A stretch of DNA of 64,000 nucleotides from a virus (IMGVR_UViG_3300004255_000002:1-64000); one strand, 5' to 3'. Numbered from the stretch's first letter, positions 1-64,000 are shown. Translations and numbers: made by a program. Notes: generated by a model not told the origin, from the sequence alone.

Positions 1-50
1 AAGACCAAAACAACACCTCAAAAACTAATATTAAAAACAAGGAGATAGAT

Positions 51-263
51 ATGTTCGTAGTAACAGGTCAGCATAAGGATGGAGTGACAGGCCATGTATC
101 AAAAGGTCAGGTTACACTGGTAGGCAACCCGACGATTTACCGCAGAGAGACCAGCGCGATTGCAGGACGATTAGAGGCTCACCGTCAGCTAGGCGAGGTT
201 GGTATGGGTTGGGATTTAGATATTCAGCCACTGGCAGAGTATGTTACTACCGCTAATAAATAA
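51..263 (+). CDS. hypothetical protein
   Basis: 70-aa ORF with GGAG RBS at 41-44; overlaps next gene. Confidence 0.65.
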   Translation: MFVVTGQHKDGVTGHVSKGQVTLVGNPTIYRRETSAIAGRLEAHRQLGEVGMGWDLDIQPLAEYVTTANK

Positions 264-549
264 GTCTATTGTTCGGACGGTATACCACTACCTCGTACAA
301 CAAGCCACTAACAACATGCTCACCATAGATGATGCATCGTTTATTAAGTGTTGGAATGCCGAGGAGCCTGTGCATGATATCCTCGACCTAAACGTCACAG
401 GCCTTCAAGATTTAGGTATGGTATGTGAGCAGTACGGCTACCTCTTAATGTGGGAGAACGGCATGCTAAGAATAGAGGATATGAATAAGCCACCACAGGA
501 ATACACCGCGTATGACGTGATGGGAAACCAACTAAAGTACATAATATGA
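241..549 (+). CDS. hypothetical protein
   Basis: 102-aa ORF; ATGA-coupled to next gene. Confidence 0.65.
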   Translation: MLLPLINKSIVRTVYHYLVQQATNNMLTIDDASFIKCWNAEEPVHDILDLNVTGLQDLGMVCEQYGYLLMWENGMLRIEDMNKPPQEYTAYDVMGNQLKYII

Positions 550-1010
550 AAAAACGTAAACCACAAAGACAAAAACCCAGACCACCCATGCTCGTGCTTC
601 GCCACCTGCATACCAGCAAAATTGAAATCCACGAAGTGATGGCGGTACAGGCGTTCGCTAAAGGCTTCGCCACCAAACACCATTACGATACTATCCTAGA
701 TATGCAGGGTGTGATGTTGATGGCTGGCGAGACCGCACCCCATCGCAAGTACGCCAAGGACTATGCCAATAACGTGATTGGTCCTGTCATCCTAAATATT
801 AAGGCGCGATACGACAAGACAGGTAAGTTAGGGGTATCAGCGTATGACCTAGCCCACCTGCGGGAGTTTCTACAGCACTACAAAGAGTTCTGGGCGCGGC
901 AACCGACTGAGCTGTATATGGAAGTGTGTCAGCGGTTGCAATCCCACTACCAAAACATGAAAGACGACGCACCGCTCATTCAACAACCAGCCACCCAAGG
1001 ACAATCATGA
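546..1010 (+). CDS. hypothetical protein
   Basis: 154-aa ORF with ATGA overlaps at both ends. Confidence 0.75.
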   Translation: MKKRKPQRQKPRPPMLVLRHLHTSKIEIHEVMAVQAFAKGFATKHHYDTILDMQGVMLMAGETAPHRKYAKDYANNVIGPVILNIKARYDKTGKLGVSAYDLAHLREFLQHYKEFWARQPTELYMEVCQRLQSHYQNMKDDAPLIQQPATQGQS

Positions 1011-1459
1011 CCAGAGAACTACAAAAGCACCGTACCTTCCTACGAGTAGCCACATCCCTAGCAACCTTGGCAACGTGTAAACGCCGTCAGGTCGGGTGCG
1101 TGATGGTAGACCACAAATTCCGTATTCTAGCTTCTGGCTACAACGGTACACCCGCTGGTGCAGTTAATTGCACAGAAGTTCCATGTAAGGGCGCAGGTTA
1201 CCCGTCAGGTCAAGGATTGGAGTTTTGTGAGGCATTACATGCAGAGCAGAATGCCTTGATACAGCTAAAAGAGCCAGAGCGTGTGGCCTACATCTACAAC
1301 ACGGCATCACCCTGCATGCACTGTGTAAAGATGCTAGCCAATACCTCTGCACACACTATCGTGTTTGCGCAAGAGTACCCACACTACGAAGCAAGAGACT
1401 ACTGGTTAGCTCTAGGTCGTGAGTGGTTACACATCAAAGATATACAGGAGCCAGTATGA
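1007..1459 (+). CDS. dCMP deaminase
   Basis: HAEQNA and PCMHC zinc motifs, CKRRQVG and GYNG motifs; start moved to ATG 1007 (ATGA overlap, AAGGA RBS). Confidence 0.92.
   Translation: MTRELQKHRTFLRVATSLATLATCKRRQVGCVMVDHKFRILASGYNGTPAGAVNCTEVPCKGAGYPSGQGLEFCEALHAEQNALIQLKEPERVAYIYNTASPCMHCVKMLANTSAHTIVFAQEYPHYEARDYWLALGREWLHIKDIQEPV
1159..1172. repeat. TGCA-box copy (TGCAGTTAATTGCA), inside dCMP deaminase
   Basis: read directly; 1 of 18 copies. Confidence 0.85.
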
Positions 1460-1959
1460 GCATACGCATCCCAGAAGACCAGATAGGCACCGAGGCAGAA
1501 AACGTGGGCATCGATAAGCTTAAATACCCATGGAAGGTGACCTCCTATAAATGTTGGGATGGATACCCCCTAACTAAAACCTATCAGGTGGAAGGCCACT
1601 ACCGATGGTACTGGCAAGCTAACCTCGTGTCATGGTGGGTGCACCACTTCTGGGGTCTTGCGTGTAACACATGGAGATTTAAACCAGAAAACGAGGTCAA
1701 AATGAATGCATCAGCCTTATCTATACTAGTCAAACTAGTGGACGCCATCGCAGTAGATGTGCCTATTGAACGTAACCGTAATGTGTATCTGTGGGTGCAA
1801 AGTAAGTATGGTGAAGAGGTGGCAGATGCATGGCTAGAAGGCCTCCTGCACATCGTCAGCACAGGTAGGCCAGAGGTGTTAGAGGTTGGTCGGGCTATGG
1901 GTGTTAAGCACTACCGTGAAGCCGTGGATAAGGTGCTCACTGAAATAAAGCTTGACTAA
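1456..1959 (+). CDS. hypothetical protein
   Basis: ORF; start moved to 1456 (CAGGAG RBS, ATGA overlap). Confidence 0.7.
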   Translation: MSIRIPEDQIGTEAENVGIDKLKYPWKVTSYKCWDGYPLTKTYQVEGHYRWYWQANLVSWWVHHFWGLACNTWRFKPENEVKMNASALSILVKLVDAIAVDVPIERNRNVYLWVQSKYGEEVADAWLEGLLHIVSTGRPEVLEVGRAMGVKHYREAVDKVLTEIKLD

Positions 1960-1979
1960 TTTAGTTAATATGCTATCAT
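1952..1979 (+). promoter_or_regulatory. early-class sigma70-type promoter
   Basis: TTGACT-16bp-TATCAT with extended -10 TG; matches 11-member family. Confidence 0.8.
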
Positions 1980-2009
1980 GAATATAGTTAGATAACCCAA
2001 GGAAACCAA

Positions 2010-2369
2010 ATGGCAATAACACTCAAAAAGAAGCCAGCACCAGAACCAGCCAAACTAAGCAAGCAAGAGCTTAAAGACCTAGTGGCGGCGGGGTTGGTAG
2101 AAGCACCAGCAGAACCTATCGCACCTCAATTCCAGCTCCACGTAGGCACCCGCGTAGTGGTCAATCATGGCCTATTCCCATGGGTACCCCACTACAAAGA
2201 AGGCGATACAGGCACTGTGCTTAGTATCACCACAGCTAAAGATAAGGTACTCAATGACATCCACCGTTATGACCTAGTTGCAGTGCGCCTAGACACACCG
2301 CACACCGATGAGGTGGTAACGCTCAGTCGTTGGGAGCTAGCACCAGAACCAACCGAGCAGGAGGACTAA
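2010..2369 (+). CDS. hypothetical protein, possible SH3/KOW-like beta domain
   Basis: ORF after promoter; VGTRVVV...GDTGTVLSI...VAVRLD pattern. Confidence 0.65.
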   Translation: MAITLKKKPAPEPAKLSKQELKDLVAAGLVEAPAEPIAPQFQLHVGTRVVVNHGLFPWVPHYKEGDTGTVLSITTAKDKVLNDIHRYDLVAVRLDTPHTDEVVTLSRWELAPEPTEQED

Positions 2370-2585
2370 ATGGACAAGCGTTTCTACATTGTGTACGGGT
2401 GTATCGCGTTCCTATTCGTGGACATCCTCATGCTACTGGCACTGACCTATCGCTGGTGGACAACCCCAATTGAGCAGAACCTATCTAACCTAATGATGCT
2501 ACTTATCGTGGTGGCTATCGTGGGTATCTGCGTAGTAATCGACGCCTTGCATGACATAGGCTCAGACGAACCTAATGGAGACTAG
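2370..2585 (+). CDS. small membrane protein
   Basis: two hydrophobic stretches; GGAGGA RBS. Confidence 0.7.
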   Translation: MDKRFYIVYGCIAFLFVDILMLLALTYRWWTTPIEQNLSNLMMLLIVVAIVGICVVIDALHDIGSDEPNGD

Positions 2586-3141
2586 TATGGACATAGAATC
2601 ATCAACCACGATTAAGCATGTGTTCTCAGGCGTCCCTAACCTAGACCCGATTGCTTTGTACATAGAGAACTATGGCAAAGGAGCGGGTAAGGTAGTGATT
2701 ACCTGCTTCGACGAGTCATGGACACATTTCTGGTCACATATGGGTGAAGGGCATACGATAGAATCCTTTATGAAGACGTGCTCAGACCAGTACCTTGTAG
2801 GTAAGTTTATGCGCGGCAGAAACGACACTGAGTGTGATGTGGAAGCTACAGTAAAGGCGGCGAAAGCACTACTGCTTAAGGAGCGCAGAGCCAGAGAACG
2901 GGATAAAGGTAGAACCTTGGACTTATGGGCGGCACTAGAGCATGTAGATGAGGTCCCTACATCCCTACACCATGAGCAGGTAGATATGTGGATAGATATA
3001 TTTGGGGACGAGTTTTGGTGTGGGTTTGTGAATAAGCCAACCGATGCGTACCTGTATTTAACTCGTGTCGTGCAGACAGTAAAAGAAGGACTAGCCCAAC
3101 TAGCGAAAGAGGCCGAAAATGGTAATGATACTAAGGACTAA
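2575..3141 (+). CDS. hypothetical phage protein
   Basis: 188-aa ORF; start could be 2587. Confidence 0.75.
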   Translation: METSMDIESSTTIKHVFSGVPNLDPIALYIENYGKGAGKVVITCFDESWTHFWSHMGEGHTIESFMKTCSDQYLVGKFMRGRNDTECDVEATVKAAKALLLKERRARERDKGRTLDLWAALEHVDEVPTSLHHEQVDMWIDIFGDEFWCGFVNKPTDAYLYLTRVVQTVKEGLAQLAKEAENGNDTKD

Positions 3142-3394
3142 CATGCTCAGGTCGATGGCTATGGTGGCGGCACAGCTCCAGTTAGAGAGACGCCTAACAA
3201 ACGACTACCAAGAGCTACTAATTTGCGTGGAGCCACCGCCACGCGGCTTGATGGCGCGGCTAGAGGCGTTGGCTAAAGAATACGAAGAACCCGTACCAAT
3301 CAGGGCTAGGCGTGATGACCAAGTAATTCATGAGTACCATGCACCCAGACAACGTAAGAGTAAGAAGAAGCGCGACCCAAACCGCTGGAGATAA
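3119..3394 (+). CDS. hypothetical protein
   Basis: 91-aa ORF with basic C-terminus; ends just before promoter. Confidence 0.6.
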   Translation: MVMILRTNMLRSMAMVAAQLQLERRLTNDYQELLICVEPPPRGLMARLEALAKEYEEPVPIRARRDDQVIHEYHAPRQRKSKKKRDPNRWR

Positions 3395-3397
3395 TGC

Positions 3398-3425
3398 TTG
3401 ACTAATTTAGTCAATCTGATATTAT
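3398..3425 (+). promoter_or_regulatory. early-class promoter with perfect 17-bp palindrome over -35
   Basis: TTGACTAA-T-TTAGTCAA then TCTGA TATTAT; 16-bp spacer. Confidence 0.85.
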
Positions 3426-3448
3426 AACTATATCGACAAACTCATACC

Positions 3449-3460
3449 GCCATGGAGGGC
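3449..3460 (+). promoter_or_regulatory. SD hairpin, CsrA/RsmA-type site
   Basis: GCC-ATGGAG-GGC: 3-bp stem, ANGGAN hexaloop. Confidence 0.7.
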
Positions 3461-3463
3461 AAC

Positions 3464-3538
3464 ATGAAAACCGAATTAGCGCAACAACTAGCAAGACGTG
3501 TGGCATTAGAAGAATTGATAGGCACCTATCATGAGTAA
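3464..3538 (+). CDS. 24-aa small ORF (MKTELAQQLARRVALEELIGTYHE)
   Basis: translated by hand; strong GGAGG RBS, first gene after promoter, overlaps next ATG. Confidence 0.6.
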   Translation: MKTELAQQLARRVALEELIGTYHE

Positions 3539-4001
3539 TGCATTAACCCTAATCCACCTACCCCTAATACACGACTACATCAAACTCCACGAGGGATTTG
3601 GTGCGCAACACATCCCATACATGCACAGGTTACTCAAACTACATGGCGTGGGCTTCGTACCTTCTGAACGCCCTAAGCACATCAAAAAGATGCGTAACGG
3701 GGAATGCTTTCATAACGCCAGTAAGATGGCAGACAAGCATGACCTAATCTACGTAGAGGGCTTCGCTATGAGCGTAATCCCTATCCATCATGCGTGGTGT
3801 GTAGACTCAGACGGCGCGGTAATCGACCCTACATGGCAGACAGCAGGTACAGAGTATTTCGGTATTCCGTTCGACCCCGACTACTGCCGTAAGGTGGCAC
3901 TGGAGTCAGGCTTCTACGGCATCCTAGATAATTACCGTAGCCGTGACATATACACCGCAGAACCAGATGAGTTCCTATACAAGGGGGAGAAGGAATGGTA
4001 A
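3531..4001 (+). CDS. papain/transglutaminase-like protein (Cys-His-Asp), paralog 1
   Basis: ECFHNA...YVEGFA...HHAWCVD...VIDPTW. Confidence 0.6.
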   Translation: MSNALTLIHLPLIHDYIKLHEGFGAQHIPYMHRLLKLHGVGFVPSERPKHIKKMRNGECFHNASKMADKHDLIYVEGFAMSVIPIHHAWCVDSDGAVIDPTWQTAGTEYFGIPFDPDYCRKVALESGFYGILDNYRSRDIYTAEPDEFLYKGEKEW

Positions 4002-4498
4002 TCCCAATGGAACGGTGGCGTTGTGTCTGGGTACCGACTGCTATAGGCAGGGTGCTGTATGACAAGGAGATGGAGGCCAGTAGGGTTAAGCACTACGCAC
4101 CAATCCTGTATAAGCACTCTACGGAGTTCAACCAAAGAGCATACAATCAAGAGGTTTACGGCAAGCCTAATCCCCATGCCCGTTGTTACGATAACGCATT
4201 AAAAACCGCCGTGAAGCATGGGCTAAGGTACTGTGAGGGGTTTATGGAGATATCCTCAGAGCGCGGCCTTCTCACAATCGGTCATGGCTTCTGCGTGGAT
4301 TCTGATGGTTTTGTGGTGGATACTACTATCGGACCTAACCAGAATCATATGGACGTGAGGTACGTGGGCGTAGCAATTAGAACCGATTACGTACAGCAAC
4401 AAGCAAAGAATAACGGTTACGTTGGGGTATTAGATGGGCACCCAGACGGCAGAACCAACACTATTTATAACCACAGCCCAGAGGTATGGAAGCCATGA
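3995..4498 (+). CDS. papain/transglutaminase-like protein (Cys-His-Asp), paralog 2
   Basis: RCYDNA...YCEGFM...GHGFCVDSDGFVVDTT; shares CVDSDG with upstream gene. Confidence 0.6.
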   Translation: MVIPMERWRCVWVPTAIGRVLYDKEMEASRVKHYAPILYKHSTEFNQRAYNQEVYGKPNPHARCYDNALKTAVKHGLRYCEGFMEISSERGLLTIGHGFCVDSDGFVVDTTIGPNQNHMDVRYVGVAIRTDYVQQQAKNNGYVGVLDGHPDGRTNTIYNHSPEVWKP

Positions 4499-4770
4499 TG
4501 ACAGAACTAATGCAGACGGACATCCTAGCTATCTCACAGGTAACGAGATACGACTACCATTACGCACCGCCCCCAATCGTGTTGTGCTTCCTACAGCGAG
4601 CGGTTAACGAGTTGCCAGAGGGCTACTACGCCTTACTCTGGTCAATGAACAGGGCTGTATCCATCTTTAAGGGTGACCAGTTCCAGTTCTCTATCAGCTA
4701 TGAGGCGATTGAAGAGAACATCGTGGGTTGCCTAGACAACATCAAAGAGGTAGACACATGGCAGAGCTAG
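4495..4770 (+). CDS. hypothetical protein
   Basis: ORF with ATGA overlap. Confidence 0.6.
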   Translation: MMTELMQTDILAISQVTRYDYHYAPPPIVLCFLQRAVNELPEGYYALLWSMNRAVSIFKGDQFQFSISYEAIEENIVGCLDNIKEVDTWQS

Positions 4771-5060
4771 ACGATGATATGGGTGATATGTGGCGTCACG
4801 TAAAGGCTGAACGTCAGCTTAAGCATGCCAAGATGAAGCAAGTCAACACTAAGGTAATTGTGGATGCAGGAATCCCACACAAGACCACGAATCAGGGCGA
4901 GACCATACTGCTGAGAGAAGCAGGAATGCCTGTGGTGGACTTCTATCCTAGTAGTGGGCGCTGGTATACCCAACCGACCCCTAAAGAGAAGCGGGGGCGT
5001 ACATACAACGGCGGCGCGAAGTCTTTTCTAGTGTGGTATGAGAAACGGAGACCCAAATGA
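4758..5060 (+). CDS. hypothetical phage protein
   Basis: start moved to 4758 (GAGG RBS); basic protein. Confidence 0.7.
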   Translation: MAELDDDMGDMWRHVKAERQLKHAKMKQVNTKVIVDAGIPHKTTNQGETILLREAGMPVVDFYPSSGRWYTQPTPKEKRGRTYNGGAKSFLVWYEKRRPK

Positions 5061-5611
5061 GTAGCTACTTCCAACAACGACTAGACATAGCCGAAATCGC
5101 CTCTAAACTACACAAGGCGGGTGTCGGGCATGCTACTAAACCGTTCAATAAAAACCTCTTAGTGTTTGAAGGATTCACCGAAGACCTAGAGATGGCTAGG
5201 CGCGTTATTGATATGCTGTATAAATGCCGTCTAGTGTATAGAAATAGCAAGGCTGGTAAGAAGGACAAACAGTATCAGTACAGCTTTAATTACACTAAGA
5301 CCAAGCTAACAGACCCTGTGGCTATATCTACGTATCTACACAAGGCCACCAAGCAGTATGGGAAAGAGAAGAAAACCAAGCCTAAGACTAAAGTCACAGT
5401 GAAGTCTAAGGCCGTGGTGGTCAGTGACAAAACAATACCCCACCACACAGTTACCGTGGTGAGAACCAACATAGAGCATGTGCGTATTAGTGTGCCAGTC
5501 AACTACACTCATGACCAGTGCAAGGTAGAGGCGATGGAAGTAGCCCAGTGGGAGCTCTACAGCTCAAGTACTAATACCATTATCAACACATCAATGGCGG
5601 TGCATTCATAA
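5057..5611 (+). CDS. hypothetical basic protein
   Basis: 184-aa ORF, Lys-rich middle. Confidence 0.7.
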   Translation: MSSYFQQRLDIAEIASKLHKAGVGHATKPFNKNLLVFEGFTEDLEMARRVIDMLYKCRLVYRNSKAGKKDKQYQYSFNYTKTKLTDPVAISTYLHKATKQYGKEKKTKPKTKVTVKSKAVVVSDKTIPHHTVTVVRTNIEHVRISVPVNYTHDQCKVEAMEVAQWELYSSSTNTIINTSMAVHS

Positions 5612-6237
5612 TGGCCTACATTAAAGGAAACAAGTCAGGACTGGTGCCGACCAATAACCCTGCACCAAAGACACCACGACCACCCGCGATTAAGAAGCAA
5701 CACATCTGCCACATTTGCGGCGGCACAATTAACGTGCGCAAAAACAATTGCTTTGAGATGGACGAAGACGAACCAACCTGCATGAGTTGCGTGAGCTTTT
5801 TCGGGCTATCAGAGATGGGCGGTGGAGTTACTACTGATTCCCCTAAGGATGCCAAGGCTAAGATAGAAAGACTGCGCGAGGCTAAATACGCACTCATACT
5901 GAAAACCCAATCCTTTGTATCGCCGTCAGGAATAGATTTTACAGTGGAGATTGGTGACGTATTCCCCGTGGCTCGTATTGGCTCAGAGATGCTAGACCAG
6001 ACAGGCACTTGTGAGATGGCGCGGACCAAGGCTATGCATACCATAGAACTCAATATCGGTGGTATTATGCTTACGCTGTATACCCACGAGTTTGGGGTGC
6101 TCACCTTTACTGAAATCATGATGCTACGCAAGGAAGGGGAGTTAGAGGATGCCTTCATTAGTGCTGACGATAAGGTAGGATTCTTTACCCCTAGTGCGGC
6201 TGTGCGCGAGGTTGTGCATGCTCAGTTTGTGCGATAG
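5611..6237 (+). CDS. hypothetical protein with Zn-finger
   Basis: CHIC...CMSC; TAATG coupling. Confidence 0.7.
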   Translation: MAYIKGNKSGLVPTNNPAPKTPRPPAIKKQHICHICGGTINVRKNNCFEMDEDEPTCMSCVSFFGLSEMGGGVTTDSPKDAKAKIERLREAKYALILKTQSFVSPSGIDFTVEIGDVFPVARIGSEMLDQTGTCEMARTKAMHTIELNIGGIMLTLYTHEFGVLTFTEIMMLRKEGELEDAFISADDKVGFFTPSAAVREVVHAQFVR

Positions 6238-6240
6238 TTC

Positions 6241-6268
6241 TTGACAAATTAACCCAATCTGATACTAT
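6241..6268 (+). promoter_or_regulatory. early-class promoter
   Basis: TTGACA-16bp-TACTAT with TG. Confidence 0.85.
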
Positions 6269-6278
6269 AAGGTATAGG

Positions 6279-6292
6279 GCACAAGGAGGTGC
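6279..6292 (+). promoter_or_regulatory. SD hairpin, CsrA/RsmA-type site
   Basis: GCAC-AAGGAG-GTGC; matches (A/U)CANGGANG(U/A). Confidence 0.75.
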
Positions 6293-6295
6293 GAG

Positions 6296-6634
6296 ATGAA
6301 ATCAGATACCGTATGGGATAAAGAGAAAATCCAACAACTACTATCCACGAATGACAGAGCCGTCGCTCGTGCGGTGGTGGTTATTTACCAGAGGCAGACA
6401 GATGAAGAACGCGGGAGCGGGAAGTCTACAGTCAGCAATGGAAAGGGCTTTACTAAATTTGATGCAGAGTTCATGAGTTCCATCGCCAGAACGCTCCTTA
6501 CCAGAGGCTCACTAACCCCAAAACAATTAGCCATAACCAGAAACAGAGTTAAGAAGTACTGGCGTCAATTGGTGGAGCTAGCTAACCTCACCACAGCAGT
6601 TCAAGAGTACGAAAGGATGAGCAATGGCGAGTAG
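6296..6634 (+). CDS. hypothetical phage protein
   Basis: 112 aa; RQT.DE...NG.GF..FDA...SxKQ pattern typical of phage early proteins. Confidence 0.8.
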   Translation: MKSDTVWDKEKIQQLLSTNDRAVARAVVVIYQRQTDEERGSGKSTVSNGKGFTKFDAEFMSSIARTLLTRGSLTPKQLAITRNRVKKYWRQLVELANLTTAVQEYERMSNGE

Positions 6635-6848
6635 GAAAATCGTGATTGAGGGATGCGGTGTATGCCCTCACAGAGACCATAGAGGTGCGTTCGGTGCCGT
6701 AGGGTACATACCAAAGTGTGGCAAGATGAACAGAGACTTACCGTTCACAGCAGTCACACAAGAATGTCAGGGACGAAAAGGGCACTACAATACCGTAGCG
6801 GTGGGCACTGGAGTAATCCCAGACTGGTGTCCACTAGAGAAAAACTAG
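6624..6848 (+). CDS. small Cys-rich protein
   Basis: CGVCPH...C...C...WCPL. Confidence 0.7.
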   Translation: MASRKIVIEGCGVCPHRDHRGAFGAVGYIPKCGKMNRDLPFTAVTQECQGRKGHYNTVAVGTGVIPDWCPLEKN

Positions 6849-6862
6849 TGCAATTAACTGCA
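6849..6862. repeat. TGCA-box copy (TGCAATTAACTGCA), between stop codon and promoter
   Basis: read directly. Confidence 0.85.
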
Positions 6863-6870
6863 CAAAGTTG

Positions 6871-6898
6871 TTGACTAATTATGTGAATATGCTATTAT
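6871..6898 (+). promoter_or_regulatory. early-class promoter
   Basis: TTGACT-16bp-TATTAT with TG. Confidence 0.85.
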
Positions 6899-6919
6899 AC
6901 ATATAGCGCAATTGTATAA

Positions 6920-6931
6920 ACCACGGAGGGT
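6920..6931 (+). promoter_or_regulatory. SD hairpin, CsrA/RsmA-type site
   Basis: ACC-ACGGAG-GGT. Confidence 0.7.
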
Positions 6932-6937
6932 GACATC

Positions 6938-7162
6938 ATGCAAGTACACGCAACTACAGATAGAAAACTACAAGGCCAAGCGACTTCTAACGGTTGGGAT
7001 GTGGTCAAGGTTCCAAGTAGCTCAAACCCAAACATTGAATACACGGTAGACATCACCTTAGGCCGTTGTTCCTGCCCAGCATGGACACGTCAGCGCGAGG
7101 TAAATGGTGTGCGCAAGCCATGTAAACATCTGGTGGCCTTAGGCTTTAAGGCGGTAGCATAA
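6938..7162 (+). CDS. SWIM zinc-finger protein
   Basis: YTV...CSCP...CKH motif. Confidence 0.85.
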   Translation: MQVHATTDRKLQGQATSNGWDVVKVPSSSNPNIEYTVDITLGRCSCPAWTRQREVNGVRKPCKHLVALGFKAVA

Positions 7163-7347
7163 TGGCGTCAATCAACAGCAAAATCAAACAGCTCATGGGA
7201 TTAAAGCGCGGAGACCTCACCGACTGGGAGGCTAGCTTTATTCAGAGCATCAAAGAGAAGACCCAAGGCGGTAACCTTGTGGGCAACTTAACAGAAAAAC
7301 AATTAGATGCAATCGACAGCATCTACGATAAACACTTTGTGGGGTAA
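7162..7347 (+). CDS. hypothetical phage protein
   Basis: LTDWEASFI...LTEKQ pattern; TAATG coupling. Confidence 0.75.
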   Translation: MASINSKIKQLMGLKRGDLTDWEASFIQSIKEKTQGGNLVGNLTEKQLDAIDSIYDKHFVG

Positions 7348-7349
7348 TT

Positions 7350-7778
7350 ATGGACTTTACAGTAGGCATTACAGTTAATAACGCTTCTTTTGATGGTAGT
7401 GAAAGAGGGGAAGTCGCAGACATCCTACAGCACGTAGCCGAGAAGGTAAGAGACGGGTATCGCTTCATCCCTCAACTGCACGACAGCAACGGCAATATGG
7501 TCGGTAGCGCTACGTTCATTGAGCACTTGGTACCAGAGTGGCAGAAGATGAAGCTAACCTACGGGGAGGGCTATCGCCTCAATTATGGCAAGCTTAAGGT
7601 AGCGACAGTGAGCTATAACAGCATGAAGGCCAAGGGCGAGGCCGATAAAACCTACGTGGCCTATTTTTCTCTGGCTGATGATAAGCGTGTGTATGGAGAA
7701 AGCGAAGCAGAACTAAAAATCATGATGGAAAAACGATTTAGAGCATGGTTAAAGGAAATGAGGTTGACATATGCGTAA
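7350..7778 (+). CDS. hypothetical protein
   Basis: 142-aa ORF. Confidence 0.7.
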   Translation: MDFTVGITVNNASFDGSERGEVADILQHVAEKVRDGYRFIPQLHDSNGNMVGSATFIEHLVPEWQKMKLTYGEGYRLNYGKLKVATVSYNSMKAKGEADKTYVAYFSLADDKRVYGESEAELKIMMEKRFRAWLKEMRLTYA

Positions 7779-7953
7779 ACTTAAAAACAAACTAATCGGA
7801 TGGTATAAAGCCGTCACAGGGTTCAGCCTCTACCAGCTCGGTAAGCGGTCTTACTACAAACGGATGTATCGTGGACGGCTATCTAAGATAGAGGCAGTAG
7901 CCACGGCATACTACCTATACAAGGTAACAACCTCTGGGCTACCATTAAAATAA
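7771..7953 (+). CDS. small basic hypothetical protein
   Basis: 60-aa ORF with GAGG RBS. Confidence 0.6.
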   Translation: MRKLKNKLIGWYKAVTGFSLYQLGKRSYYKRMYRGRLSKIEAVATAYYLYKVTTSGLPLK

Positions 7954-7956
7954 ACC

Positions 7957-7984
7957 TTGACTAATTTATTCAATCTGTTAATAT
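7957..7984 (+). promoter_or_regulatory. early-class promoter
   Basis: TTGACT-16bp-TAATAT with TG. Confidence 0.8.
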
Positions 7985-8000
7985 ACTAGTAACAGACAAC

Positions 8001-8014
8001 GACCAAGGAGGGTC
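8001..8014 (+). promoter_or_regulatory. SD hairpin, CsrA/RsmA-type site
   Basis: GACC-AAGGAG-GGTC. Confidence 0.75.
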
Positions 8015-8016
8015 AC

Positions 8017-8193
8017 ATGAAACAACTAATCAAGGTGCAATTTAAGTTTAACGGCAAGGACGAACTACCAGCCAAAGGCACCGTGTTTCAGACAGGCTTT
8101 AAGTCCATGGAAGTTGCCGAGTACGAAATCAACCAAACCAATACAGCCAATAACGGCTGGTCAGCACAACTAGCGGAGACTACTAATGTTTAA
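8017..8193 (+). CDS. 58-aa hypothetical protein (MKQLIKVQFK...)
   Basis: translated by hand; strong RBS; overlaps ligase start. Confidence 0.7.
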   Translation: MKQLIKVQFKFNGKDELPAKGTVFQTGFKSMEVAEYEINQTNTANNGWSAQLAETTNV

Positions 8194-9061
8194 CCCACAT
8201 CTATCAGGTGAAGGCATCTACGGACAAATCACATACCCTAAACTAGCCAGCCCAAAATTAAACGGGGTGCGTGGCATAGTTCAAGAAATGCAATTAGTTG
8301 CACGTAGCCTTAAGGCCATCCCTAACGACCATACACGTAACCGCTTTGAGCATAGCTACCTGAACGACTTTGATGGTGAGCTTGTGGTCGGCCCATTTGG
8401 GGCACCAGATGTATTCACCACCTCTACCTCAGGTGTAATGACCAAGAAAGGCGAACCAGAGGTGTTGTGGTACGTGTTCGACTGCTACCACCCAACTGCA
8501 CCGTTTGAAACTCGTATTGAGATGCTACGCGAACGCTACAATGATAACCCTCATGAGCATGTACGCTTAGTGCCTCATCGTATGGTGCACAGCGATGAAG
8601 AGGTGGAGCAGTTTAAGAATGAGATGATTGCGTTAGGCTATGAAGGTCTAGTATTACGCGACCCTCGTGCCAAGTATAAGCAAGGCCGCTCCACTGACTT
8701 AGAGGGCTCATTCCTACGTATCGTGCCATGGCATGCTGGTGAGGTAATCATTCTGGGTGTTGAAGAAGGCCAAATCAATCAGAACGAATCCAAGGTAAAC
8801 GAATTAGGCTACCTTAAAAAGTCCAGCCACAAGGCTAACAAAGTAGGCTCAGGTCAAGCAGGGTCGTTCCAAGTGCGCGACATCAAGACACTAGCTGAGT
8901 TCTCTATGGCGGTGCCGTCAGACGCACTACAGAAGCATGTGTGGGCGAATAAAGATGAGTACATCGGTAAACTAGCCAAGTACCTATACAAAGACCCTGT
9001 AAAAGGCGTCATCCCCCGCTTCCCGCAATACCAAGGTTTACGTTCACCGTTGGATATGTAG
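8186..9061 (+). CDS. ATP-dependent DNA ligase (atypical motifs)
   Basis: motif I SPKLNG, III FDGEL, IIIa YVFD, IV EGLVLR, C-terminal OB-fold ending PRFP. Confidence 0.85.
   Translation: MFNPHLSGEGIYGQITYPKLASPKLNGVRGIVQEMQLVARSLKAIPNDHTRNRFEHSYLNDFDGELVVGPFGAPDVFTTSTSGVMTKKGEPEVLWYVFDCYHPTAPFETRIEMLRERYNDNPHEHVRLVPHRMVHSDEEVEQFKNEMIALGYEGLVLRDPRAKYKQGRSTDLEGSFLRIVPWHAGEVIILGVEEGQINQNESKVNELGYLKKSSHKANKVGSGQAGSFQVRDIKTLAEFSMAVPSDALQKHVWANKDEYIGKLAKYLYKDPVKGVIPRFPQYQGLRSPLDM
8289..8302. repeat. TGCA-box copy (TGCAATTAGTTGCA), inside ligase
   Basis: read directly. Confidence 0.75.
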
Positions 9062-9122
9062 TTGATGGTTGAGGTGTGAAAATACAGCTATAATCAATCA
9101 CCTCAACTACCAAGGACTAGCC

Positions 9123-9629
9123 ATGCAAGTGACAGGATTAAATGACTACCAGAAGAAAGCCATCCAAACGTACACCGACAAAGGTGTTAATCGCGGGATT
9201 CTGATAGCTACGTTAGGGATGTCGCAGAATATCGCGGAGTACCTAGACATTACTGATAAAGCCAAGTCAGCCAAAACGATAGGCGACTGTCTATGGTACA
9301 CAGCAATCCTCATGCACCTATGTGGTCGAGATTTGGATGATGTGTACATGGATGCAACGGTAGCGATGCGCGACAATATGCAACGCTACCCAAGCGCGAA
9401 GACTGCGGTCATTGTGGCTGGCGAGAATACCAAAGCAGTAAAAACATGGTGCGTGTTTAACAGCCCAATTGACGGAGACTATGTGGTGGAACGAGCAGGG
9501 CTTTACTTGTTATCACTGGATAGACTGGCTAAGCAGATGGAGATTCCCCTGCTACAGATAGCGACCCAGAACATTAAAGCAGTATCAATTAAGTACGCAA
9601 ATAAAAATGAGGAAGAACAACATGCATAG
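9123..9629 (+). CDS. degenerate MazG-like (all-alpha NTP pyrophosphatase) protein
   Basis: LNDYQKKA...LG...IGDCLWY pattern; catalytic Glu residues largely lost. Confidence 0.6.
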   Translation: MQVTGLNDYQKKAIQTYTDKGVNRGILIATLGMSQNIAEYLDITDKAKSAKTIGDCLWYTAILMHLCGRDLDDVYMDATVAMRDNMQRYPSAKTAVIVAGENTKAVKTWCVFNSPIDGDYVVERAGLYLLSLDRLAKQMEIPLLQIATQNIKAVSIKYANKNEEEQHA

Positions 9630-9741
9630 AGATTTAAGTTACTGGAAACGTCAATGGGGCGTCCAACCGCAATTACGCATAATCCCTGTAGTTATCCGCC
9701 GCCTGTGTGAACACTGGGCGAGTATCACAAAGGACTATTAA
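9622..9741 (+). CDS. 39-aa small ORF
   Basis: translated by hand; GAGGA RBS; TAATG coupling to MTase. Confidence 0.4.
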   Translation: MHRDLSYWKRQWGVQPQLRIIPVVIRRLCEHWASITKDY

Positions 9742-10736
9742 TGCAATCAATTGCACAAGAGTTCCGCATTGACAAAGCAGGGCATTACCCTATCTCACCA
9801 CCTACGGACAACGAGGCACGAGAGGACTTTAATGCCCTTAAAGCTTTGGACTGGTCGGAGCTATTAAGGACTGGTGAGTGGCATTCACGCTCTGAGTTCG
9901 ACGCTCCTCAGGCTAGTTGGTACATTGCCAATAACAAGGTCGGCCTATTAGCCTCAGACCGTCACCACTGGTCAGCGCGGATGGCGTGTGATTCAGTGAA
10001 CTCACCATCACCAATCCGCTCATGGTACCAATCAGAGATACGCAAAACGCTAGAGAACTCTGTGTACTTTGAGGACAATCCAAAGACAGCCCTAGCATTG
10101 CGCAAGTACATTGCTTCACAGTTCCGCCCAAGCGCGGCACGGGCTTTGTATGGTGTGTTTAAAGCCAAGACTATCTACGACCCTTGCGGTGGATGGGGTG
10201 ACCGCTTAGTGGCGGCTCAGGCAGGTGACCATGACTACTTTGCTAGAGACACCAATCAACTAGTGCTAGCGGGGTATGCCTCTCAGCAACTCATGTACAA
10301 AACCAAAGCCAAGATAGGATGGGAGTACAAAGGCAGTGAGGTAGACGCACCCGCACATGACTTCTTCGACCTAAGCTTCACCTCTCCGCCGTATTGGAAG
10401 GCCGAGAAGTACCAAGGCGATAAGAGTTCGTACCACCTATTCAAGTCGTTTGATTCGTGGATTCAAGGCTTCATGATTCCGACAGTGAATAACTGCTGGA
10501 ACGCGGTCAAGGTCGGTGGTCACGTTTGTTTCAATGTCTCAGATGTGTACGCTAATCACACGGTTAATCGTATCTGCCAGCCCATCATTGACGAGTTACG
10601 CCGCTTAGGTGGGCAACCCTATGTCGCAGGGTACCAAATGGCTAAGCGCCCTAATAGTACTGCCCACAAGACTGGTGTATTTTGTGAGCCTATTATCATC
10701 TGCACCAAAACCAAACCAAGGAGCTCCAATGAGTAA
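9741..10736 (+). CDS. amino-type (m6A/m4C) DNA methyltransferase
   Basis: SAM motif YDPCGGWG followed by catalytic FTSPPY. Confidence 0.8.
   Translation: MQSIAQEFRIDKAGHYPISPPTDNEAREDFNALKALDWSELLRTGEWHSRSEFDAPQASWYIANNKVGLLASDRHHWSARMACDSVNSPSPIRSWYQSEIRKTLENSVYFEDNPKTALALRKYIASQFRPSAARALYGVFKAKTIYDPCGGWGDRLVAAQAGDHDYFARDTNQLVLAGYASQQLMYKTKAKIGWEYKGSEVDAPAHDFFDLSFTSPPYWKAEKYQGDKSSYHLFKSFDSWIQGFMIPTVNNCWNAVKVGGHVCFNVSDVYANHTVNRICQPIIDELRRLGGQPYVAGYQMAKRPNSTAHKTGVFCEPIIICTKTKPRSSNE
9742..9755. repeat. TGCA-box copy (TGCAATCAATTGCA), over MTase start codon
   Basis: read directly. Confidence 0.8.
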
Positions 10737-11418
10737 CCCAAACGCAGTAAACGCCATGCTTACCAGCATGATTGCCTTACAAAAAGGCATGAACGAAAAA
10801 GTTGACCCCGACTGGAAGGCAAACGGTTGGAACTGGAAACGTGCTATCTGGCTAGAGGCCGCAGAAGCTGTAGAGCATTTACCATGGAAGTGGTGGAAAA
10901 ATACCGTGGTGGATTCTGCTCAGCTTAAGATGGAGGTGGTAGACCTTTGGCACTTTGTCATCAGTCTATCCGTGCAGTCAGAAACAGAAGAACGCCTAGT
11001 TGCTTCCGTGCATAAATTCATGGCATTCACAGAAGCTGGTATAGAAGTTAACCCTACTGCCCAGCATCAGATTGAAGCCTTTGAGAGCCTAGCGGCCTCA
11101 GCGGTGAACTTCTTCGACGAAGACGACGTGTACGAGCGTTTCTTCCTCGTAATGGCGGCAATGGAAATGGGCTTGACAGAGTTGTATCAGCTCTATGTGG
11201 GTAAGAACGTCCTGAACCTGTTTAGACAAGACCACGGCTACAAGGCTGGCACCTATGTCAAAGACTGGGATGGCCTAGAAGACAACCAAGTATTAACTCA
11301 AATCATGGAAGGTATTGATATTGAGTTGTGCGAAGACTACCCAGCGGCGGTGTACTTGGCACTAAAAAATGCATACCGTGCGGTGATAAACAAGGAGCCT
11401 CTGAATGCAACAGTATAA
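10729..11418 (+). CDS. dimeric (all-alpha) dUTPase
   Basis: WKWWK, EVVDLWHF, KNVLNLFRQDHGYK...EDN; start 10729 (AAGGAG RBS). Confidence 0.9.
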   Translation: MSNPNAVNAMLTSMIALQKGMNEKVDPDWKANGWNWKRAIWLEAAEAVEHLPWKWWKNTVVDSAQLKMEVVDLWHFVISLSVQSETEERLVASVHKFMAFTEAGIEVNPTAQHQIEAFESLAASAVNFFDEDDVYERFFLVMAAMEMGLTELYQLYVGKNVLNLFRQDHGYKAGTYVKDWDGLEDNQVLTQIMEGIDIELCEDYPAAVYLALKNAYRAVINKEPLNATV

Positions 11419-12301
11419 AGACCTCCTCACCCGCGTACTGACCAAAGGCAAGAAGCAACGCAACCGCACAGGTATTGACGCTGTGCGTAAGGCAGGGGAT
11501 AGCATGTACTTTGACCTTGCCGAGGGCTTCCCACTAAACACAATCCGCCAAGCCGCATGGAAGAGTTCATGTGGTGAGATGATTGCGTTTGCTAACGGCT
11601 ACACCAATGCTGAGCAGTTCCGCGCCCTTAAGTGCCACTTTTGGGACAAGAACGCTAATAAAGACGGTGTAGACTTGCAAGGTAATATCGTGCCGAACAA
11701 GTGGCTGACCAACCCTAACCGTAAAGGTGAAGACGACCTAGGCGAAGTGTACGGCTACCAATGGCGCTACTACGAAGGCAAAGATGGTGTGGTGATTGAC
11801 CAGTTCAAGGCGGCTATCCACGAGATTATGACGAACCCATCTAACCGCCGCATTATCGTGGATTCATGGCGACCAGACCGCTTCAACCATATGGCCTTAC
11901 CTCCATGCCATGTACTATTTCAATTCCTTGCGGATGAAGACGACAAAGAGCTGAGTTTGAATATGTACATCCGTTCAAACGACCTGTTCCTAGGTGCACC
12001 AGCAAATATTGTTGAGTACGCATTCCTGTTAGAAATCGTGGCGATGGCAACAGGCTACAAGGCTAGACACTTTAACTACTTTATCGGTGACGCTCATATT
12101 TATGAGAACCACTTAGAGCAGGTAAACACTATCCTACAGCGTGAGCCGTATCCACTACCTAAGCTGGAATACCAGTACGATGTACCGTTCTGCCCAGATG
12201 CTGAGCAAGCGGTAAATTGGATTTGTAGTCTACATCCCGACGACTTTAAACTAGTCGGGTACCAGCACCATGACCCAATCACAGGGGATATGGCGGTATG
12301 A
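11405..12301 (+). CDS. thyA: thymidylate synthase
   Basis: MALPPCH, RSNDLFLG..N, DAHIYENH. Confidence 0.95.
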   Translation: MQQYKDLLTRVLTKGKKQRNRTGIDAVRKAGDSMYFDLAEGFPLNTIRQAAWKSSCGEMIAFANGYTNAEQFRALKCHFWDKNANKDGVDLQGNIVPNKWLTNPNRKGEDDLGEVYGYQWRYYEGKDGVVIDQFKAAIHEIMTNPSNRRIIVDSWRPDRFNHMALPPCHVLFQFLADEDDKELSLNMYIRSNDLFLGAPANIVEYAFLLEIVAMATGYKARHFNYFIGDAHIYENHLEQVNTILQREPYPLPKLEYQYDVPFCPDAEQAVNWICSLHPDDFKLVGYQHHDPITGDMAV

Positions 12302-12762
12302 GTTTAAGTCCTTTTGTACAAGCAGAATTACCGCCAGAGTACAAGGACCCACGAGCTTTTATGAACACCTTCGGGTGTTCATATGAGCAAGCCGTGGAGT
12401 ATGTAGTTCAGATGATGCGGGAGACCTTGGTCATTAATGACGTGTATCAGGTTAGTATTAGTCAGGTGCACTACGCTAAGAATTGGCCTCCAACTATCCA
12501 CTTATCCATCAAACGCATAGACAAGGAACCAGTTCATGACTGGCGCGACTTGCAGGAAATCAAGAATATGTTGGTGGGTCCTGAGCACGATGCGATTGAG
12601 ATATACCCAGCAGAATCCAAGCTAGTAGATATGGCAAACCAGTACCACCTCTGGGTATTTGCAAACCCAGAAGACCGCCTCCCAATAGGCTGGCAAACCC
12701 GTATGGTGGCAGACACACAACTAGCCGCGTCAGTCGGTGGCAAACAAAGGAGCTTCACATGA
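12298..12762 (+). CDS. conserved hypothetical phage protein
   Basis: HLSI...DW..LQ.IKN...G....A.EIYP....LVD.AN.YHLW pattern. Confidence 0.75.
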   Translation: MSLSPFVQAELPPEYKDPRAFMNTFGCSYEQAVEYVVQMMRETLVINDVYQVSISQVHYAKNWPPTIHLSIKRIDKEPVHDWRDLQEIKNMLVGPEHDAIEIYPAESKLVDMANQYHLWVFANPEDRLPIGWQTRMVADTQLAASVGGKQRSFT

Positions 12763-13304
12763 TAGTTTTAGGTATCCACGGCTTACGTGGGTCGGGTAAA
12801 GATACGCTAGCGGCAGAGCTAGCAAAGCGTATACACGGGGCGAGAACCATAGCCTTAGGTGACCGCTTGAAAGAAGTCTGCGCACTGCTATTCGACGTGC
12901 CTATTCATAATTTTTATGACCAAGAACTAAAAGAGACGGCTCAATTCCCTCATGGCACTCCTAGAGAGATAATGGTGGCGTTTGATGAGGCGGTGGTTCC
13001 TAAGTTTGGTCAGAACGTATTCCTGAACGCTATCTCACACATCATAGAGGCACAGAAGTACTCCCTGCCCTGCCTCATCATCACTGATGTACGTGGCGAG
13101 CATGAGGCTTCATTCCTACGCAGTCGAGGTGGGCGTATTATTCACATCCAGCGACCAGATATGCCAGTCAAGCCAGTCATTAATCACTGGAGTGAACAGG
13201 GTATCAAAATAGAGCACAGAGACTTCATGTACACCATACGTGAGGGCATGCATCATGTACATAACGCGGCGGATGATATCGTAAAACGCTTAAATAAAAG
13301 TTGA
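12759..13304 (+). CDS. deoxynucleoside monophosphate kinase (T4 gp1-like)
   Basis: GLRGSGKDT P-loop; ITDVR..HE...GG motif. Confidence 0.85.
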   Translation: MIVLGIHGLRGSGKDTLAAELAKRIHGARTIALGDRLKEVCALLFDVPIHNFYDQELKETAQFPHGTPREIMVAFDEAVVPKFGQNVFLNAISHIIEAQKYSLPCLIITDVRGEHEASFLRSRGGRIIHIQRPDMPVKPVINHWSEQGIKIEHRDFMYTIREGMHHVHNAADDIVKRLNKS

Positions 13305-13328
13305 CAAATTAAATCAATCTGTTATTAT
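13301..13328 (+). promoter_or_regulatory. early-class promoter
   Basis: TTGACA-16bp-TATTAT with TG. Confidence 0.85.
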
Positions 13329-13342
13329 TAAGTATACAGAAA

Positions 13343-13356
13343 GCACACGGAGGTGC
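13343..13356 (+). promoter_or_regulatory. SD hairpin, CsrA/RsmA-type site
   Basis: GCAC-ACGGAG-GTGC; 19/20 nt identical to leader at 6279. Confidence 0.75.
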
Positions 13357-13359
13357 GAG

Positions 13360-15576
13360 ATGGCAATAACCCTAAAAAGCAAAACAGGTAATACAGACAA
13401 GACCTTAGTGCCTAGGTTGTACAAGTTCGGTACAACCAATGAAGGCAATGCCAGCATGAAAGACGTGCTAGGTGGCAAGGGTGCTAACTTGGCAGAGATG
13501 GGTAGTATCGGTATCAGAGTACCCGATGGCTTTACTATCCCATGCGCCACGTCAGTTCTGTGGACCACGCTATCCAAGCATTCAACCCAAGAAAGCACCA
13601 AGGTTCAGCTTATGGAAGGCTTGATGAAGAAAGTCAAAGCCAACCTAGACCACCTTGAGACTGTGTATGGGTACATGCCGTTACTGTCTGTGCGCAGTGG
13701 TGCTCGTGTGAGTATGCCGGGGATGATGGATACCATTTTGAACGTGGGTATCACTAACGACAACCTAGAGTACTGGAAAACTAAGCTAGGTGAGCGTACT
13801 GCTTTGGACAGCTATCGCCGTCTGATAATGATGTACTCCACAGTGGCGTTAGGGTTAGAGCATGAGCCGTTTGACACTATCCTAGAAGAAGCCAAGCAGG
13901 AGGCTAATGTTACTGAGGATAGCCAGTTATCAGCGGATGAACTTAATCGCGTGGTGAAGCGCTACCTACAATACGTTTTCAACTGGTCTAATGGGGCTAA
14001 GTTCCCGCAGACGGTAGAGGGGCAGATTGAGGGCAGTATCAAGGCGGTATTTGAATCATGGAATAACCCTCGTGCAGTTGAGTACCGCAAAATCCACAAT
14101 ATCCCTGATGATTGGGGTACTGCGGTAAACATTCAGAGTATGGTGTTCGGCAATATGAATGACCAATCAGCTACAGGGGTGTTATTCAGCAGAGACCCTA
14201 GCACTGGAGAGAAGGTAATCACAGGTGAGTATCTAGTGAATGCCCAAGGTGAGGACGTGGTGGCAGGTATTCGTACCCCCTTACCTCTTACTGATATGAA
14301 GGATTGGAACTCCAAGGTTTACTTAAGCCTACGTGCCAATGTGGATGTGCTGGAAAAGCACTATCGTGATATGCAGGACATTGAGTTCACTATTCAGGAC
14401 GGTGAGCTTTACATCCTACAGACCCGTAATGGGAAGCGCAGTGCTAAATCAGCGTTCAAGGTGGCACATGATATGGCTACAGAAGGCCTAATCACAAAGT
14501 CTGAGGCCGTATCGCGGGTGAATCAAGAACAGCTCATGGCTATCATGCAGGATGTTATTGACCCTTCATTCAAGACCGAGCCGAATTTCACAGGCATTGC
14601 GGCAGGGGGTGGATTGGTGCAGGGTGTGATTGCACTCACAGCGGAAAGTGCAGTTAATTGCACAGTGCCTTGCATCCTCGTAACCAAGGAAACAGACCCT
14701 AACGATATTGCAGGGATGCATGCCTCAGTAGGTATCCTGACAGCCACAGGTGGCCTAACTAGTCACGCGGCAGTGGTAGCGCGAGGAATGAATAAGGCTT
14801 GTGTTGTGGGCGCTACTACCATGCAGTTAGATGTAGCTACTGTGTCCTACGGTGAGGGGGTGTACGCATCAGAAGGCGAGACCATTACCATTGACGGGGC
14901 AACAGGTCGCGTATGGTTTGGTGAAGTGCCTGTAATTGCTGGCGGCATGACACCAGAGGCGAACACTATCATCCTGTGGGCCACCGAAGGCTCTGCTACA
15001 AAGATTGACCTAGACCATACTCAACACAACTATGGACTGGATAAAGTCAAGGCAAAGAACCTATACCTGACCACAGCATTGCTAGTACCAGACAGAGCGG
15101 CAGTAGGCACTCTAAACACTAACATGCAAGCGTTAGGGGGGTTACTTCAAAAGCTCAAGACTACTATGCTAGTGATAGACCTTAAAACCAGAACCAGCCA
15201 CTATGACCAAGCAGATAGAACGATGGCCTATATGTTCGGTGAATCGTTCGTGAATGGGGTTACCTATAAAGCTGACGCAGTAGTTCAGAATTGGGGCGAG
15301 AGTCTGAAAAGTAAGGTAGTGTTCGTAAATGCCGAGGAGGAAACTGATACTCTGATTAAGGCAGGGTGGCGGGTTAATGGTAAGGTGAAGACCGTAGCCG
15401 ATTTGTACGCATCTCATGGCACTGTGGATATCAGTTCATCGACTATCACTGCACTGTTCGGTAGTGTGGAAGTATACGAGAAAGTTAAAGCCATGGTAGA
15501 GAAAGAGAAAGGCGTGAAATTCCACGCAGGAGCACCAGCTAAATACTGGTTTGAAGCATTAGAAAAGGAAGCGTAA
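13360..15576 (+). CDS. ppdK: PPDK-derived ATP-grasp + phospho-His swivel protein lacking the PEP-binding barrel
   Basis: GGKGANLAEM, SVRSGARVSMPGMMDT, QGEDVVAGIRTP, DIEFTI, GGLTSHAAVVARG (His469); last ~210 aa lack the GTNDL barrel motif. Confidence 0.9.
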   Translation: MAITLKSKTGNTDKTLVPRLYKFGTTNEGNASMKDVLGGKGANLAEMGSIGIRVPDGFTIPCATSVLWTTLSKHSTQESTKVQLMEGLMKKVKANLDHLETVYGYMPLLSVRSGARVSMPGMMDTILNVGITNDNLEYWKTKLGERTALDSYRRLIMMYSTVALGLEHEPFDTILEEAKQEANVTEDSQLSADELNRVVKRYLQYVFNWSNGAKFPQTVEGQIEGSIKAVFESWNNPRAVEYRKIHNIPDDWGTAVNIQSMVFGNMNDQSATGVLFSRDPSTGEKVITGEYLVNAQGEDVVAGIRTPLPLTDMKDWNSKVYLSLRANVDVLEKHYRDMQDIEFTIQDGELYILQTRNGKRSAKSAFKVAHDMATEGLITKSEAVSRVNQEQLMAIMQDVIDPSFKTEPNFTGIAAGGGLVQGVIALTAESAVNCTVPCILVTKETDPNDIAGMHASVGILTATGGLTSHAAVVARGMNKACVVGATTMQLDVATVSYGEGVYASEGETITIDGATGRVWFGEVPVIAGGMTPEANTIILWATEGSATKIDLDHTQHNYGLDKVKAKNLYLTTALLVPDRAAVGTLNTNMQALGGLLQKLKTTMLVIDLKTRTSHYDQADRTMAYMFGESFVNGVTYKADAVVQNWGESLKSKVVFVNAEEETDTLIKAGWRVNGKVKTVADLYASHGTVDISSSTITALFGSVEVYEKVKAMVEKEKGVKFHAGAPAKYWFEALEKEA
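14649..14662. repeat. TGCA-box copy (TGCAGTTAATTGCA), inside PPDK-like gene
   Basis: read directly. Confidence 0.85.
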
Positions 15577-15956
15577 TGTCACTAGTACTAACATTAAGAG
15601 AAGGGCATGACTTCTATGTAGGTGATGCACGTATGGTGGTGGGTAAGGTACGCACTCCCATGGATTTTGACATCAAATCCGCAAGGGGTGTGCATCCAGT
15701 CACAGACCAAAAGTGGACTCAATTGTTAGAGGGTGTGCGAGTGCAAGCGGGTATCCCACGCGATATGTTGGGGCACATTGTACGTGTCACTATCGACGCT
15801 AAAGGTATCCGCGTACTCAGAGGTGACCTTTATCATCAAAACAAAGAACACAGATGTAAAACCTGTGGTGGTTCAGGGGTGTTATCACAACCACTATTTC
15901 AAACTAAAGGCACGGTCATGCAAGAGTTCCCTTGCCAAGACTGCAACAACGACTAA
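15576..15956 (+). CDS. CsrA/RsmA-like RNA-binding protein with C-terminal Zn finger
   Basis: LVLTLREGHDFYVGD and VRVTIDAKGIRVLRGDLY align by eye to CsrA N- and C-halves; CKTCGGSG...CQDC. Confidence 0.6.
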   Translation: MSLVLTLREGHDFYVGDARMVVGKVRTPMDFDIKSARGVHPVTDQKWTQLLEGVRVQAGIPRDMLGHIVRVTIDAKGIRVLRGDLYHQNKEHRCKTCGGSGVLSQPLFQTKGTVMQEFPCQDCNND

Positions 15957-15968
15957 GAGAGAAGAACA

Positions 15969-16526
15969 ATGAAACTAACTATTGGTATCCCTGTACATAT
16001 TGGCAACATCCACGGCTACGTTTATGGTGGCCCATTCAAACACTATGAAGTAGGTACACGCAGACTGGTAGGTGTGAAGATGGCGGAAGAAATCGACCAC
16101 CCACACGATATCAGCATCCCCACAGAAGACTTCTCAGTACCAAGTCAGCGCGATATGGAGCAAGGCCTAATCAAGGCTCTGGCTAGTATGAATCAAGGCA
16201 ACGACATCTACGCTGGTTGCATGGGCGGTATTGGTCGTACAGGTCTATTCATGGGTTGTATGGCACGGGTGCAGTTCCATTATGCTGGTAGTCCTGACGA
16301 CCCTGTGGCCTTTGTACGTAAACACTTTAAACCGCATGCGATTGAGACCAGAGAGCAACAGAACTTCGTGCGCAACTTTGATACCACGAAAGTGATTGAG
16401 TACATCCTAGCCCTAGAAGAGGCCAAAGAGGTAATCAAGTATGTAGCCAAGGTAGAGAAAGTCGAGGTAGTAATTACCCCATGGATGTGGTTCAAGCGCA
16501 AATTGCAATCAATTGCACCGTGGTAA
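15969..16526 (+). CDS. CX5R (PTP/dual-specificity-like) phosphatase 1
   Basis: GCMGGIGRTG P-loop; upstream PTEDFSVP acid loop. Confidence 0.85.
   Translation: MKLTIGIPVHIGNIHGYVYGGPFKHYEVGTRRLVGVKMAEEIDHPHDISIPTEDFSVPSQRDMEQGLIKALASMNQGNDIYAGCMGGIGRTGLFMGCMARVQFHYAGSPDDPVAFVRKHFKPHAIETREQQNFVRNFDTTKVIEYILALEEAKEVIKYVAKVEKVEVVITPWMWFKRKLQSIAPW
16504..16517. repeat. TGCA-box copy (TGCAATCAATTGCA), end of phosphatase gene, 16 bp upstream of promoter
   Basis: read directly. Confidence 0.8.
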
Positions 16527-16533
16527 ATAAAGC

Positions 16534-16561
16534 TTGACTAATTTAGTCAATGTGATATTAT
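16534..16561 (+). promoter_or_regulatory. early-class promoter with perfect 17-bp palindrome
   Basis: TTGACTAATTTAGTCAA-TGTGA-TATTAT. Confidence 0.85.
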
Positions 16562-16576
16562 GAACGTATAGAAAAG

Positions 16577-16590
16577 CACCACGGAGGGTG
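16577..16590 (+). promoter_or_regulatory. SD hairpin, CsrA/RsmA-type site
   Basis: CACC-ACGGAG-GGTG. Confidence 0.75.
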
Positions 16591-16593
16591 AGG

Positions 16594-17724
16594 ATGGCAA
16601 CGGCATTAAAAACAGACACACTAGCCTACCAGATAGGGGTTAGGCCACTCGTACAGCAAATAGATATGAGTGCTAATAGACTACACGCGGTTATTGACTC
16701 AATGAATCACTTTTTTGGGTACAGTGATGTTGGCGACGCTATTAACGTAGGCTGGAGTGAGCCCAAGCAAGCCTACCCAGAAGAGGACGCACTTACCTTC
16801 TACATGATGAATCACGCTGTGTCGTTGGTTCGTAAGAAGGTAGGTGTGTATTCTCCTCTAGGCAAGTACCTGCCAATGGTGGAGCACTACCACAATCAGC
16901 TAGCGATTAAGTCCACTCGCATGTTCTTTTACTTGTTGTTGATTTGCACCCGCGAATCCCGTCATGAGAAAACGGACTACCACAGCCCGTTGTGGACAGG
17001 GCTACAATCCAAATACGGCGCTAAGGTAATCAACTTCCACCAGAAGATTAAAGGCACAGGTTCTGATTCAGCGGCTCAAAGATTACGGGATAGCCCCCCA
17101 GATGTGCCTGTAGGCGTCTACACCGCATTCTTATCCGAGGTATTCCATACAGGTAAGTACAGTGGTGGGTTTGGTGGCAAGGCATGGGCAGATGTAGCAG
17201 ATTGCTTGCATGCATTTGTAACAGGTGCCTACTCAGCCGAGATGATGATGGACACAGCGTTCACGTTATGTCACAACAACGGCCCAATCTTCAACAAAGG
17301 GATGCTATTCCACTGTTATGGGGATGACATCTACAAGATATTGGACGTACAACGCTCAGGCCAGATACCACAGCTAGTGTTAGAGGGTACGGTAACCTCC
17401 TCTAGTAGTACACGGGTGGCTAAGCTGTACAACCTATGCAGAGACCTCATCGGGGCAGAATTTGAGGGCCACGTAGATTGGTTTCAGGTAGAGATACTAG
17501 GGGCACTTAAAACATACACTAGTGAGCAAAAGAACCAAGTACAGAAATATGGGTACCCACCAAACCTCAAGGCAATGAAAGAAGCGCAAGCGGCAAAAGA
17601 GGCCGCAGAACTAGCCAAGAAAATTGAGGCAGAGAACAAGGCACTGGCAGAGAAGAAATCCAAGTACTTCAAAGTCACCCCTAAATTAGAAGTAAAGATA
17701 ACAACGAGGCCAGACCATGTATAA
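16594..17724 (+). CDS. hypothetical protein (376 aa)
   Basis: long ORF; start ATG 16594 after RBS; FGGKAW...D...HNNGPIFNK looks like a conserved motif. Confidence 0.8.
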   Translation: MATALKTDTLAYQIGVRPLVQQIDMSANRLHAVIDSMNHFFGYSDVGDAINVGWSEPKQAYPEEDALTFYMMNHAVSLVRKKVGVYSPLGKYLPMVEHYHNQLAIKSTRMFFYLLLICTRESRHEKTDYHSPLWTGLQSKYGAKVINFHQKIKGTGSDSAAQRLRDSPPDVPVGVYTAFLSEVFHTGKYSGGFGGKAWADVADCLHAFVTGAYSAEMMMDTAFTLCHNNGPIFNKGMLFHCYGDDIYKILDVQRSGQIPQLVLEGTVTSSSSTRVAKLYNLCRDLIGAEFEGHVDWFQVEILGALKTYTSEQKNQVQKYGYPPNLKAMKEAQAAKEAAELAKKIEAENKALAEKKSKYFKVTPKLEVKITTRPDHV

Positions 17725-18385
17725 AACAGCTAGCACAAAGCGATGCTTTCACAGCCACGCCCCTTTAATTATTGGCGGCAAAGAGGTGTTTGGGGGCTCG
17801 TGTTCTACCCCTATCGTGCATGATGCGGATATCTACGTGGGGCTGGATATGGGGCACCGAGAAAATAAACAAGCATACCCGTGGGAGAAGGGTGAATCGT
17901 TCCTGTTCTACATCCCAGATATGGGGGTGCCGTCTAGTGTAGATGACTTCAAAAATATGGTGGATTGGTTAGCCACCCAAATCATAGCCGACAAGAAAGT
18001 ACACATCGGTTGTATCGGTGGGCACGGTAGAACAGGTACGCTAATGTCTGCATTGGTAGCGGTCATGGATGGCAATATGGATGCTATCTCGTATGTGCGC
18101 AAGAACTACTGCGAGAAGGCGGTGGAGTCTAGTAAGCAGATAGACTTCCTGCATACCAATTTTGGTATCACTAAAGTAGCCCCATCCAAGAACGATGTGT
18201 GGAGCTCACACTCTGAGACCAAATGGGAGCCAACCAGACAATCGACCAAGAAGTCTAAAGTAGTGTCTATCAAAAAGGACACCCAATCAAAAGCCGAAAT
18301 GGGTAATCAGACTGTAAAACCTAACTCATCCTCCGCACTATGTCTGTGGGACTTAAGGGTAATACAGCTTGACAAATTATCTTAA
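17717..18385 (+). CDS. CX5R (PTP/dual-specificity-like) phosphatase 2
   Basis: HIGCIGGHGRTG; IPDMGVP acid loop. Confidence 0.85.
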   Translation: MYKTASTKRCFHSHAPLIIGGKEVFGGSCSTPIVHDADIYVGLDMGHRENKQAYPWEKGESFLFYIPDMGVPSSVDDFKNMVDWLATQIIADKKVHIGCIGGHGRTGTLMSALVAVMDGNMDAISYVRKNYCEKAVESSKQIDFLHTNFGITKVAPSKNDVWSSHSETKWEPTRQSTKKSKVVSIKKDTQSKAEMGNQTVKPNSSSALCLWDLRVIQLDKLS

Positions 18386-18396
18386 TATGATATTAT
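18369..18396 (+). promoter_or_regulatory. early-class promoter
   Basis: TTGACA-16bp-TATTAT with TG. Confidence 0.85.
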
Positions 18397-18418
18397 GTAT
18401 TATGAACAACGCACACAA

Positions 18419-18430
18419 ACCAAGGAGGGT
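18419..18430 (+). promoter_or_regulatory. SD hairpin, CsrA/RsmA-type site
   Basis: ACC-AAGGAG-GGT. Confidence 0.7.
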
Positions 18431-18432
18431 AT

Positions 18433-19305
18433 ATGGCAGTTAGCCTAGGTGCATCACACGGTTATGAAATCCTAGAGAAGCTAGGGGTAGCCAACCAACT
18501 TATACACACAAGCAAAGCACACCTAGTTACGGTAGCTCAAACGGTTACCTCCCTACTGTTCAAGGATAGTGAGGGGCAGGTGATAGGGTCGGTAGGTGTT
18601 ACCTCTAAGGCGCTATCATTACTAAATCACGGGATTATGGGGCCAGCTTCAAAGGACGCCTTATGCAGTCAATGTGAGAGTGTTCTTAAGAAGTACTTAA
18701 CCAACCACCCTCTTATGCAATCAGCCACGACGGGTATAGACTTTGCCAAGCTAGCCGATACCACGGTAGTAGCTTCCATGGGAGCTAAGTCAAGCCTAGC
18801 TAAAAGCCTATTCAAGGGTTCCGCTATCCTAAAAGGCAATAAGACGCTCAACGTAAAGGCCGATTCAGAAGAGGCTAATCTTTCTCTGGTGCAAGTCCAA
18901 GCCCATATGAAGGAGCTTAATAGCCCTATTGCTAAGAAAGGCGGCGGGAAGTCTTTATTCAGTGACCTAGCCATACTGTCAGAATCATGTAAGGTATACG
19001 AAGCTGTGGAAGGCACTAGTAAAGGCTCTGTGTATTACGTGGCGGCAGTCCTACAAGGGGTAGCATTAGCGGTAAGACACAAGCACAACAAGCTATCTAT
19101 CCGCGTGGCTGGCTCAGAGTTGGACAAATACAAATCAGCATTACTTAGCGCAGGGTTTGCCTACAAAGACGGAGAGTACGCATCTGTCCACTACGAGGTG
19201 GTAGAGGATGATGTGGGGGTCAAAACGATTGGTGCTATTCTTGCTAAGCTAGGTCTACACAAAATGCAACAGGTAGCAGAACTAAACAAGGTGGTGGCAC
19301 TATGA
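18433..19305 (+). CDS. hypothetical protein
   Basis: 290-aa ORF with strong RBS. Confidence 0.8.
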   Translation: MAVSLGASHGYEILEKLGVANQLIHTSKAHLVTVAQTVTSLLFKDSEGQVIGSVGVTSKALSLLNHGIMGPASKDALCSQCESVLKKYLTNHPLMQSATTGIDFAKLADTTVVASMGAKSSLAKSLFKGSAILKGNKTLNVKADSEEANLSLVQVQAHMKELNSPIAKKGGGKSLFSDLAILSESCKVYEAVEGTSKGSVYYVAAVLQGVALAVRHKHNKLSIRVAGSELDKYKSALLSAGFAYKDGEYASVHYEVVEDDVGVKTIGAILAKLGLHKMQQVAELNKVVAL

Positions 19306-19505
19306 GCGCACTAGACCTTAAAGAAGGAAGCATAATCAAATCCCCACCGTTTCTAGGTGCTGTGAGTAAGGAGCCTGTGGTACTAAAGGTTGGCAGTAAG
19401 ACGGTGGACGATATGTACGTAACAGCGTCATACTTCGGGGTGTACATGGGCTCAGCCTTTGTGTCCACTCTTAACGGTGTAGACACATGGGAGTGGACAG
19501 CATGA
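19302..19505 (+). CDS. hypothetical protein
   Basis: 67-aa ORF with ATGA overlaps. Confidence 0.65.
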   Translation: MSALDLKEGSIIKSPPFLGAVSKEPVVLKVGSKTVDDMYVTASYFGVYMGSAFVSTLNGVDTWEWTA

Positions 19506-19921
19506 GAATCGACAACATGAGAACCGCAGAACAATCACTGTATAATATATCCGACACAGTTCAGGTACCTGTCTCTATAATAGATGGCGTGGTTCAAGGT
19601 AGTCGTAAAGCTGTCTACCAATTCCTAGAAGATGTGGGCATGCCATTTACCATGACTGCCGTCGCGTATTTTAGAGGGGTTCAGGATGGCGTGTTGTTTC
19701 ATGTGGCTGGTAACCTATACCTTATGGTTAGTCACTACTACTCAACAGGCTCAACCAGCATCTACATTATTGACCAAGCTAAGTCAAAGGTACCGATGAA
19801 GAACCTGATAGACCCTAAAGGAACCCTACGCGATGTAGTGGATGAGATTAGGCATTGCATCATTAAAGTATTCCACCACAGAGATAGAAAGTGGCATCCA
19901 CTTACGCTACCCCCAGCGTAG
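19502..19921 (+). CDS. hypothetical protein
   Basis: start moved to 19502 (ATGA overlap). Confidence 0.65.
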   Translation: MRIDNMRTAEQSLYNISDTVQVPVSIIDGVVQGSRKAVYQFLEDVGMPFTMTAVAYFRGVQDGVLFHVAGNLYLMVSHYYSTGSTSIYIIDQAKSKVPMKNLIDPKGTLRDVVDEIRHCIIKVFHHRDRKWHPLTLPPA

Positions 19922-19946
19922 GTATAACAACTAACCGAGGAAGACT

Positions 19947-22340
19947 ATGCTAATAATATGGACGGGCGCGAAGATAAACGAAATAAAGAACGTCTTCGGC
20001 CCAATAATAAGCACGTACAACATCCCCCACGCGATTCATAGCGACACAACCACACCACCAGAGGTAGACGACGGGGATGTGGTTTTAGCTTGTGGGACAA
20101 AGATACTAGAAGTCATTCAGAATCTTGAACTAGCCCCCAAGAAGAGGACAGTGACCAGCATGCGGGAGACAGCTATCCCTGCCTCAGGTGCTAATATCTT
20201 TATCACCTTTGACCCAAGCATCGTAAACAAGGACTACGCCAGACTCCCAGACCTACAATGGGATTGTCACCTTGCATGCAGACAACACGTACATGGGCAC
20301 ACTAAGCCAGTACTAGGGCAGTACGACTACGTAGAATCCCTGCACAACATTATTAACCGTATTGAAGAGAAGTACGAGGCCACAGGTAGTCCTGTAGAGG
20401 TAGCATCTGACTTGGAGACCCTAGGCCTAGATGAGTACCTACCTAATGCGTGGATTATCTCGGTGTCATTCACAGTGGACACAGGTAAGTCTGAGGTGGT
20501 GTACTTTGACAAAGACGAGAAGCTAGAAATCCCGCCACCCTTCCTAGACATAGATGAGATGAATTACTGGCAAGCACTCTGGTCACAGATTCATTGGATT
20601 ATGACCACGCCTAAGGTGTCAATGCGCGGCGCTAACTTTAAGTTCGATTCCCGCTGGATGAATCATAAGTGGGGCATCTACTGCACTAACCACAGATTCG
20701 ACACACTGCTAGTAGGCTCCCTACTAGATGAAAACCGCTCTAACTCCCTCAAGCTCCATGCCAAAATCTATACTCCGTTAGGCGGGTATGAGGATGACGC
20801 CAAGCAATACGACTTTAGCCGCGTGGACTTGATTCCAAAAGACGTACTACTGCCCTATGCTGGCGGCGACACGGATGCTACCTACCAAGTAGCAGTAGCC
20901 CAAAAGAAAGAACTCATCCGAGAAAAAGGACTAGCGAACTTCTACGTGAACCTGATGCACCCAGCTTCTAAGGTGTTTGAGAAGCTAGAGACTAATGGCA
21001 TTGTGGTGGACGTACCGTACTACCAAGAGTTACGCACTCAGCTAGAGGTAGAGACCACACGACTACAGCATGATATGGTGGCGATGTTGCCAGCAATCCT
21101 ACGCGAGAAGCACAAAGATAAAATCCAAGAGGCGTTCGACGAAGGCAAGAATCCAATGGGTGCCAAGTTGCTTAAGGACTTCCTGTTCACAGAAGAAGGC
21201 CTAGGCCTGAAACCTCAAATGGTGACAGAGAAAACTAAAGAGCCGTCTACAGCACTAGACCACCTCATCATGTTTGCGGATAACCCAGACGCTAAACAGT
21301 TCATTGATGTATTCACTGAGTATGGGTCGGCAAAGAAAACGCTCAGTACCTACGTGGTAGGGTTCCTAAGCCACCTCAGAAGCGACAACAGATTCCACCC
21401 ACATTTTATGTTGTTCCGAGGCGGGTACGGGGACGACGATACGGATGCAGGTGCTGTGACTGGCCGTACCTCTGCGAAAGACCCAGCAGTACAGACCATT
21501 CCTAAACACACTAAATGGACTAAGAAGTTGCGCCGTGCGTTTATTGCGCCAGAAGGCTACACCATATTGCAATGCGACTACTCTCAAGGGGAGTTGAAAA
21601 TCGCGGCGTGTGTGGCAGAGGAGCCAACCATGATTGACGCATACCTAAATGGCATCGACTTGCATGCGGTCACCGCGGCTCAGTTGACAGGTTATGAGAT
21701 GGGTGAGTTCATGCTATTGCCAGAGGATGAGCGCGACGCACTGCGGTCACTAGGTAAGGCGGGTAACTTTGGTCTGTTATATGGTATGGGTGCCAACGGC
21801 TTTAGGGAGTACGCTAAGGCCTCATATGGTGTATCCATGACAGAGCAGGATGCCGCCAAGAAACGAGATGCATTCTTTGCCTTGTATAGCCGTCTACCAG
21901 AGTGGCATGAGGAATACAGAAACTGGGCTCGTAAAGACCTGCGTGTGATATCCCCATTAGGCCGTGTTCGACACTTACCTCTCATCAACTCTAGCAACAG
22001 TGAGGTACGGGCACAGGCAGAACGCCAGTCTATTAACTCACCGATTCAGTCATGCTTGTCAGACTTGATGCAGTTAGCTATGGTGGAACTAGATAAAGAG
22101 TACGGTCAACGCATCGTACAGATGTGCTTAATGACCCACGATTCCCTAGCCATGTATGTTCCTATTGGTGAAGAGATGCTGTGGGCACGTCGTGTTACAG
22201 ATGTGATGTCCAACCTCCCTATTACCCGTTTGTTTGGGTGGAAGCCACAGCTACAGTTCACCGCTGATGCTGAGTGCTCTATGCCAGACGATGACGGCGT
22301 TAGAAGTTTAGCCTCGCTCAAAAAGCTCAAAGGCTATTAA
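19947..22340 (+). CDS. polA: family A DNA polymerase with N-terminal degenerate UDG-like domain
   Basis: exo motifs DLET, NFKFD, YAGGD; pol motifs DYSQGE, KAGNFGLLYG, THDS. Confidence 0.95.
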   Translation: MLIIWTGAKINEIKNVFGPIISTYNIPHAIHSDTTTPPEVDDGDVVLACGTKILEVIQNLELAPKKRTVTSMRETAIPASGANIFITFDPSIVNKDYARLPDLQWDCHLACRQHVHGHTKPVLGQYDYVESLHNIINRIEEKYEATGSPVEVASDLETLGLDEYLPNAWIISVSFTVDTGKSEVVYFDKDEKLEIPPPFLDIDEMNYWQALWSQIHWIMTTPKVSMRGANFKFDSRWMNHKWGIYCTNHRFDTLLVGSLLDENRSNSLKLHAKIYTPLGGYEDDAKQYDFSRVDLIPKDVLLPYAGGDTDATYQVAVAQKKELIREKGLANFYVNLMHPASKVFEKLETNGIVVDVPYYQELRTQLEVETTRLQHDMVAMLPAILREKHKDKIQEAFDEGKNPMGAKLLKDFLFTEEGLGLKPQMVTEKTKEPSTALDHLIMFADNPDAKQFIDVFTEYGSAKKTLSTYVVGFLSHLRSDNRFHPHFMLFRGGYGDDDTDAGAVTGRTSAKDPAVQTIPKHTKWTKKLRRAFIAPEGYTILQCDYSQGELKIAACVAEEPTMIDAYLNGIDLHAVTAAQLTGYEMGEFMLLPEDERDALRSLGKAGNFGLLYGMGANGFREYAKASYGVSMTEQDAAKKRDAFFALYSRLPEWHEEYRNWARKDLRVISPLGRVRHLPLINSSNSEVRAQAERQSINSPIQSCLSDLMQLAMVELDKEYGQRIVQMCLMTHDSLAMYVPIGEEMLWARRVTDVMSNLPITRLFGWKPQLQFTADAECSMPDDDGVRSLASLKKLKGY

Positions 22341-22342
22341 TT

Positions 22343-22356
22343 TGCAATTAACTGCA
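22343..22356. repeat. TGCA-box copy (TGCAATTAACTGCA), 2 bp after polA stop
   Basis: read directly. Confidence 0.85.
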
Positions 22357-22415
22357 CTTGTCGGGTAGCTCTTAATCGGTTAAGATTCGTTCATCTGATT
22401 GATTAAGGGTGACCC

Positions 22416-22829
22416 GTGCATACAGACTGTCCAAAATGTAGTAGTCCATCGGCAAGGTTCGTGCGGGACAGGCACGATATCATCCTGCGTTGTTTATGCG
22501 GGTACCACAAAGTAGTACAAACCACCCTAGAAGAAATACAGATTGAACACCGAGATACAGGTAAGAACGTAACTCTCCCAAGGCAGAAGACCAAGATATG
22601 GTACTGCCTAATGTCGTTAGTAGCTCTTAAAGTGGCTTCAACTACGCAGATATGGGTTACGATGAATCGGCAAGACGTAGATGAGCAGACGATGAGCGAG
22701 GTCTCTAGTCAGCTAACCGTACTCAGGTACAAAGGATTAGTGGAAGTCATCGACAACCGTAAAGGTATCCCCGGTGGCTCCACATGGCAATTAACAAAGC
22801 AAGCGCAGATTCTCACTGCAAACCTCTAG
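22416..22829 (+). CDS. Zn-ribbon + winged-helix protein, candidate regulator
   Basis: CPKC...CLCG; VSSQLTVLRYKGLVE...GGSTWQLT wHTH pattern; GTG start. Confidence 0.6.
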   Translation: MHTDCPKCSSPSARFVRDRHDIILRCLCGYHKVVQTTLEEIQIEHRDTGKNVTLPRQKTKIWYCLMSLVALKVASTTQIWVTMNRQDVDEQTMSEVSSQLTVLRYKGLVEVIDNRKGIPGGSTWQLTKQAQILTANL

Positions 22830-22839
22830 GGGCAACACC

Positions 22840-24663
22840 ATGCACAGAAACAGAAGTCGGACTAAGAAATCAACTGCCACAGCTTTGGACAACCCAGCCC
22901 CAAGCACCAGCGAGGCACCAGATACCAAGGTCACATTTTATGGGGCGCGGGTAGCTAAGGCTGACTCCGCTATCGTGGTGAATGACATCTTGCATCAAGA
23001 GGACGACTTCACAGGCCTGTACTGGAGTGCTAAATCAGGTGCTCAGTTAGTCCTAGAACCGCCATACAACCCAGTCACACTACAAGCATTAACCCAGCGT
23101 AATAACATCCTGTCACAGTGCGTGGCGGCGATGGAGGTTAATATTGATGGTACGGGCTACACGATTGAGCCTGTGGACCAAACCAAAAAAGGCATGGCAG
23201 GTAACGCCCCAGAGCAGAAACAGCTAGAGGACTTCTTCGGTGAGCCCTACCCAGACACCAGCTTCATCTCTATGCGCCGTGAGTTGCGCTACGACGTTGA
23301 AAGTACAGGCAACGGTTACCTAGAAGTACTGCGCAACCTAGAAGGTAATATCGTATTCCTACGTGGCCTAGATTCAACCACAATGCGCCTATGCAGACTA
23401 GATGAACCAGTGCTAGTAGAGAAACAAATCACCCGCGGCACCGATACCTTTTCAACCAAGGTGTCTGCTCGTGAGCGTCGATTCGTACAGAAGGTAGGCA
23501 CGAAGCTGGTGTTCTTTAAAGAGTTCGGCGCTAGTCGCCAACTTGACCGAAATACAGGCGCGTGGATTGAGGGCACTACTAAACTAGACCCATCAGTGAG
23601 CGCATCTGAGGTCATCCACTTCACATGCGAAAAGGACACCACAACACCCTATGGCGTACCTCGCTGGATTAACCAATTGCCATCTATCATGGGTTCACGT
23701 AAAGCCGAAGAGTTTAACTTGGAGTTCTTTGATTCAGGCGGCGTACCCCCTGCGGTAGTGTTCGTGCAGGGTGGTGCATTATCACCAGACGTAACCAAGC
23801 AATTAAACGGCTTCTTTGCAGGTAATGGCAAGGCTAAACATCGTGTGGCTGTGGTAGAGGTTCAATCTAGCTCAGGCTCATTGGATAGCGCTGGTACTGT
23901 GCAGGTGAAGACAGAACGCTTTGGTGACACGAAATCTAACGACTCTATGTTCCAAAACTATGACAAGGCGTGTGAAGACCATGTACGTGTAGGATTCCGC
24001 TTACCTCCATTGTTCCTAGGTAAGGCACAGGACTATAACTTTGCCACAGCACAGACCGCGTACATGGTTACTGAGGCTCAAGTGTTCCAACCAGAGCGTA
24101 CTGAGTTCGACGAGATAATCAATATCAAGATTGTGCGCAGTCTAGGTGTTAAAGACTACGTAATTAAGTCCAACCCACTGACGATGAAGTCTGTGGACGT
24201 TCAACTGAATGCGATTGAGAAGGTGAAAGACTTGGTTGACGATGCAGAGCTTGTAGCTACAGTGAATGGTATCGTGGGCACCAACCTTAAGTACTCTAAG
24301 GAAAAAGTAGACGCCGCGGCAGAGGCACAAGCCAAAGCACTAGATGCACAAAACCAAGGCCAACAGCAACAATCAGAACCGCCTGTTAGAGGTAAGCCTA
24401 ATTTAACTGCTGTAAAATCAGAGATGAATCCTACTGAGATTGTAGGGCTAGTATCTCGCTGGAATGTCGCGGTAGGTATTCAGGCAGGTATCATGGACGT
24501 GAACGAAAAGCAGATAGTACTAACCAAAGTAGCCACCTTAGAGGGTGAAGAATTAGACCTGTTCAATAACGTGCTGGCCTCTAAATCATTCCTAGGCTTT
24601 GATGTAGGTCTTGGTTTAGACGACATAGCTTGTGGTTGCTCCAAAGCGATGACTGCTAACTAG
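22840..24663 (+). CDS. portal protein (PBSX XkdE-like)
   Basis: TGNGYLEVLRN, YGVPRW, FN..FF..GGVP, FRLPPLFLG, YN.ATA, VFQPER. Confidence 0.9.
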   Translation: MHRNRSRTKKSTATALDNPAPSTSEAPDTKVTFYGARVAKADSAIVVNDILHQEDDFTGLYWSAKSGAQLVLEPPYNPVTLQALTQRNNILSQCVAAMEVNIDGTGYTIEPVDQTKKGMAGNAPEQKQLEDFFGEPYPDTSFISMRRELRYDVESTGNGYLEVLRNLEGNIVFLRGLDSTTMRLCRLDEPVLVEKQITRGTDTFSTKVSARERRFVQKVGTKLVFFKEFGASRQLDRNTGAWIEGTTKLDPSVSASEVIHFTCEKDTTTPYGVPRWINQLPSIMGSRKAEEFNLEFFDSGGVPPAVVFVQGGALSPDVTKQLNGFFAGNGKAKHRVAVVEVQSSSGSLDSAGTVQVKTERFGDTKSNDSMFQNYDKACEDHVRVGFRLPPLFLGKAQDYNFATAQTAYMVTEAQVFQPERTEFDEIINIKIVRSLGVKDYVIKSNPLTMKSVDVQLNAIEKVKDLVDDAELVATVNGIVGTNLKYSKEKVDAAAEAQAKALDAQNQGQQQQSEPPVRGKPNLTAVKSEMNPTEIVGLVSRWNVAVGIQAGIMDVNEKQIVLTKVATLEGEELDLFNNVLASKSFLGFDVGLGLDDIACGCSKAMTAN

Positions 24664-24664
24664 T

Positions 24665-26089
24665 ATGGCAGTTTCTGTAGAGGCGATTATAGCGATTGAG
24701 GAAAGCTTAACCCAAAGGTTAAGTCTGACCTACAACAAGCTCGCGGCTAACTACCTGAGACAGCTTCTACCTGCGGTGGAGGCACAGGACTGGAATACGG
24801 CTGAGCAGATTGCAAACTCCATTGATGTAACTCCTGTGTTTGAACAGAACAAGGCTTACATAGAGTATTGCACGTATGCGGCTATGATATTCGGGGCCAC
24901 TCGCCTAACCAAGAAAGCAGACCAGACCATCATCACCACGCGAGACCACTCAAGTGAGATGAATAAGGGCACTGCATTACTACAAGTCACTCTACAGAGC
25001 GTGGCTAAGCGCATGAAGGAATCCATCTTAGAGGAACTAGACCGAGTGCGGCTAGACCTACGAGTGAACACGGTAAAGGCGGCACGACTAGCCCAGCCGT
25101 TCCAGTCATTCGCTGAGAAAGGCGCTAGCACCCTACAACTAGTATCCCAGCTACACACTAGTAGGCTATCTGCGTTCGGCTTCACGGCTGAGGCAGAGGT
25201 GCTAGGTGTGACCAAGTACAGTATCAGTGAGCAACTAGACACCAGCATCTGCCCGATATGTGCTCACATGCACGGTAAGAGTTTTAGGGTGGTGGACGCT
25301 AGAGGTACACTAGAGCGTATCCTAGACACCACAGATGCAGATGAACTAAAGACACTACAACCATGGCCTAAGCAGAACAAGGAAGGCGTAGCGGCATTCA
25401 AGAAGCTAACCGCTGATGAGCTCGTGGTGAACAACTGGCATATCCCACCGTTCCATGGGTCTTGCCGTGGCTTACTCGTAGCATCTAAAGATGTACCGCC
25501 ATTGAACCTACTACCTAAGAACGACCTTCCTCTAGGCGACCCAGCATGGGCACCATGGGCTAGTCTATTACGTGACGTGGACAAGAATACGATTGTGGCT
25601 TACGCAAGCTCAGACTACACCAGTATCAATAAGTACCTACGCTTTGGTGGTAAGGGGCTTACGGTTGCCACTAGCGCGAGTGTGGAAGCTAAAGTACGTG
25701 TACTACAGGAAGTATTTAAAAAGGCTCCTACGGTTCCTGCTGGCGACGCTATTACCTTGGTGTACCGCGGAATCAGAAGCACACCAGCGATACAGAAGAA
25801 GTACAGTGAGGTCACGATTGGCTCAGTCATCCGAGACAAAGGCTTCGTATCTACCTCTAAAAACATGGGGCAGGCCTCATCATTCAGTATCGGTGAATCT
25901 GGCATCCTCGTAGAGATTGAGTTACCTGCTGGCACTAAGGTGCTGGATATGGCGGCGATGAATCTTGAGGGTGTACTTGGGTCTGAGCAAGAAGTGCTAC
26001 TCAAGGCTAATTCTGCATTCTACGTAACAGGTGTGGAGCGTCACCCAGACGGCACCTTAGAGAAGTTAAGTCTGAGGGCGGCACTATGA
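24665..26089 (+). CDS. MuF/gp7-like minor head protein fused to an R-S-E ADP-ribosyltransferase
   Basis: CPIC..MHG and PPFHGSCRG (MuF); Y..IN.YLR, VYRG, GFVSTS, EQEVLL (ART). Confidence 0.85.
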   Translation: MAVSVEAIIAIEESLTQRLSLTYNKLAANYLRQLLPAVEAQDWNTAEQIANSIDVTPVFEQNKAYIEYCTYAAMIFGATRLTKKADQTIITTRDHSSEMNKGTALLQVTLQSVAKRMKESILEELDRVRLDLRVNTVKAARLAQPFQSFAEKGASTLQLVSQLHTSRLSAFGFTAEAEVLGVTKYSISEQLDTSICPICAHMHGKSFRVVDARGTLERILDTTDADELKTLQPWPKQNKEGVAAFKKLTADELVVNNWHIPPFHGSCRGLLVASKDVPPLNLLPKNDLPLGDPAWAPWASLLRDVDKNTIVAYASSDYTSINKYLRFGGKGLTVATSASVEAKVRVLQEVFKKAPTVPAGDAITLVYRGIRSTPAIQKKYSEVTIGSVIRDKGFVSTSKNMGQASSFSIGESGILVEIELPAGTKVLDMAAMNLEGVLGSEQEVLLKANSAFYVTGVERHPDGTLEKLSLRAAL

Positions 26090-26199
26090 GTAAATTCATA
26101 TGGGAAGAGGACGAAGTGCGGATAACCCCGCCGAAACCACCTGCCAAAAAGACAGAGCCAGAACCAAATCCAGTTGACAGGAACCAGCCACCTAAGTAG
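26086..26199 (+). CDS. 37-aa small ORF (MSKFIWEEDEVRITPPKPP...)
   Basis: translated by hand; ATGA overlap with ART stop. Confidence 0.55.
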   Translation: MSKFIWEEDEVRITPPKPPAKKTEPEPNPVDRNQPPK

Positions 26200-26205
26200 A
26201 GTTAG

Positions 26206-26219
26206 TGCAGTTAATTGCA
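26206..26219. repeat. TGCA-box copy (TGCAGTTAATTGCA), upstream of protease
   Basis: read directly. Confidence 0.85.
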
Positions 26220-26233
26220 CATAGGTGGCAGAG

Positions 26234-26848
26234 ATGTCTACAACAGAAAACACAAAGCCACAAAGCGTGGTATTCAAATTAGCGGATGAAGACCAGCGAT
26301 TAGTATTCGCAGAGGTCTACGCCCCTAACCTCCCAGACACAGACAATGACTTCATGGATGCAGAGGGCATTCAGAAGATGGCCTATAAGTTCATGACGGA
26401 TATGAACCTACGCCAGATTGATGTTCAGCACGATAACAATGCAGTAGCGGGTGCATGTGTGGTGGAGTCGTTTATAGCACGTAAAGGAGACCCAGACTTC
26501 ATAGAAGGAGCATGGGTGGTCGGCGTCCATATCGCTGACGACGAAACATGGAACAAGGTCAAGAAGGGTGAAATCAACGGCTTTAGTATGGAAGCCATGG
26601 TCACCCGCACCAAGACCCAGTTAGAGATAGAAGTACCTCCTGTCATCCGTGGGCTCACAGCTAAAGCGGCAGATGATGACCATGAGCATGAGTTCTTCGT
26701 AACCTATGACCCAGAGGGCAACTTCGTCGGTGGGCGTACAGGTATGGCAGAGGATGGGCACTTCCACGAAATCCGTAAGGGCACCACCACAGAGACCACT
26801 AATAACCACTTTCACTTGTTTAGCTTTGTAGAGGGCTTGATAGCATGA
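26234..26848 (+). CDS. prohead protease (XkdF-like)
   Basis: RLVFAEVYAP..D, IDVQHD, VVESFI, GAWV, GEINGFSME; His-rich tail. Confidence 0.85.
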   Translation: MSTTENTKPQSVVFKLADEDQRLVFAEVYAPNLPDTDNDFMDAEGIQKMAYKFMTDMNLRQIDVQHDNNAVAGACVVESFIARKGDPDFIEGAWVVGVHIADDETWNKVKKGEINGFSMEAMVTRTKTQLEIEVPPVIRGLTAKAADDDHEHEFFVTYDPEGNFVGGRTGMAEDGHFHEIRKGTTTETTNNHFHLFSFVEGLIA

Positions 26849-27015
26849 CCGACCTATTGAAAGTATTAAAGGCAGAGCCTGTGCAGAAGGTGGGTAACGG
26901 TAATAATCAGTATCAAAAGAAATACCCACGCAAAGGCTCTAAAACACACAGTACCAAAGATGAAACAGGTCTGACTCATAACTTCTATAGTCAATTAGGT
27001 GTGCGCACAGATTAA
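26845..27015 (+). CDS. 56-aa small ORF (MTDLLKVLKAEPVQKVGNGNNQY...)
   Basis: translated by hand; ATGA overlap. Confidence 0.55.
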   Translation: MTDLLKVLKAEPVQKVGNGNNQYQKKYPRKGSKTHSTKDETGLTHNFYSQLGVRTD

Positions 27016-27029
27016 ATTAGTATAAAATG

Positions 27030-27051
27030 CCTGTGCAGTTAATTGCACAGG
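27030..27051. repeat. extended TGCA-box CCTGTGCA-GTTAAT-TGCACAGG upstream of scaffold
   Basis: 8-bp perfect arms; core box 27034-27047. Confidence 0.85.
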
Positions 27052-27106
27052 TTGTTAGGTAGAGGAACTATCTGTTACATTTCATAAAACGGTTGAGGTA
27101 AATACG

Positions 27107-28300
27107 ATGGCACTAGTTACAGTAAATGCAACAAAACTGGAAGAGGCGAACGTCTCGTACATCTCATTGGTAAAACGTGGGGCAAACAGGATTCCGTTTC
27201 GTGTCATCAAGAGTGATAAACAGGAGAAAGATATGATTAATTTAGCTAGTATTTTTAAGGCCGATAAGACTGTGAAAGCTGAGAAGCCTACAGTTGGCAT
27301 TATGGGTATTGTGGTTGAGAAATGTGACCACAACGCTCAAGTACAGGAGGCTATTAAAAAAGCTGGCCTAGACTTCAACTTCATGGAAGAACGTGAAGAC
27401 GGCACTGTAGTGTTCAAAGCTACAGAAGCACCACTAGAGATGGAAGGTCTGCAAATCGTTAAGATGAGCGACGACACTGTAGTACTGATGAAAGGTTTCG
27501 ACCCCTACTCAGACATCTTGACTTTCATGGACGCCGCTAACGCACAAGGCTTCTACCCAGCAATCGGTAACGCATTTGATGCATTGCGCACAGTAACAAG
27601 CAAAGCATTGCGTGAATCAGCTAGCCCAGAAGAAGCAGTAACTAAGATGGGTGAAATCCTTGGAGAGTTTACTAAATACGTGTTAGATGCCGCTAACAAA
27701 ATACCAGCGGTGGCGTTCAAGGCTGACGACGAAGTATCTGCTACATTGAAGGCAGAGAAATCTAAGTCTAAGATTTTGACCGAGCAAGAAATGAAAGACA
27801 AAGGTATGTCTGATGTTGAAATCAAGGCATACATGGAAAAGAACAAGGTTACCCCAGCGGCTAAAGCAGATGAGCCTACAGGTACCGATGCAAGTGCTGT
27901 TACAGATACAGGCACCACAGAGACTACCGTAAAGGCAGAAGGCGATAAGCCTACAGAACCAGCTACCGATATGGCGGCAGTGATTAAAGCGGCACTAGAT
28001 GCGGCTTTAGCTCCACTAACCGAAGCACTCTCTACAGTTACAGGCGCGGTAGATGCCGTAACTAAACAAGTATCTGATATGGCAGAAGTCCAAACTACAT
28101 TGACTTCTAAAGTAGCGGAAGTAGAAACAGTAGCGAAGTCTGCTAGTGATTCTATGAAGGGTATCGTAATCGGGTCTGTACCTGCGGACGACACTCAACG
28201 TCATTCAACGACTACTAAGTCAGTGGATGATGAAGACCCTCGCACAGGGGTGTTCGACACAGCGTTCATTAGTAAGAGCGCTCGTGGCGGTAAGCGTTAA
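27107..28300 (+). CDS. capsid scaffolding protein
   Basis: lies between protease and capsid; ISLVKRGAN N-terminus; helical and low-complexity Ala/Thr/Glu content. Confidence 0.75.
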   Translation: MALVTVNATKLEEANVSYISLVKRGANRIPFRVIKSDKQEKDMINLASIFKADKTVKAEKPTVGIMGIVVEKCDHNAQVQEAIKKAGLDFNFMEEREDGTVVFKATEAPLEMEGLQIVKMSDDTVVLMKGFDPYSDILTFMDAANAQGFYPAIGNAFDALRTVTSKALRESASPEEAVTKMGEILGEFTKYVLDAANKIPAVAFKADDEVSATLKAEKSKSKILTEQEMKDKGMSDVEIKAYMEKNKVTPAAKADEPTGTDASAVTDTGTTETTVKAEGDKPTEPATDMAAVIKAALDAALAPLTEALSTVTGAVDAVTKQVSDMAEVQTTLTSKVAEVETVAKSASDSMKGIVIGSVPADDTQRHSTTTKSVDDEDPRTGVFDTAFISKSARGGKR

Positions 28301-28337
28301 TAGCTGTATTTCTTAATAAACAAATTGGAGTATTAAT

Positions 28338-29276
28338 ATGTCAACAAATCAAGACCTTATCAAGAAAGCAGACATTGCGCTAGCAGACTTGAGTTCAGAC
28401 GGTGGTTTACTTAACCCAGAGCAAACGGACAAATTCATCCGTACATTGATTGATAGCCCAACGCTATTGAATCGCGCTCGTGTGGTTACAATGAACTCAC
28501 CACAACGCAAGATTAACAAAATCGGTTTCGGTTCACGTATCATGCACGCGGCTACATCTGGCGTTGCATTAGGTTCTGGTAGCCGCTCTAAACCTGACTT
28601 AGGTCAAGTAGAGTTGAACACCAAAGAAATCATCGCTGAAATCAATATTCCATACGATGTATTGGAAGACAACATCGAAGGCGGTAATATCGGTGCGGCG
28701 TTACAACAAGGTGGTGGCGGTCTACACAACACAATCGTGCAATTAATTGCAGAGCGTGCGGCGTTAGACTTGGAAGAGTTGGGTATCTTGGGTGATACAA
28801 GCTCAGGCGACCCATACCTAGCTTTAGTTGATGGTTACTTGAAACGTGCTACAGGCCACATCGTTAATGGTGGCGGCGGCGCTATCAGTAAGAACTTGCT
28901 TAAAGCTGGTGTTAAAGCCATGCCAGACAAGTACCTACGTAACCGTGGCGCACTAGCTCACTTGGTTTCAGTGGACAATGAAACAGAATACCGTGATACC
29001 TACGCAAGCCGTCAAACAGCTTTAGGTGATGCACAGTTACAAGGTACAAGCCCATTGTTCGCATACGGCTCTAACATCTTGGCAGTGCCTTTAATGCCAC
29101 AAGCCCAAGGTCTGTTCACTGACCCACAAAACTTGATTTTCGGTGTGCAACGTAAAATCAACATCGAATTTGATAAAGATATCCGCGCTCGTACATTCAT
29201 CATCGTGTTGACTGCTCGCGTGGACTTCCAAATCGAAGAAACCGATGCAGTGGTGCAGTACACCAACATTGGCTAA
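28338..29276 (+). CDS. major capsid protein (HK97 fold)
   Basis: GGLLNPEQ..KFI, DNIEG, AERAALDLEELG..GD, DG.LK; highly biased codons; followed by terminator. Confidence 0.9.
   Translation: MSTNQDLIKKADIALADLSSDGGLLNPEQTDKFIRTLIDSPTLLNRARVVTMNSPQRKINKIGFGSRIMHAATSGVALGSGSRSKPDLGQVELNTKEIIAEINIPYDVLEDNIEGGNIGAALQQGGGGLHNTIVQLIAERAALDLEELGILGDTSSGDPYLALVDGYLKRATGHIVNGGGGAISKNLLKAGVKAMPDKYLRNRGALAHLVSVDNETEYRDTYASRQTALGDAQLQGTSPLFAYGSNILAVPLMPQAQGLFTDPQNLIFGVQRKINIEFDKDIRARTFIIVLTARVDFQIEETDAVVQYTNIG
28738..28751. repeat. TGCA-box copy (TGCAATTAATTGCA, perfect palindrome), inside capsid gene
   Basis: read directly. Confidence 0.85.
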
Positions 29277-29300
29277 TCGTAACTGATTAGTGTTAAACTA

Positions 29301-29333
29301 AAAGCTCTCGACTGTAGTGGTTGGGAGCTTTTT
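29301..29333 (+). terminator. rho-independent terminator after capsid gene
   Basis: AAGCTCTCGAC/GTTGGGAGCTT stem plus T run. Confidence 0.8.
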
Positions 29334-29352
29334 ACTTATACGGAGAGATATC

Positions 29353-30006
29353 ATGGCAGTAAACCTAAGCAAGAATGATAAGGCGCAAGCTAAAGCGCAA
29401 GCCCAACAAGCCGCTAAAGCAGGTACACAAGACCAAGCCAAAGACCAGAACCAAGCGCCAGTTGCGGCGGCAAAGGCACCAGAAGTGACCTTTCTTAAAC
29501 TAGCCCAGTTGTCTACCTACGTGCACTCAGACGGTAGCGTATTCCGTGGCGCAGACATCTATGAAGTAACCCTGCCTAAAGCGGAAGAGTTACTGGCAGA
29601 AGCGTCACCAGCAGGCGTACCATACTTTAAAGAAGTAGCAGACCCAGACGCTACAGCAGTTGTGTCTAAGATTGCTAAGGTAGCCCAAACGGTTGAACCA
29701 GACCCAGCACCAGCAGAAACAGGTGATATCACTACAGATACCCAAACTCAAGCCCAAGGCGACGTGATTGACACGACAGCAGGCGAGGACGAAGACGACT
29801 TAGGCGACGACACAATCACTATCACTCATGCAGAAGGCACTGGCGAAGGCGCTGATGAAACAGGTGAGCAAGGTGTGGTAATTGGTGAAGGTACTGGCGA
29901 AGGTTCAGAAGGTACAGGTGCTGATGCAGACAACACAGGTGAGACCGATACAGGTACAGTAGCGCTTAAAGATGCTAACGGTACTGATGTTGGTGTGACT
30001 GTTTAA
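29353..30006 (+). CDS. acidic low-complexity protein (virion-associated?)
   Basis: start 29353 (GGAG RBS); C-terminal half rich in Gly/Glu/Asp/Thr. Confidence 0.75.
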   Translation: MAVNLSKNDKAQAKAQAQQAAKAGTQDQAKDQNQAPVAAAKAPEVTFLKLAQLSTYVHSDGSVFRGADIYEVTLPKAEELLAEASPAGVPYFKEVADPDATAVVSKIAKVAQTVEPDPAPAETGDITTDTQTQAQGDVIDTTAGEDEDDLGDDTITITHAEGTGEGADETGEQGVVIGEGTGEGSEGTGADADNTGETDTGTVALKDANGTDVGVTV

Positions 30007-30024
30007 TAAGTAAAGGGGATAGGC

Positions 30025-30624
30025 ATGGCAAGCATTATAACGGCACAGGACGTAATGGGACGTATGGGCCTACCTGATGTAGACGGTGTGGTGGAGACAA
30101 TTAACTCTGCGCTAGTAGCCGCCCATGCCCGATTCCAAGGATTGTTGGACACTAAGTTCGATGAGACCCCGACTACTAAAACAGACCTATTCTTCCCAGA
30201 GTCTGACTACTTCCCAGTGGTAGAGAATAAGTACATCAAGCTAAGATTGCGCAGAGCGTTTATCAATCCAGCGGGTTCAGTGTTGGTGCGTGTGGGCAGA
30301 GAAATAAACTCTGAATCAACCACGCTAGCACCGCCTGACTACTTCGTAGACCATGAGAAAGGGATTGTGCATGTAGCGGAGAAGTACCTAGACCAGTACA
30401 TAGCCGTATCGTATCTGGCTGGCTTCACTGATACCGACAACCCAGCACCAGAGTGGTTGAAAGAGGCGATACTAGCTTACATGCCATTCGTACTTAATAA
30501 TCAGCAGTCCACAAATCGGTCTGACGAGCAAACAGGTATATCCAAGAAGATTGCCGATATGTCGGGTGATATGGTTGCTCCATACATGCGCGGATTTGCG
30601 TTTCAGTACAGGCCGATGTTCTAA
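30025..30624 (+). CDS. head-tail adaptor
   Basis: position; Y.AGF...PEWLKEAIL pattern. Confidence 0.7.
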   Translation: MASIITAQDVMGRMGLPDVDGVVETINSALVAAHARFQGLLDTKFDETPTTKTDLFFPESDYFPVVENKYIKLRLRRAFINPAGSVLVRVGREINSESTTLAPPDYFVDHEKGIVHVAEKYLDQYIAVSYLAGFTDTDNPAPEWLKEAILAYMPFVLNNQQSTNRSDEQTGISKKIADMSGDMVAPYMRGFAFQYRPMF

Positions 30625-31049
30625 TGCTTAGCGTAGGGCTTAAGCTTAACGATAAGGCACTTCATGAGCTTGCAGATAAGCTCATCCCTGCCTTAGACAC
30701 CACTGACATCCTAGATGAGGCCAGCGCCATCCTATTGAATCGGATACGTACTAGATTCCTTGCAGAGACAGACCCAGAGGGTAAACCATGGGTACAATCG
30801 CAAGCGGCTAAGCGTAGACGTGAGAAGGGCGGCACGGGTACATTGTTTGCCACAGGTAGATTGTTCAGGTCGATTCAGTTGCACTCTGTAGGTCCTGACA
30901 GTAGAGCGATTAGCACAGATGTACCGTATGCTAAAGTTCCACAGTTAGGGTTAGCAGGGCAAGAGAAGCGGGTGTACTTAGGCTTTGTGGATGAGGATGC
31001 GCGGCTAGTAGAGCGCCTATTAGAAATCAGAGTAGGAAAGGTAATGTAA
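30624..31049 (+). CDS. virion morphogenesis / tail completion protein (Mu gpG-like)
   Basis: RF..E.DP.G..W, L..TG.L..SI, YA...Q.G, R.YLG. Confidence 0.8.
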   Translation: MLSVGLKLNDKALHELADKLIPALDTTDILDEASAILLNRIRTRFLAETDPEGKPWVQSQAAKRRREKGGTGTLFATGRLFRSIQLHSVGPDSRAISTDVPYAKVPQLGLAGQEKRVYLGFVDEDARLVERLLEIRVGKVM

Positions 31050-31501
31050 TGGCACAACCAACGGCACAGGATTGTATAGATGACGTAGTAGCCAAGCTTA
31101 AGGCTTCTGGTGAGTTTGGGGTGACGGCTAATAAAGAGAAGGTGTTCACTGTTTACTCAGAGGAGGACCTATTCGATAAGTCTAAGTACGTAGAGTTCCC
31201 CGCGGTAGGTCTGATGTATGAGGGCACCCGCGCTAATGGTCTCGACCCTAGCAAGCAGGGCTTAGCCTCTGACTGCACACTTGCCATCGTCCTACTGCTT
31301 AACGGTAAGTCTGTGGGCGGGATAAACACACAGCACGAAGGGTCACGCATCCTTAGTGAGGTGCGTAAGCAGTTCAAGAATAACTGCGGTAATTCACCAA
31401 CAGGGCACAAATGGCGCTTTGTTAGTGAGATACCTGCGGGGCAAGTCAATGGCTTGTTTGTATTCATTCAACGCTGGTCTACCGCTATCATCATGACCTA
31501 G
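31049..31501 (+). CDS. tail terminator-like protein
   Basis: position before tail tube; 150 aa; PAVGLMYEG. Confidence 0.6.
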   Translation: MAQPTAQDCIDDVVAKLKASGEFGVTANKEKVFTVYSEEDLFDKSKYVEFPAVGLMYEGTRANGLDPSKQGLASDCTLAIVLLLNGKSVGGINTQHEGSRILSEVRKQFKNNCGNSPTGHKWRFVSEIPAGQVNGLFVFIQRWSTAIIMT

Positions 31502-31560
31502 AAAGATTTGGTCGGAGGAATGCGGGGCGTATAGAATCTAACCTAGTAATGGAGAGCACT

Positions 31561-31752
31561 ATGATTAACGGTATTAAAGTCAAATTTATTCGTAACCATG
31601 AGCATAAAGGTAGCCAATACCGCCATGGCACAGAATTAACAGTTACACCAGAAGAAGCTAATTTGTTCTTTAGCTTGGATGTGGCTGAGAAGGTAACCGA
31701 AGCACCAGCACCTAGAGTGACTGAGGCCAGAGGTGAAAAGGGTGCGGACTAA
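31561..31752 (+). CDS. small hypothetical protein
   Basis: ORF with GGAG RBS; start 31549 or 31561. Confidence 0.6.
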   Translation: MINGIKVKFIRNHEHKGSQYRHGTELTVTPEEANLFFSLDVAEKVTEAPAPRVTEARGEKGAD

Positions 31753-31794
31753 CCGCAAGAAGTAACTATCAACGTAGTTTATTAGGGAGGCATT

Positions 31795-32505
31795 ATGTCT
31801 ACAGAAAAGATATCAATTAACGCATTACTTGGTGATGGTGGGGCTAAACTTAACGACGGACTACGTGCCGTCCTACAAGAACTCCAAGGTTTTACTCAAG
31901 TAGTGGTTACAGGTGCGGCGGCAGGTGTGGCTATGGCAGTGGACACTATTCGTGACACTGACCACATTTGCGGTGCGGTAGTTTATACCAATGCTGGTGG
32001 TGCACCAGTTGACGGCAAGGCTAATATCACAGCACAGAGCGTGCGTGCACAAGGTACAGTTACATTGGCGGCAGTGTTGGACGGCGATACGTTCACAACT
32101 AACGACACTGTGTACACGTTTAAGGCCACACCTACAGCGGCAACAGATGTACGCTTAGCTGGCACCAACGCAGAAAACGCGGCTAAACTAGTTAAGGCTA
32201 TTAATGACCATGAGAACCGCCGTGTGAATGGCAGTCCTAACTTAGTCTTAATCAAGGCCTCAGCAGTGGGTGCAGTGGTAACTATCCGTGCGGTTCGTGA
32301 AGGTGTAACAGGTAATGACATTTCATTACTAAGCTCAAACAACACTCGCTTAGCAGTAACGGCTGGTGGCAAATTATCTGGCGGCACATCTATTGGTAGC
32401 ATCAAGTCTACAGACAACTTGACTGGTAAGACAATCGTACTGTCCTACTACTCAAAACCAGTAGCACAAGACTACAATGAGTACGACCCAGAAGAAGTAG
32501 CGTAG
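31795..32505 (+). CDS. virion structural protein
   Basis: Ala/Thr/Gly-rich beta protein; structural-gene codon bias; GGGAGG RBS. Confidence 0.65.
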   Translation: MSTEKISINALLGDGGAKLNDGLRAVLQELQGFTQVVVTGAAAGVAMAVDTIRDTDHICGAVVYTNAGGAPVDGKANITAQSVRAQGTVTLAAVLDGDTFTTNDTVYTFKATPTAATDVRLAGTNAENAAKLVKAINDHENRRVNGSPNLVLIKASAVGAVVTIRAVREGVTGNDISLLSSNNTRLAVTAGGKLSGGTSIGSIKSTDNLTGKTIVLSYYSKPVAQDYNEYDPEEVA

Positions 32506-32556
32506 TCAGGCCACGGCTGTTTAACAAAGAAATAATAGAAATCAAAGGAGTACACA

Positions 32557-33576
32557 ATGAGTACGTTTGACGGTAATAACTTCTACTTTTCAGGGCAAGG
32601 TGTTGTTCTGATTGGTAAGCGCGATGCGCAAGGTAAGTCTAAAGGCTTATCACCAGTAGGTAACGTGTCTGACTTAAAAATCAGTATCGCTACTACTAGC
32701 TTAGAGCACAAAGAATCACAAACAGGCCAACGCGGTATTGACTTACGCTTGACGACAGAAACTAAGGCCACTTTATCAGTGACTTTGGAAAACTTCGTAG
32801 CGGCTAACTTGGCACTTGCTTTACGCGGTGGCGAAACACGCAAGACTGCTGGTGCGGTTACAGCAGAAGCACCTAAGTTATACTGGGGTAAAGTAAGCCC
32901 ATTGAAATACGTGGGTGTGAGTGCAGTGGTAGTTCAACGTGGCGCACAAACTTTGACAGCGTATGTAGATGAAAACACTGCGTATGACTACAAGTTGAAT
33001 GCACAAGCTGGCTCAATCCTGTTTAACGATGGTAAAACATTGGCATTGACTACTAATGCAACTACAGGTGGTGTGGTGCCGACTGCGGTTGTTGTGGGAG
33101 CTGATACTACTATCACTGTAGCTAATACTGCCTCAGCAGGTGATTCAGTTGCGTTAGCTGGTTTCACAGGTGCAGATGCGGCATTGTTGAATAACAAGAC
33201 TCACGTTATTGTTTCAGCAACACCAACAGCCATCGTGATTGAAACAGACACTCTAGGTAAAACAATCACAGTGGGTACACCACTAGCAGTATTTGACGGT
33301 GTGGCTACAAGCATCGCTTACAACTTTGCAGGCCAGAACATTGTTGATGCATTGACCGAAGGTACCCAAGAGCGCTTCCTACGCTTTGAAGGCCTGAACA
33401 CTGCGGATGACAATGCCGCTGTGGTGGTTGAAGTGTTCAAGTTCGTAGTTGACCCAACTAAAGACTTGTCTTTGATTGGTGACGGTATCGGTCAGTTCGT
33501 ATTGGAAGGCAACGTACTAGCCGACCCATTACAACCAACTGGTTCTAAGTACTTCAAGCAAACATTGCTACGTTAA
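32557..33576 (+). CDS. major tail tube protein
   Basis: YFSGQG...VGNV...EHKES.TGQR, LRFEGLNTA, LEG.VL; internal inserted beta domain. Confidence 0.85.
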   Translation: MSTFDGNNFYFSGQGVVLIGKRDAQGKSKGLSPVGNVSDLKISIATTSLEHKESQTGQRGIDLRLTTETKATLSVTLENFVAANLALALRGGETRKTAGAVTAEAPKLYWGKVSPLKYVGVSAVVVQRGAQTLTAYVDENTAYDYKLNAQAGSILFNDGKTLALTTNATTGGVVPTAVVVGADTTITVANTASAGDSVALAGFTGADAALLNNKTHVIVSATPTAIVIETDTLGKTITVGTPLAVFDGVATSIAYNFAGQNIVDALTEGTQERFLRFEGLNTADDNAAVVVEVFKFVVDPTKDLSLIGDGIGQFVLEGNVLADPLQPTGSKYFKQTLLR

Positions 33577-33597
33577 TCCGTAACTAGTGATACACTA

Positions 33598-33628
33598 ATG
33601 CAGAGGCCTCAAAACCCTCTGCATTTTT
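33598..33628 (+). terminator. rho-independent terminator after tail tube gene
   Basis: ATGCAGAGG/CCTCTGCAT plus TTTT. Confidence 0.8.
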
Positions 33629-33649
33629 GTTTATCCTTAGGAGCCGTGT

Positions 33650-34096
33650 ATGCAAGTAGTAAAATTGTCAGACCTTATTCCCCAGACTGATACTGTAGAA
33701 GTACAGACAGGTATCAGCATCCAATTGAACCCGCTTAGCCTAGAGCAGATTGCCAAGCTATTCTGGGAGCAACAAGACCAATTCCTAGCTATCTACCAAG
33801 AAGGCACCAAAGCTGAGCCGAACTACGGCCCAATGGTACTAGCCGCCCCTCGTATGGTGGCTGAGATGATTGCTATGAGTGCAGGTCAAGAAGAACAAAT
33901 AGACACCGTACTCAATCTAGCTGGTACTGTGCAATTAACTGCACTCGCTAAAGTGTGGCGCTTATCGGTGCCCGACCCAAAAAAATTGACCGAAGCTCTA
34001 ACGGAACTAATGGGAGAGCTTCGCAAAACAAGCGCGGCAGTGGCTCAGCCAAAAGTAACAGAGAAAGAGCAATCGAAGCCTTCGAGCACGACATAG
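33650..34096 (+). CDS. tail assembly chaperone (gpG-like)
   Basis: between tube and tape measure; contains slippery site. Confidence 0.8.
   Translation: MQVVKLSDLIPQTDTVEVQTGISIQLNPLSLEQIAKLFWEQQDQFLAIYQEGTKAEPNYGPMVLAAPRMVAEMIAMSAGQEEQIDTVLNLAGTVQLTALAKVWRLSVPDPKKLTEALTELMGELRKTSAAVAQPKVTEKEQSKPSSTT
33930..33943. repeat. TGCA-box copy (TGCAATTAACTGCA), inside chaperone gene
   Basis: read directly. Confidence 0.85.
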
Positions 34097-34302
34097 CCTC
34101 ATCAATCTCTATCCTACTAAGGGATGGATTTACCTTGGATAAGGTTCTGAGATTGTCCTTGCGGCAGATTCAGGGCTTTATTAGTCTGTCTGTAAAAAGT
34201 AAGGCCAGTGAGGACCTAGCGCTGGCTTTAATTATTAGGATGGCTCATCATGCAGATGGAAAGAAGTTCAAGGAATTTATGCAAGCCTTAGATAAGGAGT
34301 AG
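33955..34302 (+). CDS. gpT-like frameshift extension of chaperone
   Basis: -1 frame relative to 33650 ORF; ends 3 nt before tape measure. Confidence 0.7.
   Translation: MALIGARPKKIDRSSNGTNGRASQNKRGSGSAKSNRERAIEAFEHDIASSISILLRDGFTLDKVLRLSLRQIQGFISLSVKSKASEDLALALIIRMAHHADGKKFKEFMQALDKE
33976..33985 (+). other. -1 ribosomal frameshift site
   Basis: C CCA AAA AAA in frame 0 fits X XXY YYZ; -1 frame open to 34302. Confidence 0.75.
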
Positions 34303-34305
34303 ACC

Positions 34306-37300
34306 GTGGCAGTGTCAGCAGAATTACAGATACTAATTACGGCAGTTAATAATGCCAAAGCCCAAATCACCAGTCTGGTTAAAGACCTATCTGGTGTGTC
34401 TGCGGGTGTCGATAAGATTAACGGTAAGGACATTGGTACCAAACAGAATACCCAGCTAAAGGAGCTCGGCGCTAATGCTAAGAGCGCGACTGATAGCATG
34501 GGTATGTTTGCACTTAAAGCCGCCGCCGCGGTGGTCGCTATTCGTGGTCTTATTGCCATCCCAGAGACGTACAAGCAGATTGACGCTAGACTACGTATCG
34601 CCGCTGACAGTCAAGCGGACTACAATCGCTCTCAAGAAGAAACTACCCGTATTGCATTGGCCTCACGCTCATCACTAGAGGGTGTAGCAGGTCTTTACAC
34701 CAAGCTTAGGGTCAATGCACGGTTAGCCTCAGACGACGCGGCACGCCTCACAGAAATCATTGGCAAGGCTACTCAGCTAGACGGTGGCGGTGCAGGTGCA
34801 GATGCGGCTATCTTCCAGTTACAACAAGGCTTGTCCTCAGGCACATTACGTGGTGAGGAATTAAACTCTGTCTTAGAACAAACACCATCACTAGCTAAAG
34901 CGTTAGCAGACGGCTTAGGTGTGTCTGTGGGCGGTTTACGTCAGATTGCGCAAGACGGTAAGCTTACGGCTGAGGTGGTGCGAGACTCCCTATTCAAGAT
35001 GCAGGGCGACGTAGAGAGCAAGTTCAACCAACTACCAGTAACGACAGGTCAGGCGTTTGAGAACATCAAGACCAAGGCCATCCTAGCTATTGGTAGTATC
35101 GACCAGCAACTAGGTATCACCTCTACTATTGCTAAAGGTATCCAAGCAGTTGCGGATAACTTAGAGCCTATCATTAAGGCTGGTGCAATCGTAGGCGCAA
35201 TTTTTGTTGGGTTAAAGGTACAGGCACTCATCGCGTCCTCAGGTATGCTCACGCTCGCAGGGGCTACAGGTGCCTTAGGTGTGGTCATGGCGGCAGTGTT
35301 CTCACCTGTTACTCTGGTTATAGGCGCATTCGCGGGTCTGATTAAGTTCTTCACAGACGGGATAAACGCATCCAATGCACTCACAGAGACGGTGGCAGAA
35401 GAGGTTACTGTGTGGGAGGTGTTTGGTGCGGTCTTGGGTATCGTGGGTGATTCTATCTCTAACGTGATAGGCTTCATAGGGGACCTTACAGGGCTCATGC
35501 CTGTGGGTGGAAAAGCTATAGATGAGTTTGGTAAGCAAAACGAAAAGACTTGGACAGAATCAGGCGGGTTCGCTCGTAACTTCTTTAACGGTATCGTCGG
35601 GTTCCTGCCTATGCTGGGTCGTGCATTAGCGGCTACAGCGGTTCTAATCAAAGAGGGCATATCACAACTATTCTCAAGCATCGCGGATGAGGCTAGGGCA
35701 TTAGGCAAAGACCTACAGAACGTACTCAAGGGCGACCTCACATTCAGCAACCTAATTAAGTCAGGCGCTGATAGCAAGAAGGCGTTCTCTAACCTAGGTA
35801 AGCAGTACGCCGAGAACATGAAGGATGCACTAGATGCAGGCCTAGGCACGGACTATGCGGCTGATATATTCAAGTCAATCAATAGTCGTATCAATGAGGA
35901 ACGTAAAAAGAAACCAATCGTAGCGGATAAGCCTGCCTCACTATTACCTGAGCAGACTAAAAAGGGCTCAGCGGCTAGTGCATTTGGTTTAGGTCAAGAT
36001 GAAATCAATGCGCTTAAGACCGTGCTTGATGGCATCACCAACGACATTAAATCTAGCCTAGCCCAAGCGTCTAAAATCTACGATGAGTCCTATAAAGACA
36101 ACCTCATTAGTATCAATGAGTTCTACATCGCACGTCAGGGCATTATCGACAAGCAAGCCGATACTGAGATAGAGGCAGAGCGTACATTGCTGTCTGCACT
36201 CCAAGCAGAGCGTGCTAAGGTCGCTAACACGGCTGTGGGTGATAAAGAGCAAGAGAAGAAACGTGCCAAGCTCGCGGACATAGATAACGAGATATTCAAA
36301 ATAGGGCAGAAAGTCCTACAGATAGACAAAGAGCGTGGTTTCGCTACCTCAGATATTGCCCGTAATCGGGAACGAGATAGCAAAGCGTTACGTGAACAAC
36401 TTGCAGACATAAGATTAGCCAATGATTTGGTTGCAGGGGTAGCTACCTCTGAACAACGTGCCGATGCAATCCGTTTACGTAACGCCGAGCTATTACGCAA
36501 GGCTCAGGAAAACGAGTCAGAGAACAAAGGCGCAACTGCGGCAGTAGAGCGCAAGATAGAGATTGAGATTAATCAGGAGACTCTTGACCGCACTGAGACT
36601 GAGTTTAATGCAGTCATGGCTCGCTTGCGTGCTAGTCAAGAAACAGTCGATATCCAACGCAAGAACGGTATCCTAACCGAGACTCAAGCGCGTGAGCAAT
36701 TAGTCATCCTAAACCGCCAAGCGGCAGATGACTTGGATGTACTCATTCCTAAATTGGAAGAAGCGGCTAAGGCATTAGGCCCTGAGGCTCAAGCAAGGGT
36801 AGCAGAGTGGCGTAATCAAATAGCGCAGACTCGCTTAGTGGTGGACGAAACCGCTGTGCGTATCAACGGCGCATTCAAGGATGGAGCAAGCACTCTATTC
36901 AAAGACCTAATCACTGGCGCTAAGAATGCTAAAGAGGCTGTGTTGGACTTCGCTAATACCTTCCTTAAGGCGGTAGCAGATGTAGCGTCCCAGAAGCTTA
37001 CAGATAGCATCTTTGGTGGTGTGGCAGGAGGCGGGGGTGGTATCGGTGGTATATTATCTGGCCTATTCGGGGATAAACCGAAAGAGAAGGGCTCTAATCC
37101 AGCCGACCCATTGTACGTGCAGGACGCAAGCAAGGCGACAGAGAAACTAGGCGACGTAGTTAATCCAACTGAGGGCGTGCTTGATACCTTCTTTACTAAA
37201 GTGAAGACAGGCTTCAATAGCTTAGTAGACATTGGCTCTAATGTATTCAAGCAAATCGGTGGGTTCATTAGTAATCTATTCTCTAGCACAGGGGGTAGCG

Positions 37301-37755
37301 GTGGCGGCGGGATGGGTAGTCTGTTCGGCTCTATAGCGGGTATCTTCGGCTTTGCTGAGGGTGGTTACGTGTCAGGGGCTGGTACAGGTACATCTGATTC
37401 CATCGTAGCCAAGCTATCAAACGGTGAGCATGTTACTAGGGCTAGTCAGACAGCTAAGTGGTTGCCATTGTTGAATGCAATTAATTCAGGCGCGATAGAT
37501 AGTATGTCTGGGTTATTTGGTATGAGCATACCGACACGACCTTACTTCGCTGGCGGTGGTTTAGTAGATACGGCGGCTCAGGCTGGTGGTCAAGGTACGC
37601 AAGCTAGTCAGTCTAACCAAGCACAGACAACCAGAATCGTAAACGTGATTGACCCTGCTATGGCTGGAGAGTACTTGCAATCAGCCGCTGGTGAGAAAGT
37701 CCTAATGAATTTTATTACGAGGAATAAATCTGGGGTAAAATCGGCTATCAGCTAA
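34306..37755 (+). CDS. tape measure protein
   Basis: QLQQGLSSGTLRGEELNSVLEQ tape-measure domain; GFAEGGYV.G.GTGTSDSI.A.LSNGE. Confidence 0.92.
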   Translation: MAVSAELQILITAVNNAKAQITSLVKDLSGVSAGVDKINGKDIGTKQNTQLKELGANAKSATDSMGMFALKAAAAVVAIRGLIAIPETYKQIDARLRIAADSQADYNRSQEETTRIALASRSSLEGVAGLYTKLRVNARLASDDAARLTEIIGKATQLDGGGAGADAAIFQLQQGLSSGTLRGEELNSVLEQTPSLAKALADGLGVSVGGLRQIAQDGKLTAEVVRDSLFKMQGDVESKFNQLPVTTGQAFENIKTKAILAIGSIDQQLGITSTIAKGIQAVADNLEPIIKAGAIVGAIFVGLKVQALIASSGMLTLAGATGALGVVMAAVFSPVTLVIGAFAGLIKFFTDGINASNALTETVAEEVTVWEVFGAVLGIVGDSISNVIGFIGDLTGLMPVGGKAIDEFGKQNEKTWTESGGFARNFFNGIVGFLPMLGRALAATAVLIKEGISQLFSSIADEARALGKDLQNVLKGDLTFSNLIKSGADSKKAFSNLGKQYAENMKDALDAGLGTDYAADIFKSINSRINEERKKKPIVADKPASLLPEQTKKGSAASAFGLGQDEINALKTVLDGITNDIKSSLAQASKIYDESYKDNLISINEFYIARQGIIDKQADTEIEAERTLLSALQAERAKVANTAVGDKEQEKKRAKLADIDNEIFKIGQKVLQIDKERGFATSDIARNRERDSKALREQLADIRLANDLVAGVATSEQRADAIRLRNAELLRKAQENESENKGATAAVERKIEIEINQETLDRTETEFNAVMARLRASQETVDIQRKNGILTETQAREQLVILNRQAADDLDVLIPKLEEAAKALGPEAQARVAEWRNQIAQTRLVVDETAVRINGAFKDGASTLFKDLITGAKNAKEAVLDFANTFLKAVADVASQKLTDSIFGGVAGGGGGIGGILSGLFGDKPKEKGSNPADPLYVQDASKATEKLGDVVNPTEGVLDTFFTKVKTGFNSLVDIGSNVFKQIGGFISNLFSSTGGSGGGGMGSLFGSIAGIFGFAEGGYVSGAGTGTSDSIVAKLSNGEHVTRASQTAKWLPLLNAINSGAIDSMSGLFGMSIPTRPYFAGGGLVDTAAQAGGQGTQASQSNQAQTTRIVNVIDPAMAGEYLQSAAGEKVLMNFITRNKSGVKSAIS

Positions 37756-37757
37756 TT

Positions 37758-37771
37758 TGCAGTTAATTGCA
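37758..37771. repeat. TGCA-box copy (TGCAGTTAATTGCA), 2 bp after tape measure stop
   Basis: read directly. Confidence 0.85.
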
Positions 37772-37790
37772 CAAACAATAAGGAATCAAG

Positions 37791-39017
37791 ATGGCATACG
37801 AAATTGATACTGCTTCCAACCACGTAGACCTGTTAGCTAGATTGCGCAGGTTTATTACTGGTCGGGCAATCCTCACTACTCCAGTTAAGACAGGCACAGG
37901 TAATGGTGTGATGTCGGCAGTAGATAGCTACCCAGTGGCAGTGACCGAAACATGGACAATTACTTGTACAGTAGCGGCGGCGAATGGGGGCACGTTCTCG
38001 GTGGTGGGCTCTGTGTCTGGTGCTCAGACCTCAGCAACCGTGGGGACGGCTTACGACAACGGTATAGTTAAGTTCTTGATTAGTGATGGGTCAGCAGACT
38101 TTATCGTGGGCGATAACTTTGTCTTTAGTGCCACTCGTGGGGCAATGTCCGTAGAGGGCACCCCATGGGAGTTACTGCGTTCAGACAGCACAACTCTTAT
38201 GGTTAAAGGCAAAGGCTTAGCAGGTACTGAGGAGATATACGTTAACTTCAAGATATTTGAAAACATCCCCTCAGACATCTATAACTTTGTGTGTCAGGGT
38301 GCGGCAGGGTACGTGGGAGCAAGTGCGGTAGACAATCAACCGGGGCAGTCACCTAAAGTGGGTTTGACCTTATGGAATGCACCAATGAAGTACTGGTTCA
38401 TTGTTAATGGTCGCAGGGTTATTATTGTGGCTAAAGTTTCTACCTACTACATTGCTGGATACTTCGGTTTAATACTTCCGTATGGTACGCCACAGCAGTA
38501 CCCGTACCCATTGTTTATTGGCGCAAATATGCCTAATAACAGTGATGCCACTAATAGTAATTACAACACTAGCAACTATTCTCTGAACTCAGGAGTGAAC
38601 TCTAATTATTGGAGCCCAAGATGCGCTAGCAACAATCACCCCTCTGAGTACAACGCACAGACCGATGTAACTCAGTCAATGCTGTATTGGGTAGACGGCT
38701 CATGGCAGGACTTTACGCAATTCTCCTCTAGTTTGAACTACCACACGTCCGTTCCTACGAATGTGAATGTAGTCCTCCCTATTAACAACAATTGGATAAG
38801 AGACAACGTAGACGGCACCTATGAGTTAACACCACATCAACTAGCCATAGTAACGCCAGCTAATGCGCTAGCGGGAGAGTTGGACGGTAGTTTCTTTGTG
38901 TCTGGCTTTAGTAATGGCTCAGAGAACATAATCAACGTAGGGGCAGATTCCTATGTAGTGGTTCAAAATGTATTTAGAAACGGCGTAGCAGATTTCGCCG
39001 CTATAAAATTAGCTTAA
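37791..39017 (+). CDS. tail/virion structural protein
   Basis: position; W...MKYW..VNGRR...V.KV...Y..GY.G...PY..P.QYPYP pattern of D3112/B3-like tail modules. Confidence 0.75.
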   Translation: MAYEIDTASNHVDLLARLRRFITGRAILTTPVKTGTGNGVMSAVDSYPVAVTETWTITCTVAAANGGTFSVVGSVSGAQTSATVGTAYDNGIVKFLISDGSADFIVGDNFVFSATRGAMSVEGTPWELLRSDSTTLMVKGKGLAGTEEIYVNFKIFENIPSDIYNFVCQGAAGYVGASAVDNQPGQSPKVGLTLWNAPMKYWFIVNGRRVIIVAKVSTYYIAGYFGLILPYGTPQQYPYPLFIGANMPNNSDATNSNYNTSNYSLNSGVNSNYWSPRCASNNHPSEYNAQTDVTQSMLYWVDGSWQDFTQFSSSLNYHTSVPTNVNVVLPINNNWIRDNVDGTYELTPHQLAIVTPANALAGELDGSFFVSGFSNGSENIINVGADSYVVVQNVFRNGVADFAAIKLA

Positions 39018-39026
39018 GGAAAGATA

Positions 39027-40022
39027 ATGGCTTACGAATATGGTATAGCAACAAGCGCGGCAGACCTCCTAGACAAGATTAGGGTGGTGGCACTGGCTCG
39101 AGGGTGGACAGTAGATAACGACAGTAACCCATCAGCTACATCACGTAGGTTATCATTGCATGTAGGTGACGCATACTTCCACCTAGTCTCTGAGACCGCT
39201 AACGCTAGTAATTCCCCCTCTCAATTAGGGCCATGGATATACGGCATGATGTCCACAGGGTATAGCGGCGCGGCAGACTACTTAAACCAACCCGGTACTG
39301 CTAACATAGCTGGGGACAGTAACGCCTATCGTAGATGTATGTGCAATAACTTGGTTGGCCCATTCACGTCTTACAGGATATTCTCAGGGGCTAACTATAT
39401 CCATACAGTGATTGAGACTAGCCCTAACGTGTTTTCCCATATCGCCATAGGCGTACTGAATAAGTATGGTACCTACACAGGCGGTGGCTATATGTCCACG
39501 ACTAGCTGGTACACCTCCTCATCATCAAATAGTTACCCAGACCGAATTGAACACTGCTACCTATTTGATATGAACACAGGGCTAATAAACTCTGGGTATA
39601 GATGGAACTCCATACTATTTAGGGGAGATATTGACGGTAAAACATGGTTTTACAATATGAACACTGCTGACCCTAGAGTGCTAGGGTTCATGAGGACTGA
39701 GAATACCTATTCAGGGCTTAATAATGCAGTAGGGCCAATGGCAGTACATATGGCTAGAACACCTAATGCCTTTAACTTGGTGTCGCCGTTGCTACCCGCG
39801 GTTCTGCATGTGGCTAGGGGCTCTGGCCTATATTCTCCTTTAGGTGAAATACCAGACCTAAGAGCAGTGAACATGACCTACTTAAACGCAGGGGATGAGC
39901 TAACGATAGGGGCAGATACATGGATTATTCTCCCAGCTAAATCTGCATCTTTCCCTATTAATACCGCAGGAGCGGCAGTTTCTTCTGGCACCTATGGGTA
40001 CGCCTATAAGAAAGTAATGTAA
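39027..40022 (+). CDS. tail/virion structural protein
   Basis: MAYE.G.A.S..DLL..I; ends GYAYKK, paralog-like to upstream gene. Confidence 0.7.
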   Translation: MAYEYGIATSAADLLDKIRVVALARGWTVDNDSNPSATSRRLSLHVGDAYFHLVSETANASNSPSQLGPWIYGMMSTGYSGAADYLNQPGTANIAGDSNAYRRCMCNNLVGPFTSYRIFSGANYIHTVIETSPNVFSHIAIGVLNKYGTYTGGGYMSTTSWYTSSSSNSYPDRIEHCYLFDMNTGLINSGYRWNSILFRGDIDGKTWFYNMNTADPRVLGFMRTENTYSGLNNAVGPMAVHMARTPNAFNLVSPLLPAVLHVARGSGLYSPLGEIPDLRAVNMTYLNAGDELTIGADTWIILPAKSASFPINTAGAAVSSGTYGYAYKKVM

Positions 40023-41722
40023 TGGCTACGTTAACTGGCATCTACAAACCCGCAGTCGTATTCAAGAACCCTACGGGGTACAGTACTCCTATTCTTGAAT
40101 CTAAATCTCGCATGCCTAATGCTAGAGCACTGTGGGCACCTACTGCTAATAAAGTAGGTACTGACAATAACGGGGCCCAACCAGTTCAGACCCCATCTCG
40201 TGCCGTGGGCGGCGGTAGAGCTACGTCCTACTTGAATGACTACTACTATAGAACGCACATAGTCCCAGCTAAGATTGACGTAGGTAATATTCTATCCACC
40301 CAGCTAAAAACAGTTGAGGTGTGGAATGCTCACTTCGTGCCTAATCAGTTAACTAGTATCACTGAACAGGCGACAGATGGCATAACCTTATCCAACGTGG
40401 CAAGTCCTCCCCTAACATACCAAGGCTTACAGTCAAGGGTGTACACGGTGAGTATATCTACTAACGGCCCAGCGACTATCAATGCCAAGTTCAGCTATGA
40501 CTTTACACTAGACAGCTACAACCCCTTGTTGAACATCGTAGGCTTGCGTGTACTCGCTTGGTGGCCTAGACCTAACTGGGATACACCGTTACTAGAACGC
40601 TGGGAGTGGTTGACTAATGTAATGACCTCTACCAATCGTAAAGAGCAACGAGTAAAACTACGTGGTATGCCTCGTAGAAGTCTTGAGTACGCTACCGTCA
40701 TTAAGAGCAACAGTGACCGCCAAAAGATGGAGAACCTCTTGTTCTCATGGCAGTCTCGTACCTTTGGTTTACCTATGTGGTTTGACCAAGAGTTCTTACA
40801 GGCTGACTTAGCCGCTGGGCAAATCAATATCCCTTGCACCACAGCTACCCGTGATTACCACATTGGTGGGTTGGTGGCCTTACTCAACAATGAAAGCGAT
40901 TTTGAGATTGGGACTATCACTAATGTGGGTGCAAACAGTGTGACCGTGAATACCCCGATAGCCAAAACATGGCCTACTGGTAGTAAGGTGGTGCCTATGC
41001 GCACAGCTAGACTAACTGCTAACCAGAAGTTTGTACGGGTAACGGATTCATTGCTAAGTCTAACTGTTCAGTTCTCTATGTTAGAAGGGGATGACACCGT
41101 ACCCGTAACAGAGGCAACCACCTACAGAACCTACCCAGTGCTAGAGGTGAGACCAAATTGGCGGGAAGAGATTAACAGTGAGTATCAACGTGATATCAAC
41201 CTGTTAGACTTTGCAACAGGTGCAGTACTGGCAGATGACACTAGTGGCACGCCAGTTGCGATACATCAGTATCATTGGCAAGCAGGCACCCGTGCCCAGA
41301 TTAGTACGCTTAAGAAGTTCCTATTCGCTAGGTACGGTAAGTGGAAGCCTATTTGGGTGCCTACCTTTATCAAAGACCTTGTACTAACTGATTTGGCGGC
41401 ATCTTCTAGCTCTGTTATGTATGTAGAGGGTACTGAGTACACCAGAAACATTGCTTTGGCAGTACAGCGTCGAGACATTCGTATTCAACTCACTAACGGC
41501 ACCCTTATCTACCGTAGAATTTTATCTTCCACAGAAGAGGGTGCAAAAGAGCGGATAGTAGTGGATTCAGCCTTCGGCACTGAGATTCGACCAGATAACG
41601 TGGCGGAGATTAACTTCATGACCTTATCAAGGCTAGAGGCAGATTCCATTGAGGTTAAGTGGGAGACCGATAGTATAATGGAGATATCAACAGCGTTTAG
41701 AAGCCTAAGGGATGATGCGTAA
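40022..41722 (+). CDS. tail protein
   Basis: PNW...L.E..EWLT.V......EQR..LR..PRRS pattern. Confidence 0.75.
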   Translation: MATLTGIYKPAVVFKNPTGYSTPILESKSRMPNARALWAPTANKVGTDNNGAQPVQTPSRAVGGGRATSYLNDYYYRTHIVPAKIDVGNILSTQLKTVEVWNAHFVPNQLTSITEQATDGITLSNVASPPLTYQGLQSRVYTVSISTNGPATINAKFSYDFTLDSYNPLLNIVGLRVLAWWPRPNWDTPLLERWEWLTNVMTSTNRKEQRVKLRGMPRRSLEYATVIKSNSDRQKMENLLFSWQSRTFGLPMWFDQEFLQADLAAGQINIPCTTATRDYHIGGLVALLNNESDFEIGTITNVGANSVTVNTPIAKTWPTGSKVVPMRTARLTANQKFVRVTDSLLSLTVQFSMLEGDDTVPVTEATTYRTYPVLEVRPNWREEINSEYQRDINLLDFATGAVLADDTSGTPVAIHQYHWQAGTRAQISTLKKFLFARYGKWKPIWVPTFIKDLVLTDLAASSSSVMYVEGTEYTRNIALAVQRRDIRIQLTNGTLIYRRILSSTEEGAKERIVVDSAFGTEIRPDNVAEINFMTLSRLEADSIEVKWETDSIMEISTAFRSLRDDA

Positions 41723-42537
41723 TGACCTACTTATCTAAAGAACAGAGTACCCACGACAGTGAGCCATTAGAGCTGTACGAGTTCACCCGTGGGGCTATTC
41801 GGTATGCATACACATCTAGTGACTCGGACATCACGTTTAATTCAAGCGTGTATGATTCTGTGCCTATGGATAGAACCAACCTAGAATCGTCTGGTGAGCT
41901 AGGCAGGGCTGGGCTTAAAATCCGTATGCCTCGTGATACAGCATTCTTACTGGACTACATCATCTCACCTCCATCAGAGGTGACGACACTCACTATATAC
42001 AGAAAGCACCGTGGCGAGATAGATGCGAACGCGGTAGTGATATGGATGGGTAGATTGCTCTCATTAAAGTGGGAGGAGTCTATTGTTGAATTGAGTTGTG
42101 AGCCTATCTACACTAGCATTGTGCGCTTAGGGTTACGTAGGCAGTTTTCACGTACATGCGGTCATGTACTGTATGGGCCTAAATGCGGGGTGAATGCTAC
42201 GGCATACAAACTATCAGGCTCAGTGATTGGTATTGCGGCGAACGTAGTGTCAGTTTCTACAGGCAGTACCAACGGTGATAACTACTTCTCTGGTGGTTAC
42301 TTGCAGTGGGATTACCAAGGGCGCAAAGAAAAGAAAATGATACTCAGACAGGTAGGTAGTGCTCTTACTCTGTCTGGGATTCCCACAGGACTGTTAGGTG
42401 GTGATACTGTAGAGATGTTCCCCGGTTGCGACCACGCATTAACGACTTGCAACGGTAAGTTTAATAACAAGCTGAACTATGGTGGACAACCATGGATTCC
42501 TTCAAAAAACCCTTTCGGCTCTATAGCCTTGTGGTAG
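41722..42537 (+). CDS. baseplate hub/tail protein (DUF2163/BR0599-like)
   Basis: P.ELYEF, C.H.LY...C, PGCD.....C..KFNN..NYGG.P.IP. Confidence 0.85.
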   Translation: MTYLSKEQSTHDSEPLELYEFTRGAIRYAYTSSDSDITFNSSVYDSVPMDRTNLESSGELGRAGLKIRMPRDTAFLLDYIISPPSEVTTLTIYRKHRGEIDANAVVIWMGRLLSLKWEESIVELSCEPIYTSIVRLGLRRQFSRTCGHVLYGPKCGVNATAYKLSGSVIGIAANVVSVSTGSTNGDNYFSGGYLQWDYQGRKEKKMILRQVGSALTLSGIPTGLLGGDTVEMFPGCDHALTTCNGKFNNKLNYGGQPWIPSKNPFGSIALW

Positions 42538-42544
42538 GTGGATT

Positions 42545-42775
42545 ATGTGGTTTCAATTATTTGTATTAGTCGCATCTTACGTACTACAGGCCGCGTTAGC
42601 CCCAAAACCCCAAGCACCCAAGGCGGCGGCTTTAGCTGACTTTGATGTACCGACAGCGGAAGAAGGCCGACCTATCCCTGTAGTATTCGGTACGGTGGTT
42701 GTGACAGGTGCTAACTGCGTGTGGTATGGTGACCTTGGTAAGTCGGCTATCAAGTCTAAGAAAGGTAAGAAGTAA
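42545..42775 (+). CDS. small tail protein
   Basis: DFDVPTAEEGRPIPVVFGTV...N..WYGD. Confidence 0.8.
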   Translation: MWFQLFVLVASYVLQAALAPKPQAPKAAALADFDVPTAEEGRPIPVVFGTVVVTGANCVWYGDLGKSAIKSKKGKK

Positions 42776-42987
42776 TGGGCAAGTATGACAACCTTGTTGT
42801 TACCGTGGACGATATGAGAAGCATCCAGTATTGTTCTCGTGGGGCAAAAGAGTTTGCTAAGCGGTACAACTTGGATATGCGCTCATTCCTAGATAACGGG
42901 ATTCCAGCTAATGAACTGTTAGCACTGGACAATGCAATGGCGACAGCCGCAGTAGAGGCGGCGGCAAAAAGGGCAGGGATTGAATAA
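42775..42987 (+). CDS. small tail assembly protein
   Basis: C.RGA..F..RY.LD...FL..GI pattern. Confidence 0.75.
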   Translation: MGKYDNLVVTVDDMRSIQYCSRGAKEFAKRYNLDMRSFLDNGIPANELLALDNAMATAAVEAAAKRAGIE

Positions 42988-45197
42988 TGTCAAAAGGTAA
43001 AGCGGCAATAGTTGGGTGGAAGTATTCACTGGGCATGCATATGATTTTGTGCCATGGGCCAGCTAATGAGGTTCAAGCCATCTCCTTTGGTGGTCGCCAA
43101 GCGTGGTCAGGTGCTCGTGTGGGTTCTGGGGATATCTCAGTCAACAACCCTAGCTTGTTTGGTGGAGACCAGCGTGAGGGCGGTGTAGTCGGAACCGTTC
43201 ACGTAGCTATGGGTGATGCTAGCCAAGACCAGAATCCCTACCTAGTGTCACAGTTGGGTTCCAACGTGCCTGCCTACCGTGGATTGGTGAGCATGATATT
43301 CAACAAGTTCAATATCGGCTCTAACAACCCTTATGTGAAGTCACTGGCTATCCGCATCAAGAGGACTACGGCAGGGTGGCTAGGGGACGTTCCTTGGTAC
43401 ACAGCTAAGGTAGACATCAGCGGCGCTATGAACGCGGCTCACATTGTCTACCAGTGCTTAACTGACCCAGAGTGGGGCATGGGCTACCCATCTACCAGCG
43501 TGGACGATAATCAGTTTAAAGCCACTGCGGACACCTTATTCACTGAGGGCTTTGGTCTATGTTTGATGTGGAATCAGCAAGGTAAGATTGAGGACTTCAT
43601 TGGTGACGTGTGCAACCACATTGGGGCAGTGTTAAGAACCGACCCACTCACAGGTAAGTTCCAGCTTAAGCTTATTCGTGAGGACTACACGGCAGGTAGT
43701 TTATTCCTGTTTGATGAAAGCAACTCTAAAATAGAAGAGTATCAACGCCCTAACTGGGGTGAGACCACTAACGAGATTGTTGTGGGCTACACCGATATGG
43801 CCTCAGGGCTCAAGAGGGTAACCGCTGTACAGGACTTGGCAAACATCGCAGTGCAAGGTTCCGTGGTGTCTGCTTCTCGTGAATACCCCGGTATTGTTTC
43901 AGATGCAATCGCTGGCAGAATCGCTATGCGTGATTTACGTGCGGCATCTACCCCATTAGCGAAAGTGCAGTTAATTGCAAATCGTAAAGGACTGAACTTA
44001 AACATTGGGGACGTAGCGAAATTCAGCAATGCGAACTATGGCATCGTGGGTATGCCCCTTCGTATATTGGGTATATCCTACGGCACCCTCTTAGATGGGA
44101 CTATCAAGATTGACGCGGTAGAAGACATCTATGGTATGCCTACGACATCCTATGTAACCCCTCAAGGCGTGAGTTGGGTGGACCCAGCAATTCAGCCAAC
44201 CCCAGTGGTGCTTAGCAAGTTGATAGAGGTGCCTTACTGGGAGGTGCTACGTTCGTCTACCACCGCTGATTTTAATACCCTAGACAACCTCTCAGCATTC
44301 GTGTCAGCGGTTGCTGATAAGCCTGCATCGGGGATGTTCAGCTTCAATCTAAGTATCAATGATGGGTCAGGTAACTATCTACTGGATGATGGTAGCACCT
44401 TCACCCCAACCTGCTTGTTATCGGCAGGTATCGGGTATGCAGATGTAACACTGACCTACACCAGTGAAGTAGACCTATCCTCAGTCGTCATGAACACATA
44501 TGGCTACATAGACAATGAGTGTGTAGTGGTCACAGCCATTAATACGATTACCAAGGTCATCACTATCAAGCGTGGCATGATGGACACCGTACCAGAGATT
44601 CACAACTCTGGTGCTAGATTATGGTTCTCAGAAGAGTTCACAGCATTCTCACAGGTAGAGCGGTTGAGTGGGGATGCAGTCAACGTGAAGTTGCTTACCG
44701 TATCTGCGTTAGGTGTATTGCCAGCGGTATCAGCCACTAACATAGGTATTACTATGGCTGGGAGATTCGGGTCACCTTACCCACCAGCTAGGGTGAGGAT
44801 TAATGGCTTAGAGTACCCAGACATTATTTCTGATACCTTGGTGCTTACATGGGCACACAGAGATAGAACCACTCAAACAGGCCCAACATTAGTAGACCAG
44901 TACGCTGGTAACATCGGACCTGAGCCGAGCACCACCTACACTGTGAACTACTACCGAGTGACCAATGGGGCGTTGTTAGCCTCAGCTTCTGGGCTGACAG
45001 GTACTACACACACCCCAACACTACCAGCAGGGTCATACTTTATTCGTATTGAGTTGCGTAGCTGGCGTGCTGGCTACATGAGCTGGCAGAAGCATTCAAT
45101 CGTTGCGTTGTTTGTGAATACAGCCCAAACTAGGATTTTAGAGAACTTAAATAGACGGGTTCTTGAAGACGGTGTATCAGTTCGAGTAACTCAATAG
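42987..45197 (+). CDS. tail tip / central tail protein
   Basis: GWKYSLG.H...C.GP, N.AHI.Y..LT...WG.G, W.HRDR. Confidence 0.85.
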   Translation: MSKGKAAIVGWKYSLGMHMILCHGPANEVQAISFGGRQAWSGARVGSGDISVNNPSLFGGDQREGGVVGTVHVAMGDASQDQNPYLVSQLGSNVPAYRGLVSMIFNKFNIGSNNPYVKSLAIRIKRTTAGWLGDVPWYTAKVDISGAMNAAHIVYQCLTDPEWGMGYPSTSVDDNQFKATADTLFTEGFGLCLMWNQQGKIEDFIGDVCNHIGAVLRTDPLTGKFQLKLIREDYTAGSLFLFDESNSKIEEYQRPNWGETTNEIVVGYTDMASGLKRVTAVQDLANIAVQGSVVSASREYPGIVSDAIAGRIAMRDLRAASTPLAKVQLIANRKGLNLNIGDVAKFSNANYGIVGMPLRILGISYGTLLDGTIKIDAVEDIYGMPTTSYVTPQGVSWVDPAIQPTPVVLSKLIEVPYWEVLRSSTTADFNTLDNLSAFVSAVADKPASGMFSFNLSINDGSGNYLLDDGSTFTPTCLLSAGIGYADVTLTYTSEVDLSSVVMNTYGYIDNECVVVTAINTITKVITIKRGMMDTVPEIHNSGARLWFSEEFTAFSQVERLSGDAVNVKLLTVSALGVLPAVSATNIGITMAGRFGSPYPPARVRINGLEYPDIISDTLVLTWAHRDRTTQTGPTLVDQYAGNIGPEPSTTYTVNYYRVTNGALLASASGLTGTTHTPTLPAGSYFIRIELRSWRAGYMSWQKHSIVALFVNTAQTRILENLNRRVLEDGVSVRVTQ
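43966..43979. repeat. TGCA-box copy (TGCAGTTAATTGCA), inside tail tip gene
   Basis: read directly. Confidence 0.85.
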
Positions 45198-45206
45198 GAG
45201 TATTAA

Positions 45207-45554
45207 ATGGCAGACATAAAAATCAGTGACCTACCCGCGGCATCAGCCTTAACTGGTGTTGAGAAAGTAGAGGTCTTACAGTCCAGTGCAAATCGGGCAA
45301 TGACGGTAGACGACATCCTTGCGTATATCAACAGCAAGCAGTCCTACAGCGCCAACGTGGGTGATGGCTCAGCGGTGAACATTGTGCTCACCCATAATCT
45401 GAATACCAGAGATGTGCATGTAACCTTACGCAGTAATTCGACCCCATGGGCAGAGGTTACAGTGGTGAACGAGGCGACTAGTGTTAACACCGTTACCTTA
45501 CGCTTTGTGACAGCCCCAACAGCGGCACAGTACAGGGCAACAATCACTAAATAA
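45207..45554 (+). CDS. tail fibre-associated protein
   Basis: MADIKISDLPAA N-terminus; ..THNL.TRDV domain. Confidence 0.7.
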   Translation: MADIKISDLPAASALTGVEKVEVLQSSANRAMTVDDILAYINSKQSYSANVGDGSAVNIVLTHNLNTRDVHVTLRSNSTPWAEVTVVNEATSVNTVTLRFVTAPTAAQYRATITK

Positions 45555-45611
45555 CATTTAATAGGAAGCTGAGTATCCCTTATACTCAGACCAAATTAGA
45601 AGGAGATAAAC

Positions 45612-45890
45612 ATGAGTACAAGTATAGTTATAGGGCGTAAAAATGGCACCCTAGCAGATGTGACCCCAGTTGATGTTCCAGTTCACGAAATAGTCCCACC
45701 TATGACCGTCTTCGTGCGCAACGCGGCACCTTTTGCACACCAGATTGAGATATCTGTGGATGGTGGCTACGAGTTCTTCGAGCCTATCTACGACTTTGAA
45801 TCAGCAACACAGAAGGCGGTATCTGTAGGCACGCCTATTACCCATGTACGCTTTAGTGGCACCACAGATTCAGTGTGGGGCGTTCTTTAG
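45612..45890 (+). CDS. hypothetical protein
   Basis: 92-aa ORF with GAGGAG RBS. Confidence 0.7.
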   Translation: MSTSIVIGRKNGTLADVTPVDVPVHEIVPPMTVFVRNAAPFAHQIEISVDGGYEFFEPIYDFESATQKAVSVGTPITHVRFSGTTDSVWGVL

Positions 45891-45917
45891 TCTTAACTAA
45901 ATACATGGAGAATAATT

Positions 45918-46724
45918 ATGGCATTTCCAAATAAAGGCGCTGGCGGTGGTTTAGTAGATAAGGACTACGGCGACGTAACCGTATCTGAATCAGGTGGTGT
46001 AATGGTAGTGGATGATGATTCCATTACCTATGCAAAAGTACAGAACGTCTCAGCAGGTGATAGACTTCTAGGCCGTGCAACAGCAGGCGCAGGCGACATA
46101 GAAGAGATTCTGTGTTCAGCGGCAGGTCGTGCATTGTTAGACGATGCCAATGCAGGTGAGCAACGTAATACCCTAGGCTTAGGCTCAGCGGCTATTCATG
46201 CACATGGTGAGTATGCTACAGCGTCTCAAGGCGCTAAGGCTGATTCAGCTCTACAGTCAGCGGATATCGCTAACGTACTTAGAACCACTAATATTGGTAG
46301 CTCAGTACAGGCATACCATGCAAAGACAGCGCGTACCGACTTAGGTATGGCGTATGAAATGGGTAACTCTGGTCGTGTAGCTACAGTTGGTGACGGCTCA
46401 GGTGCTATCGCTATTGCGGCTGGTACTATCACGCTTGACTTAACGAAGGCTAGCTTCTTTGACCTTGGCGTATTGACAGCGGCGATAGCGTACACATTGG
46501 GTGCTCCTACAGGTCTGGCAGATGGTAAAAGCTTCAATGGCTGGATTAAAGCAACCCAACCAGCATCAGGTACACCACCTACATTGGCCTACCATGCAAC
46601 ATGGGACTTTGCAGGCGGCACAGCACCAGCCCTAAGCACACCAGCTAACTCTCAAGACTACCTAGACTTTAGCTCAGTCAATTCAACACGAGCACGCTTA
46701 GCCCTTGGTAAAGCTTGGTCTTAG
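45918..46724 (+). CDS. tail fibre protein
   Basis: ITYAK.QNV...RLLGR...G.GD.EE; C-terminal ..W..GTAP.LST...D domain. Confidence 0.7.
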   Translation: MAFPNKGAGGGLVDKDYGDVTVSESGGVMVVDDDSITYAKVQNVSAGDRLLGRATAGAGDIEEILCSAAGRALLDDANAGEQRNTLGLGSAAIHAHGEYATASQGAKADSALQSADIANVLRTTNIGSSVQAYHAKTARTDLGMAYEMGNSGRVATVGDGSGAIAIAAGTITLDLTKASFFDLGVLTAAIAYTLGAPTGLADGKSFNGWIKATQPASGTPPTLAYHATWDFAGGTAPALSTPANSQDYLDFSSVNSTRARLALGKAWS

Positions 46725-46754
46725 TCAATAGCTACTAAACAGGACACTAAAAAA

Positions 46755-47159
46755 ATGAGATACACATATAATGGAGTGGATGTCACAGCGGCAGGGTTCT
46801 TAGATGCCGAGGGTACTAACTACCCAGCTAACTGGGCACTACTAGCCTCACCAGAGGACAGAGCCCGTGTTGGGATTGTGGAGACAGAGGACCCAGTTGT
46901 TGAGGAGCCAACCCCACAGCCTAAAGTGCGGTTCTACCCTCTTGAGTTCTTGGAGCTCTTTACAGAGGCAGAGCAACTAGCAGTCGTATCAGCTACCTTG
47001 GCTAATGCACAGGTTAAGCTCTGGTATGACAAGATGCTAGGGGCTAGCTACGTGGATATCACTGACCCACGCACTACCTCTGGGCTAGAGGCATTGGTAG
47101 GTGCTGGTCTGTTAACAGAAGCGCGTAAGGTAGTTATCCTTACCCCAGTGACGGAGTAA
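46755..47159 (+). CDS. tail fibre assembly-like protein
   Basis: EFLELFT..EQ...D.TDP.T..GL..L...GLLT..R pattern. Confidence 0.65.
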   Translation: MRYTYNGVDVTAAGFLDAEGTNYPANWALLASPEDRARVGIVETEDPVVEEPTPQPKVRFYPLEFLELFTEAEQLAVVSATLANAQVKLWYDKMLGASYVDITDPRTTSGLEALVGAGLLTEARKVVILTPVTE

Positions 47160-47162
47160 GCC

Positions 47163-47480
47163 ATGAATAGACTAGCTTTAATAGTTGTATTCATTGGTTG
47201 CCAAGTGCTCCACATCATTGGCTCGGTATGGATGCTGTGTGCCATTGTGGTTAATTCAAACCGAGCATGGCGCATAGCTATCGGTCAAGACCAAGCATGT
47301 AACGCCGCTCTTGGTGGTGATGAGGATGAGACTATCTCTAGTAGGGCGTGGAGGTCTAGGGACAGAAGTAAGTTCTGGGCCAAGGCATACCGAGTGATAG
47401 ACTTTCTATTCCTACCTAGGGAGAAAGACCACTGCAAGAAGTCTTATGAGAAAGAGTTAAGAAAGCGGAGGTTCCTATGA
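47163..47480 (+). CDS. hypothetical membrane protein
   Basis: N-terminal hydrophobic helix; DQ..NA.LGGD.DETISSRA. Confidence 0.7.
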   Translation: MNRLALIVVFIGCQVLHIIGSVWMLCAIVVNSNRAWRIAIGQDQACNAALGGDEDETISSRAWRSRDRSKFWAKAYRVIDFLFLPREKDHCKKSYEKELRKRRFL

Positions 47481-48355
47481 TACCGGGGAGTTTCAATTCC
47501 ATGCAGTTGGCTAATGGGGTGGCAGGACAGCTCCCAGCGGGTCTTGTGTTGGATGTGGTACCTAATGCGAAGACTGCATTCTCTGCGGCTAGGCGGTTAC
47601 GTGCGGCGGCTACTTACATATTCATCGCGGCTCGTGGGGATTCCTCTAGTGTAGCTACTCAGACTATCGGCTTTACCAACGATGAAGTGAACGAGGCAGG
47701 ACTAACCAGCTTTATCTCATCTAGCACGAACGCCAGAATACGTGAGTGGGCTGACCAATCAGGTAATTCTATTCATGCTGACTCTGGTGATATCTGGGGA
47801 CTTGCAGGTACTATTTACAGAAGCTCAGCAGGGGGCTTAGTGAAGGTCGGCGGTAAACTAGCGCTACGCTTTGGTATTGACGCAACAGAGAACTACTACC
47901 TACCTGTAATCAGTAATGAGTTTGCCGCAATGACAGGTGAGTACACCTTCTTCATGGTAGGCAAACCGAATAACAACATTGCCCAGCTCGCAGGTACAGG
48001 GTCTGGTAATGGTGGCGCTAACTCTATTGCTCGTTTGGGTACAACTAGTCACATCATCGCTGACTCTGGTGGTTTCGATATCACTACCTCAGGTACCTCG
48101 ACTCAGTCCATACTGACAGCGTACAAGCGTGGTAGTGACCGTGAGATACGAGTGAACGGTGTGGCACAAAGCACTAACACCACAGTGTCTACTCGTAACT
48201 TGGGTATTAATCGTATTGGTAGTAGTCCGTACTTTACGCCAGTCGTTTACCATGACGGCACCATCTCAGAGGTTATCTTCTATGACCGCGGCTTAAGCGA
48301 TTCAGAGATAGCGTTCGTTGAGGCTAATATGAAAGCGTTCTACGGTATCGCATAG
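47477..48355 (+). CDS. LamG/concanavalin-like domain protein, candidate receptor-binding protein
   Basis: A.S.RRL, W.DQSGN..HA, G.ISEVI.Y...LS..E....E. Confidence 0.7.
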   Translation: MIPGSFNSMQLANGVAGQLPAGLVLDVVPNAKTAFSAARRLRAAATYIFIAARGDSSSVATQTIGFTNDEVNEAGLTSFISSSTNARIREWADQSGNSIHADSGDIWGLAGTIYRSSAGGLVKVGGKLALRFGIDATENYYLPVISNEFAAMTGEYTFFMVGKPNNNIAQLAGTGSGNGGANSIARLGTTSHIIADSGGFDITTSGTSTQSILTAYKRGSDREIRVNGVAQSTNTTVSTRNLGINRIGSSPYFTPVVYHDGTISEVIFYDRGLSDSEIAFVEANMKAFYGIA

Positions 48356-48360
48356 TAGTT

Positions 48361-48374
48361 TGCAGTTAATTGCA
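48361..48374. repeat. TGCA-box copy (TGCAGTTAATTGCA), intergenic before lysis cassette
   Basis: read directly. Confidence 0.85.
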
Positions 48375-48377
48375 CAC

Positions 48378-48407
48378 GATACGGCCTGCTTATTTGTGGG
48401 TCGTATC
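48378..48407 (+). terminator. 12-bp RNA hairpin, probable terminator
   Basis: GATACGGCCTGC-TTATTT-GTGGGTCGTATC with 3 G-U pairs; weak U tract. Confidence 0.6.
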
Positions 48408-48482
48408 CATTCTTGTGGGTGTATTAGTACAGTAGTTCTTCTTATGTAGTGAAAGTTACGGTTATAATGGCCTAACGAAAAT

Positions 48483-48496
48483 TGCAACTAATTGCA
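48483..48496. repeat. TGCA-box copy (TGCAACTAATTGCA), upstream of lysis cassette
   Basis: read directly. Confidence 0.8.
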
Positions 48497-48519
48497 CTAA
48501 TAAAAACAGGAGAAGTGTT

Positions 48520-48915
48520 GTGTCTGAGAATAACCGTAGAGTGACTGATGATGCCAATGACGAAATAAGTCAGTTAATTCGTCAAGAGAATGACCCAGAG
48601 CGTCGCGCCTTCTTGCTTATCCTGCAAAACATTAATCTATCGCTGGCGTCCAATACGACCACGGTCAATGAAATCGACACCCAGCTTAAGCAACACCTTA
48701 TTGAGTTCCGTACCACCACCGATGCACAAGAAGCCCTCCTGAATAAAGGTCGTGGCGTTTGGAAGTTCGCAGGCGTGGTATTAGGTATAGCACAGAGCGC
48801 AGTAGTGGGTATGGTCATATACGGCTTCACAGAGCTACGTAGCCTGCACGAAGAAGACATCCGCCTCAGCACCCGCTTAACCATTCAAGAAACAATCAAT
48901 AAGGGCAAGCCATGA
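48520..48915 (+). CDS. holin/antiholin-like membrane protein
   Basis: GTG start, AGGAG RBS; coiled coil plus one TM segment; precedes endolysin. Confidence 0.55.
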   Translation: MSENNRRVTDDANDEISQLIRQENDPERRAFLLILQNINLSLASNTTTVNEIDTQLKQHLIEFRTTTDAQEALLNKGRGVWKFAGVVLGIAQSAVVGMVIYGFTELRSLHEEDIRLSTRLTIQETINKGKP

Positions 48916-49316
48916 ACCTCAAACTGATTCGTAAAGACTTTACCAACAACTCCACCATAGGCGAGCTATTCGTGGACGGTGTGTTTGAATGCTATGTGTT
49001 GGAAGACGTGGTACGTTTACCTCATATCAAGGTAGCAGGCGAGACCGCTATCCCTTATGGTACTTATCCTGTCATCATCGACTTTAGTAATCGCTTCCAA
49101 AAGCTTATGCCATTGTTATTGAACGTGCCCAACTTCGCGGGTGTACGCATCCACAAAGGCAACACCAAGGCGGACACAGACGGTTGCTTACTGCTAGGTA
49201 CAACCAAAGGTAAAGACATCGTGGGTGGTAGCAAGATAGCCTATGATGCATTCTTTAAAAAGCTCACAGCGGCCTACAAGAAGGAAAAGGTCACGATTGA
49301 AATAGTGGAGAGCTAA
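48912..49316 (+). CDS. putative endolysin (DUF5675 / YkuD-like)
   Basis: STIGEL...C..LED, IP.GTY, RIHKGNT...TDGCLL.G; sits in lysis cassette. Confidence 0.7.
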   Translation: MNLKLIRKDFTNNSTIGELFVDGVFECYVLEDVVRLPHIKVAGETAIPYGTYPVIIDFSNRFQKLMPLLLNVPNFAGVRIHKGNTKADTDGCLLLGTTKGKDIVGGSKIAYDAFFKKLTAAYKKEKVTIEIVES

Positions 49317-49320
49317 TGCC

Positions 49321-49611
49321 ATGCAGAAGCCTAATACCATCTCGTGTTTCTGGGACTGGATTGATTGCCGTAATGTAGTTAGTCGGATTGTCCTAGGTAT
49401 CACTGTGTGGATGACGTGGCGTGCCTTCCTGTGGGCTGGGGACTTCGCCCAGATGTCATTGAACCACCCAAGCCCATCAAGCGGCTTAGAGGCCTCTACA
49501 ATGATTGCCGCAGTGACCGCACCGATTGCCGCATTACAAGGGTACATCTTTAAAGTGTATGCAGATGTACGTACTAAAGACAAAGCATCAGCGAAAGAGG
49601 AAGCAGAATGA
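49321..49611 (+). CDS. holin
   Basis: two TM segments; charged C-terminus. Confidence 0.65.
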   Translation: MQKPNTISCFWDWIDCRNVVSRIVLGITVWMTWRAFLWAGDFAQMSLNHPSPSSGLEASTMIAAVTAPIAALQGYIFKVYADVRTKDKASAKEEAE

Positions 49612-50024
49612 ATCCAATTAGCGTAGGCGCGTGGCTAGCAAACAATAAGGGCAAGCTAGGAATTGCTCTGGTGGTTCTGCTATTGACTGTGTACATCGGT
49701 ACTCTGCATTACAGTATCTACAGCAAGGGCAAGCAAATCAAAGAGCTGGACGCCAAAGTAGTAGAGCTTAAGGCCGACCTCCTAACAGAGAAAGGTAAAG
49801 TGAAAGTACTTGAGACCAAGCTAAGCGCTATGGTGGTGGCTGGTCAGAAGGCTATTGAGAATGCGCAAGTATGGAAACAGCTTTACGAAGGCGCTAGTAA
49901 GAAGTACGATAAAAACATAGCCGCTATAACCCAATGGAAGAAAAAAGATAATGAGACAGATTGCCAAGCTACTAGTCGTTTGCTTCATGACTATTCTGCT
50001 AACCGCGTGCCACTTATTCAGTAA
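49608..50024 (+). CDS. inner-membrane spanin (Rz-like)
   Basis: N-terminal TM followed by coiled coil. Confidence 0.75.
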   Translation: MNPISVGAWLANNKGKLGIALVVLLLTVYIGTLHYSIYSKGKQIKELDAKVVELKADLLTEKGKVKVLETKLSAMVVAGQKAIENAQVWKQLYEGASKKYDKNIAAITQWKKKDNETDCQATSRLLHDYSANRVPLIQ

Positions 50025-50238
50025 GCCAGACCCAGAGGTTATCTACGTAGACGTGCCGACCCCAGTGTCATGCGTAACGTGGGAGCCAGAGGTACCTGTG
50101 TCTGCGTACGAAACACTTATACGACCCGCCCAGATGTGGCAGGAAGTCAAAGCCTTACTAGTGGATAGGGAGTCCTCTAAAAAGCTGGTAGAAGGCCAGC
50201 GCAGTGTGATAGAAGGATGCAAGCTCCCAAACCCCTGA
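49951..50238 (+). CDS. outer-membrane spanin (Rz1-like lipoprotein)
   Basis: signal peptide with LTAC lipobox; Pro-rich; overlaps i-spanin 3' end. Confidence 0.8.
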   Translation: MRQIAKLLVVCFMTILLTACHLFSKPDPEVIYVDVPTPVSCVTWEPEVPVSAYETLIRPAQMWQEVKALLVDRESSKKLVEGQRSVIEGCKLPNP

Positions 50239-50270
50239 GTAGTTACCGTTCTCGTGCCGTGCCTCGCCCT

Positions 50271-50298
50271 GACCCACCTAAGACGTGGGTCTCTTTTT
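50271..50298 (+). terminator. rho-independent terminator after lysis genes
   Basis: GACCCAC/GTGGGTC plus TCTTTTT. Confidence 0.75.
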
Positions 50299-50299
50299 G

Positions 50300-50313
50300 T
50301 GCAATCAATTGCA
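50300..50313. repeat. TGCA-box copy (TGCAATCAATTGCA), 10 bp upstream of promoter
   Basis: read directly. Confidence 0.8.
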
Positions 50314-50323
50314 AATACATTGC

Positions 50324-50351
50324 TTGACAAATTATACCAATCTGCTATTAT
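50324..50351 (+). promoter_or_regulatory. early-class promoter
   Basis: TTGACA-16bp-TATTAT with TG. Confidence 0.85.
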
Positions 50352-50368
50352 GAACATATACCAAATGA

Positions 50369-50382
50369 TGCCATGGAGGGCA
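50369..50382 (+). promoter_or_regulatory. SD hairpin, CsrA/RsmA-type site
   Basis: TGCC-ATGGAG-GGCA. Confidence 0.75.
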
Positions 50383-50384
50383 GT

Positions 50385-51041
50385 ATGAAAAAGGTAATCC
50401 CAATAGTCGCAGTCGGCGGCGCAACACCCTTGCCTAGTGAAGCAGAGCTAGAAGCAAGCATCCAACTTAACCTTAGACGCTTAAAACCGTCAGTCCCAGA
50501 GATACAACGCCTATTGCACGAAGAACTACGTGACACGGTGCACATGGAAGCCACTCAGCACGTTAAGAATGGTCGTCTATTGGAAGCCATCAATAAGATT
50601 AGTGCGCTCATGGAACCAGCCGTAGCATGCGGCAAAGGGTGCTCACACTGCTGTCATATGGCTGTAGGTATCTCAGCGTGGGAGGCAGAGCAAATCGGTA
50701 AGTACATCGGTATCAAGCCAGCCAACCCACCAGCCATCACGATAGAGAACGCCTTGGAGGTTCAAGAGGCCTCAATTCAGAAGTACATGGGTAAAACCTG
50801 CCCGTTCCTACAGAACAATGAATGCTCTATCTACGAGGTAAGGCCGTTCGCATGCCGTACCAACTTCAATATCTCGGCGTACCCTCAACAGTGCAACCTG
50901 TTTGAGCACCCGCAAGCAACGGTACCAAACTTCGACTTAAGCAACTTATGGACGGCTTCTGCTGTCATTAATTCTGACCCGCCTGTATTTGGCGACCTGC
51001 GTCAGTTCTTTCCAATGGACCAATATGGAGCGTTCAAATGA
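50385..51041 (+). CDS. YkgJ/FliB-like cysteine-cluster (Fe-S/Zn) protein
   Basis: C..GCSHCC, CPFL....CSIY..RP..CR; start moved to 50385. Confidence 0.8.
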   Translation: MKKVIPIVAVGGATPLPSEAELEASIQLNLRRLKPSVPEIQRLLHEELRDTVHMEATQHVKNGRLLEAINKISALMEPAVACGKGCSHCCHMAVGISAWEAEQIGKYIGIKPANPPAITIENALEVQEASIQKYMGKTCPFLQNNECSIYEVRPFACRTNFNISAYPQQCNLFEHPQATVPNFDLSNLWTASAVINSDPPVFGDLRQFFPMDQYGAFK

Positions 51042-51286
51042 CCAAACACACGAAAACCGTCATGAAGGTGCAACGACCTTTAAGTAGCAATGTAGAAAAC
51101 CCGCTATGCTTGTTCTACAACCAAGACAGAAGCATCCTATTTGAGTACCCGATGACAGATGACCTGCGTGTACTGTTCGGTCCGTACCATAAGGTGTACT
51201 GCGTGGTTACGCTTATTCCCGACCCTGTGGTTGAGGGTGGGTTCAGTGTGGAGATTGGTAACCTCGTGGACTACCAGCCTTGGTAA
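51038..51286 (+). CDS. hypothetical protein
   Basis: 82-aa ORF with ATGA overlap. Confidence 0.7.
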   Translation: MTKHTKTVMKVQRPLSSNVENPLCLFYNQDRSILFEYPMTDDLRVLFGPYHKVYCVVTLIPDPVVEGGFSVEIGNLVDYQPW

Positions 51287-51340
51287 AGACAAAGTAAAGA
51301 GACAGGCCTATACTAGTAGGTCTGATACATCAATCAGGAG

Positions 51341-51733
51341 ATGAAAATGAGTGCCGAACAAACAGAAGTCCAAGTACTAAGCCATACCATTAAGACCATG
51401 GTAGAAATACTAGACAACGAGTTAGACCATACCAAACCAGACGGGGATATGGCGCACCCAGCTAATCATTCCTGCCTCAAGCACATCAAAGCCTCATATG
51501 AGCAACTACTAAACTCCCCACCAGTAATCCTACAGCCGTGTTTGCTCAAGCTACAGCGTGAGAGCCTTATCAAAGAGATAGCGAACTACGACAGAGCCCA
51601 CCTTCCAAGTGTGGTACAGAAGCTGGTTAATGAGGCTATCCACGAAGACCGCACCAAGACTGCGGAGCGTGTAAAGCAGTGGATAGACAACGATGCGAAG
51701 AAGTCTATATTCGATATAATTCTTGACAAATAA
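51341..51733 (+). CDS. hypothetical protein
   Basis: 130-aa ORF with AGGAG RBS. Confidence 0.7.
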   Translation: MKMSAEQTEVQVLSHTIKTMVEILDNELDHTKPDGDMAHPANHSCLKHIKASYEQLLNSPPVILQPCLLKLQRESLIKEIANYDRAHLPSVVQKLVNEAIHEDRTKTAERVKQWIDNDAKKSIFDIILDK

Positions 51734-51750
51734 AATGAATCTGCTATTAT
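51723..51750 (+). promoter_or_regulatory. early-class promoter
   Basis: TTGACA-16bp-TATTAT with TG. Confidence 0.85.
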
Positions 51751-51796
51751 GAACAGGTAGCAAAAATTATCAAACACTCTATGGATGGAGACCCAA

Positions 51797-52999
51797 ATGG
51801 AATACCTAAAACTGGCTATTAAGACAGGCCTACCCCTCATACATCTACGCACTGATGACATTCTGAACGTAGAGAAAATCTTAAGTTATATCGCTGGCGA
51901 ACCAGTAAAGCCCCTACAAGTACCAGAAACCATAGTGAAGACCGCAGACCTCAAAGTACCCGAAGGTCGCGTGTTCTTTACTAGCGCAGAATGCAAGTCG
52001 TTAGTGAAGTTGTATAACTGGTGCGAAGACGAGGGCAAGACAATCATTTTCGTCAACACTGATAAGTCTGTCCTACATTACGATGGCAATACCTTAGTCA
52101 CCCCGAAAGAGCTGATTATTGAGTTGTTAAGTGATGTAGTAGAAGACCCAGAATCATTGGTGCCGTCATTCGCTGGCTTGACTTTAAAAGACGTGGGTGA
52201 GATGGCGCAACTAACCATGACCCGTGATGAAACACTTACTGTACGCGGTATCACTGAAACCCGCCGTAGCTACAATAACCTTAAAGGCATCCAGCAAGTC
52301 GATACCAACCTAGACTACTACGTATGCCCAGTCTACCTAGATAAGTGGATGAAAGAGAACTCCAAGTTCTTTACCGAAGCGAAGCACCCTAGCCTTATCC
52401 CTCGTGGTTTGCTATTCGATGGCCCACCGGGTACGGGTAAGACCCTTGCGAGTAAATACATCGCAAATAAACTAGGTGTGCCGTTATATCGCCTAGACCT
52501 AGGTGCCATGATGGGCAAATACGTAGGCGACAGTGAGAGTGCTCTGAACTCAGCGCTAGCCCAGATTGATAGCGTAAGTCCAAGTACAATTATTTTGGAC
52601 GAAGTGGAGAAGGTATTCCAAAGCCAAGGGGATAGCGGTGTGACCTCACGCTTATTGAGCCAACTATTATGGTGGCTACAAGAGCATAAAAGCCGCTCAT
52701 TCGTGGTGATGACTACCAATGACATTACCCGCATTCCTGAGGAGCTCTACCGTGAGGGTCGTATCGACGGCACCATGGAGTTCCTAGGTATTGATTCTGT
52801 AGAGGCTGGTATGGAGTTCGGTAAGAATGCATTCATCCAGTTGGCTAATGAAGTCGGTATCAATACCCAACCAGAAAGCTTTAGTTCCCTTAACAAACGT
52901 ATTAAGCGCTTATTCACAGACAGCGACCATGTACCGCAAGCAAAGATTGTACAAGAGGTTCGTGGCTTAGTTCGTGAAATTAGCGTGGAGGAGGCATAA
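51797..52999 (+). CDS. AAA+ ATPase (Ycf46-like)
   Basis: GPPGTGKT, ILDEVEK, TTND, R.GRID; start 51785 or 51797. Confidence 0.85.
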   Translation: MEYLKLAIKTGLPLIHLRTDDILNVEKILSYIAGEPVKPLQVPETIVKTADLKVPEGRVFFTSAECKSLVKLYNWCEDEGKTIIFVNTDKSVLHYDGNTLVTPKELIIELLSDVVEDPESLVPSFAGLTLKDVGEMAQLTMTRDETLTVRGITETRRSYNNLKGIQQVDTNLDYYVCPVYLDKWMKENSKFFTEAKHPSLIPRGLLFDGPPGTGKTLASKYIANKLGVPLYRLDLGAMMGKYVGDSESALNSALAQIDSVSPSTIILDEVEKVFQSQGDSGVTSRLLSQLLWWLQEHKSRSFVVMTTNDITRIPEELYREGRIDGTMEFLGIDSVEAGMEFGKNAFIQLANEVGINTQPESFSSLNKRIKRLFTDSDHVPQAKIVQEVRGLVREISVEEA

Positions 53000-53622
53000 T
53001 GAGTTTCGCATATAAAGCTAATGTTCACTTTCCTAATGTGCAATGGACAGGCGAGTCTAATATCCACGTATCTCAGGCTAAGTATGGCGTCCTTCCAGCC
53101 TCTGCTGATACTTGGCAGAAGGTCTTATCCCTGATTAGCCGTGGTGACTTTGGTCGCCATATCTACCGCTATCTTACTGGTACCTTTACTGGTATTGAGT
53201 GGTTGGTGAATGAGGAGGAGTTCGTCACTCTATTCCTCGTGGATATGTACCGCCACTTACGGGGTATGAAGGACACCCAGAACGAAACCAAGCTACAGAA
53301 CCCTTACACTGGTAATGTGTTTCACCGTATTGGCTTAATCGGCAATATCGTGACAGGCATCCGCTTCTGGGTTGGTAATCAAGAGCATGATGATACTGGC
53401 CTTGGATTAGAGGGCGGAGGCTATGAGGTAGGGTACCGCTTCCGTATTGAGCACCTTGCTGACGATGAAGAGGAACACACCCGCGTCCGTGCCCGTGAGA
53501 TTGTCGAAGAGGCCAACGAAATGATTGAGATGGTGATGGACTCATTCATGGAGATTCAAGAGCCGACTAAAGAAGTGCTTAACCAATTGGTTGAGTTTGA
53601 GAAACAACTGGAGATTATGTAA
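52999..53622 (+). CDS. hypothetical protein
   Basis: 207 aa; TAATG coupled. Confidence 0.75.
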   Translation: MSFAYKANVHFPNVQWTGESNIHVSQAKYGVLPASADTWQKVLSLISRGDFGRHIYRYLTGTFTGIEWLVNEEEFVTLFLVDMYRHLRGMKDTQNETKLQNPYTGNVFHRIGLIGNIVTGIRFWVGNQEHDDTGLGLEGGGYEVGYRFRIEHLADDEEEHTRVRAREIVEEANEMIEMVMDSFMEIQEPTKEVLNQLVEFEKQLEIM

Positions 53623-54182
53623 TGAAAGAGCTAATGGAAGTAGATATTAATAAGAGCACAGGTAGTGTGTTCTATCGTATCGGCACGAATGACGAGTTCT
53701 CTGTCTCGGTGCGGTTATGGAAAGGTATCTCAGAGCAACCTAACACTACTTTATTAGGGTTTCGTGTTCGGGTTACTCTGCATGATAATCTCCCTCAGCC
53801 TATCTCCATGGTGGGTCTGCTTAAAGACCGATTCCCTAAGGTGAAAATGTGGACAGGTACATCAGGTCGCCACGGTTCGGTGGCTGGACTACTGACTATC
53901 CCTGTTAATCAATACAATGCACCTTTAGTTCTAGCTAAGATACACGAAGAGGAGCTCATGGCTAAGCTCTGGGAGACGCTAATCCGTGACCTTGATACCT
54001 TCGTATACAACGTGGACAAAGAACAGTTTGTAGCGCTTATGACAGAGATTGCAAAAGAAGAACTACAGGCAGGTATCTTACCTAACGCACAGGGAGCAGT
54101 AGTATTAGACTTTGCATCCCACAAGGTCAAGTACCTAGGTGGCAAGGAAGTAGACACCGCTACGGAAGACAACCATGAGTGA
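53622..54182 (+). CDS. hypothetical protein
   Basis: 186 aa; TAATG coupled. Confidence 0.75.
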   Translation: MKELMEVDINKSTGSVFYRIGTNDEFSVSVRLWKGISEQPNTTLLGFRVRVTLHDNLPQPISMVGLLKDRFPKVKMWTGTSGRHGSVAGLLTIPVNQYNAPLVLAKIHEEELMAKLWETLIRDLDTFVYNVDKEQFVALMTEIAKEELQAGILPNAQGAVVLDFASHKVKYLGGKEVDTATEDNHE

Positions 54183-54459
54183 TACCTTGGTAGTCCATAC
54201 TAACGATGAGCACCAGATGCTTGGAGACCAAATGGGCTTGCCTATGTCTCCCTCTGATGTTGTTCTTCTGTTAGAGAAGTGCTTAGCCCACCTAAGCCTG
54301 TCTAAAGAGGTGATGTTCTTTCGCGGGTACGAAATGCTTAAGGCCAATGCAGGTACGATGCGTGAGCAGTTAGATGAGTCCTATATTGTCAACGGCTACG
54401 AAGAGGCAATGACTAAGCGTGACGAATTGTTGCGGGAGTTTGGCAAATGCTTGAAGTAA
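54175..54459 (+). CDS. hypothetical protein
   Basis: 94-aa ORF. Confidence 0.65.
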   Translation: MSDTLVVHTNDEHQMLGDQMGLPMSPSDVVLLLEKCLAHLSLSKEVMFFRGYEMLKANAGTMREQLDESYIVNGYEEAMTKRDELLREFGKCLK

Positions 54460-55454
54460 TAGACCATAGCCCAAAAGACGTGTTGTTTAAGGTCGAGTAC
54501 TTTGACTACTTTAAAGACCACCTAGTGTGCCTGATGCTGTCTCAGTTACATTACTGGTACACACCAGACAGTAAAGGTAATTCTAAACTCAGGGTGCACC
54601 GTAACGGTAAGTGGTGGTTAGCTAAGACCCACGTAGAGTGGTACAAAGAACTCAGACTATCTCGCAGTCAGGTTAATCGTTGCTTAAAAGTGTTAGAGGA
54701 TGCAGGAGTGATTGAAGTTATCACTATGGGTTTTAACGGTAGGCCAACTACTCATATTATGGCTATCGGGGTGAACGGTAACTACCCGTTAAAGGGTAAT
54801 CAATTGCTGATAGACCACCTCCCTAATGCTCATACATGTGCATTACATTGCACGTCATCGAACAATGCATTGCACGTAGGCGAGCAATCTAATACAGAGA
54901 GTACAGCAAAGAGTACTACAGAGACTTTGGCAATCGCTAAAGCTCAGCCCACAGATACATCTTTAAATAAGGATACAGATATGAAAGGTCCATCCACAGC
55001 TAATCAAGCTCTGGCCCACATGAAGCAACTACAAGCCAAACAGTCTGGTGTTGTGGTTCCTGATAAGGTGACCAGTAAAACATTACAGGATGTGTGGAAG
55101 CGCTCATGCACTATCTTTGTTGCCGCGTTTACTGCTAAGCAACGAGGTCAGTTCACGCACATCCTAAAACGCATCCCACAAGAACCAGTACACACGCTCA
55201 ATTACGTGCTGGAAAACTGGGTGGAATTTACCAAGTATGTAGAGGTAAACGCCGCCGCGAAAAATACACCACTAACGCCAAATGTGGATTTTGTATTAAA
55301 GTATTGTTCTGAGGCCTACAATTATTACCTCAGTTCCAAGCCTGTGCAATTAATTGCAAAACCTAAACAGGTGAAAGAAGTGAAGAAGGTAGTGGTCGAA
55401 GAGAACCCAGACGATGCTCCTGCAACACTAGAACAATTGCTGGCAATGGAGTAA
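54447..55454 (+). CDS. replication initiator-like winged-helix protein
   Basis: LSQLHYW...W..EL.LSRSQV.RCL..L...GVI; low-complexity linker; precedes loader and helicase. Confidence 0.65.
   Translation: MLEVIDHSPKDVLFKVEYFDYFKDHLVCLMLSQLHYWYTPDSKGNSKLRVHRNGKWWLAKTHVEWYKELRLSRSQVNRCLKVLEDAGVIEVITMGFNGRPTTHIMAIGVNGNYPLKGNQLLIDHLPNAHTCALHCTSSNNALHVGEQSNTESTAKSTTETLAIAKAQPTDTSLNKDTDMKGPSTANQALAHMKQLQAKQSGVVVPDKVTSKTLQDVWKRSCTIFVAAFTAKQRGQFTHILKRIPQEPVHTLNYVLENWVEFTKYVEVNAAAKNTPLTPNVDFVLKYCSEAYNYYLSSKPVQLIAKPKQVKEVKKVVVEENPDDAPATLEQLLAME
55345..55358. repeat. TGCA-box copy (TGCAATTAATTGCA), inside initiator-like gene
   Basis: read directly. Confidence 0.85.
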
Positions 55455-55457
55455 GTC

Positions 55458-56030
55458 ATGAACAAAGATATAGTGGTACCTGATTGGGTATTCAGTGAGA
55501 ACGTGTTGAACAAGGACTACCACGAGCGACTGCTTGCTAGTCTGTACGAGTTCACCCGCACCGCGAATATCCAGCCTAAGTACGTATGGGCTAAATTAGT
55601 CGATTACTGCGTAGGCGAGGACTTTGATTGGGTGAAGGGGATTAAGCATTCGGATGATTCTGGTATGGCCTATATAGGTAAGTCATCCACCATCCCTATT
55701 GAGGACAAGATGGCGGCTATCGCTGGTTGTTTGCTACGTAACTATATCGACGCTAGGGTGATGACCTTGCAATCGGTTGTAGACCACCTAGCAGACGGCA
55801 CGATGCCACAACCTACTGTCCTGCTCATCCCTAATTTCTACCTGTCAGCCAATAATGGGGGCAAGGTAGCGACGTGGGAGGTATCTAGCTTGCTAGGCCT
55901 ACTTTACGAGCGCATGGCGGCTAACTTAAAGACCGTTGTGTACATAAGCAATCATGATGAGATGACAAAGGATTACGGGTCTTCGTTTAGTGACCACATC
56001 CTCAATCATTACTCAATCGTTAATCTATAA
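55458..56030 (+). CDS. degenerate DnaC/IstB-like helicase loader
   Basis: AAIA..L...V..L..., VLLIP (Walker B-like strand), LY.R....KT...SN; no Walker A; synteny. Confidence 0.5.
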   Translation: MNKDIVVPDWVFSENVLNKDYHERLLASLYEFTRTANIQPKYVWAKLVDYCVGEDFDWVKGIKHSDDSGMAYIGKSSTIPIEDKMAAIAGCLLRNYIDARVMTLQSVVDHLADGTMPQPTVLLIPNFYLSANNGGKVATWEVSSLLGLLYERMAANLKTVVYISNHDEMTKDYGSSFSDHILNHYSIVNL

Positions 56031-56039
56031 GGTAATAAT

Positions 56040-57338
56040 ATGGCTACAGTTGGACGCAGATTGCTTTCCGCCATCGTACAGGCTGGAAGTGTTCAGACCT
56101 ATTTAAAATTATCACTAGACGCCTACCTGTTCAGGGAATCAGAAGTAGAGTTATATGAAGCAATCAATACCCATGTAAGTAAGTTCGGCAAGATACCAAG
56201 TGAAGCAACCCTCAAGGATAAAGACTTCGGGGACGTGCTCGTGGATGCACCAGAGCCACCAGAGTACTACATGGAAGAGGTAGAGAAACGCTACCTACGC
56301 TCAAGCCTTAAAACCATTGTGGTTGAGGCCAATCAGATGCTAGTGGACGAGGAAGAAACCGAAGCCTACGACCACATCATGACTACGCTTGCCAATGTGC
56401 ATAAGAAGCGTAACCGTAAGAACCTGTTCGACTTCCGCGAATCGCATAACCTAGTCTGGGGCGAGTACATCAAACAGAAAACCATGGGCGATGATTATGC
56501 CTTGAAGTTCGGCTGGCCTAAGGTAGATGAAATGACAGGCGGGATGAAGGGTGGCGACTTTGTAACTTTCGTGGGTAGACCTGCATCAGGTAAGACATTC
56601 AAACTCCTGTACATTGCCTACAACTCATGGCGTCAAGGTCGGGTACCGTTGTTCGTATCCATGGAGATGAATACCACCATCATCGCTCAGCGTTTGGCGA
56701 CCATGCACACGCAACAGAACCTAACCAACCTGCTCAAAGCCCAAATGTCTACCGCGGCCTCCAAGCAGTTAAAAGCAGGGCTTACCCAAGCAGGTACGGC
56801 AGAGAATCCATTGTGGGTGGTGGACGGTAATTTAACCTCTACCGTGGAGGATGTGATTATGCTGTGTCGTCAGTTAGGTGTCACGGATGTATATGTGGAT
56901 GGGGCATACTTGCTACGCCACCCAAATGCCAAGATAGGCAAGTGGGATAAGATGTCTGAGAATGCTGAGTGGTTGAAGCAGAAGGTGGCTCAAGACCTAA
57001 ATTTACCTGTGGTAGCTTCTTATCAGTTCAGTAAAGACAGCAAGAAGAAAAAGCACGGCAACAAGGATGAAGAGGCAGGTCTTGAGGATATTTACGGCTC
57101 AGATGCAATTGCGCAGTTGTCCACCATCGTCATGGGCTTATTCCAGCCTGAGGGGATTGAGACACAACACCAGCGTGATGTTAATATCATGAAAGGTCGT
57201 AATGGTGAGAAGGGGCGATTCAGCATTCACTGGGACTTCAATAAGATGGACTTTAGCCAAGTGCTAGAGAAGTCAGACAAGCAAGCGGCGTCACCAGACC
57301 TTCCACAAGAAGGCTCAGACGACCTTATCTATTTATAA
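56040..57338 (+). CDS. dnaB: replicative DnaB-like helicase
   Basis: GRPASGKT, SMEM, VDGAYL, SYQ, KGRNGE. Confidence 0.9.
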   Translation: MATVGRRLLSAIVQAGSVQTYLKLSLDAYLFRESEVELYEAINTHVSKFGKIPSEATLKDKDFGDVLVDAPEPPEYYMEEVEKRYLRSSLKTIVVEANQMLVDEEETEAYDHIMTTLANVHKKRNRKNLFDFRESHNLVWGEYIKQKTMGDDYALKFGWPKVDEMTGGMKGGDFVTFVGRPASGKTFKLLYIAYNSWRQGRVPLFVSMEMNTTIIAQRLATMHTQQNLTNLLKAQMSTAASKQLKAGLTQAGTAENPLWVVDGNLTSTVEDVIMLCRQLGVTDVYVDGAYLLRHPNAKIGKWDKMSENAEWLKQKVAQDLNLPVVASYQFSKDSKKKKHGNKDEEAGLEDIYGSDAIAQLSTIVMGLFQPEGIETQHQRDVNIMKGRNGEKGRFSIHWDFNKMDFSQVLEKSDKQAASPDLPQEGSDDLIYL

Positions 57339-57352
57339 CGGATTGGAGTAAT

Positions 57353-57547
57353 ATGGTTATTATCGTAGTTGACAAATCGGATGAAGACGAGGTAATGGAC
57401 AAAGCCACGAACCTTGACTTTATCAACCGTGAGTACCGCGGCGCTAAGGTGCTGATACGATTCCATGATACCGATATCGACGACTTAGAGCGACTAGGCG
57501 CAAACCTAGATAATAGCAATATTGACCACCAAATCATTGAGGAGTAG
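57353..57547 (+). CDS. small acidic protein
   Basis: 64 aa; GGAG RBS. Confidence 0.65.
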   Translation: MVIIVVDKSDEDEVMDKATNLDFINREYRGAKVLIRFHDTDIDDLERLGANLDNSNIDHQIIEE

Positions 57548-57549
57548 TA

Positions 57550-57741
57550 ATGAGTACCAAAAACTATATTGCCATTGGATTTAATGCCGACGGCGTAGTC
57601 TTACCTGATAACTTTAACGGCGGCGAGAAGCTATCCAAAAAGGATGCCCACCGTATCGCCACCAACCTAAGCAAACAGCAGGGCGTTATTCAGGCAGAGG
57701 TACTAGAATCAGTGCTGGTGGTCAGACCAGAAAGCTCTTGA
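57550..57741 (+). CDS. hypothetical protein
   Basis: 63 aa; GAGGAG RBS. Confidence 0.65.
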   Translation: MSTKNYIAIGFNADGVVLPDNFNGGEKLSKKDAHRIATNLSKQQGVIQAEVLESVLVVRPESS

Positions 57742-57765
57742 TTAATTAAGCCAAAGTGGTATAAT
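57738..57765 (+). promoter_or_regulatory. early-class promoter (variant)
   Basis: TTGATT-16bp-TATAAT with TG. Confidence 0.75.
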
Positions 57766-57811
57766 AAACAGGTAGTAAATAATTAACTAATTCCTATAGA
57801 GGAGAAATAAG

Positions 57812-58294
57812 ATGACGATTACCGTAACCAAACCAAAGCAGGTGGAGAAGGCAAAAGAGCAAGCCCTCTTAGTCGATGCCACAGGCGCAACGCTTAGCCC
57901 AGAAGAGATGGACTACGAGCAACTAGCCGACCTGTACGGTAGCCTAGAAGACCAAATCGAAGCACTCAAAACCAACCCAATCTACACACAGTTCGACCTT
58001 GTTAAAAAGGCGCTAGTCACTAAGATTAATGCCGAAGTTGAAGCGGCAGACATTGCTGAAATCAAAGGCGAGCACTGGTTGCTAGAGATTGGCGCATGCG
58101 GTAAGAACCCACGTAAAGTGAAAGACGTAGGCCTGATTCAAACCTTTGTAGGTCAAGAAGTGTTCGCTCAGATTGCCAAGGTGAATATCACGGATGTAGA
58201 AAAGTACCTAACCCCAGACCAAGTAGCTAAAGTACTTGATTCGGATACAGGCTACTCGGCTAACCGTAAAATCACTGCTAAGTTCTTAGGCTAA
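57812..58294 (+). CDS. hypothetical protein
   Basis: 160 aa; GAGGAG RBS. Confidence 0.75.
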   Translation: MTITVTKPKQVEKAKEQALLVDATGATLSPEEMDYEQLADLYGSLEDQIEALKTNPIYTQFDLVKKALVTKINAEVEAADIAEIKGEHWLLEIGACGKNPRKVKDVGLIQTFVGQEVFAQIAKVNITDVEKYLTPDQVAKVLDSDTGYSANRKITAKFLG

Positions 58295-58296
58295 TC

Positions 58297-58770
58297 ATGG
58301 CTATAGACGAGAAACGACTCAAAATCAAAGAGCGTTCTCATATCTGGGCAGAGGAGTTTATTAAGGCTCCTCGCCAGACGATGAACGACGAGCAGGTTAG
58401 TATCTTCATGCGGTGCTGTCTCAGTGAAAAAGACCCAGACTTCCCACCAGAAGAAGTACGCAAGAGCTTCCAGTGGCGTATGTTGGAGTCACGACTACAG
58501 CACTACAACGTGAATGCTACCAATGCATTAAAGACCTTCATTACCTGCATCGCAGACCGTCCAGCGATTGTGACGATGTGGAGCGTGGCACTGGTATACA
58601 TGAGTATCTTTAAGACCCATGAAGATGCACAGATGGATATTGACGTGCTAGCCAGAACATTCCCTAACGGCTTCCCTACAGCCAAGGCACTGCAAGAGTT
58701 GTGGGATGCACAGAAGGGCTTTAATATTGACCTAGATGTAGACAATCTATTAGACGTAGCGGAGTTCTAA
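58297..58770 (+). CDS. hypothetical protein
   Basis: 157 aa. Confidence 0.75.
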   Translation: MAIDEKRLKIKERSHIWAEEFIKAPRQTMNDEQVSIFMRCCLSEKDPDFPPEEVRKSFQWRMLESRLQHYNVNATNALKTFITCIADRPAIVTMWSVALVYMSIFKTHEDAQMDIDVLARTFPNGFPTAKALQELWDAQKGFNIDLDVDNLLDVAEF

Positions 58771-59747
58771 TGCGCAAGGATAAGGTACTGGCATTATTGG
58801 TGGCCTTAAAAACCAAGAAGACAGGTGAACGCGCTGGCACATGGATGGAGGCTAAATGCCCATTTGTGTGGAAGCACGGCGGTGTAGACCAACACCCGTC
58901 ATTCGGTATCAAGGTATCTGACAAGAAGAAGTCCATTTGTAAGTGCTGGTCATGTGGGTATGGCGGGGACTTGCAGGACTTAGTATTAGACATCGCTCAG
59001 CATGTTCGTAAGCATAAGTTGACGGGCTACAATCTCAAGTTGGCAATGCAATTAACTGCAAATGAGGCAGAGGATATGGATATCAACCCAGAAGATATCC
59101 CTGACTATGACGCGGCAATTGCGGAGGCAACCGAGGTAGTGTTTCCGTCTTACTGGCTAGAAAGCTTCCCAAAGGTTCAGAAGTACAAAGAGCCAATGGC
59201 ATACCTACTAGGCAGAAACATGACCCACAGTATGATAGAGATGCTGGATGTGCGCTACGACCCGCTACAGAAGCGAGTGTGCTTTCCGTTCTACAACTTT
59301 AAAGGCGAGTTGATGGGTGTGCAGGGCAGGGACTTAAATAAAGAGTCTAACCTGCGCTACTATCAATATGGCTATAATGGTCAAAGAAACGGTATGTGCT
59401 GGTACGGTGAAAACCGCGTAACATTGGACAAACCAGTCGTATTAGTTGAGGGTGTGTTCGACTATGTGAGCATACTGCGGGTGTATCCAAATGTACTCGC
59501 CAGCTTTACCTCTGGGCTGTCAACAGAGAAGGTCAAGCGGGTAGCTGATGCTGATTCAATTATCAGCTTGTATGACTACGGCAACGGTGGTAATGCGGCT
59601 CGTGAAGCACTACCTAAGAAGCTTAAGAAAGTTCCGATGAGGCACCTTATACCCACGGAACTGGAGGATGATGCAGGTAACATGACATTAGAGCAAGTTA
59701 CCGCGCATTTGCAAGGCCACGTTAAGCTATCTAGCTACGTGTATTAA
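58770..59747 (+). CDS. DNA primase
   Basis: Zn finger CPF..H...C.CWSC; TOPRIM LVEGVFD, YD...GG. Confidence 0.88.
   Translation: MRKDKVLALLVALKTKKTGERAGTWMEAKCPFVWKHGGVDQHPSFGIKVSDKKKSICKCWSCGYGGDLQDLVLDIAQHVRKHKLTGYNLKLAMQLTANEAEDMDINPEDIPDYDAAIAEATEVVFPSYWLESFPKVQKYKEPMAYLLGRNMTHSMIEMLDVRYDPLQKRVCFPFYNFKGELMGVQGRDLNKESNLRYYQYGYNGQRNGMCWYGENRVTLDKPVVLVEGVFDYVSILRVYPNVLASFTSGLSTEKVKRVADADSIISLYDYGNGGNAAREALPKKLKKVPMRHLIPTELEDDAGNMTLEQVTAHLQGHVKLSSYVY
59047..59060. repeat. TGCA-box copy (TGCAATTAACTGCA), inside primase
   Basis: read directly. Confidence 0.85.
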
Positions 59748-59781
59748 CGTCCATACGGACAAACTATAAGGAGAGGTTGTA

Positions 59782-60621
59782 ATGGCAATATCGTTAGGCA
59801 AGAAAAAAACACCAGCACCAGAGGCTGACCAAGAAACCAAAGCGGAAGCACCTACAAAACAGGCTGAACCCACTTCAAAGAAAGATGCACCAGCAAAGGG
59901 TGAGGACAAACCGAAAGGCTTTGTTAGCGCCCTTAAACGTGGTAAAGCCGCCGCCGAAGCACTAGCGGCAGAAGACCACCGTGCTGAGCAGAACAGCAAG
60001 AATCAAAACCTCAGATTCTTTATGAAGGATGGAGACGAAGCCTCTATCACATTCTTAGACGGTGACTTAGACGCGGACGGTATGCTGGATATCCCGTTCT
60101 ATTTTGAGCATAACGTCACAATCGGCGGCAAGTACGGTAACTTCTTTGTATGCACCTCAGAGACAGAGCCATGCCCTATTTGTGAAGGCGGTATTCAAGC
60201 GTCCTACGTTGGCTTGTTGACAATCATCGACCATCGTTCTTACGAGTCGAAGAAAGACAGCAAAACCTACAAAGACCAAGTACGCTTGTTTGCGGCAAAA
60301 CGCGGTACCATCAAAATGCTACAGAAAATCGCAGAGAAGCGCGGTGGCCTAGCAGGTGCACGATTTGATGTGTCTCGTACTGGTGCCCAGTCAGCGGCTG
60401 TGGGTAGTATGTTCGACTACACAGACAAGATGACTAAAGCACAAATCTTAGCTAAGTACGGTGAGAAAGCAGTGCCGTTGGATTACGATACTATCGTGGG
60501 TGAGATTTCATTACCTGCTAGCGAGTTACGTAAACTAGGTTTCGGCTCACTCAAGGGCCCTATGGGCTCTGAATCAGGTGCAGATGGTGGCACTGGCGAC
60601 GACTACGCGGACAAGATGTAA
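59782..60621 (+). CDS. single-stranded DNA-binding protein (gp32-like)
   Basis: RFF.K.G....FL, EH...C....CPIC, acidic C-terminus. Confidence 0.75.
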   Translation: MAISLGKKKTPAPEADQETKAEAPTKQAEPTSKKDAPAKGEDKPKGFVSALKRGKAAAEALAAEDHRAEQNSKNQNLRFFMKDGDEASITFLDGDLDADGMLDIPFYFEHNVTIGGKYGNFFVCTSETEPCPICEGGIQASYVGLLTIIDHRSYESKKDSKTYKDQVRLFAAKRGTIKMLQKIAEKRGGLAGARFDVSRTGAQSAAVGSMFDYTDKMTKAQILAKYGEKAVPLDYDTIVGEISLPASELRKLGFGSLKGPMGSESGADGGTGDDYADKM

Positions 60622-60626
60622 CAATC

Positions 60627-61979
60627 ATGGATAAGATAAATCAACCCCCTATTTATGTTGGCTCAGCGGCAGTGTATCCATACTCTGATGCGTTAATGGA
60701 GCAGTGTGCGAAGGTTACTAACTACGGGGATGATTTCTCGTTAGCCAGAGTCATTGGGGCGGGGGAGAACAAGCGTATCTGGCTCCCTCGTAACATGGCT
60801 AATAGTATTCCAAAAGATATGCGGGTGAGAGGCGAGTACTTTGACTTTAACTCAAACTTTGCACCACGGAATACAGAGCAATCAAGGGTCATTAAAGAGA
60901 CCACAGAATTACTAAAACTAGGTGAAAGCTTTGTAGCCCAAGCACCTACAGGATTTGGCAAGACCTACTGCGCTATGGATGTGGTGGCGAGGGTAGGTAA
61001 GAAGACCATCGTAACGGTCACCAAGGAAGACATTCGTGACCAGTGGATTGCGGCGGCAGAAGATGTACTAGGCCTCAAGGTAGGTAAAGGTATTGGCCTC
61101 ATCCAAGGCAATAACTGCGTAACGGTTGGTCAAGGTATCGTCATCGCAATGATTCAATCCCTAGCGAAAGAATCACGCTACCCAGAGCATGCGTTCCGTG
61201 ACTTCGGTCTGGCTATCTGGGACGAAACCCACCGCGTTGGTGCTGACTACTTTAGCCAGTCATGCTACAGAATACCAGCTAAGCTACGCCTAGGTATCTC
61301 AGCAACCCCGAAACGCAAGGACGGTAAAGGTGTTGTGATTGAAGGCCATATCGGTAAGACAAGGGTAGTGACTACCCAAGCACCAATGACCCCTAAAATC
61401 ATTACCAGAAAATCCCCATGGGAGATACCACTTAAGCGTGAGAGAACAGAAGACGGTCTCTGGGTGATGAAGCAAATACCACACAGCCCAGCACGATGTG
61501 GGCATGTGATTAACCTACTGTCCCGCCACCATGGGCGTAACCAGATACTCGTTGACTTCATCTTCGCGGCGTACAAAAAGGGACGTAAGATTCTCATACA
61601 GTCAGACCGTGTAGAGCACTTAGAGCAGTTAGAGGCCATGATTGCCAACCGCGGGGTACCAAGCACCTCTATCGCCTATTACGTCGGCGGTATGACCCAA
61701 GGCACACGCGAGCAGGCTAAAGAAAAGCAACTCATCATGGCAACGTATCAAATGACAGCAGAGGCCACAGATATTCCAGCATTAGACACGCTGGTGATGT
61801 GCACCCCTAAGTCAGATGTAGTACAAATCGTGGGGCGTATTTTACGTACCTGTGATGGTAAACAAGAGCCTGTAGTATTTGATATACGGGACGACACAAG
61901 CAGTGTATTTGCAGGGTACTCAAAGGCGCGGATGAAGTGGTATGCGTCTATCGGGGCTAAAGTGGACACGATATCATAG
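60627..61979 (+). CDS. SF2 DNA helicase (UvsW-like)
   Basis: APTGFGKT, DETH, SATP, QIVGRILR. Confidence 0.9.
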   Translation: MDKINQPPIYVGSAAVYPYSDALMEQCAKVTNYGDDFSLARVIGAGENKRIWLPRNMANSIPKDMRVRGEYFDFNSNFAPRNTEQSRVIKETTELLKLGESFVAQAPTGFGKTYCAMDVVARVGKKTIVTVTKEDIRDQWIAAAEDVLGLKVGKGIGLIQGNNCVTVGQGIVIAMIQSLAKESRYPEHAFRDFGLAIWDETHRVGADYFSQSCYRIPAKLRLGISATPKRKDGKGVVIEGHIGKTRVVTTQAPMTPKIITRKSPWEIPLKRERTEDGLWVMKQIPHSPARCGHVINLLSRHHGRNQILVDFIFAAYKKGRKILIQSDRVEHLEQLEAMIANRGVPSTSIAYYVGGMTQGTREQAKEKQLIMATYQMTAEATDIPALDTLVMCTPKSDVVQIVGRILRTCDGKQEPVVFDIRDDTSSVFAGYSKARMKWYASIGAKVDTIS

Positions 61980-62030
61980 ATTGATTAAGTGTGTTAAACT
62001 TGCTTATATGAAAGCTTAAGGAGAATCATC

Positions 62031-62528
62031 ATGGCAACAGAAGAGAAACAATCAGAAGAGGTAAAGCAGTCAGCTACCTTTAAAGACTGGTACAAAAAGA
62101 ACAAAGAAAAACTACTAGAGAAGCGTCGCGCTCAGTACGCCAATGACCCAGACAAGCGGGAGAAGGCAAGAGCCGCGGCACTAGCCCAGCGCTCCTCTAA
62201 TCCTCGCGCATCGACAGCAGGGCAACCTCTGTACAAAATGGTTGGGGATGTCAGAACCCGTGTGTATCGCATAGGGGATGCGGCGAAGAAAGTAGGCCGT
62301 AAAGAACAAGTACTACGCTTGTGGGAGAACAAGGGCTGGGTACCGCCTCCACAAGTAGATTCAAGCCACCGCTACTACACAACAAAGCAGATAGAACTAC
62401 TGCGTGAGTTTGCTTTGTTGATAGACCAAGTGCGTTATAAACCTGCGAGCCGCACTATCGCAATCAATACCAAGTCTGTGGAGATTTGGGCTAAATGGGG
62501 AGAAACAAATGGGAATCAAAGTAACTAA
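62031..62528 (+). CDS. MerR-like HTH protein
   Basis: YRIGDAAKKVGR....LRLWENKG..P...HRYYT. Confidence 0.75.
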   Translation: MATEEKQSEEVKQSATFKDWYKKNKEKLLEKRRAQYANDPDKREKARAAALAQRSSNPRASTAGQPLYKMVGDVRTRVYRIGDAAKKVGRKEQVLRLWENKGWVPPPQVDSSHRYYTTKQIELLREFALLIDQVRYKPASRTIAINTKSVEIWAKWGETNGNQSN

Positions 62529-62829
62529 GGCAATAACCAAGCAACAAGGCGTCGGTACTGTGGAAAAACAGCACAAAGACGGTTCAATCGAATCACAGGA
62601 GGAAGTCGTGTCAGAAACTACAAGCGAAAAAGCAACAGCCAGTATCAATGTCTCTATTGGCCTAACTAAAAACCTAGGCAACTATGAGTCAGTGAAAATC
62701 ACTGTAGGTATCACTCTGCCATGCGAGCCAACAGAAGAGGATATCGAAGCAACCTATGCCAGCGGTAAGGCGTGGGTGGACGATAAAGTCAACGAAATCA
62801 ATGCGGAGATTGAAGAAGGTCTAGCGTAA
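62509..62829 (+). CDS. hypothetical phage protein
   Basis: T.NLGNYESVKI.V pattern; acidic. Confidence 0.75.
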   Translation: MGIKVTKAITKQQGVGTVEKQHKDGSIESQEEVVSETTSEKATASINVSIGLTKNLGNYESVKITVGITLPCEPTEEDIEATYASGKAWVDDKVNEINAEIEEGLA

Positions 62830-62858
62830 GCACACTACTGATTAATAGGGAGAAGTAA

Positions 62859-63923
62859 ATGAGTAGTGCTAACGACGTATTAAAAGCCATGAAGAAGGAA
62901 CATGGCGACCTAGTAGCGAAGAAGGGGAGTGAGGGGTACACCAAGGTAACGCGATTACCTACAGGTATATTCCCACTTGACCTCGCTATTGGGGGTGGGT
63001 TTCCTATGGGTCGGGTATCAATTGTATTCGGCCCTGAATCAAGCAATAAGACCAACATCTGCCTCAAAGCAATTGGTGTGGCTCAGAAGCTTATGCCCCA
63101 TAAAAAGGCAGTGTTCGTGGATGCAGAGGGCGGCTATGACCCGAACTGGGCACGTAAGATGGGCGTCAATACCGACGAGCTCATCCTAATCACCCCAGAG
63201 TTCGCAGAGCAAGCCGTGGACTTGATTGAGGCATTCTTATACGCTGATGACGTGTCTGTGGTGGTGTTGGATTCTATCGCGGCATTATCTACCCAGAACG
63301 AGATTGAGTCATCTGCTGAGAAAATGTCAGTAGGCGGAGCGTCCTTGGTACTGGGTAAGATGTTCAAGAAAGCCACAGTATCATTCAACCGCATGCGCAA
63401 CCAAGGCTTAGAACCACCTGCATTTATCGGTATCAATCAGACCCGCTTCAAAATCGGTGTTATGTTTGGCGACCCAGAGACTATGCCCGGTGGTCAGGCC
63501 TTAAAATTCGCAAGCTCAATGACCCTGAGATGCTACGGTAAGAATGAGCTAGACAAGAAAATCCACCCAGTCCTACCAGCATACAAGGTGACTAGTATTG
63601 TGGTGCGTAAGTGGAAGGTGGGCGTATTAGCAATTAACTGCGAGTTCAAGATGCAGATGATTGATACCGCAGAAAACGAGGCTGGATACGTCAATGACTG
63701 GAATACGGTAAGCACTTACTTGAAAGAGCTAGGCTACCTAGAGAAGTCTAAGGTGGGTTGGGTCTTCAATGGTACGCCTTACAAGTTGTTGGACGACATC
63801 AAGGCTGTGTTGTACTCAGACCCGATACTCCTCAACGACGCCAAGCAAAGCGTGATTGATGAGATGATGGCTAAAGGTACTATCGGTGAAAGCAAGGATG
63901 AAGATGTAGGGGCAAGTCTATGA
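62859..63923 (+). CDS. recA: RecA/UvsX-like recombinase
   Basis: D.AIG.GFP.GR...FGPESSNKT, FVDAEG, VVLDSIAAL, INQ.R..IG.MFG.PET.PGG.ALKF. Confidence 0.92.
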   Translation: MSSANDVLKAMKKEHGDLVAKKGSEGYTKVTRLPTGIFPLDLAIGGGFPMGRVSIVFGPESSNKTNICLKAIGVAQKLMPHKKAVFVDAEGGYDPNWARKMGVNTDELILITPEFAEQAVDLIEAFLYADDVSVVVLDSIAALSTQNEIESSAEKMSVGGASLVLGKMFKKATVSFNRMRNQGLEPPAFIGINQTRFKIGVMFGDPETMPGGQALKFASSMTLRCYGKNELDKKIHPVLPAYKVTSIVVRKWKVGVLAINCEFKMQMIDTAENEAGYVNDWNTVSTYLKELGYLEKSKVGWVFNGTPYKLLDDIKAVLYSDPILLNDAKQSVIDEMMAKGTIGESKDEDVGASL

Positions 63924-64000
63924 GTGTGAACCCAGTACTAAACAGGCTGAACAAAGTCGATAACGGCAGGGCAGGACGTAATGCAGAGAAGCGCATGGCG
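63920..64000 (+). CDS. 5' fragment of gene running off window
   Basis: ATGA overlap with recA; open to window end. Confidence 0.55.
   Translation, partial: MSVNPVLNRLNKVDNGRAGRNAEKRMA

Follow-up and report, generated by a model that had tools for sequence, protein, structure and literature searches.

Evenly spaced palindromes across a group of tailed phages as probable docking sites for a phage-encoded DNA-binding protein

In G000, a 90,529-bp virus record from IMG/VR (99% complete), a 14-bp palindrome recurs at intervals of ~3 kb, and the same palindrome or a lineage-specific variant of it is found throughout the DLP5 / RcZahn / SIO-2 group of tailed phages (roughly 80-100 kb). We propose, with a probability of about 0.7, that a DNA-binding protein encoded by the phage, with two-fold symmetry, docks at these palindromes and that protein and sites co-evolved across the phage group. 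The initial annotation had suggested a dimeric protein acting genome-wide; that general idea is favored by the conservation across phages, the co-varying palindromes, the change at a coding site, and the scarcity of the motif in host DNA, whereas the particular binders it put forward did not hold up.

The window analyzed here comprises bases 1-64000 of G000. A search with TGCARYYAATTGCA returned 18 matches, with 0.00 expected after dinucleotide shuffling, and reproduced every coordinate annotated earlier; the division into 10 sites within CDSs and eight in gaps, the encoded peptides (AVNC, VQLIA, VQLTA, and QSIA), and two degenerate copies with three mismatches each (TGCATTACATTGCA at 54839..54852 and AGCAATTAACTGCG at 63629..63642) were also correct. 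The full 90.5-kb record contains 27 strict sites. A null model in which the intergenic DNA is shuffled while protein sequences and their codon usage are preserved gives 0.22 sites on average and never more than two; codon-preserving shuffling does not account for the observed frequency. Allowing up to two mismatches to TGCAATTAATTGCA gives 29 sites in the full record, and the mismatch spectrum is sharp (four perfect copies, 22 with one mismatch, three with two, and six with three). Mismatches are confined to the central six bases in 25 of the 29 copies. The core is TGCAA-N4-TTGCA, frequently flanked by G...C. No similarity was found between the flanks of separate copies, and a megablast search of 12 kb of the window against the phage collection gave no match.

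Intergenic DNA makes up 6.6-8% of the genome, yet it houses 13-15 of the 29 sites, a ~6-fold enrichment, while about half of the sites are intragenic. Some sites in the window precede promoters: 6849..6862 abuts the stop codon of CDS 6624-6848 and lies 8 nt 5' of the -35 box of an early promoter at 6871; 50300..50313 abuts a terminator-like hairpin and lies 10 nt 5' of the -35 box of an early promoter at 50324; and 16504..16517 occupies the final codons of CDS 15969-16526, 16 nt 5' of the -35 box of a promoter at 16534, a junction kept with its site in G001, G004, and G005. Others follow gene ends, namely 22343..22356 (2 nt past the DNA polymerase A stop, where G000 and four relatives, G001, G004, G005, and G010, carry a site), 37758..37771 (2 nt past the stop of a 1149-aa tape-measure-like gene, with the next start 19 nt on), and 48361..48374 (5 nt past the stop of CDS 47477-48355). 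The site at 26206..26219 lies in the gap between a MuF/ADP-ribosyltransferase head gene and the prohead protease gene, again at a junction kept in G001, G004, G005, and G010, and two more are located 59 nt 5' of CDS 27107-28300 (27034..27047, intergenic) and 23 nt 5' of CDS 48520-48915 (48483..48496).

Among the remaining sites, TGCAGTTAATTGCA at 1159..1172 is read as AVNC within CDS 926-1459, 8289..8302 falls in a DNA ligase-like CDS (8186-9061), and 9742..9755 overlaps the start codon of CDS 9741-10736, whose Pfam match to a DNA methylase domain is weak and below threshold. The site at 14649..14662, within a pyruvate phosphate dikinase (PPDK)-like kinase gene, is at an identical codon position in six genomes. 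Further intragenic sites are at 33930..33943 (CDS 33650-34096), 43966..43979 (CDS 42987-45197), and 59047..59060 (primase gene, 58770-59747). Two perfect palindromes, each matched on both strands, lie within the major capsid gene 28338-29276 (28738..28751) and near the 3' end of the O-like/DnaD-like replication initiator gene 54447-55454 (55345..55358); the relative position of the latter is matched in G001 and G002.

The sites are spread more evenly than expected by chance. The longest site-free gap in the whole G000 genome is 6.8 kb, compared to 12.6 kb for random placement (p ~0.004), and the coefficient of variation of the gaps is 0.59 compared to 0.95 by chance (p ~0.002). Spacing is significantly more even than chance in 8 of 10 genomes.

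Motif densities of 0.2-1.45 per kb were recorded for G001, G002, G004, G005, and G010, for the cultured or named phages DLP5 (26 exact copies of TGCAATCAATTGCA), Summit, RcZahn, SIO-2, and KarBoss, and for many IMG/VR loci. GC contents of the motif-bearing phages range from 43 to 61%, and in BLASTN comparisons with six other records only 0-8% of G000 aligned per record, at 66-72% identity. Although these genomes have next to no similarity in nucleotide sequence, the motif is kept at homologous gene junctions and at one homologous codon position. Some lineages carry a different palindrome: TGAAC/TGATC-TTAA in G007 and L224 (e.g., TGAAC-TTAA-GTTCA), and GGCAA-TCAA-TTGCC in L208 and L209. Others (TM16, L212, L213, L216, and L218) retain the TGCAA half-site with a spacer particular to each. 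At the one homologous position in the PPDK-like gene, the site is read as SAVNCT, DAINCK, or, in DLP5 with its TTGA spacer, AAIDCK, and four relatives have neither the site nor those residues. The amino acids at this position follow the motif variant of the lineage, i.e., selection acts on the DNA. In three assemblies holding a phage of this group, 21 of 23, 18 of 19, and 5 of 6 matches are on the phage part; this near confinement to phage DNA indicates a selected DNA-level signal, probably read by a phage factor, and not a host regulon.

With respect to transcription, the motif lies 8-16 nt 5' of the -35 box at 7 of the 15 early promoters in G000, and in G001 and at more than a dozen L189 promoters it ends 8-9 nt ahead of the -35 box, which places its center near -50. 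Only 7 of the 29 G000 sites adjoin a recognizable promoter, however, and in most genomes the majority of sites are away from any such promoter. No conserved -10-like element was found 3' of the non-promoter sites, and we therefore rejected the idea that they are a hidden class of activator-dependent promoters. In the mechanism that we propose, a single protein would read every site as a dimer. Bound next to a promoter it would modulate early transcription, while at gene ends and within genes it may serve as a boundary, a roadblock, or an organizing or loading point that needs whole-genome coverage.

Which protein this may be is a more tentative matter. Our leading candidate, at somewhat less than even odds, is a 304-aa orphan protein encoded at 65887-66801 of G000, just beyond the window. 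A jackhmmer search recovered a homolog from each of the ten other genomes covered, whereas none of the MerR-like, Zn-wHTH, ParB_N, and O-like proteins was recovered from all of them. Two binders suggested earlier were rejected on this distribution, being missing from motif-rich relatives: the MerR-like protein (62031-62528) has no homolog in G001, RcZahn, or G007, and the Zn-wHTH protein (22416-22829) is present only in G000, DLP5, and G007. The O-like initiator (54447-55454) is absent from SIO-2 and KarBoss (jackhmmer). The post-portal gene encodes a ParB fusion in DLP5 and a MuF-ADP-ribosyltransferase fusion in G000, and is therefore not a conserved binder. The sequences of three small core proteins (106, 190, and 160 aa) gave no hint of DNA binding; the 106-aa protein is acidic, and the TAL-effector matches of the 190-aa protein involve one 40-aa stretch and were judged spurious.

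The 304-aa family comprises 287 homologs, all unnamed and without a Pfam family. A Pfam scan of 38 members gave no match, and thus no ParB N-terminal (CTPase) domain, and an HMM search of the family against PDB sequences and Pfam was also negative. The protein is predicted to begin with a disordered tail rich in Lys and Ala, followed by two helical domains, one central and one C-terminal. In its AlphaFold model (pLDDT >90 at residues 65-200), the predicted fold of the central domain resembles the DNA-binding domain (DBD) of ParB/KorB/SopB, without the ParB N-terminal CTPase domain. Alignment with VIA gave Z scores of 8.3 for ParB DBD-parS, 7.0 for KorB DBD-operator (107 residues) and for Spo0J, 5.9 for KorB, 4.8 for SopB, and 4.3 for VirB; such values (4.3-8.3) are middling for a helical protein, and the unrelated fold Raf1 ranked on top at 9.2. 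A Foldseek search of the model against PDB returned nothing below E 0.4 (E values of at least 0.45). Its look-alikes in the ESM Atlas belong to DUF3102, Plasmid_parti_N, and DUF3102+ParB_N clusters.

The motif is found within 100 bp upstream of the 304-aa ORF in 17 of 32 loci, is doubled there in G000, G001, and L191, and also precedes the homolog in prophage loci (by 38 nt in L243 and ~110 nt in Reyranella massiliensis L242), although other gene junctions are conserved as well as this one. The motif does not co-vary convincingly with the putative recognition helices. The homologs in G007 and L224, which share the TGAAC motif, have only two common residues absent from TGCAA-type sequences; an attempted pairing of the YRRAMYF or GWTKLRE (GWTKLR) variants with a changed motif failed, as those lineages retain TGCAA; and a helix change accompanies a half-site change only in the L208/L209 lineage. 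A search for specificity residues common to the TGAAC-type G007 and L224 revealed no enriched protein among nine L224-region families. The homolog in DLP5 is gp066, and Summit, RcZahn, and SIO-2 also encode homologs. In DLP3 the homolog, gp62, is not listed in the virion proteome, but the preparation consisted of DNA-free ghost particles, so its absence says little.

If the 304-aa protein is the binder, one could further speculate, as a rather unlikely extension, that such ParB/KorB-like proteins, which either lost the CTPase domain or never possessed it, mark the genomes of this group with evenly spaced palindromes, by which the phage chromosome would be organized or insulated as "self" DNA instead of being controlled through classical operators, and that in lysogens they also act on copies of the site in the host chromosome. 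Such copies exist in Reyranella, and a purely phage-internal network does not predict them.

Besides docking sites for a co-evolved phage regulator or organizer, we considered the palindromes as loading sites for a ParB_N-type clamp of the phage (CTP-dependent and KorB/Noc-like; G000 69646-70299 and 70253-71839), which would serve plasmid-prophage partition and long-range silencing. Even spacing suits a protein that slides away from its loading site, ParB-family sites are palindromes of 13-16 bp, ParB_N genes are present in all but one of the genomes searched, and DLP5, a phagemid in the lysogenic state, encodes two proteins with ParB domains (PMC5834331, PMC7326821). We nevertheless regard this as improbable, because jackhmmer found no ParB_N protein in the motif-bearing SIO-2, and because the 217-aa protein has only a ParB_N match in Pfam (residues 12-89), structural matches to ParB/Noc that end near residue 100, and no helix-turn-helix region that we could find. 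Its gene adjoins one for a ParB-methyltransferase fusion, as is typical of DNA-modification modules, and no ParA was seen among roughly 40 G000 proteins scanned with Pfam.

Those DNA-modification genes raise a further, still less probable explanation, in which the sites are targets of a non-regulatory DNA transaction such as site-specific modification, nicking, or nuclease protection. A PPDK-like kinase, two phosphatases, and ParB-methyltransferase genes are common to the group, the site at 9742 overlaps the start of the possible methylase gene, and DLP3 DNA is resistant to 15 restriction enzymes (PMC7326821). However, resistance to so many different enzymes implies that the modification is general and not site-specific, a nick at a palindromic site would yield a double-strand break, and the fixed placement relative to the -35 box points to transcription.

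It is very unlikely that a conserved host protein, either a global regulator or a nucleoid protein, binds the sites and is exploited by the phages. The host MarR-type factor of the initial annotation is likewise unlikely, as the phages infect Vibrio, Stenotrophomonas, and Rhodobacter. The identical motif in alpha- and gammaproteobacterial phages could speak for a shared host factor, as could the 11-18 copies outside the prophage in two Reyranella lysogens. Yet the motif is almost only phage-side in the three assemblies above, no more than one copy was found in any of 39 Reyranellaceae genomes that lack the prophage, and sister phages carry different palindromes.

Least credible of all is an element that works in RNA (as a small hairpin, a terminator, or a signal for processing) or a mini-element that is mobile or serves recombination: many sites do lie 0-6 nt past stop codons and mark module boundaries, and the altered base of the commonest variant still permits a G-U pair, but the hairpin reading was rejected on orientation, since sites occur in both orientations although every gene is on one strand, the favored orientation of asymmetric variants is weakly biased and flips between genomes (10:1 in G010, 1:9 in KarBoss), and the reverse orientation yields an A-C mismatch, while the stem is just 5 bp without a trailing U-tract and the flanks of separate copies are dissimilar.

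Dispersed networks of a single site are known from few replicons (KorB on RK2, the L5 stoperators, and C1 of P1). The network described here spans a broad and environmentally common phage group that infects Vibrio, Stenotrophomonas, Rhodobacter, and many uncultured hosts, and some of these phages are studied as therapy candidates. The literature describing DLP5/DLP3 and RcZahn does not mention the motif, nor were the 14-mers found in the literature searched. Because cultured members exist, the docking-site question is directly testable. Should the 304-aa protein prove to be the binder, an orphan family would gain a function, and a ParB-like DNA-binding module would be seen to operate with no CTPase domain. 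That the sites are evenly spaced and also occur in lysogen chromosomes hints that they may do more than control promoters.

Among known systems, the palindromic sites of ParB/KorB/Noc systems are 13-16 bp long, comparable to the 14 bp and 27-29 copies here. The Noc sites (NBS, a 14-bp palindrome) and parS are likewise palindromes of 14-16 bp scattered over a replicon, with an organizing rather than purely regulatory role. They are read by a ParB-type helix-turn-helix, and spreading of Noc and ParB requires the CTPase domain, which our best candidate lacks. Phage P1 C1 has more than 15 operators for one regulator over a plasmid-prophage genome of roughly 94 kb, and DLP5 is also a phagemid, but the P1 operators are asymmetric 17-mers at promoters, whereas here a palindromic 14-mer adjoins promoters at a minority of its sites. 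Cluster O mycobacteriophages (the Corndog group) reportedly carry a 17-bp palindromic repeat, about 30 per genome, whose binder and function are said not to be known; it is similarly group-specific and numerous, differs in sequence, host phylum, and phage lineage, and to our knowledge has no reported even spacing or co-varying coding site.

By analogy, the closest counterparts appear to be stoperators and KorB operators. The stoperators of cluster A mycobacteriophages (L5 and Bxb1; repressor gp71) also comprise dozens of 13-14 bp copies per genome, enriched in short intergenic gaps, with a single phage protein assumed to read them all. Stoperators are asymmetric, oriented with transcription, and bound by the immunity repressor. 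The stoperator-like role suggested initially stands as an analogy and not as membership, as the present sites are palindromic or nearly so, half intragenic, and inconsistent in their weak, sign-changing orientation bias, and no immunity repressor was identified. Plasmid RK2 carries 12 copies of the KorB operator (OB), TTTAGCSGCTAAA, every one of them recognized by a single dimeric protein whose DNA-binding domain is of the ParB type. As in our phages, these are short palindromes dispersed over a replicon of 60-90 kb, some abutting a -35 box, some promoter-distant, and some intragenic, and the model of the 304-aa protein aligns to the KorB DBD-operator structure (Z 7.0 over 107 residues). Unlike KorB, this candidate has no ParB-type CTPase domain at its N terminus, and the Pfam scan of roughly 40 G000 proteins turned up neither a KorA nor an IncC/ParA partner; here, instead, the replicon is a phage, the number of sites is 2-10 times higher, and their spacing is even.

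The palindrome is a real and strongly selected DNA signal of the whole phage group. The 18 window positions at which the initial annotation had placed it are all exact matches to TGCARYYAATTGCA, for which dinucleotide shuffles expect 0.00 copies. The full IMG/VR phage record, whose first 64 kb make up the window (referred to as G000; 90,529 bp, 99% complete, 47.6% GC, with genes essentially all on the + strand), contains 27 strict sites, or 29 with up to two mismatches from the perfect palindrome TGCAATTAATTGCA. The same annotation had named a codon-preserving shuffle as a check; when each protein and its codon usage were kept and intergenic DNA was shuffled, a mean of 0.22 and a maximum of 2 sites were obtained, versus 27 observed. 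Sites with 0, 1, 2, and 3 mismatches number 4, 22, 3, and 6 respectively, a sharp spectrum, and mismatches are confined to the six central bases in 25 of the 29 copies. Intergenic DNA, which makes up 6.6-8% of G000, holds 13-15 of the 29 sites, seven sites lie 0-6 nt past a stop codon, and those within genes use all three reading frames. Sites are also evenly spaced, with a gap coefficient of variation of 0.59 vs. 0.95 for random placement (p ~0.002) and a longest site-free gap of 6.8 kb vs. 12.6 kb; even spacing was found at p <0.05 in 8 of 10 related genomes. Two palindromes are immediately preceded by a terminator-like hairpin (window ~50270-50299 and genome ~72520-72551); the two hairpins resemble each other in the core of their stem and loop (ACCTAAGACGTGGG), after which a T-run follows.

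The portal, capsid, DNA polymerase A, DnaB, primase, RecA-like protein, and terminase of G000 share 30-68% identity with those of a group including DLP5, DLP3, and Summit of Stenotrophomonas, RcZahn of Rhodobacter, TM16 of Rhizobium, and the Vibrio SIO-2 group. GC content within the group ranges from 43 to 61%, and BLASTN aligned 0-8% of G000 at 66-72% identity to each of six related records (G001, G002, G004, G005, G007, and G010). In a scan of IMG/VR and named phage records, motif density in the relatives was similar to or above that in G000: ~52 mostly perfect sites in G001, 28 in G002, 19 in 33 kb of G004, 21 in 35 kb of G005, 37 in G010, 33 in Summit, 20 in RcZahn, 12 in SIO-2, 18 in KarBoss, and 26 exact copies of TGCAATCAATTGCA in DLP5. 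Of 41 IMG/VR loci retrieved for the surroundings of a conserved gene, most also carry the motif, at up to 1.45 sites/kb in locus L189. The shared core is TGCAA-N4-TTGCA, with one or a few preferred spacers per genome (TTAA, TCAA, CTAA, and others). Among TCAA-spacer sites in the whole genomes of G000, G002, RcZahn, DLP5, and G005, TGCAATCAATTGCA occurs 38 times on the sense strand vs. 9 times in reverse, while the strand favored by TGCAG/CTGCA variants differs between genomes and is opposite in some. The repeat is not mentioned in the papers describing DLP5/DLP3 and RcZahn, and the 14-mers were absent from the literature searched.

Conservation in relatives, another check named at the outset, was found both at gene junctions and at one homologous codon position. 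Homologous junctions carry sites in genomes without nucleotide similarity: directly 3' of the polymerase stop codon (in G000 plus four relatives), at the boundary of the MuF-like head gene with the protease, 3' of the capsid gene, 5' of the AAA ATPase (where the site in G007 is of the G007 type), close to the 3' terminus of the O-like initiator gene, and 5' of a gene encoding a 304-aa protein. Within the PPDK-like kinase gene, one homologous codon position holds a site in six genomes, and the residues encoded there track the local variant (SAVNCT in G000, DAINCK with a perfect palindrome, and AAIDCK with the TTGA spacer of DLP5); both site and residues are lacking from RcZahn, TM16, KarBoss, and SIO-2. 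At this position it is the DNA, rather than the protein, that is conserved.

Some lineages have a different palindrome of the same design. G007 uses TGATC/TGAAC-TYAA (the G007-type palindrome being TGAACTTAAGTTCA), and locus L224, which is no closer to G007 than to other group members, uses TGAAC/TGCAC-TTAA. Loci L208 and L209 carry GGCAA-TCAA-TTGCC, TM16 combines the TGCAA half-site with a CATA spacer, and further TGCAA lineages have CCAC, GCGA, GCGC, or ACGT spacers.

The initial annotation had read the palindromes as genome-wide sites for a dimeric protein, and this remains the reading that we favor: the sites are predicted to be docking sites of a phage-encoded dimeric protein (probability roughly 0.7). 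The other possible source of such a reader is the host. In three assemblies that include a group phage the motif is nearly restricted to the phage part, which accounts for 21 of the 23 matches of a 4.7-Mb MAG labelled Acidobacteriaceae, for 18 of 19 of a Burkholderiaceae MAG, and for 5 of 6 of Azospirillum sp. RU38E. This distribution, the co-varying sister versions, and a host range spanning alpha- and gammaproteobacteria jointly point to a reader encoded by the phage. The picture is complicated by extra copies in lysogen chromosomes. Reyranella massiliensis 521 and one Reyranella MAG each contain an integrated group prophage (with 45-46% polymerase identity and, for the MAG, 57% capsid identity) whose palindrome variant is TGCAATCGATTGCA, with 19 and 29 exact copies in the two genomes respectively. 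About 11 of the 19 copies in R. massiliensis 521 are distant from the prophage, in unique stretches of host DNA that bear no relation to one another (G014:C1 272683, 793446, 1164781, 1775151, 1775599, 2444996, 3183394, 3282787, 3420134, 4109362, and 4516921). In the family's 39 other genomes the motif occurs 0-1 times and the 304-aa gene has no homolog, which ties the motif to the phage.

Promoter control can be at most part of the function. G000 has 15 near-identical sigma-70-type promoters (consensus TTGACWAATTnnnTCAATnTGnTATTAT; window 3398, 6871, 13301, 16534, 18369, 50324, and 51723, the rest at genome 65813-90262), and a palindrome lies 8-16 nt 5' of the -35 box at seven of them. The distance is constant at 8-9 nt in G001 and along a series of small L189 genes, which places the site center near -50, and in L189 such a site-promoter pair precedes each of more than 12 successive small genes. 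However, most sites in most genomes have no recognizable promoter and no conserved downstream element. L189 (IMGVR_UViG_3300025572_000001) is the densest form of the site network: at 12500-20500 a perfect palindrome recurs every 300-500 bp, 8-9 nt 5' of a CTTGCA/CTTGAC -35 box with a TAGAGT-like -10 box and a small gene behind each. The -35 box and spacer of the 15 G000 promoters form a separate 17-bp dyad (TTGACTAATTTAGTCAA), which another regulator might use as a second operator.

As for the binder itself, the two phage proteins proposed initially were not borne out by their distribution: G001, RcZahn, and G007 lack the MerR-like protein, and only G000, DLP5, and G007 have the Zn-wHTH protein. 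SIO-2 lacks the ParB_N proteins (G000 69646-70299 and 70253-71839) and, like KarBoss, the O-like initiator. The 304-aa protein (G000 65887-66801, just past the window end; gp066, YP_009619961.1, in DLP5) is the most notable of those present in every genome searched, and we tentatively put it forward as the candidate binder, at somewhat under even odds. It matches no Pfam family, its sole match being a PHROG of unknown function, and none of its 287 homologs is named. The AlphaFold model is confident at residues 65-200 and 220-300, with a disordered Lys/Ala-rich tail in the N-terminal 60 residues. In an exhaustive structural comparison, the top match was the unrelated Raf1 alpha domain (Z 9.2); the matches also include the DNA-binding domains of ParB on parS (Z 8.3, 117 residues) and KorB on its operator (Z 7.0), as well as Spo0J (Z 7.0), KorB (Z 5.9), SopB (Z 4.8), and VirB (Z 4.3). 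Foldseek ranked the same families, but at E >=0.45, and look-alikes in the ESM Atlas were DUF3102, Plasmid_parti_N, and DUF3102+ParB_N clusters. The segments YRKAMYLxxIY and LGWTKLKEL are near-invariant among homologs of otherwise 45-60% identity. Of 32 loci, 17 have a site within 100 bp 5' of the gene (two sites in G000, G001, and L191), and in prophage loci a site lies 38 nt (L243) or ~110 nt (R. massiliensis) 5' of the homolog. Counting against the candidate, co-variation of its helices with the motif is unconvincing: a helix change accompanies a half-site change in the L208/L209 lineage only, no special residues common to the two TGAAC lineages were found, and two predicted helix-motif links both failed. 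An HU-like gene (Bac_DNA_binding) lies directly 3' of the homolog in L223 (3691-4245) and L226 (10978-11469).

Window 13360-19305 encodes the PPDK-like His-swivel kinase, two CX5R phosphatase-like proteins, a 378-aa orphan, and a small Zn-finger protein; all of these but the Zn-finger protein are present in every group member searched. The post-portal head protein (window 24665-26089) joins a MuF-like domain to an ADP-ribosyltransferase exoenzyme domain (E 1.8e-19), and at that position DLP5 and DLP3 have a MuF-ParB fusion, detected in DLP3 virions. DLP3 DNA is resistant to 15 restriction enzymes (PMC7326821), and the group therefore probably modifies its DNA.

Several known systems resemble this one, although it belongs to none of them. 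Cluster A mycobacteriophage stoperators, P1 C1 operators, Noc sites, and the 17-bp palindrome of cluster O mycobacteriophages are all analogs, yet the present sites are palindromic and unoriented, and are therefore neither stoperators nor C1 operators. A CTPase domain is defining for ParB, KorB, and Noc; the 304-aa candidate lacks one, and the sites are thus not assigned to those systems. By analogy, they are best described as a network of dispersed binding sites for a regulator or organizer encoded by the replicon, with a putative binder. By design, KorB and its 12 RK2 operators come nearest: these palindromes adjoin the -35 box, lie far from it, or occur inside genes, and a ParB-type domain reads them.
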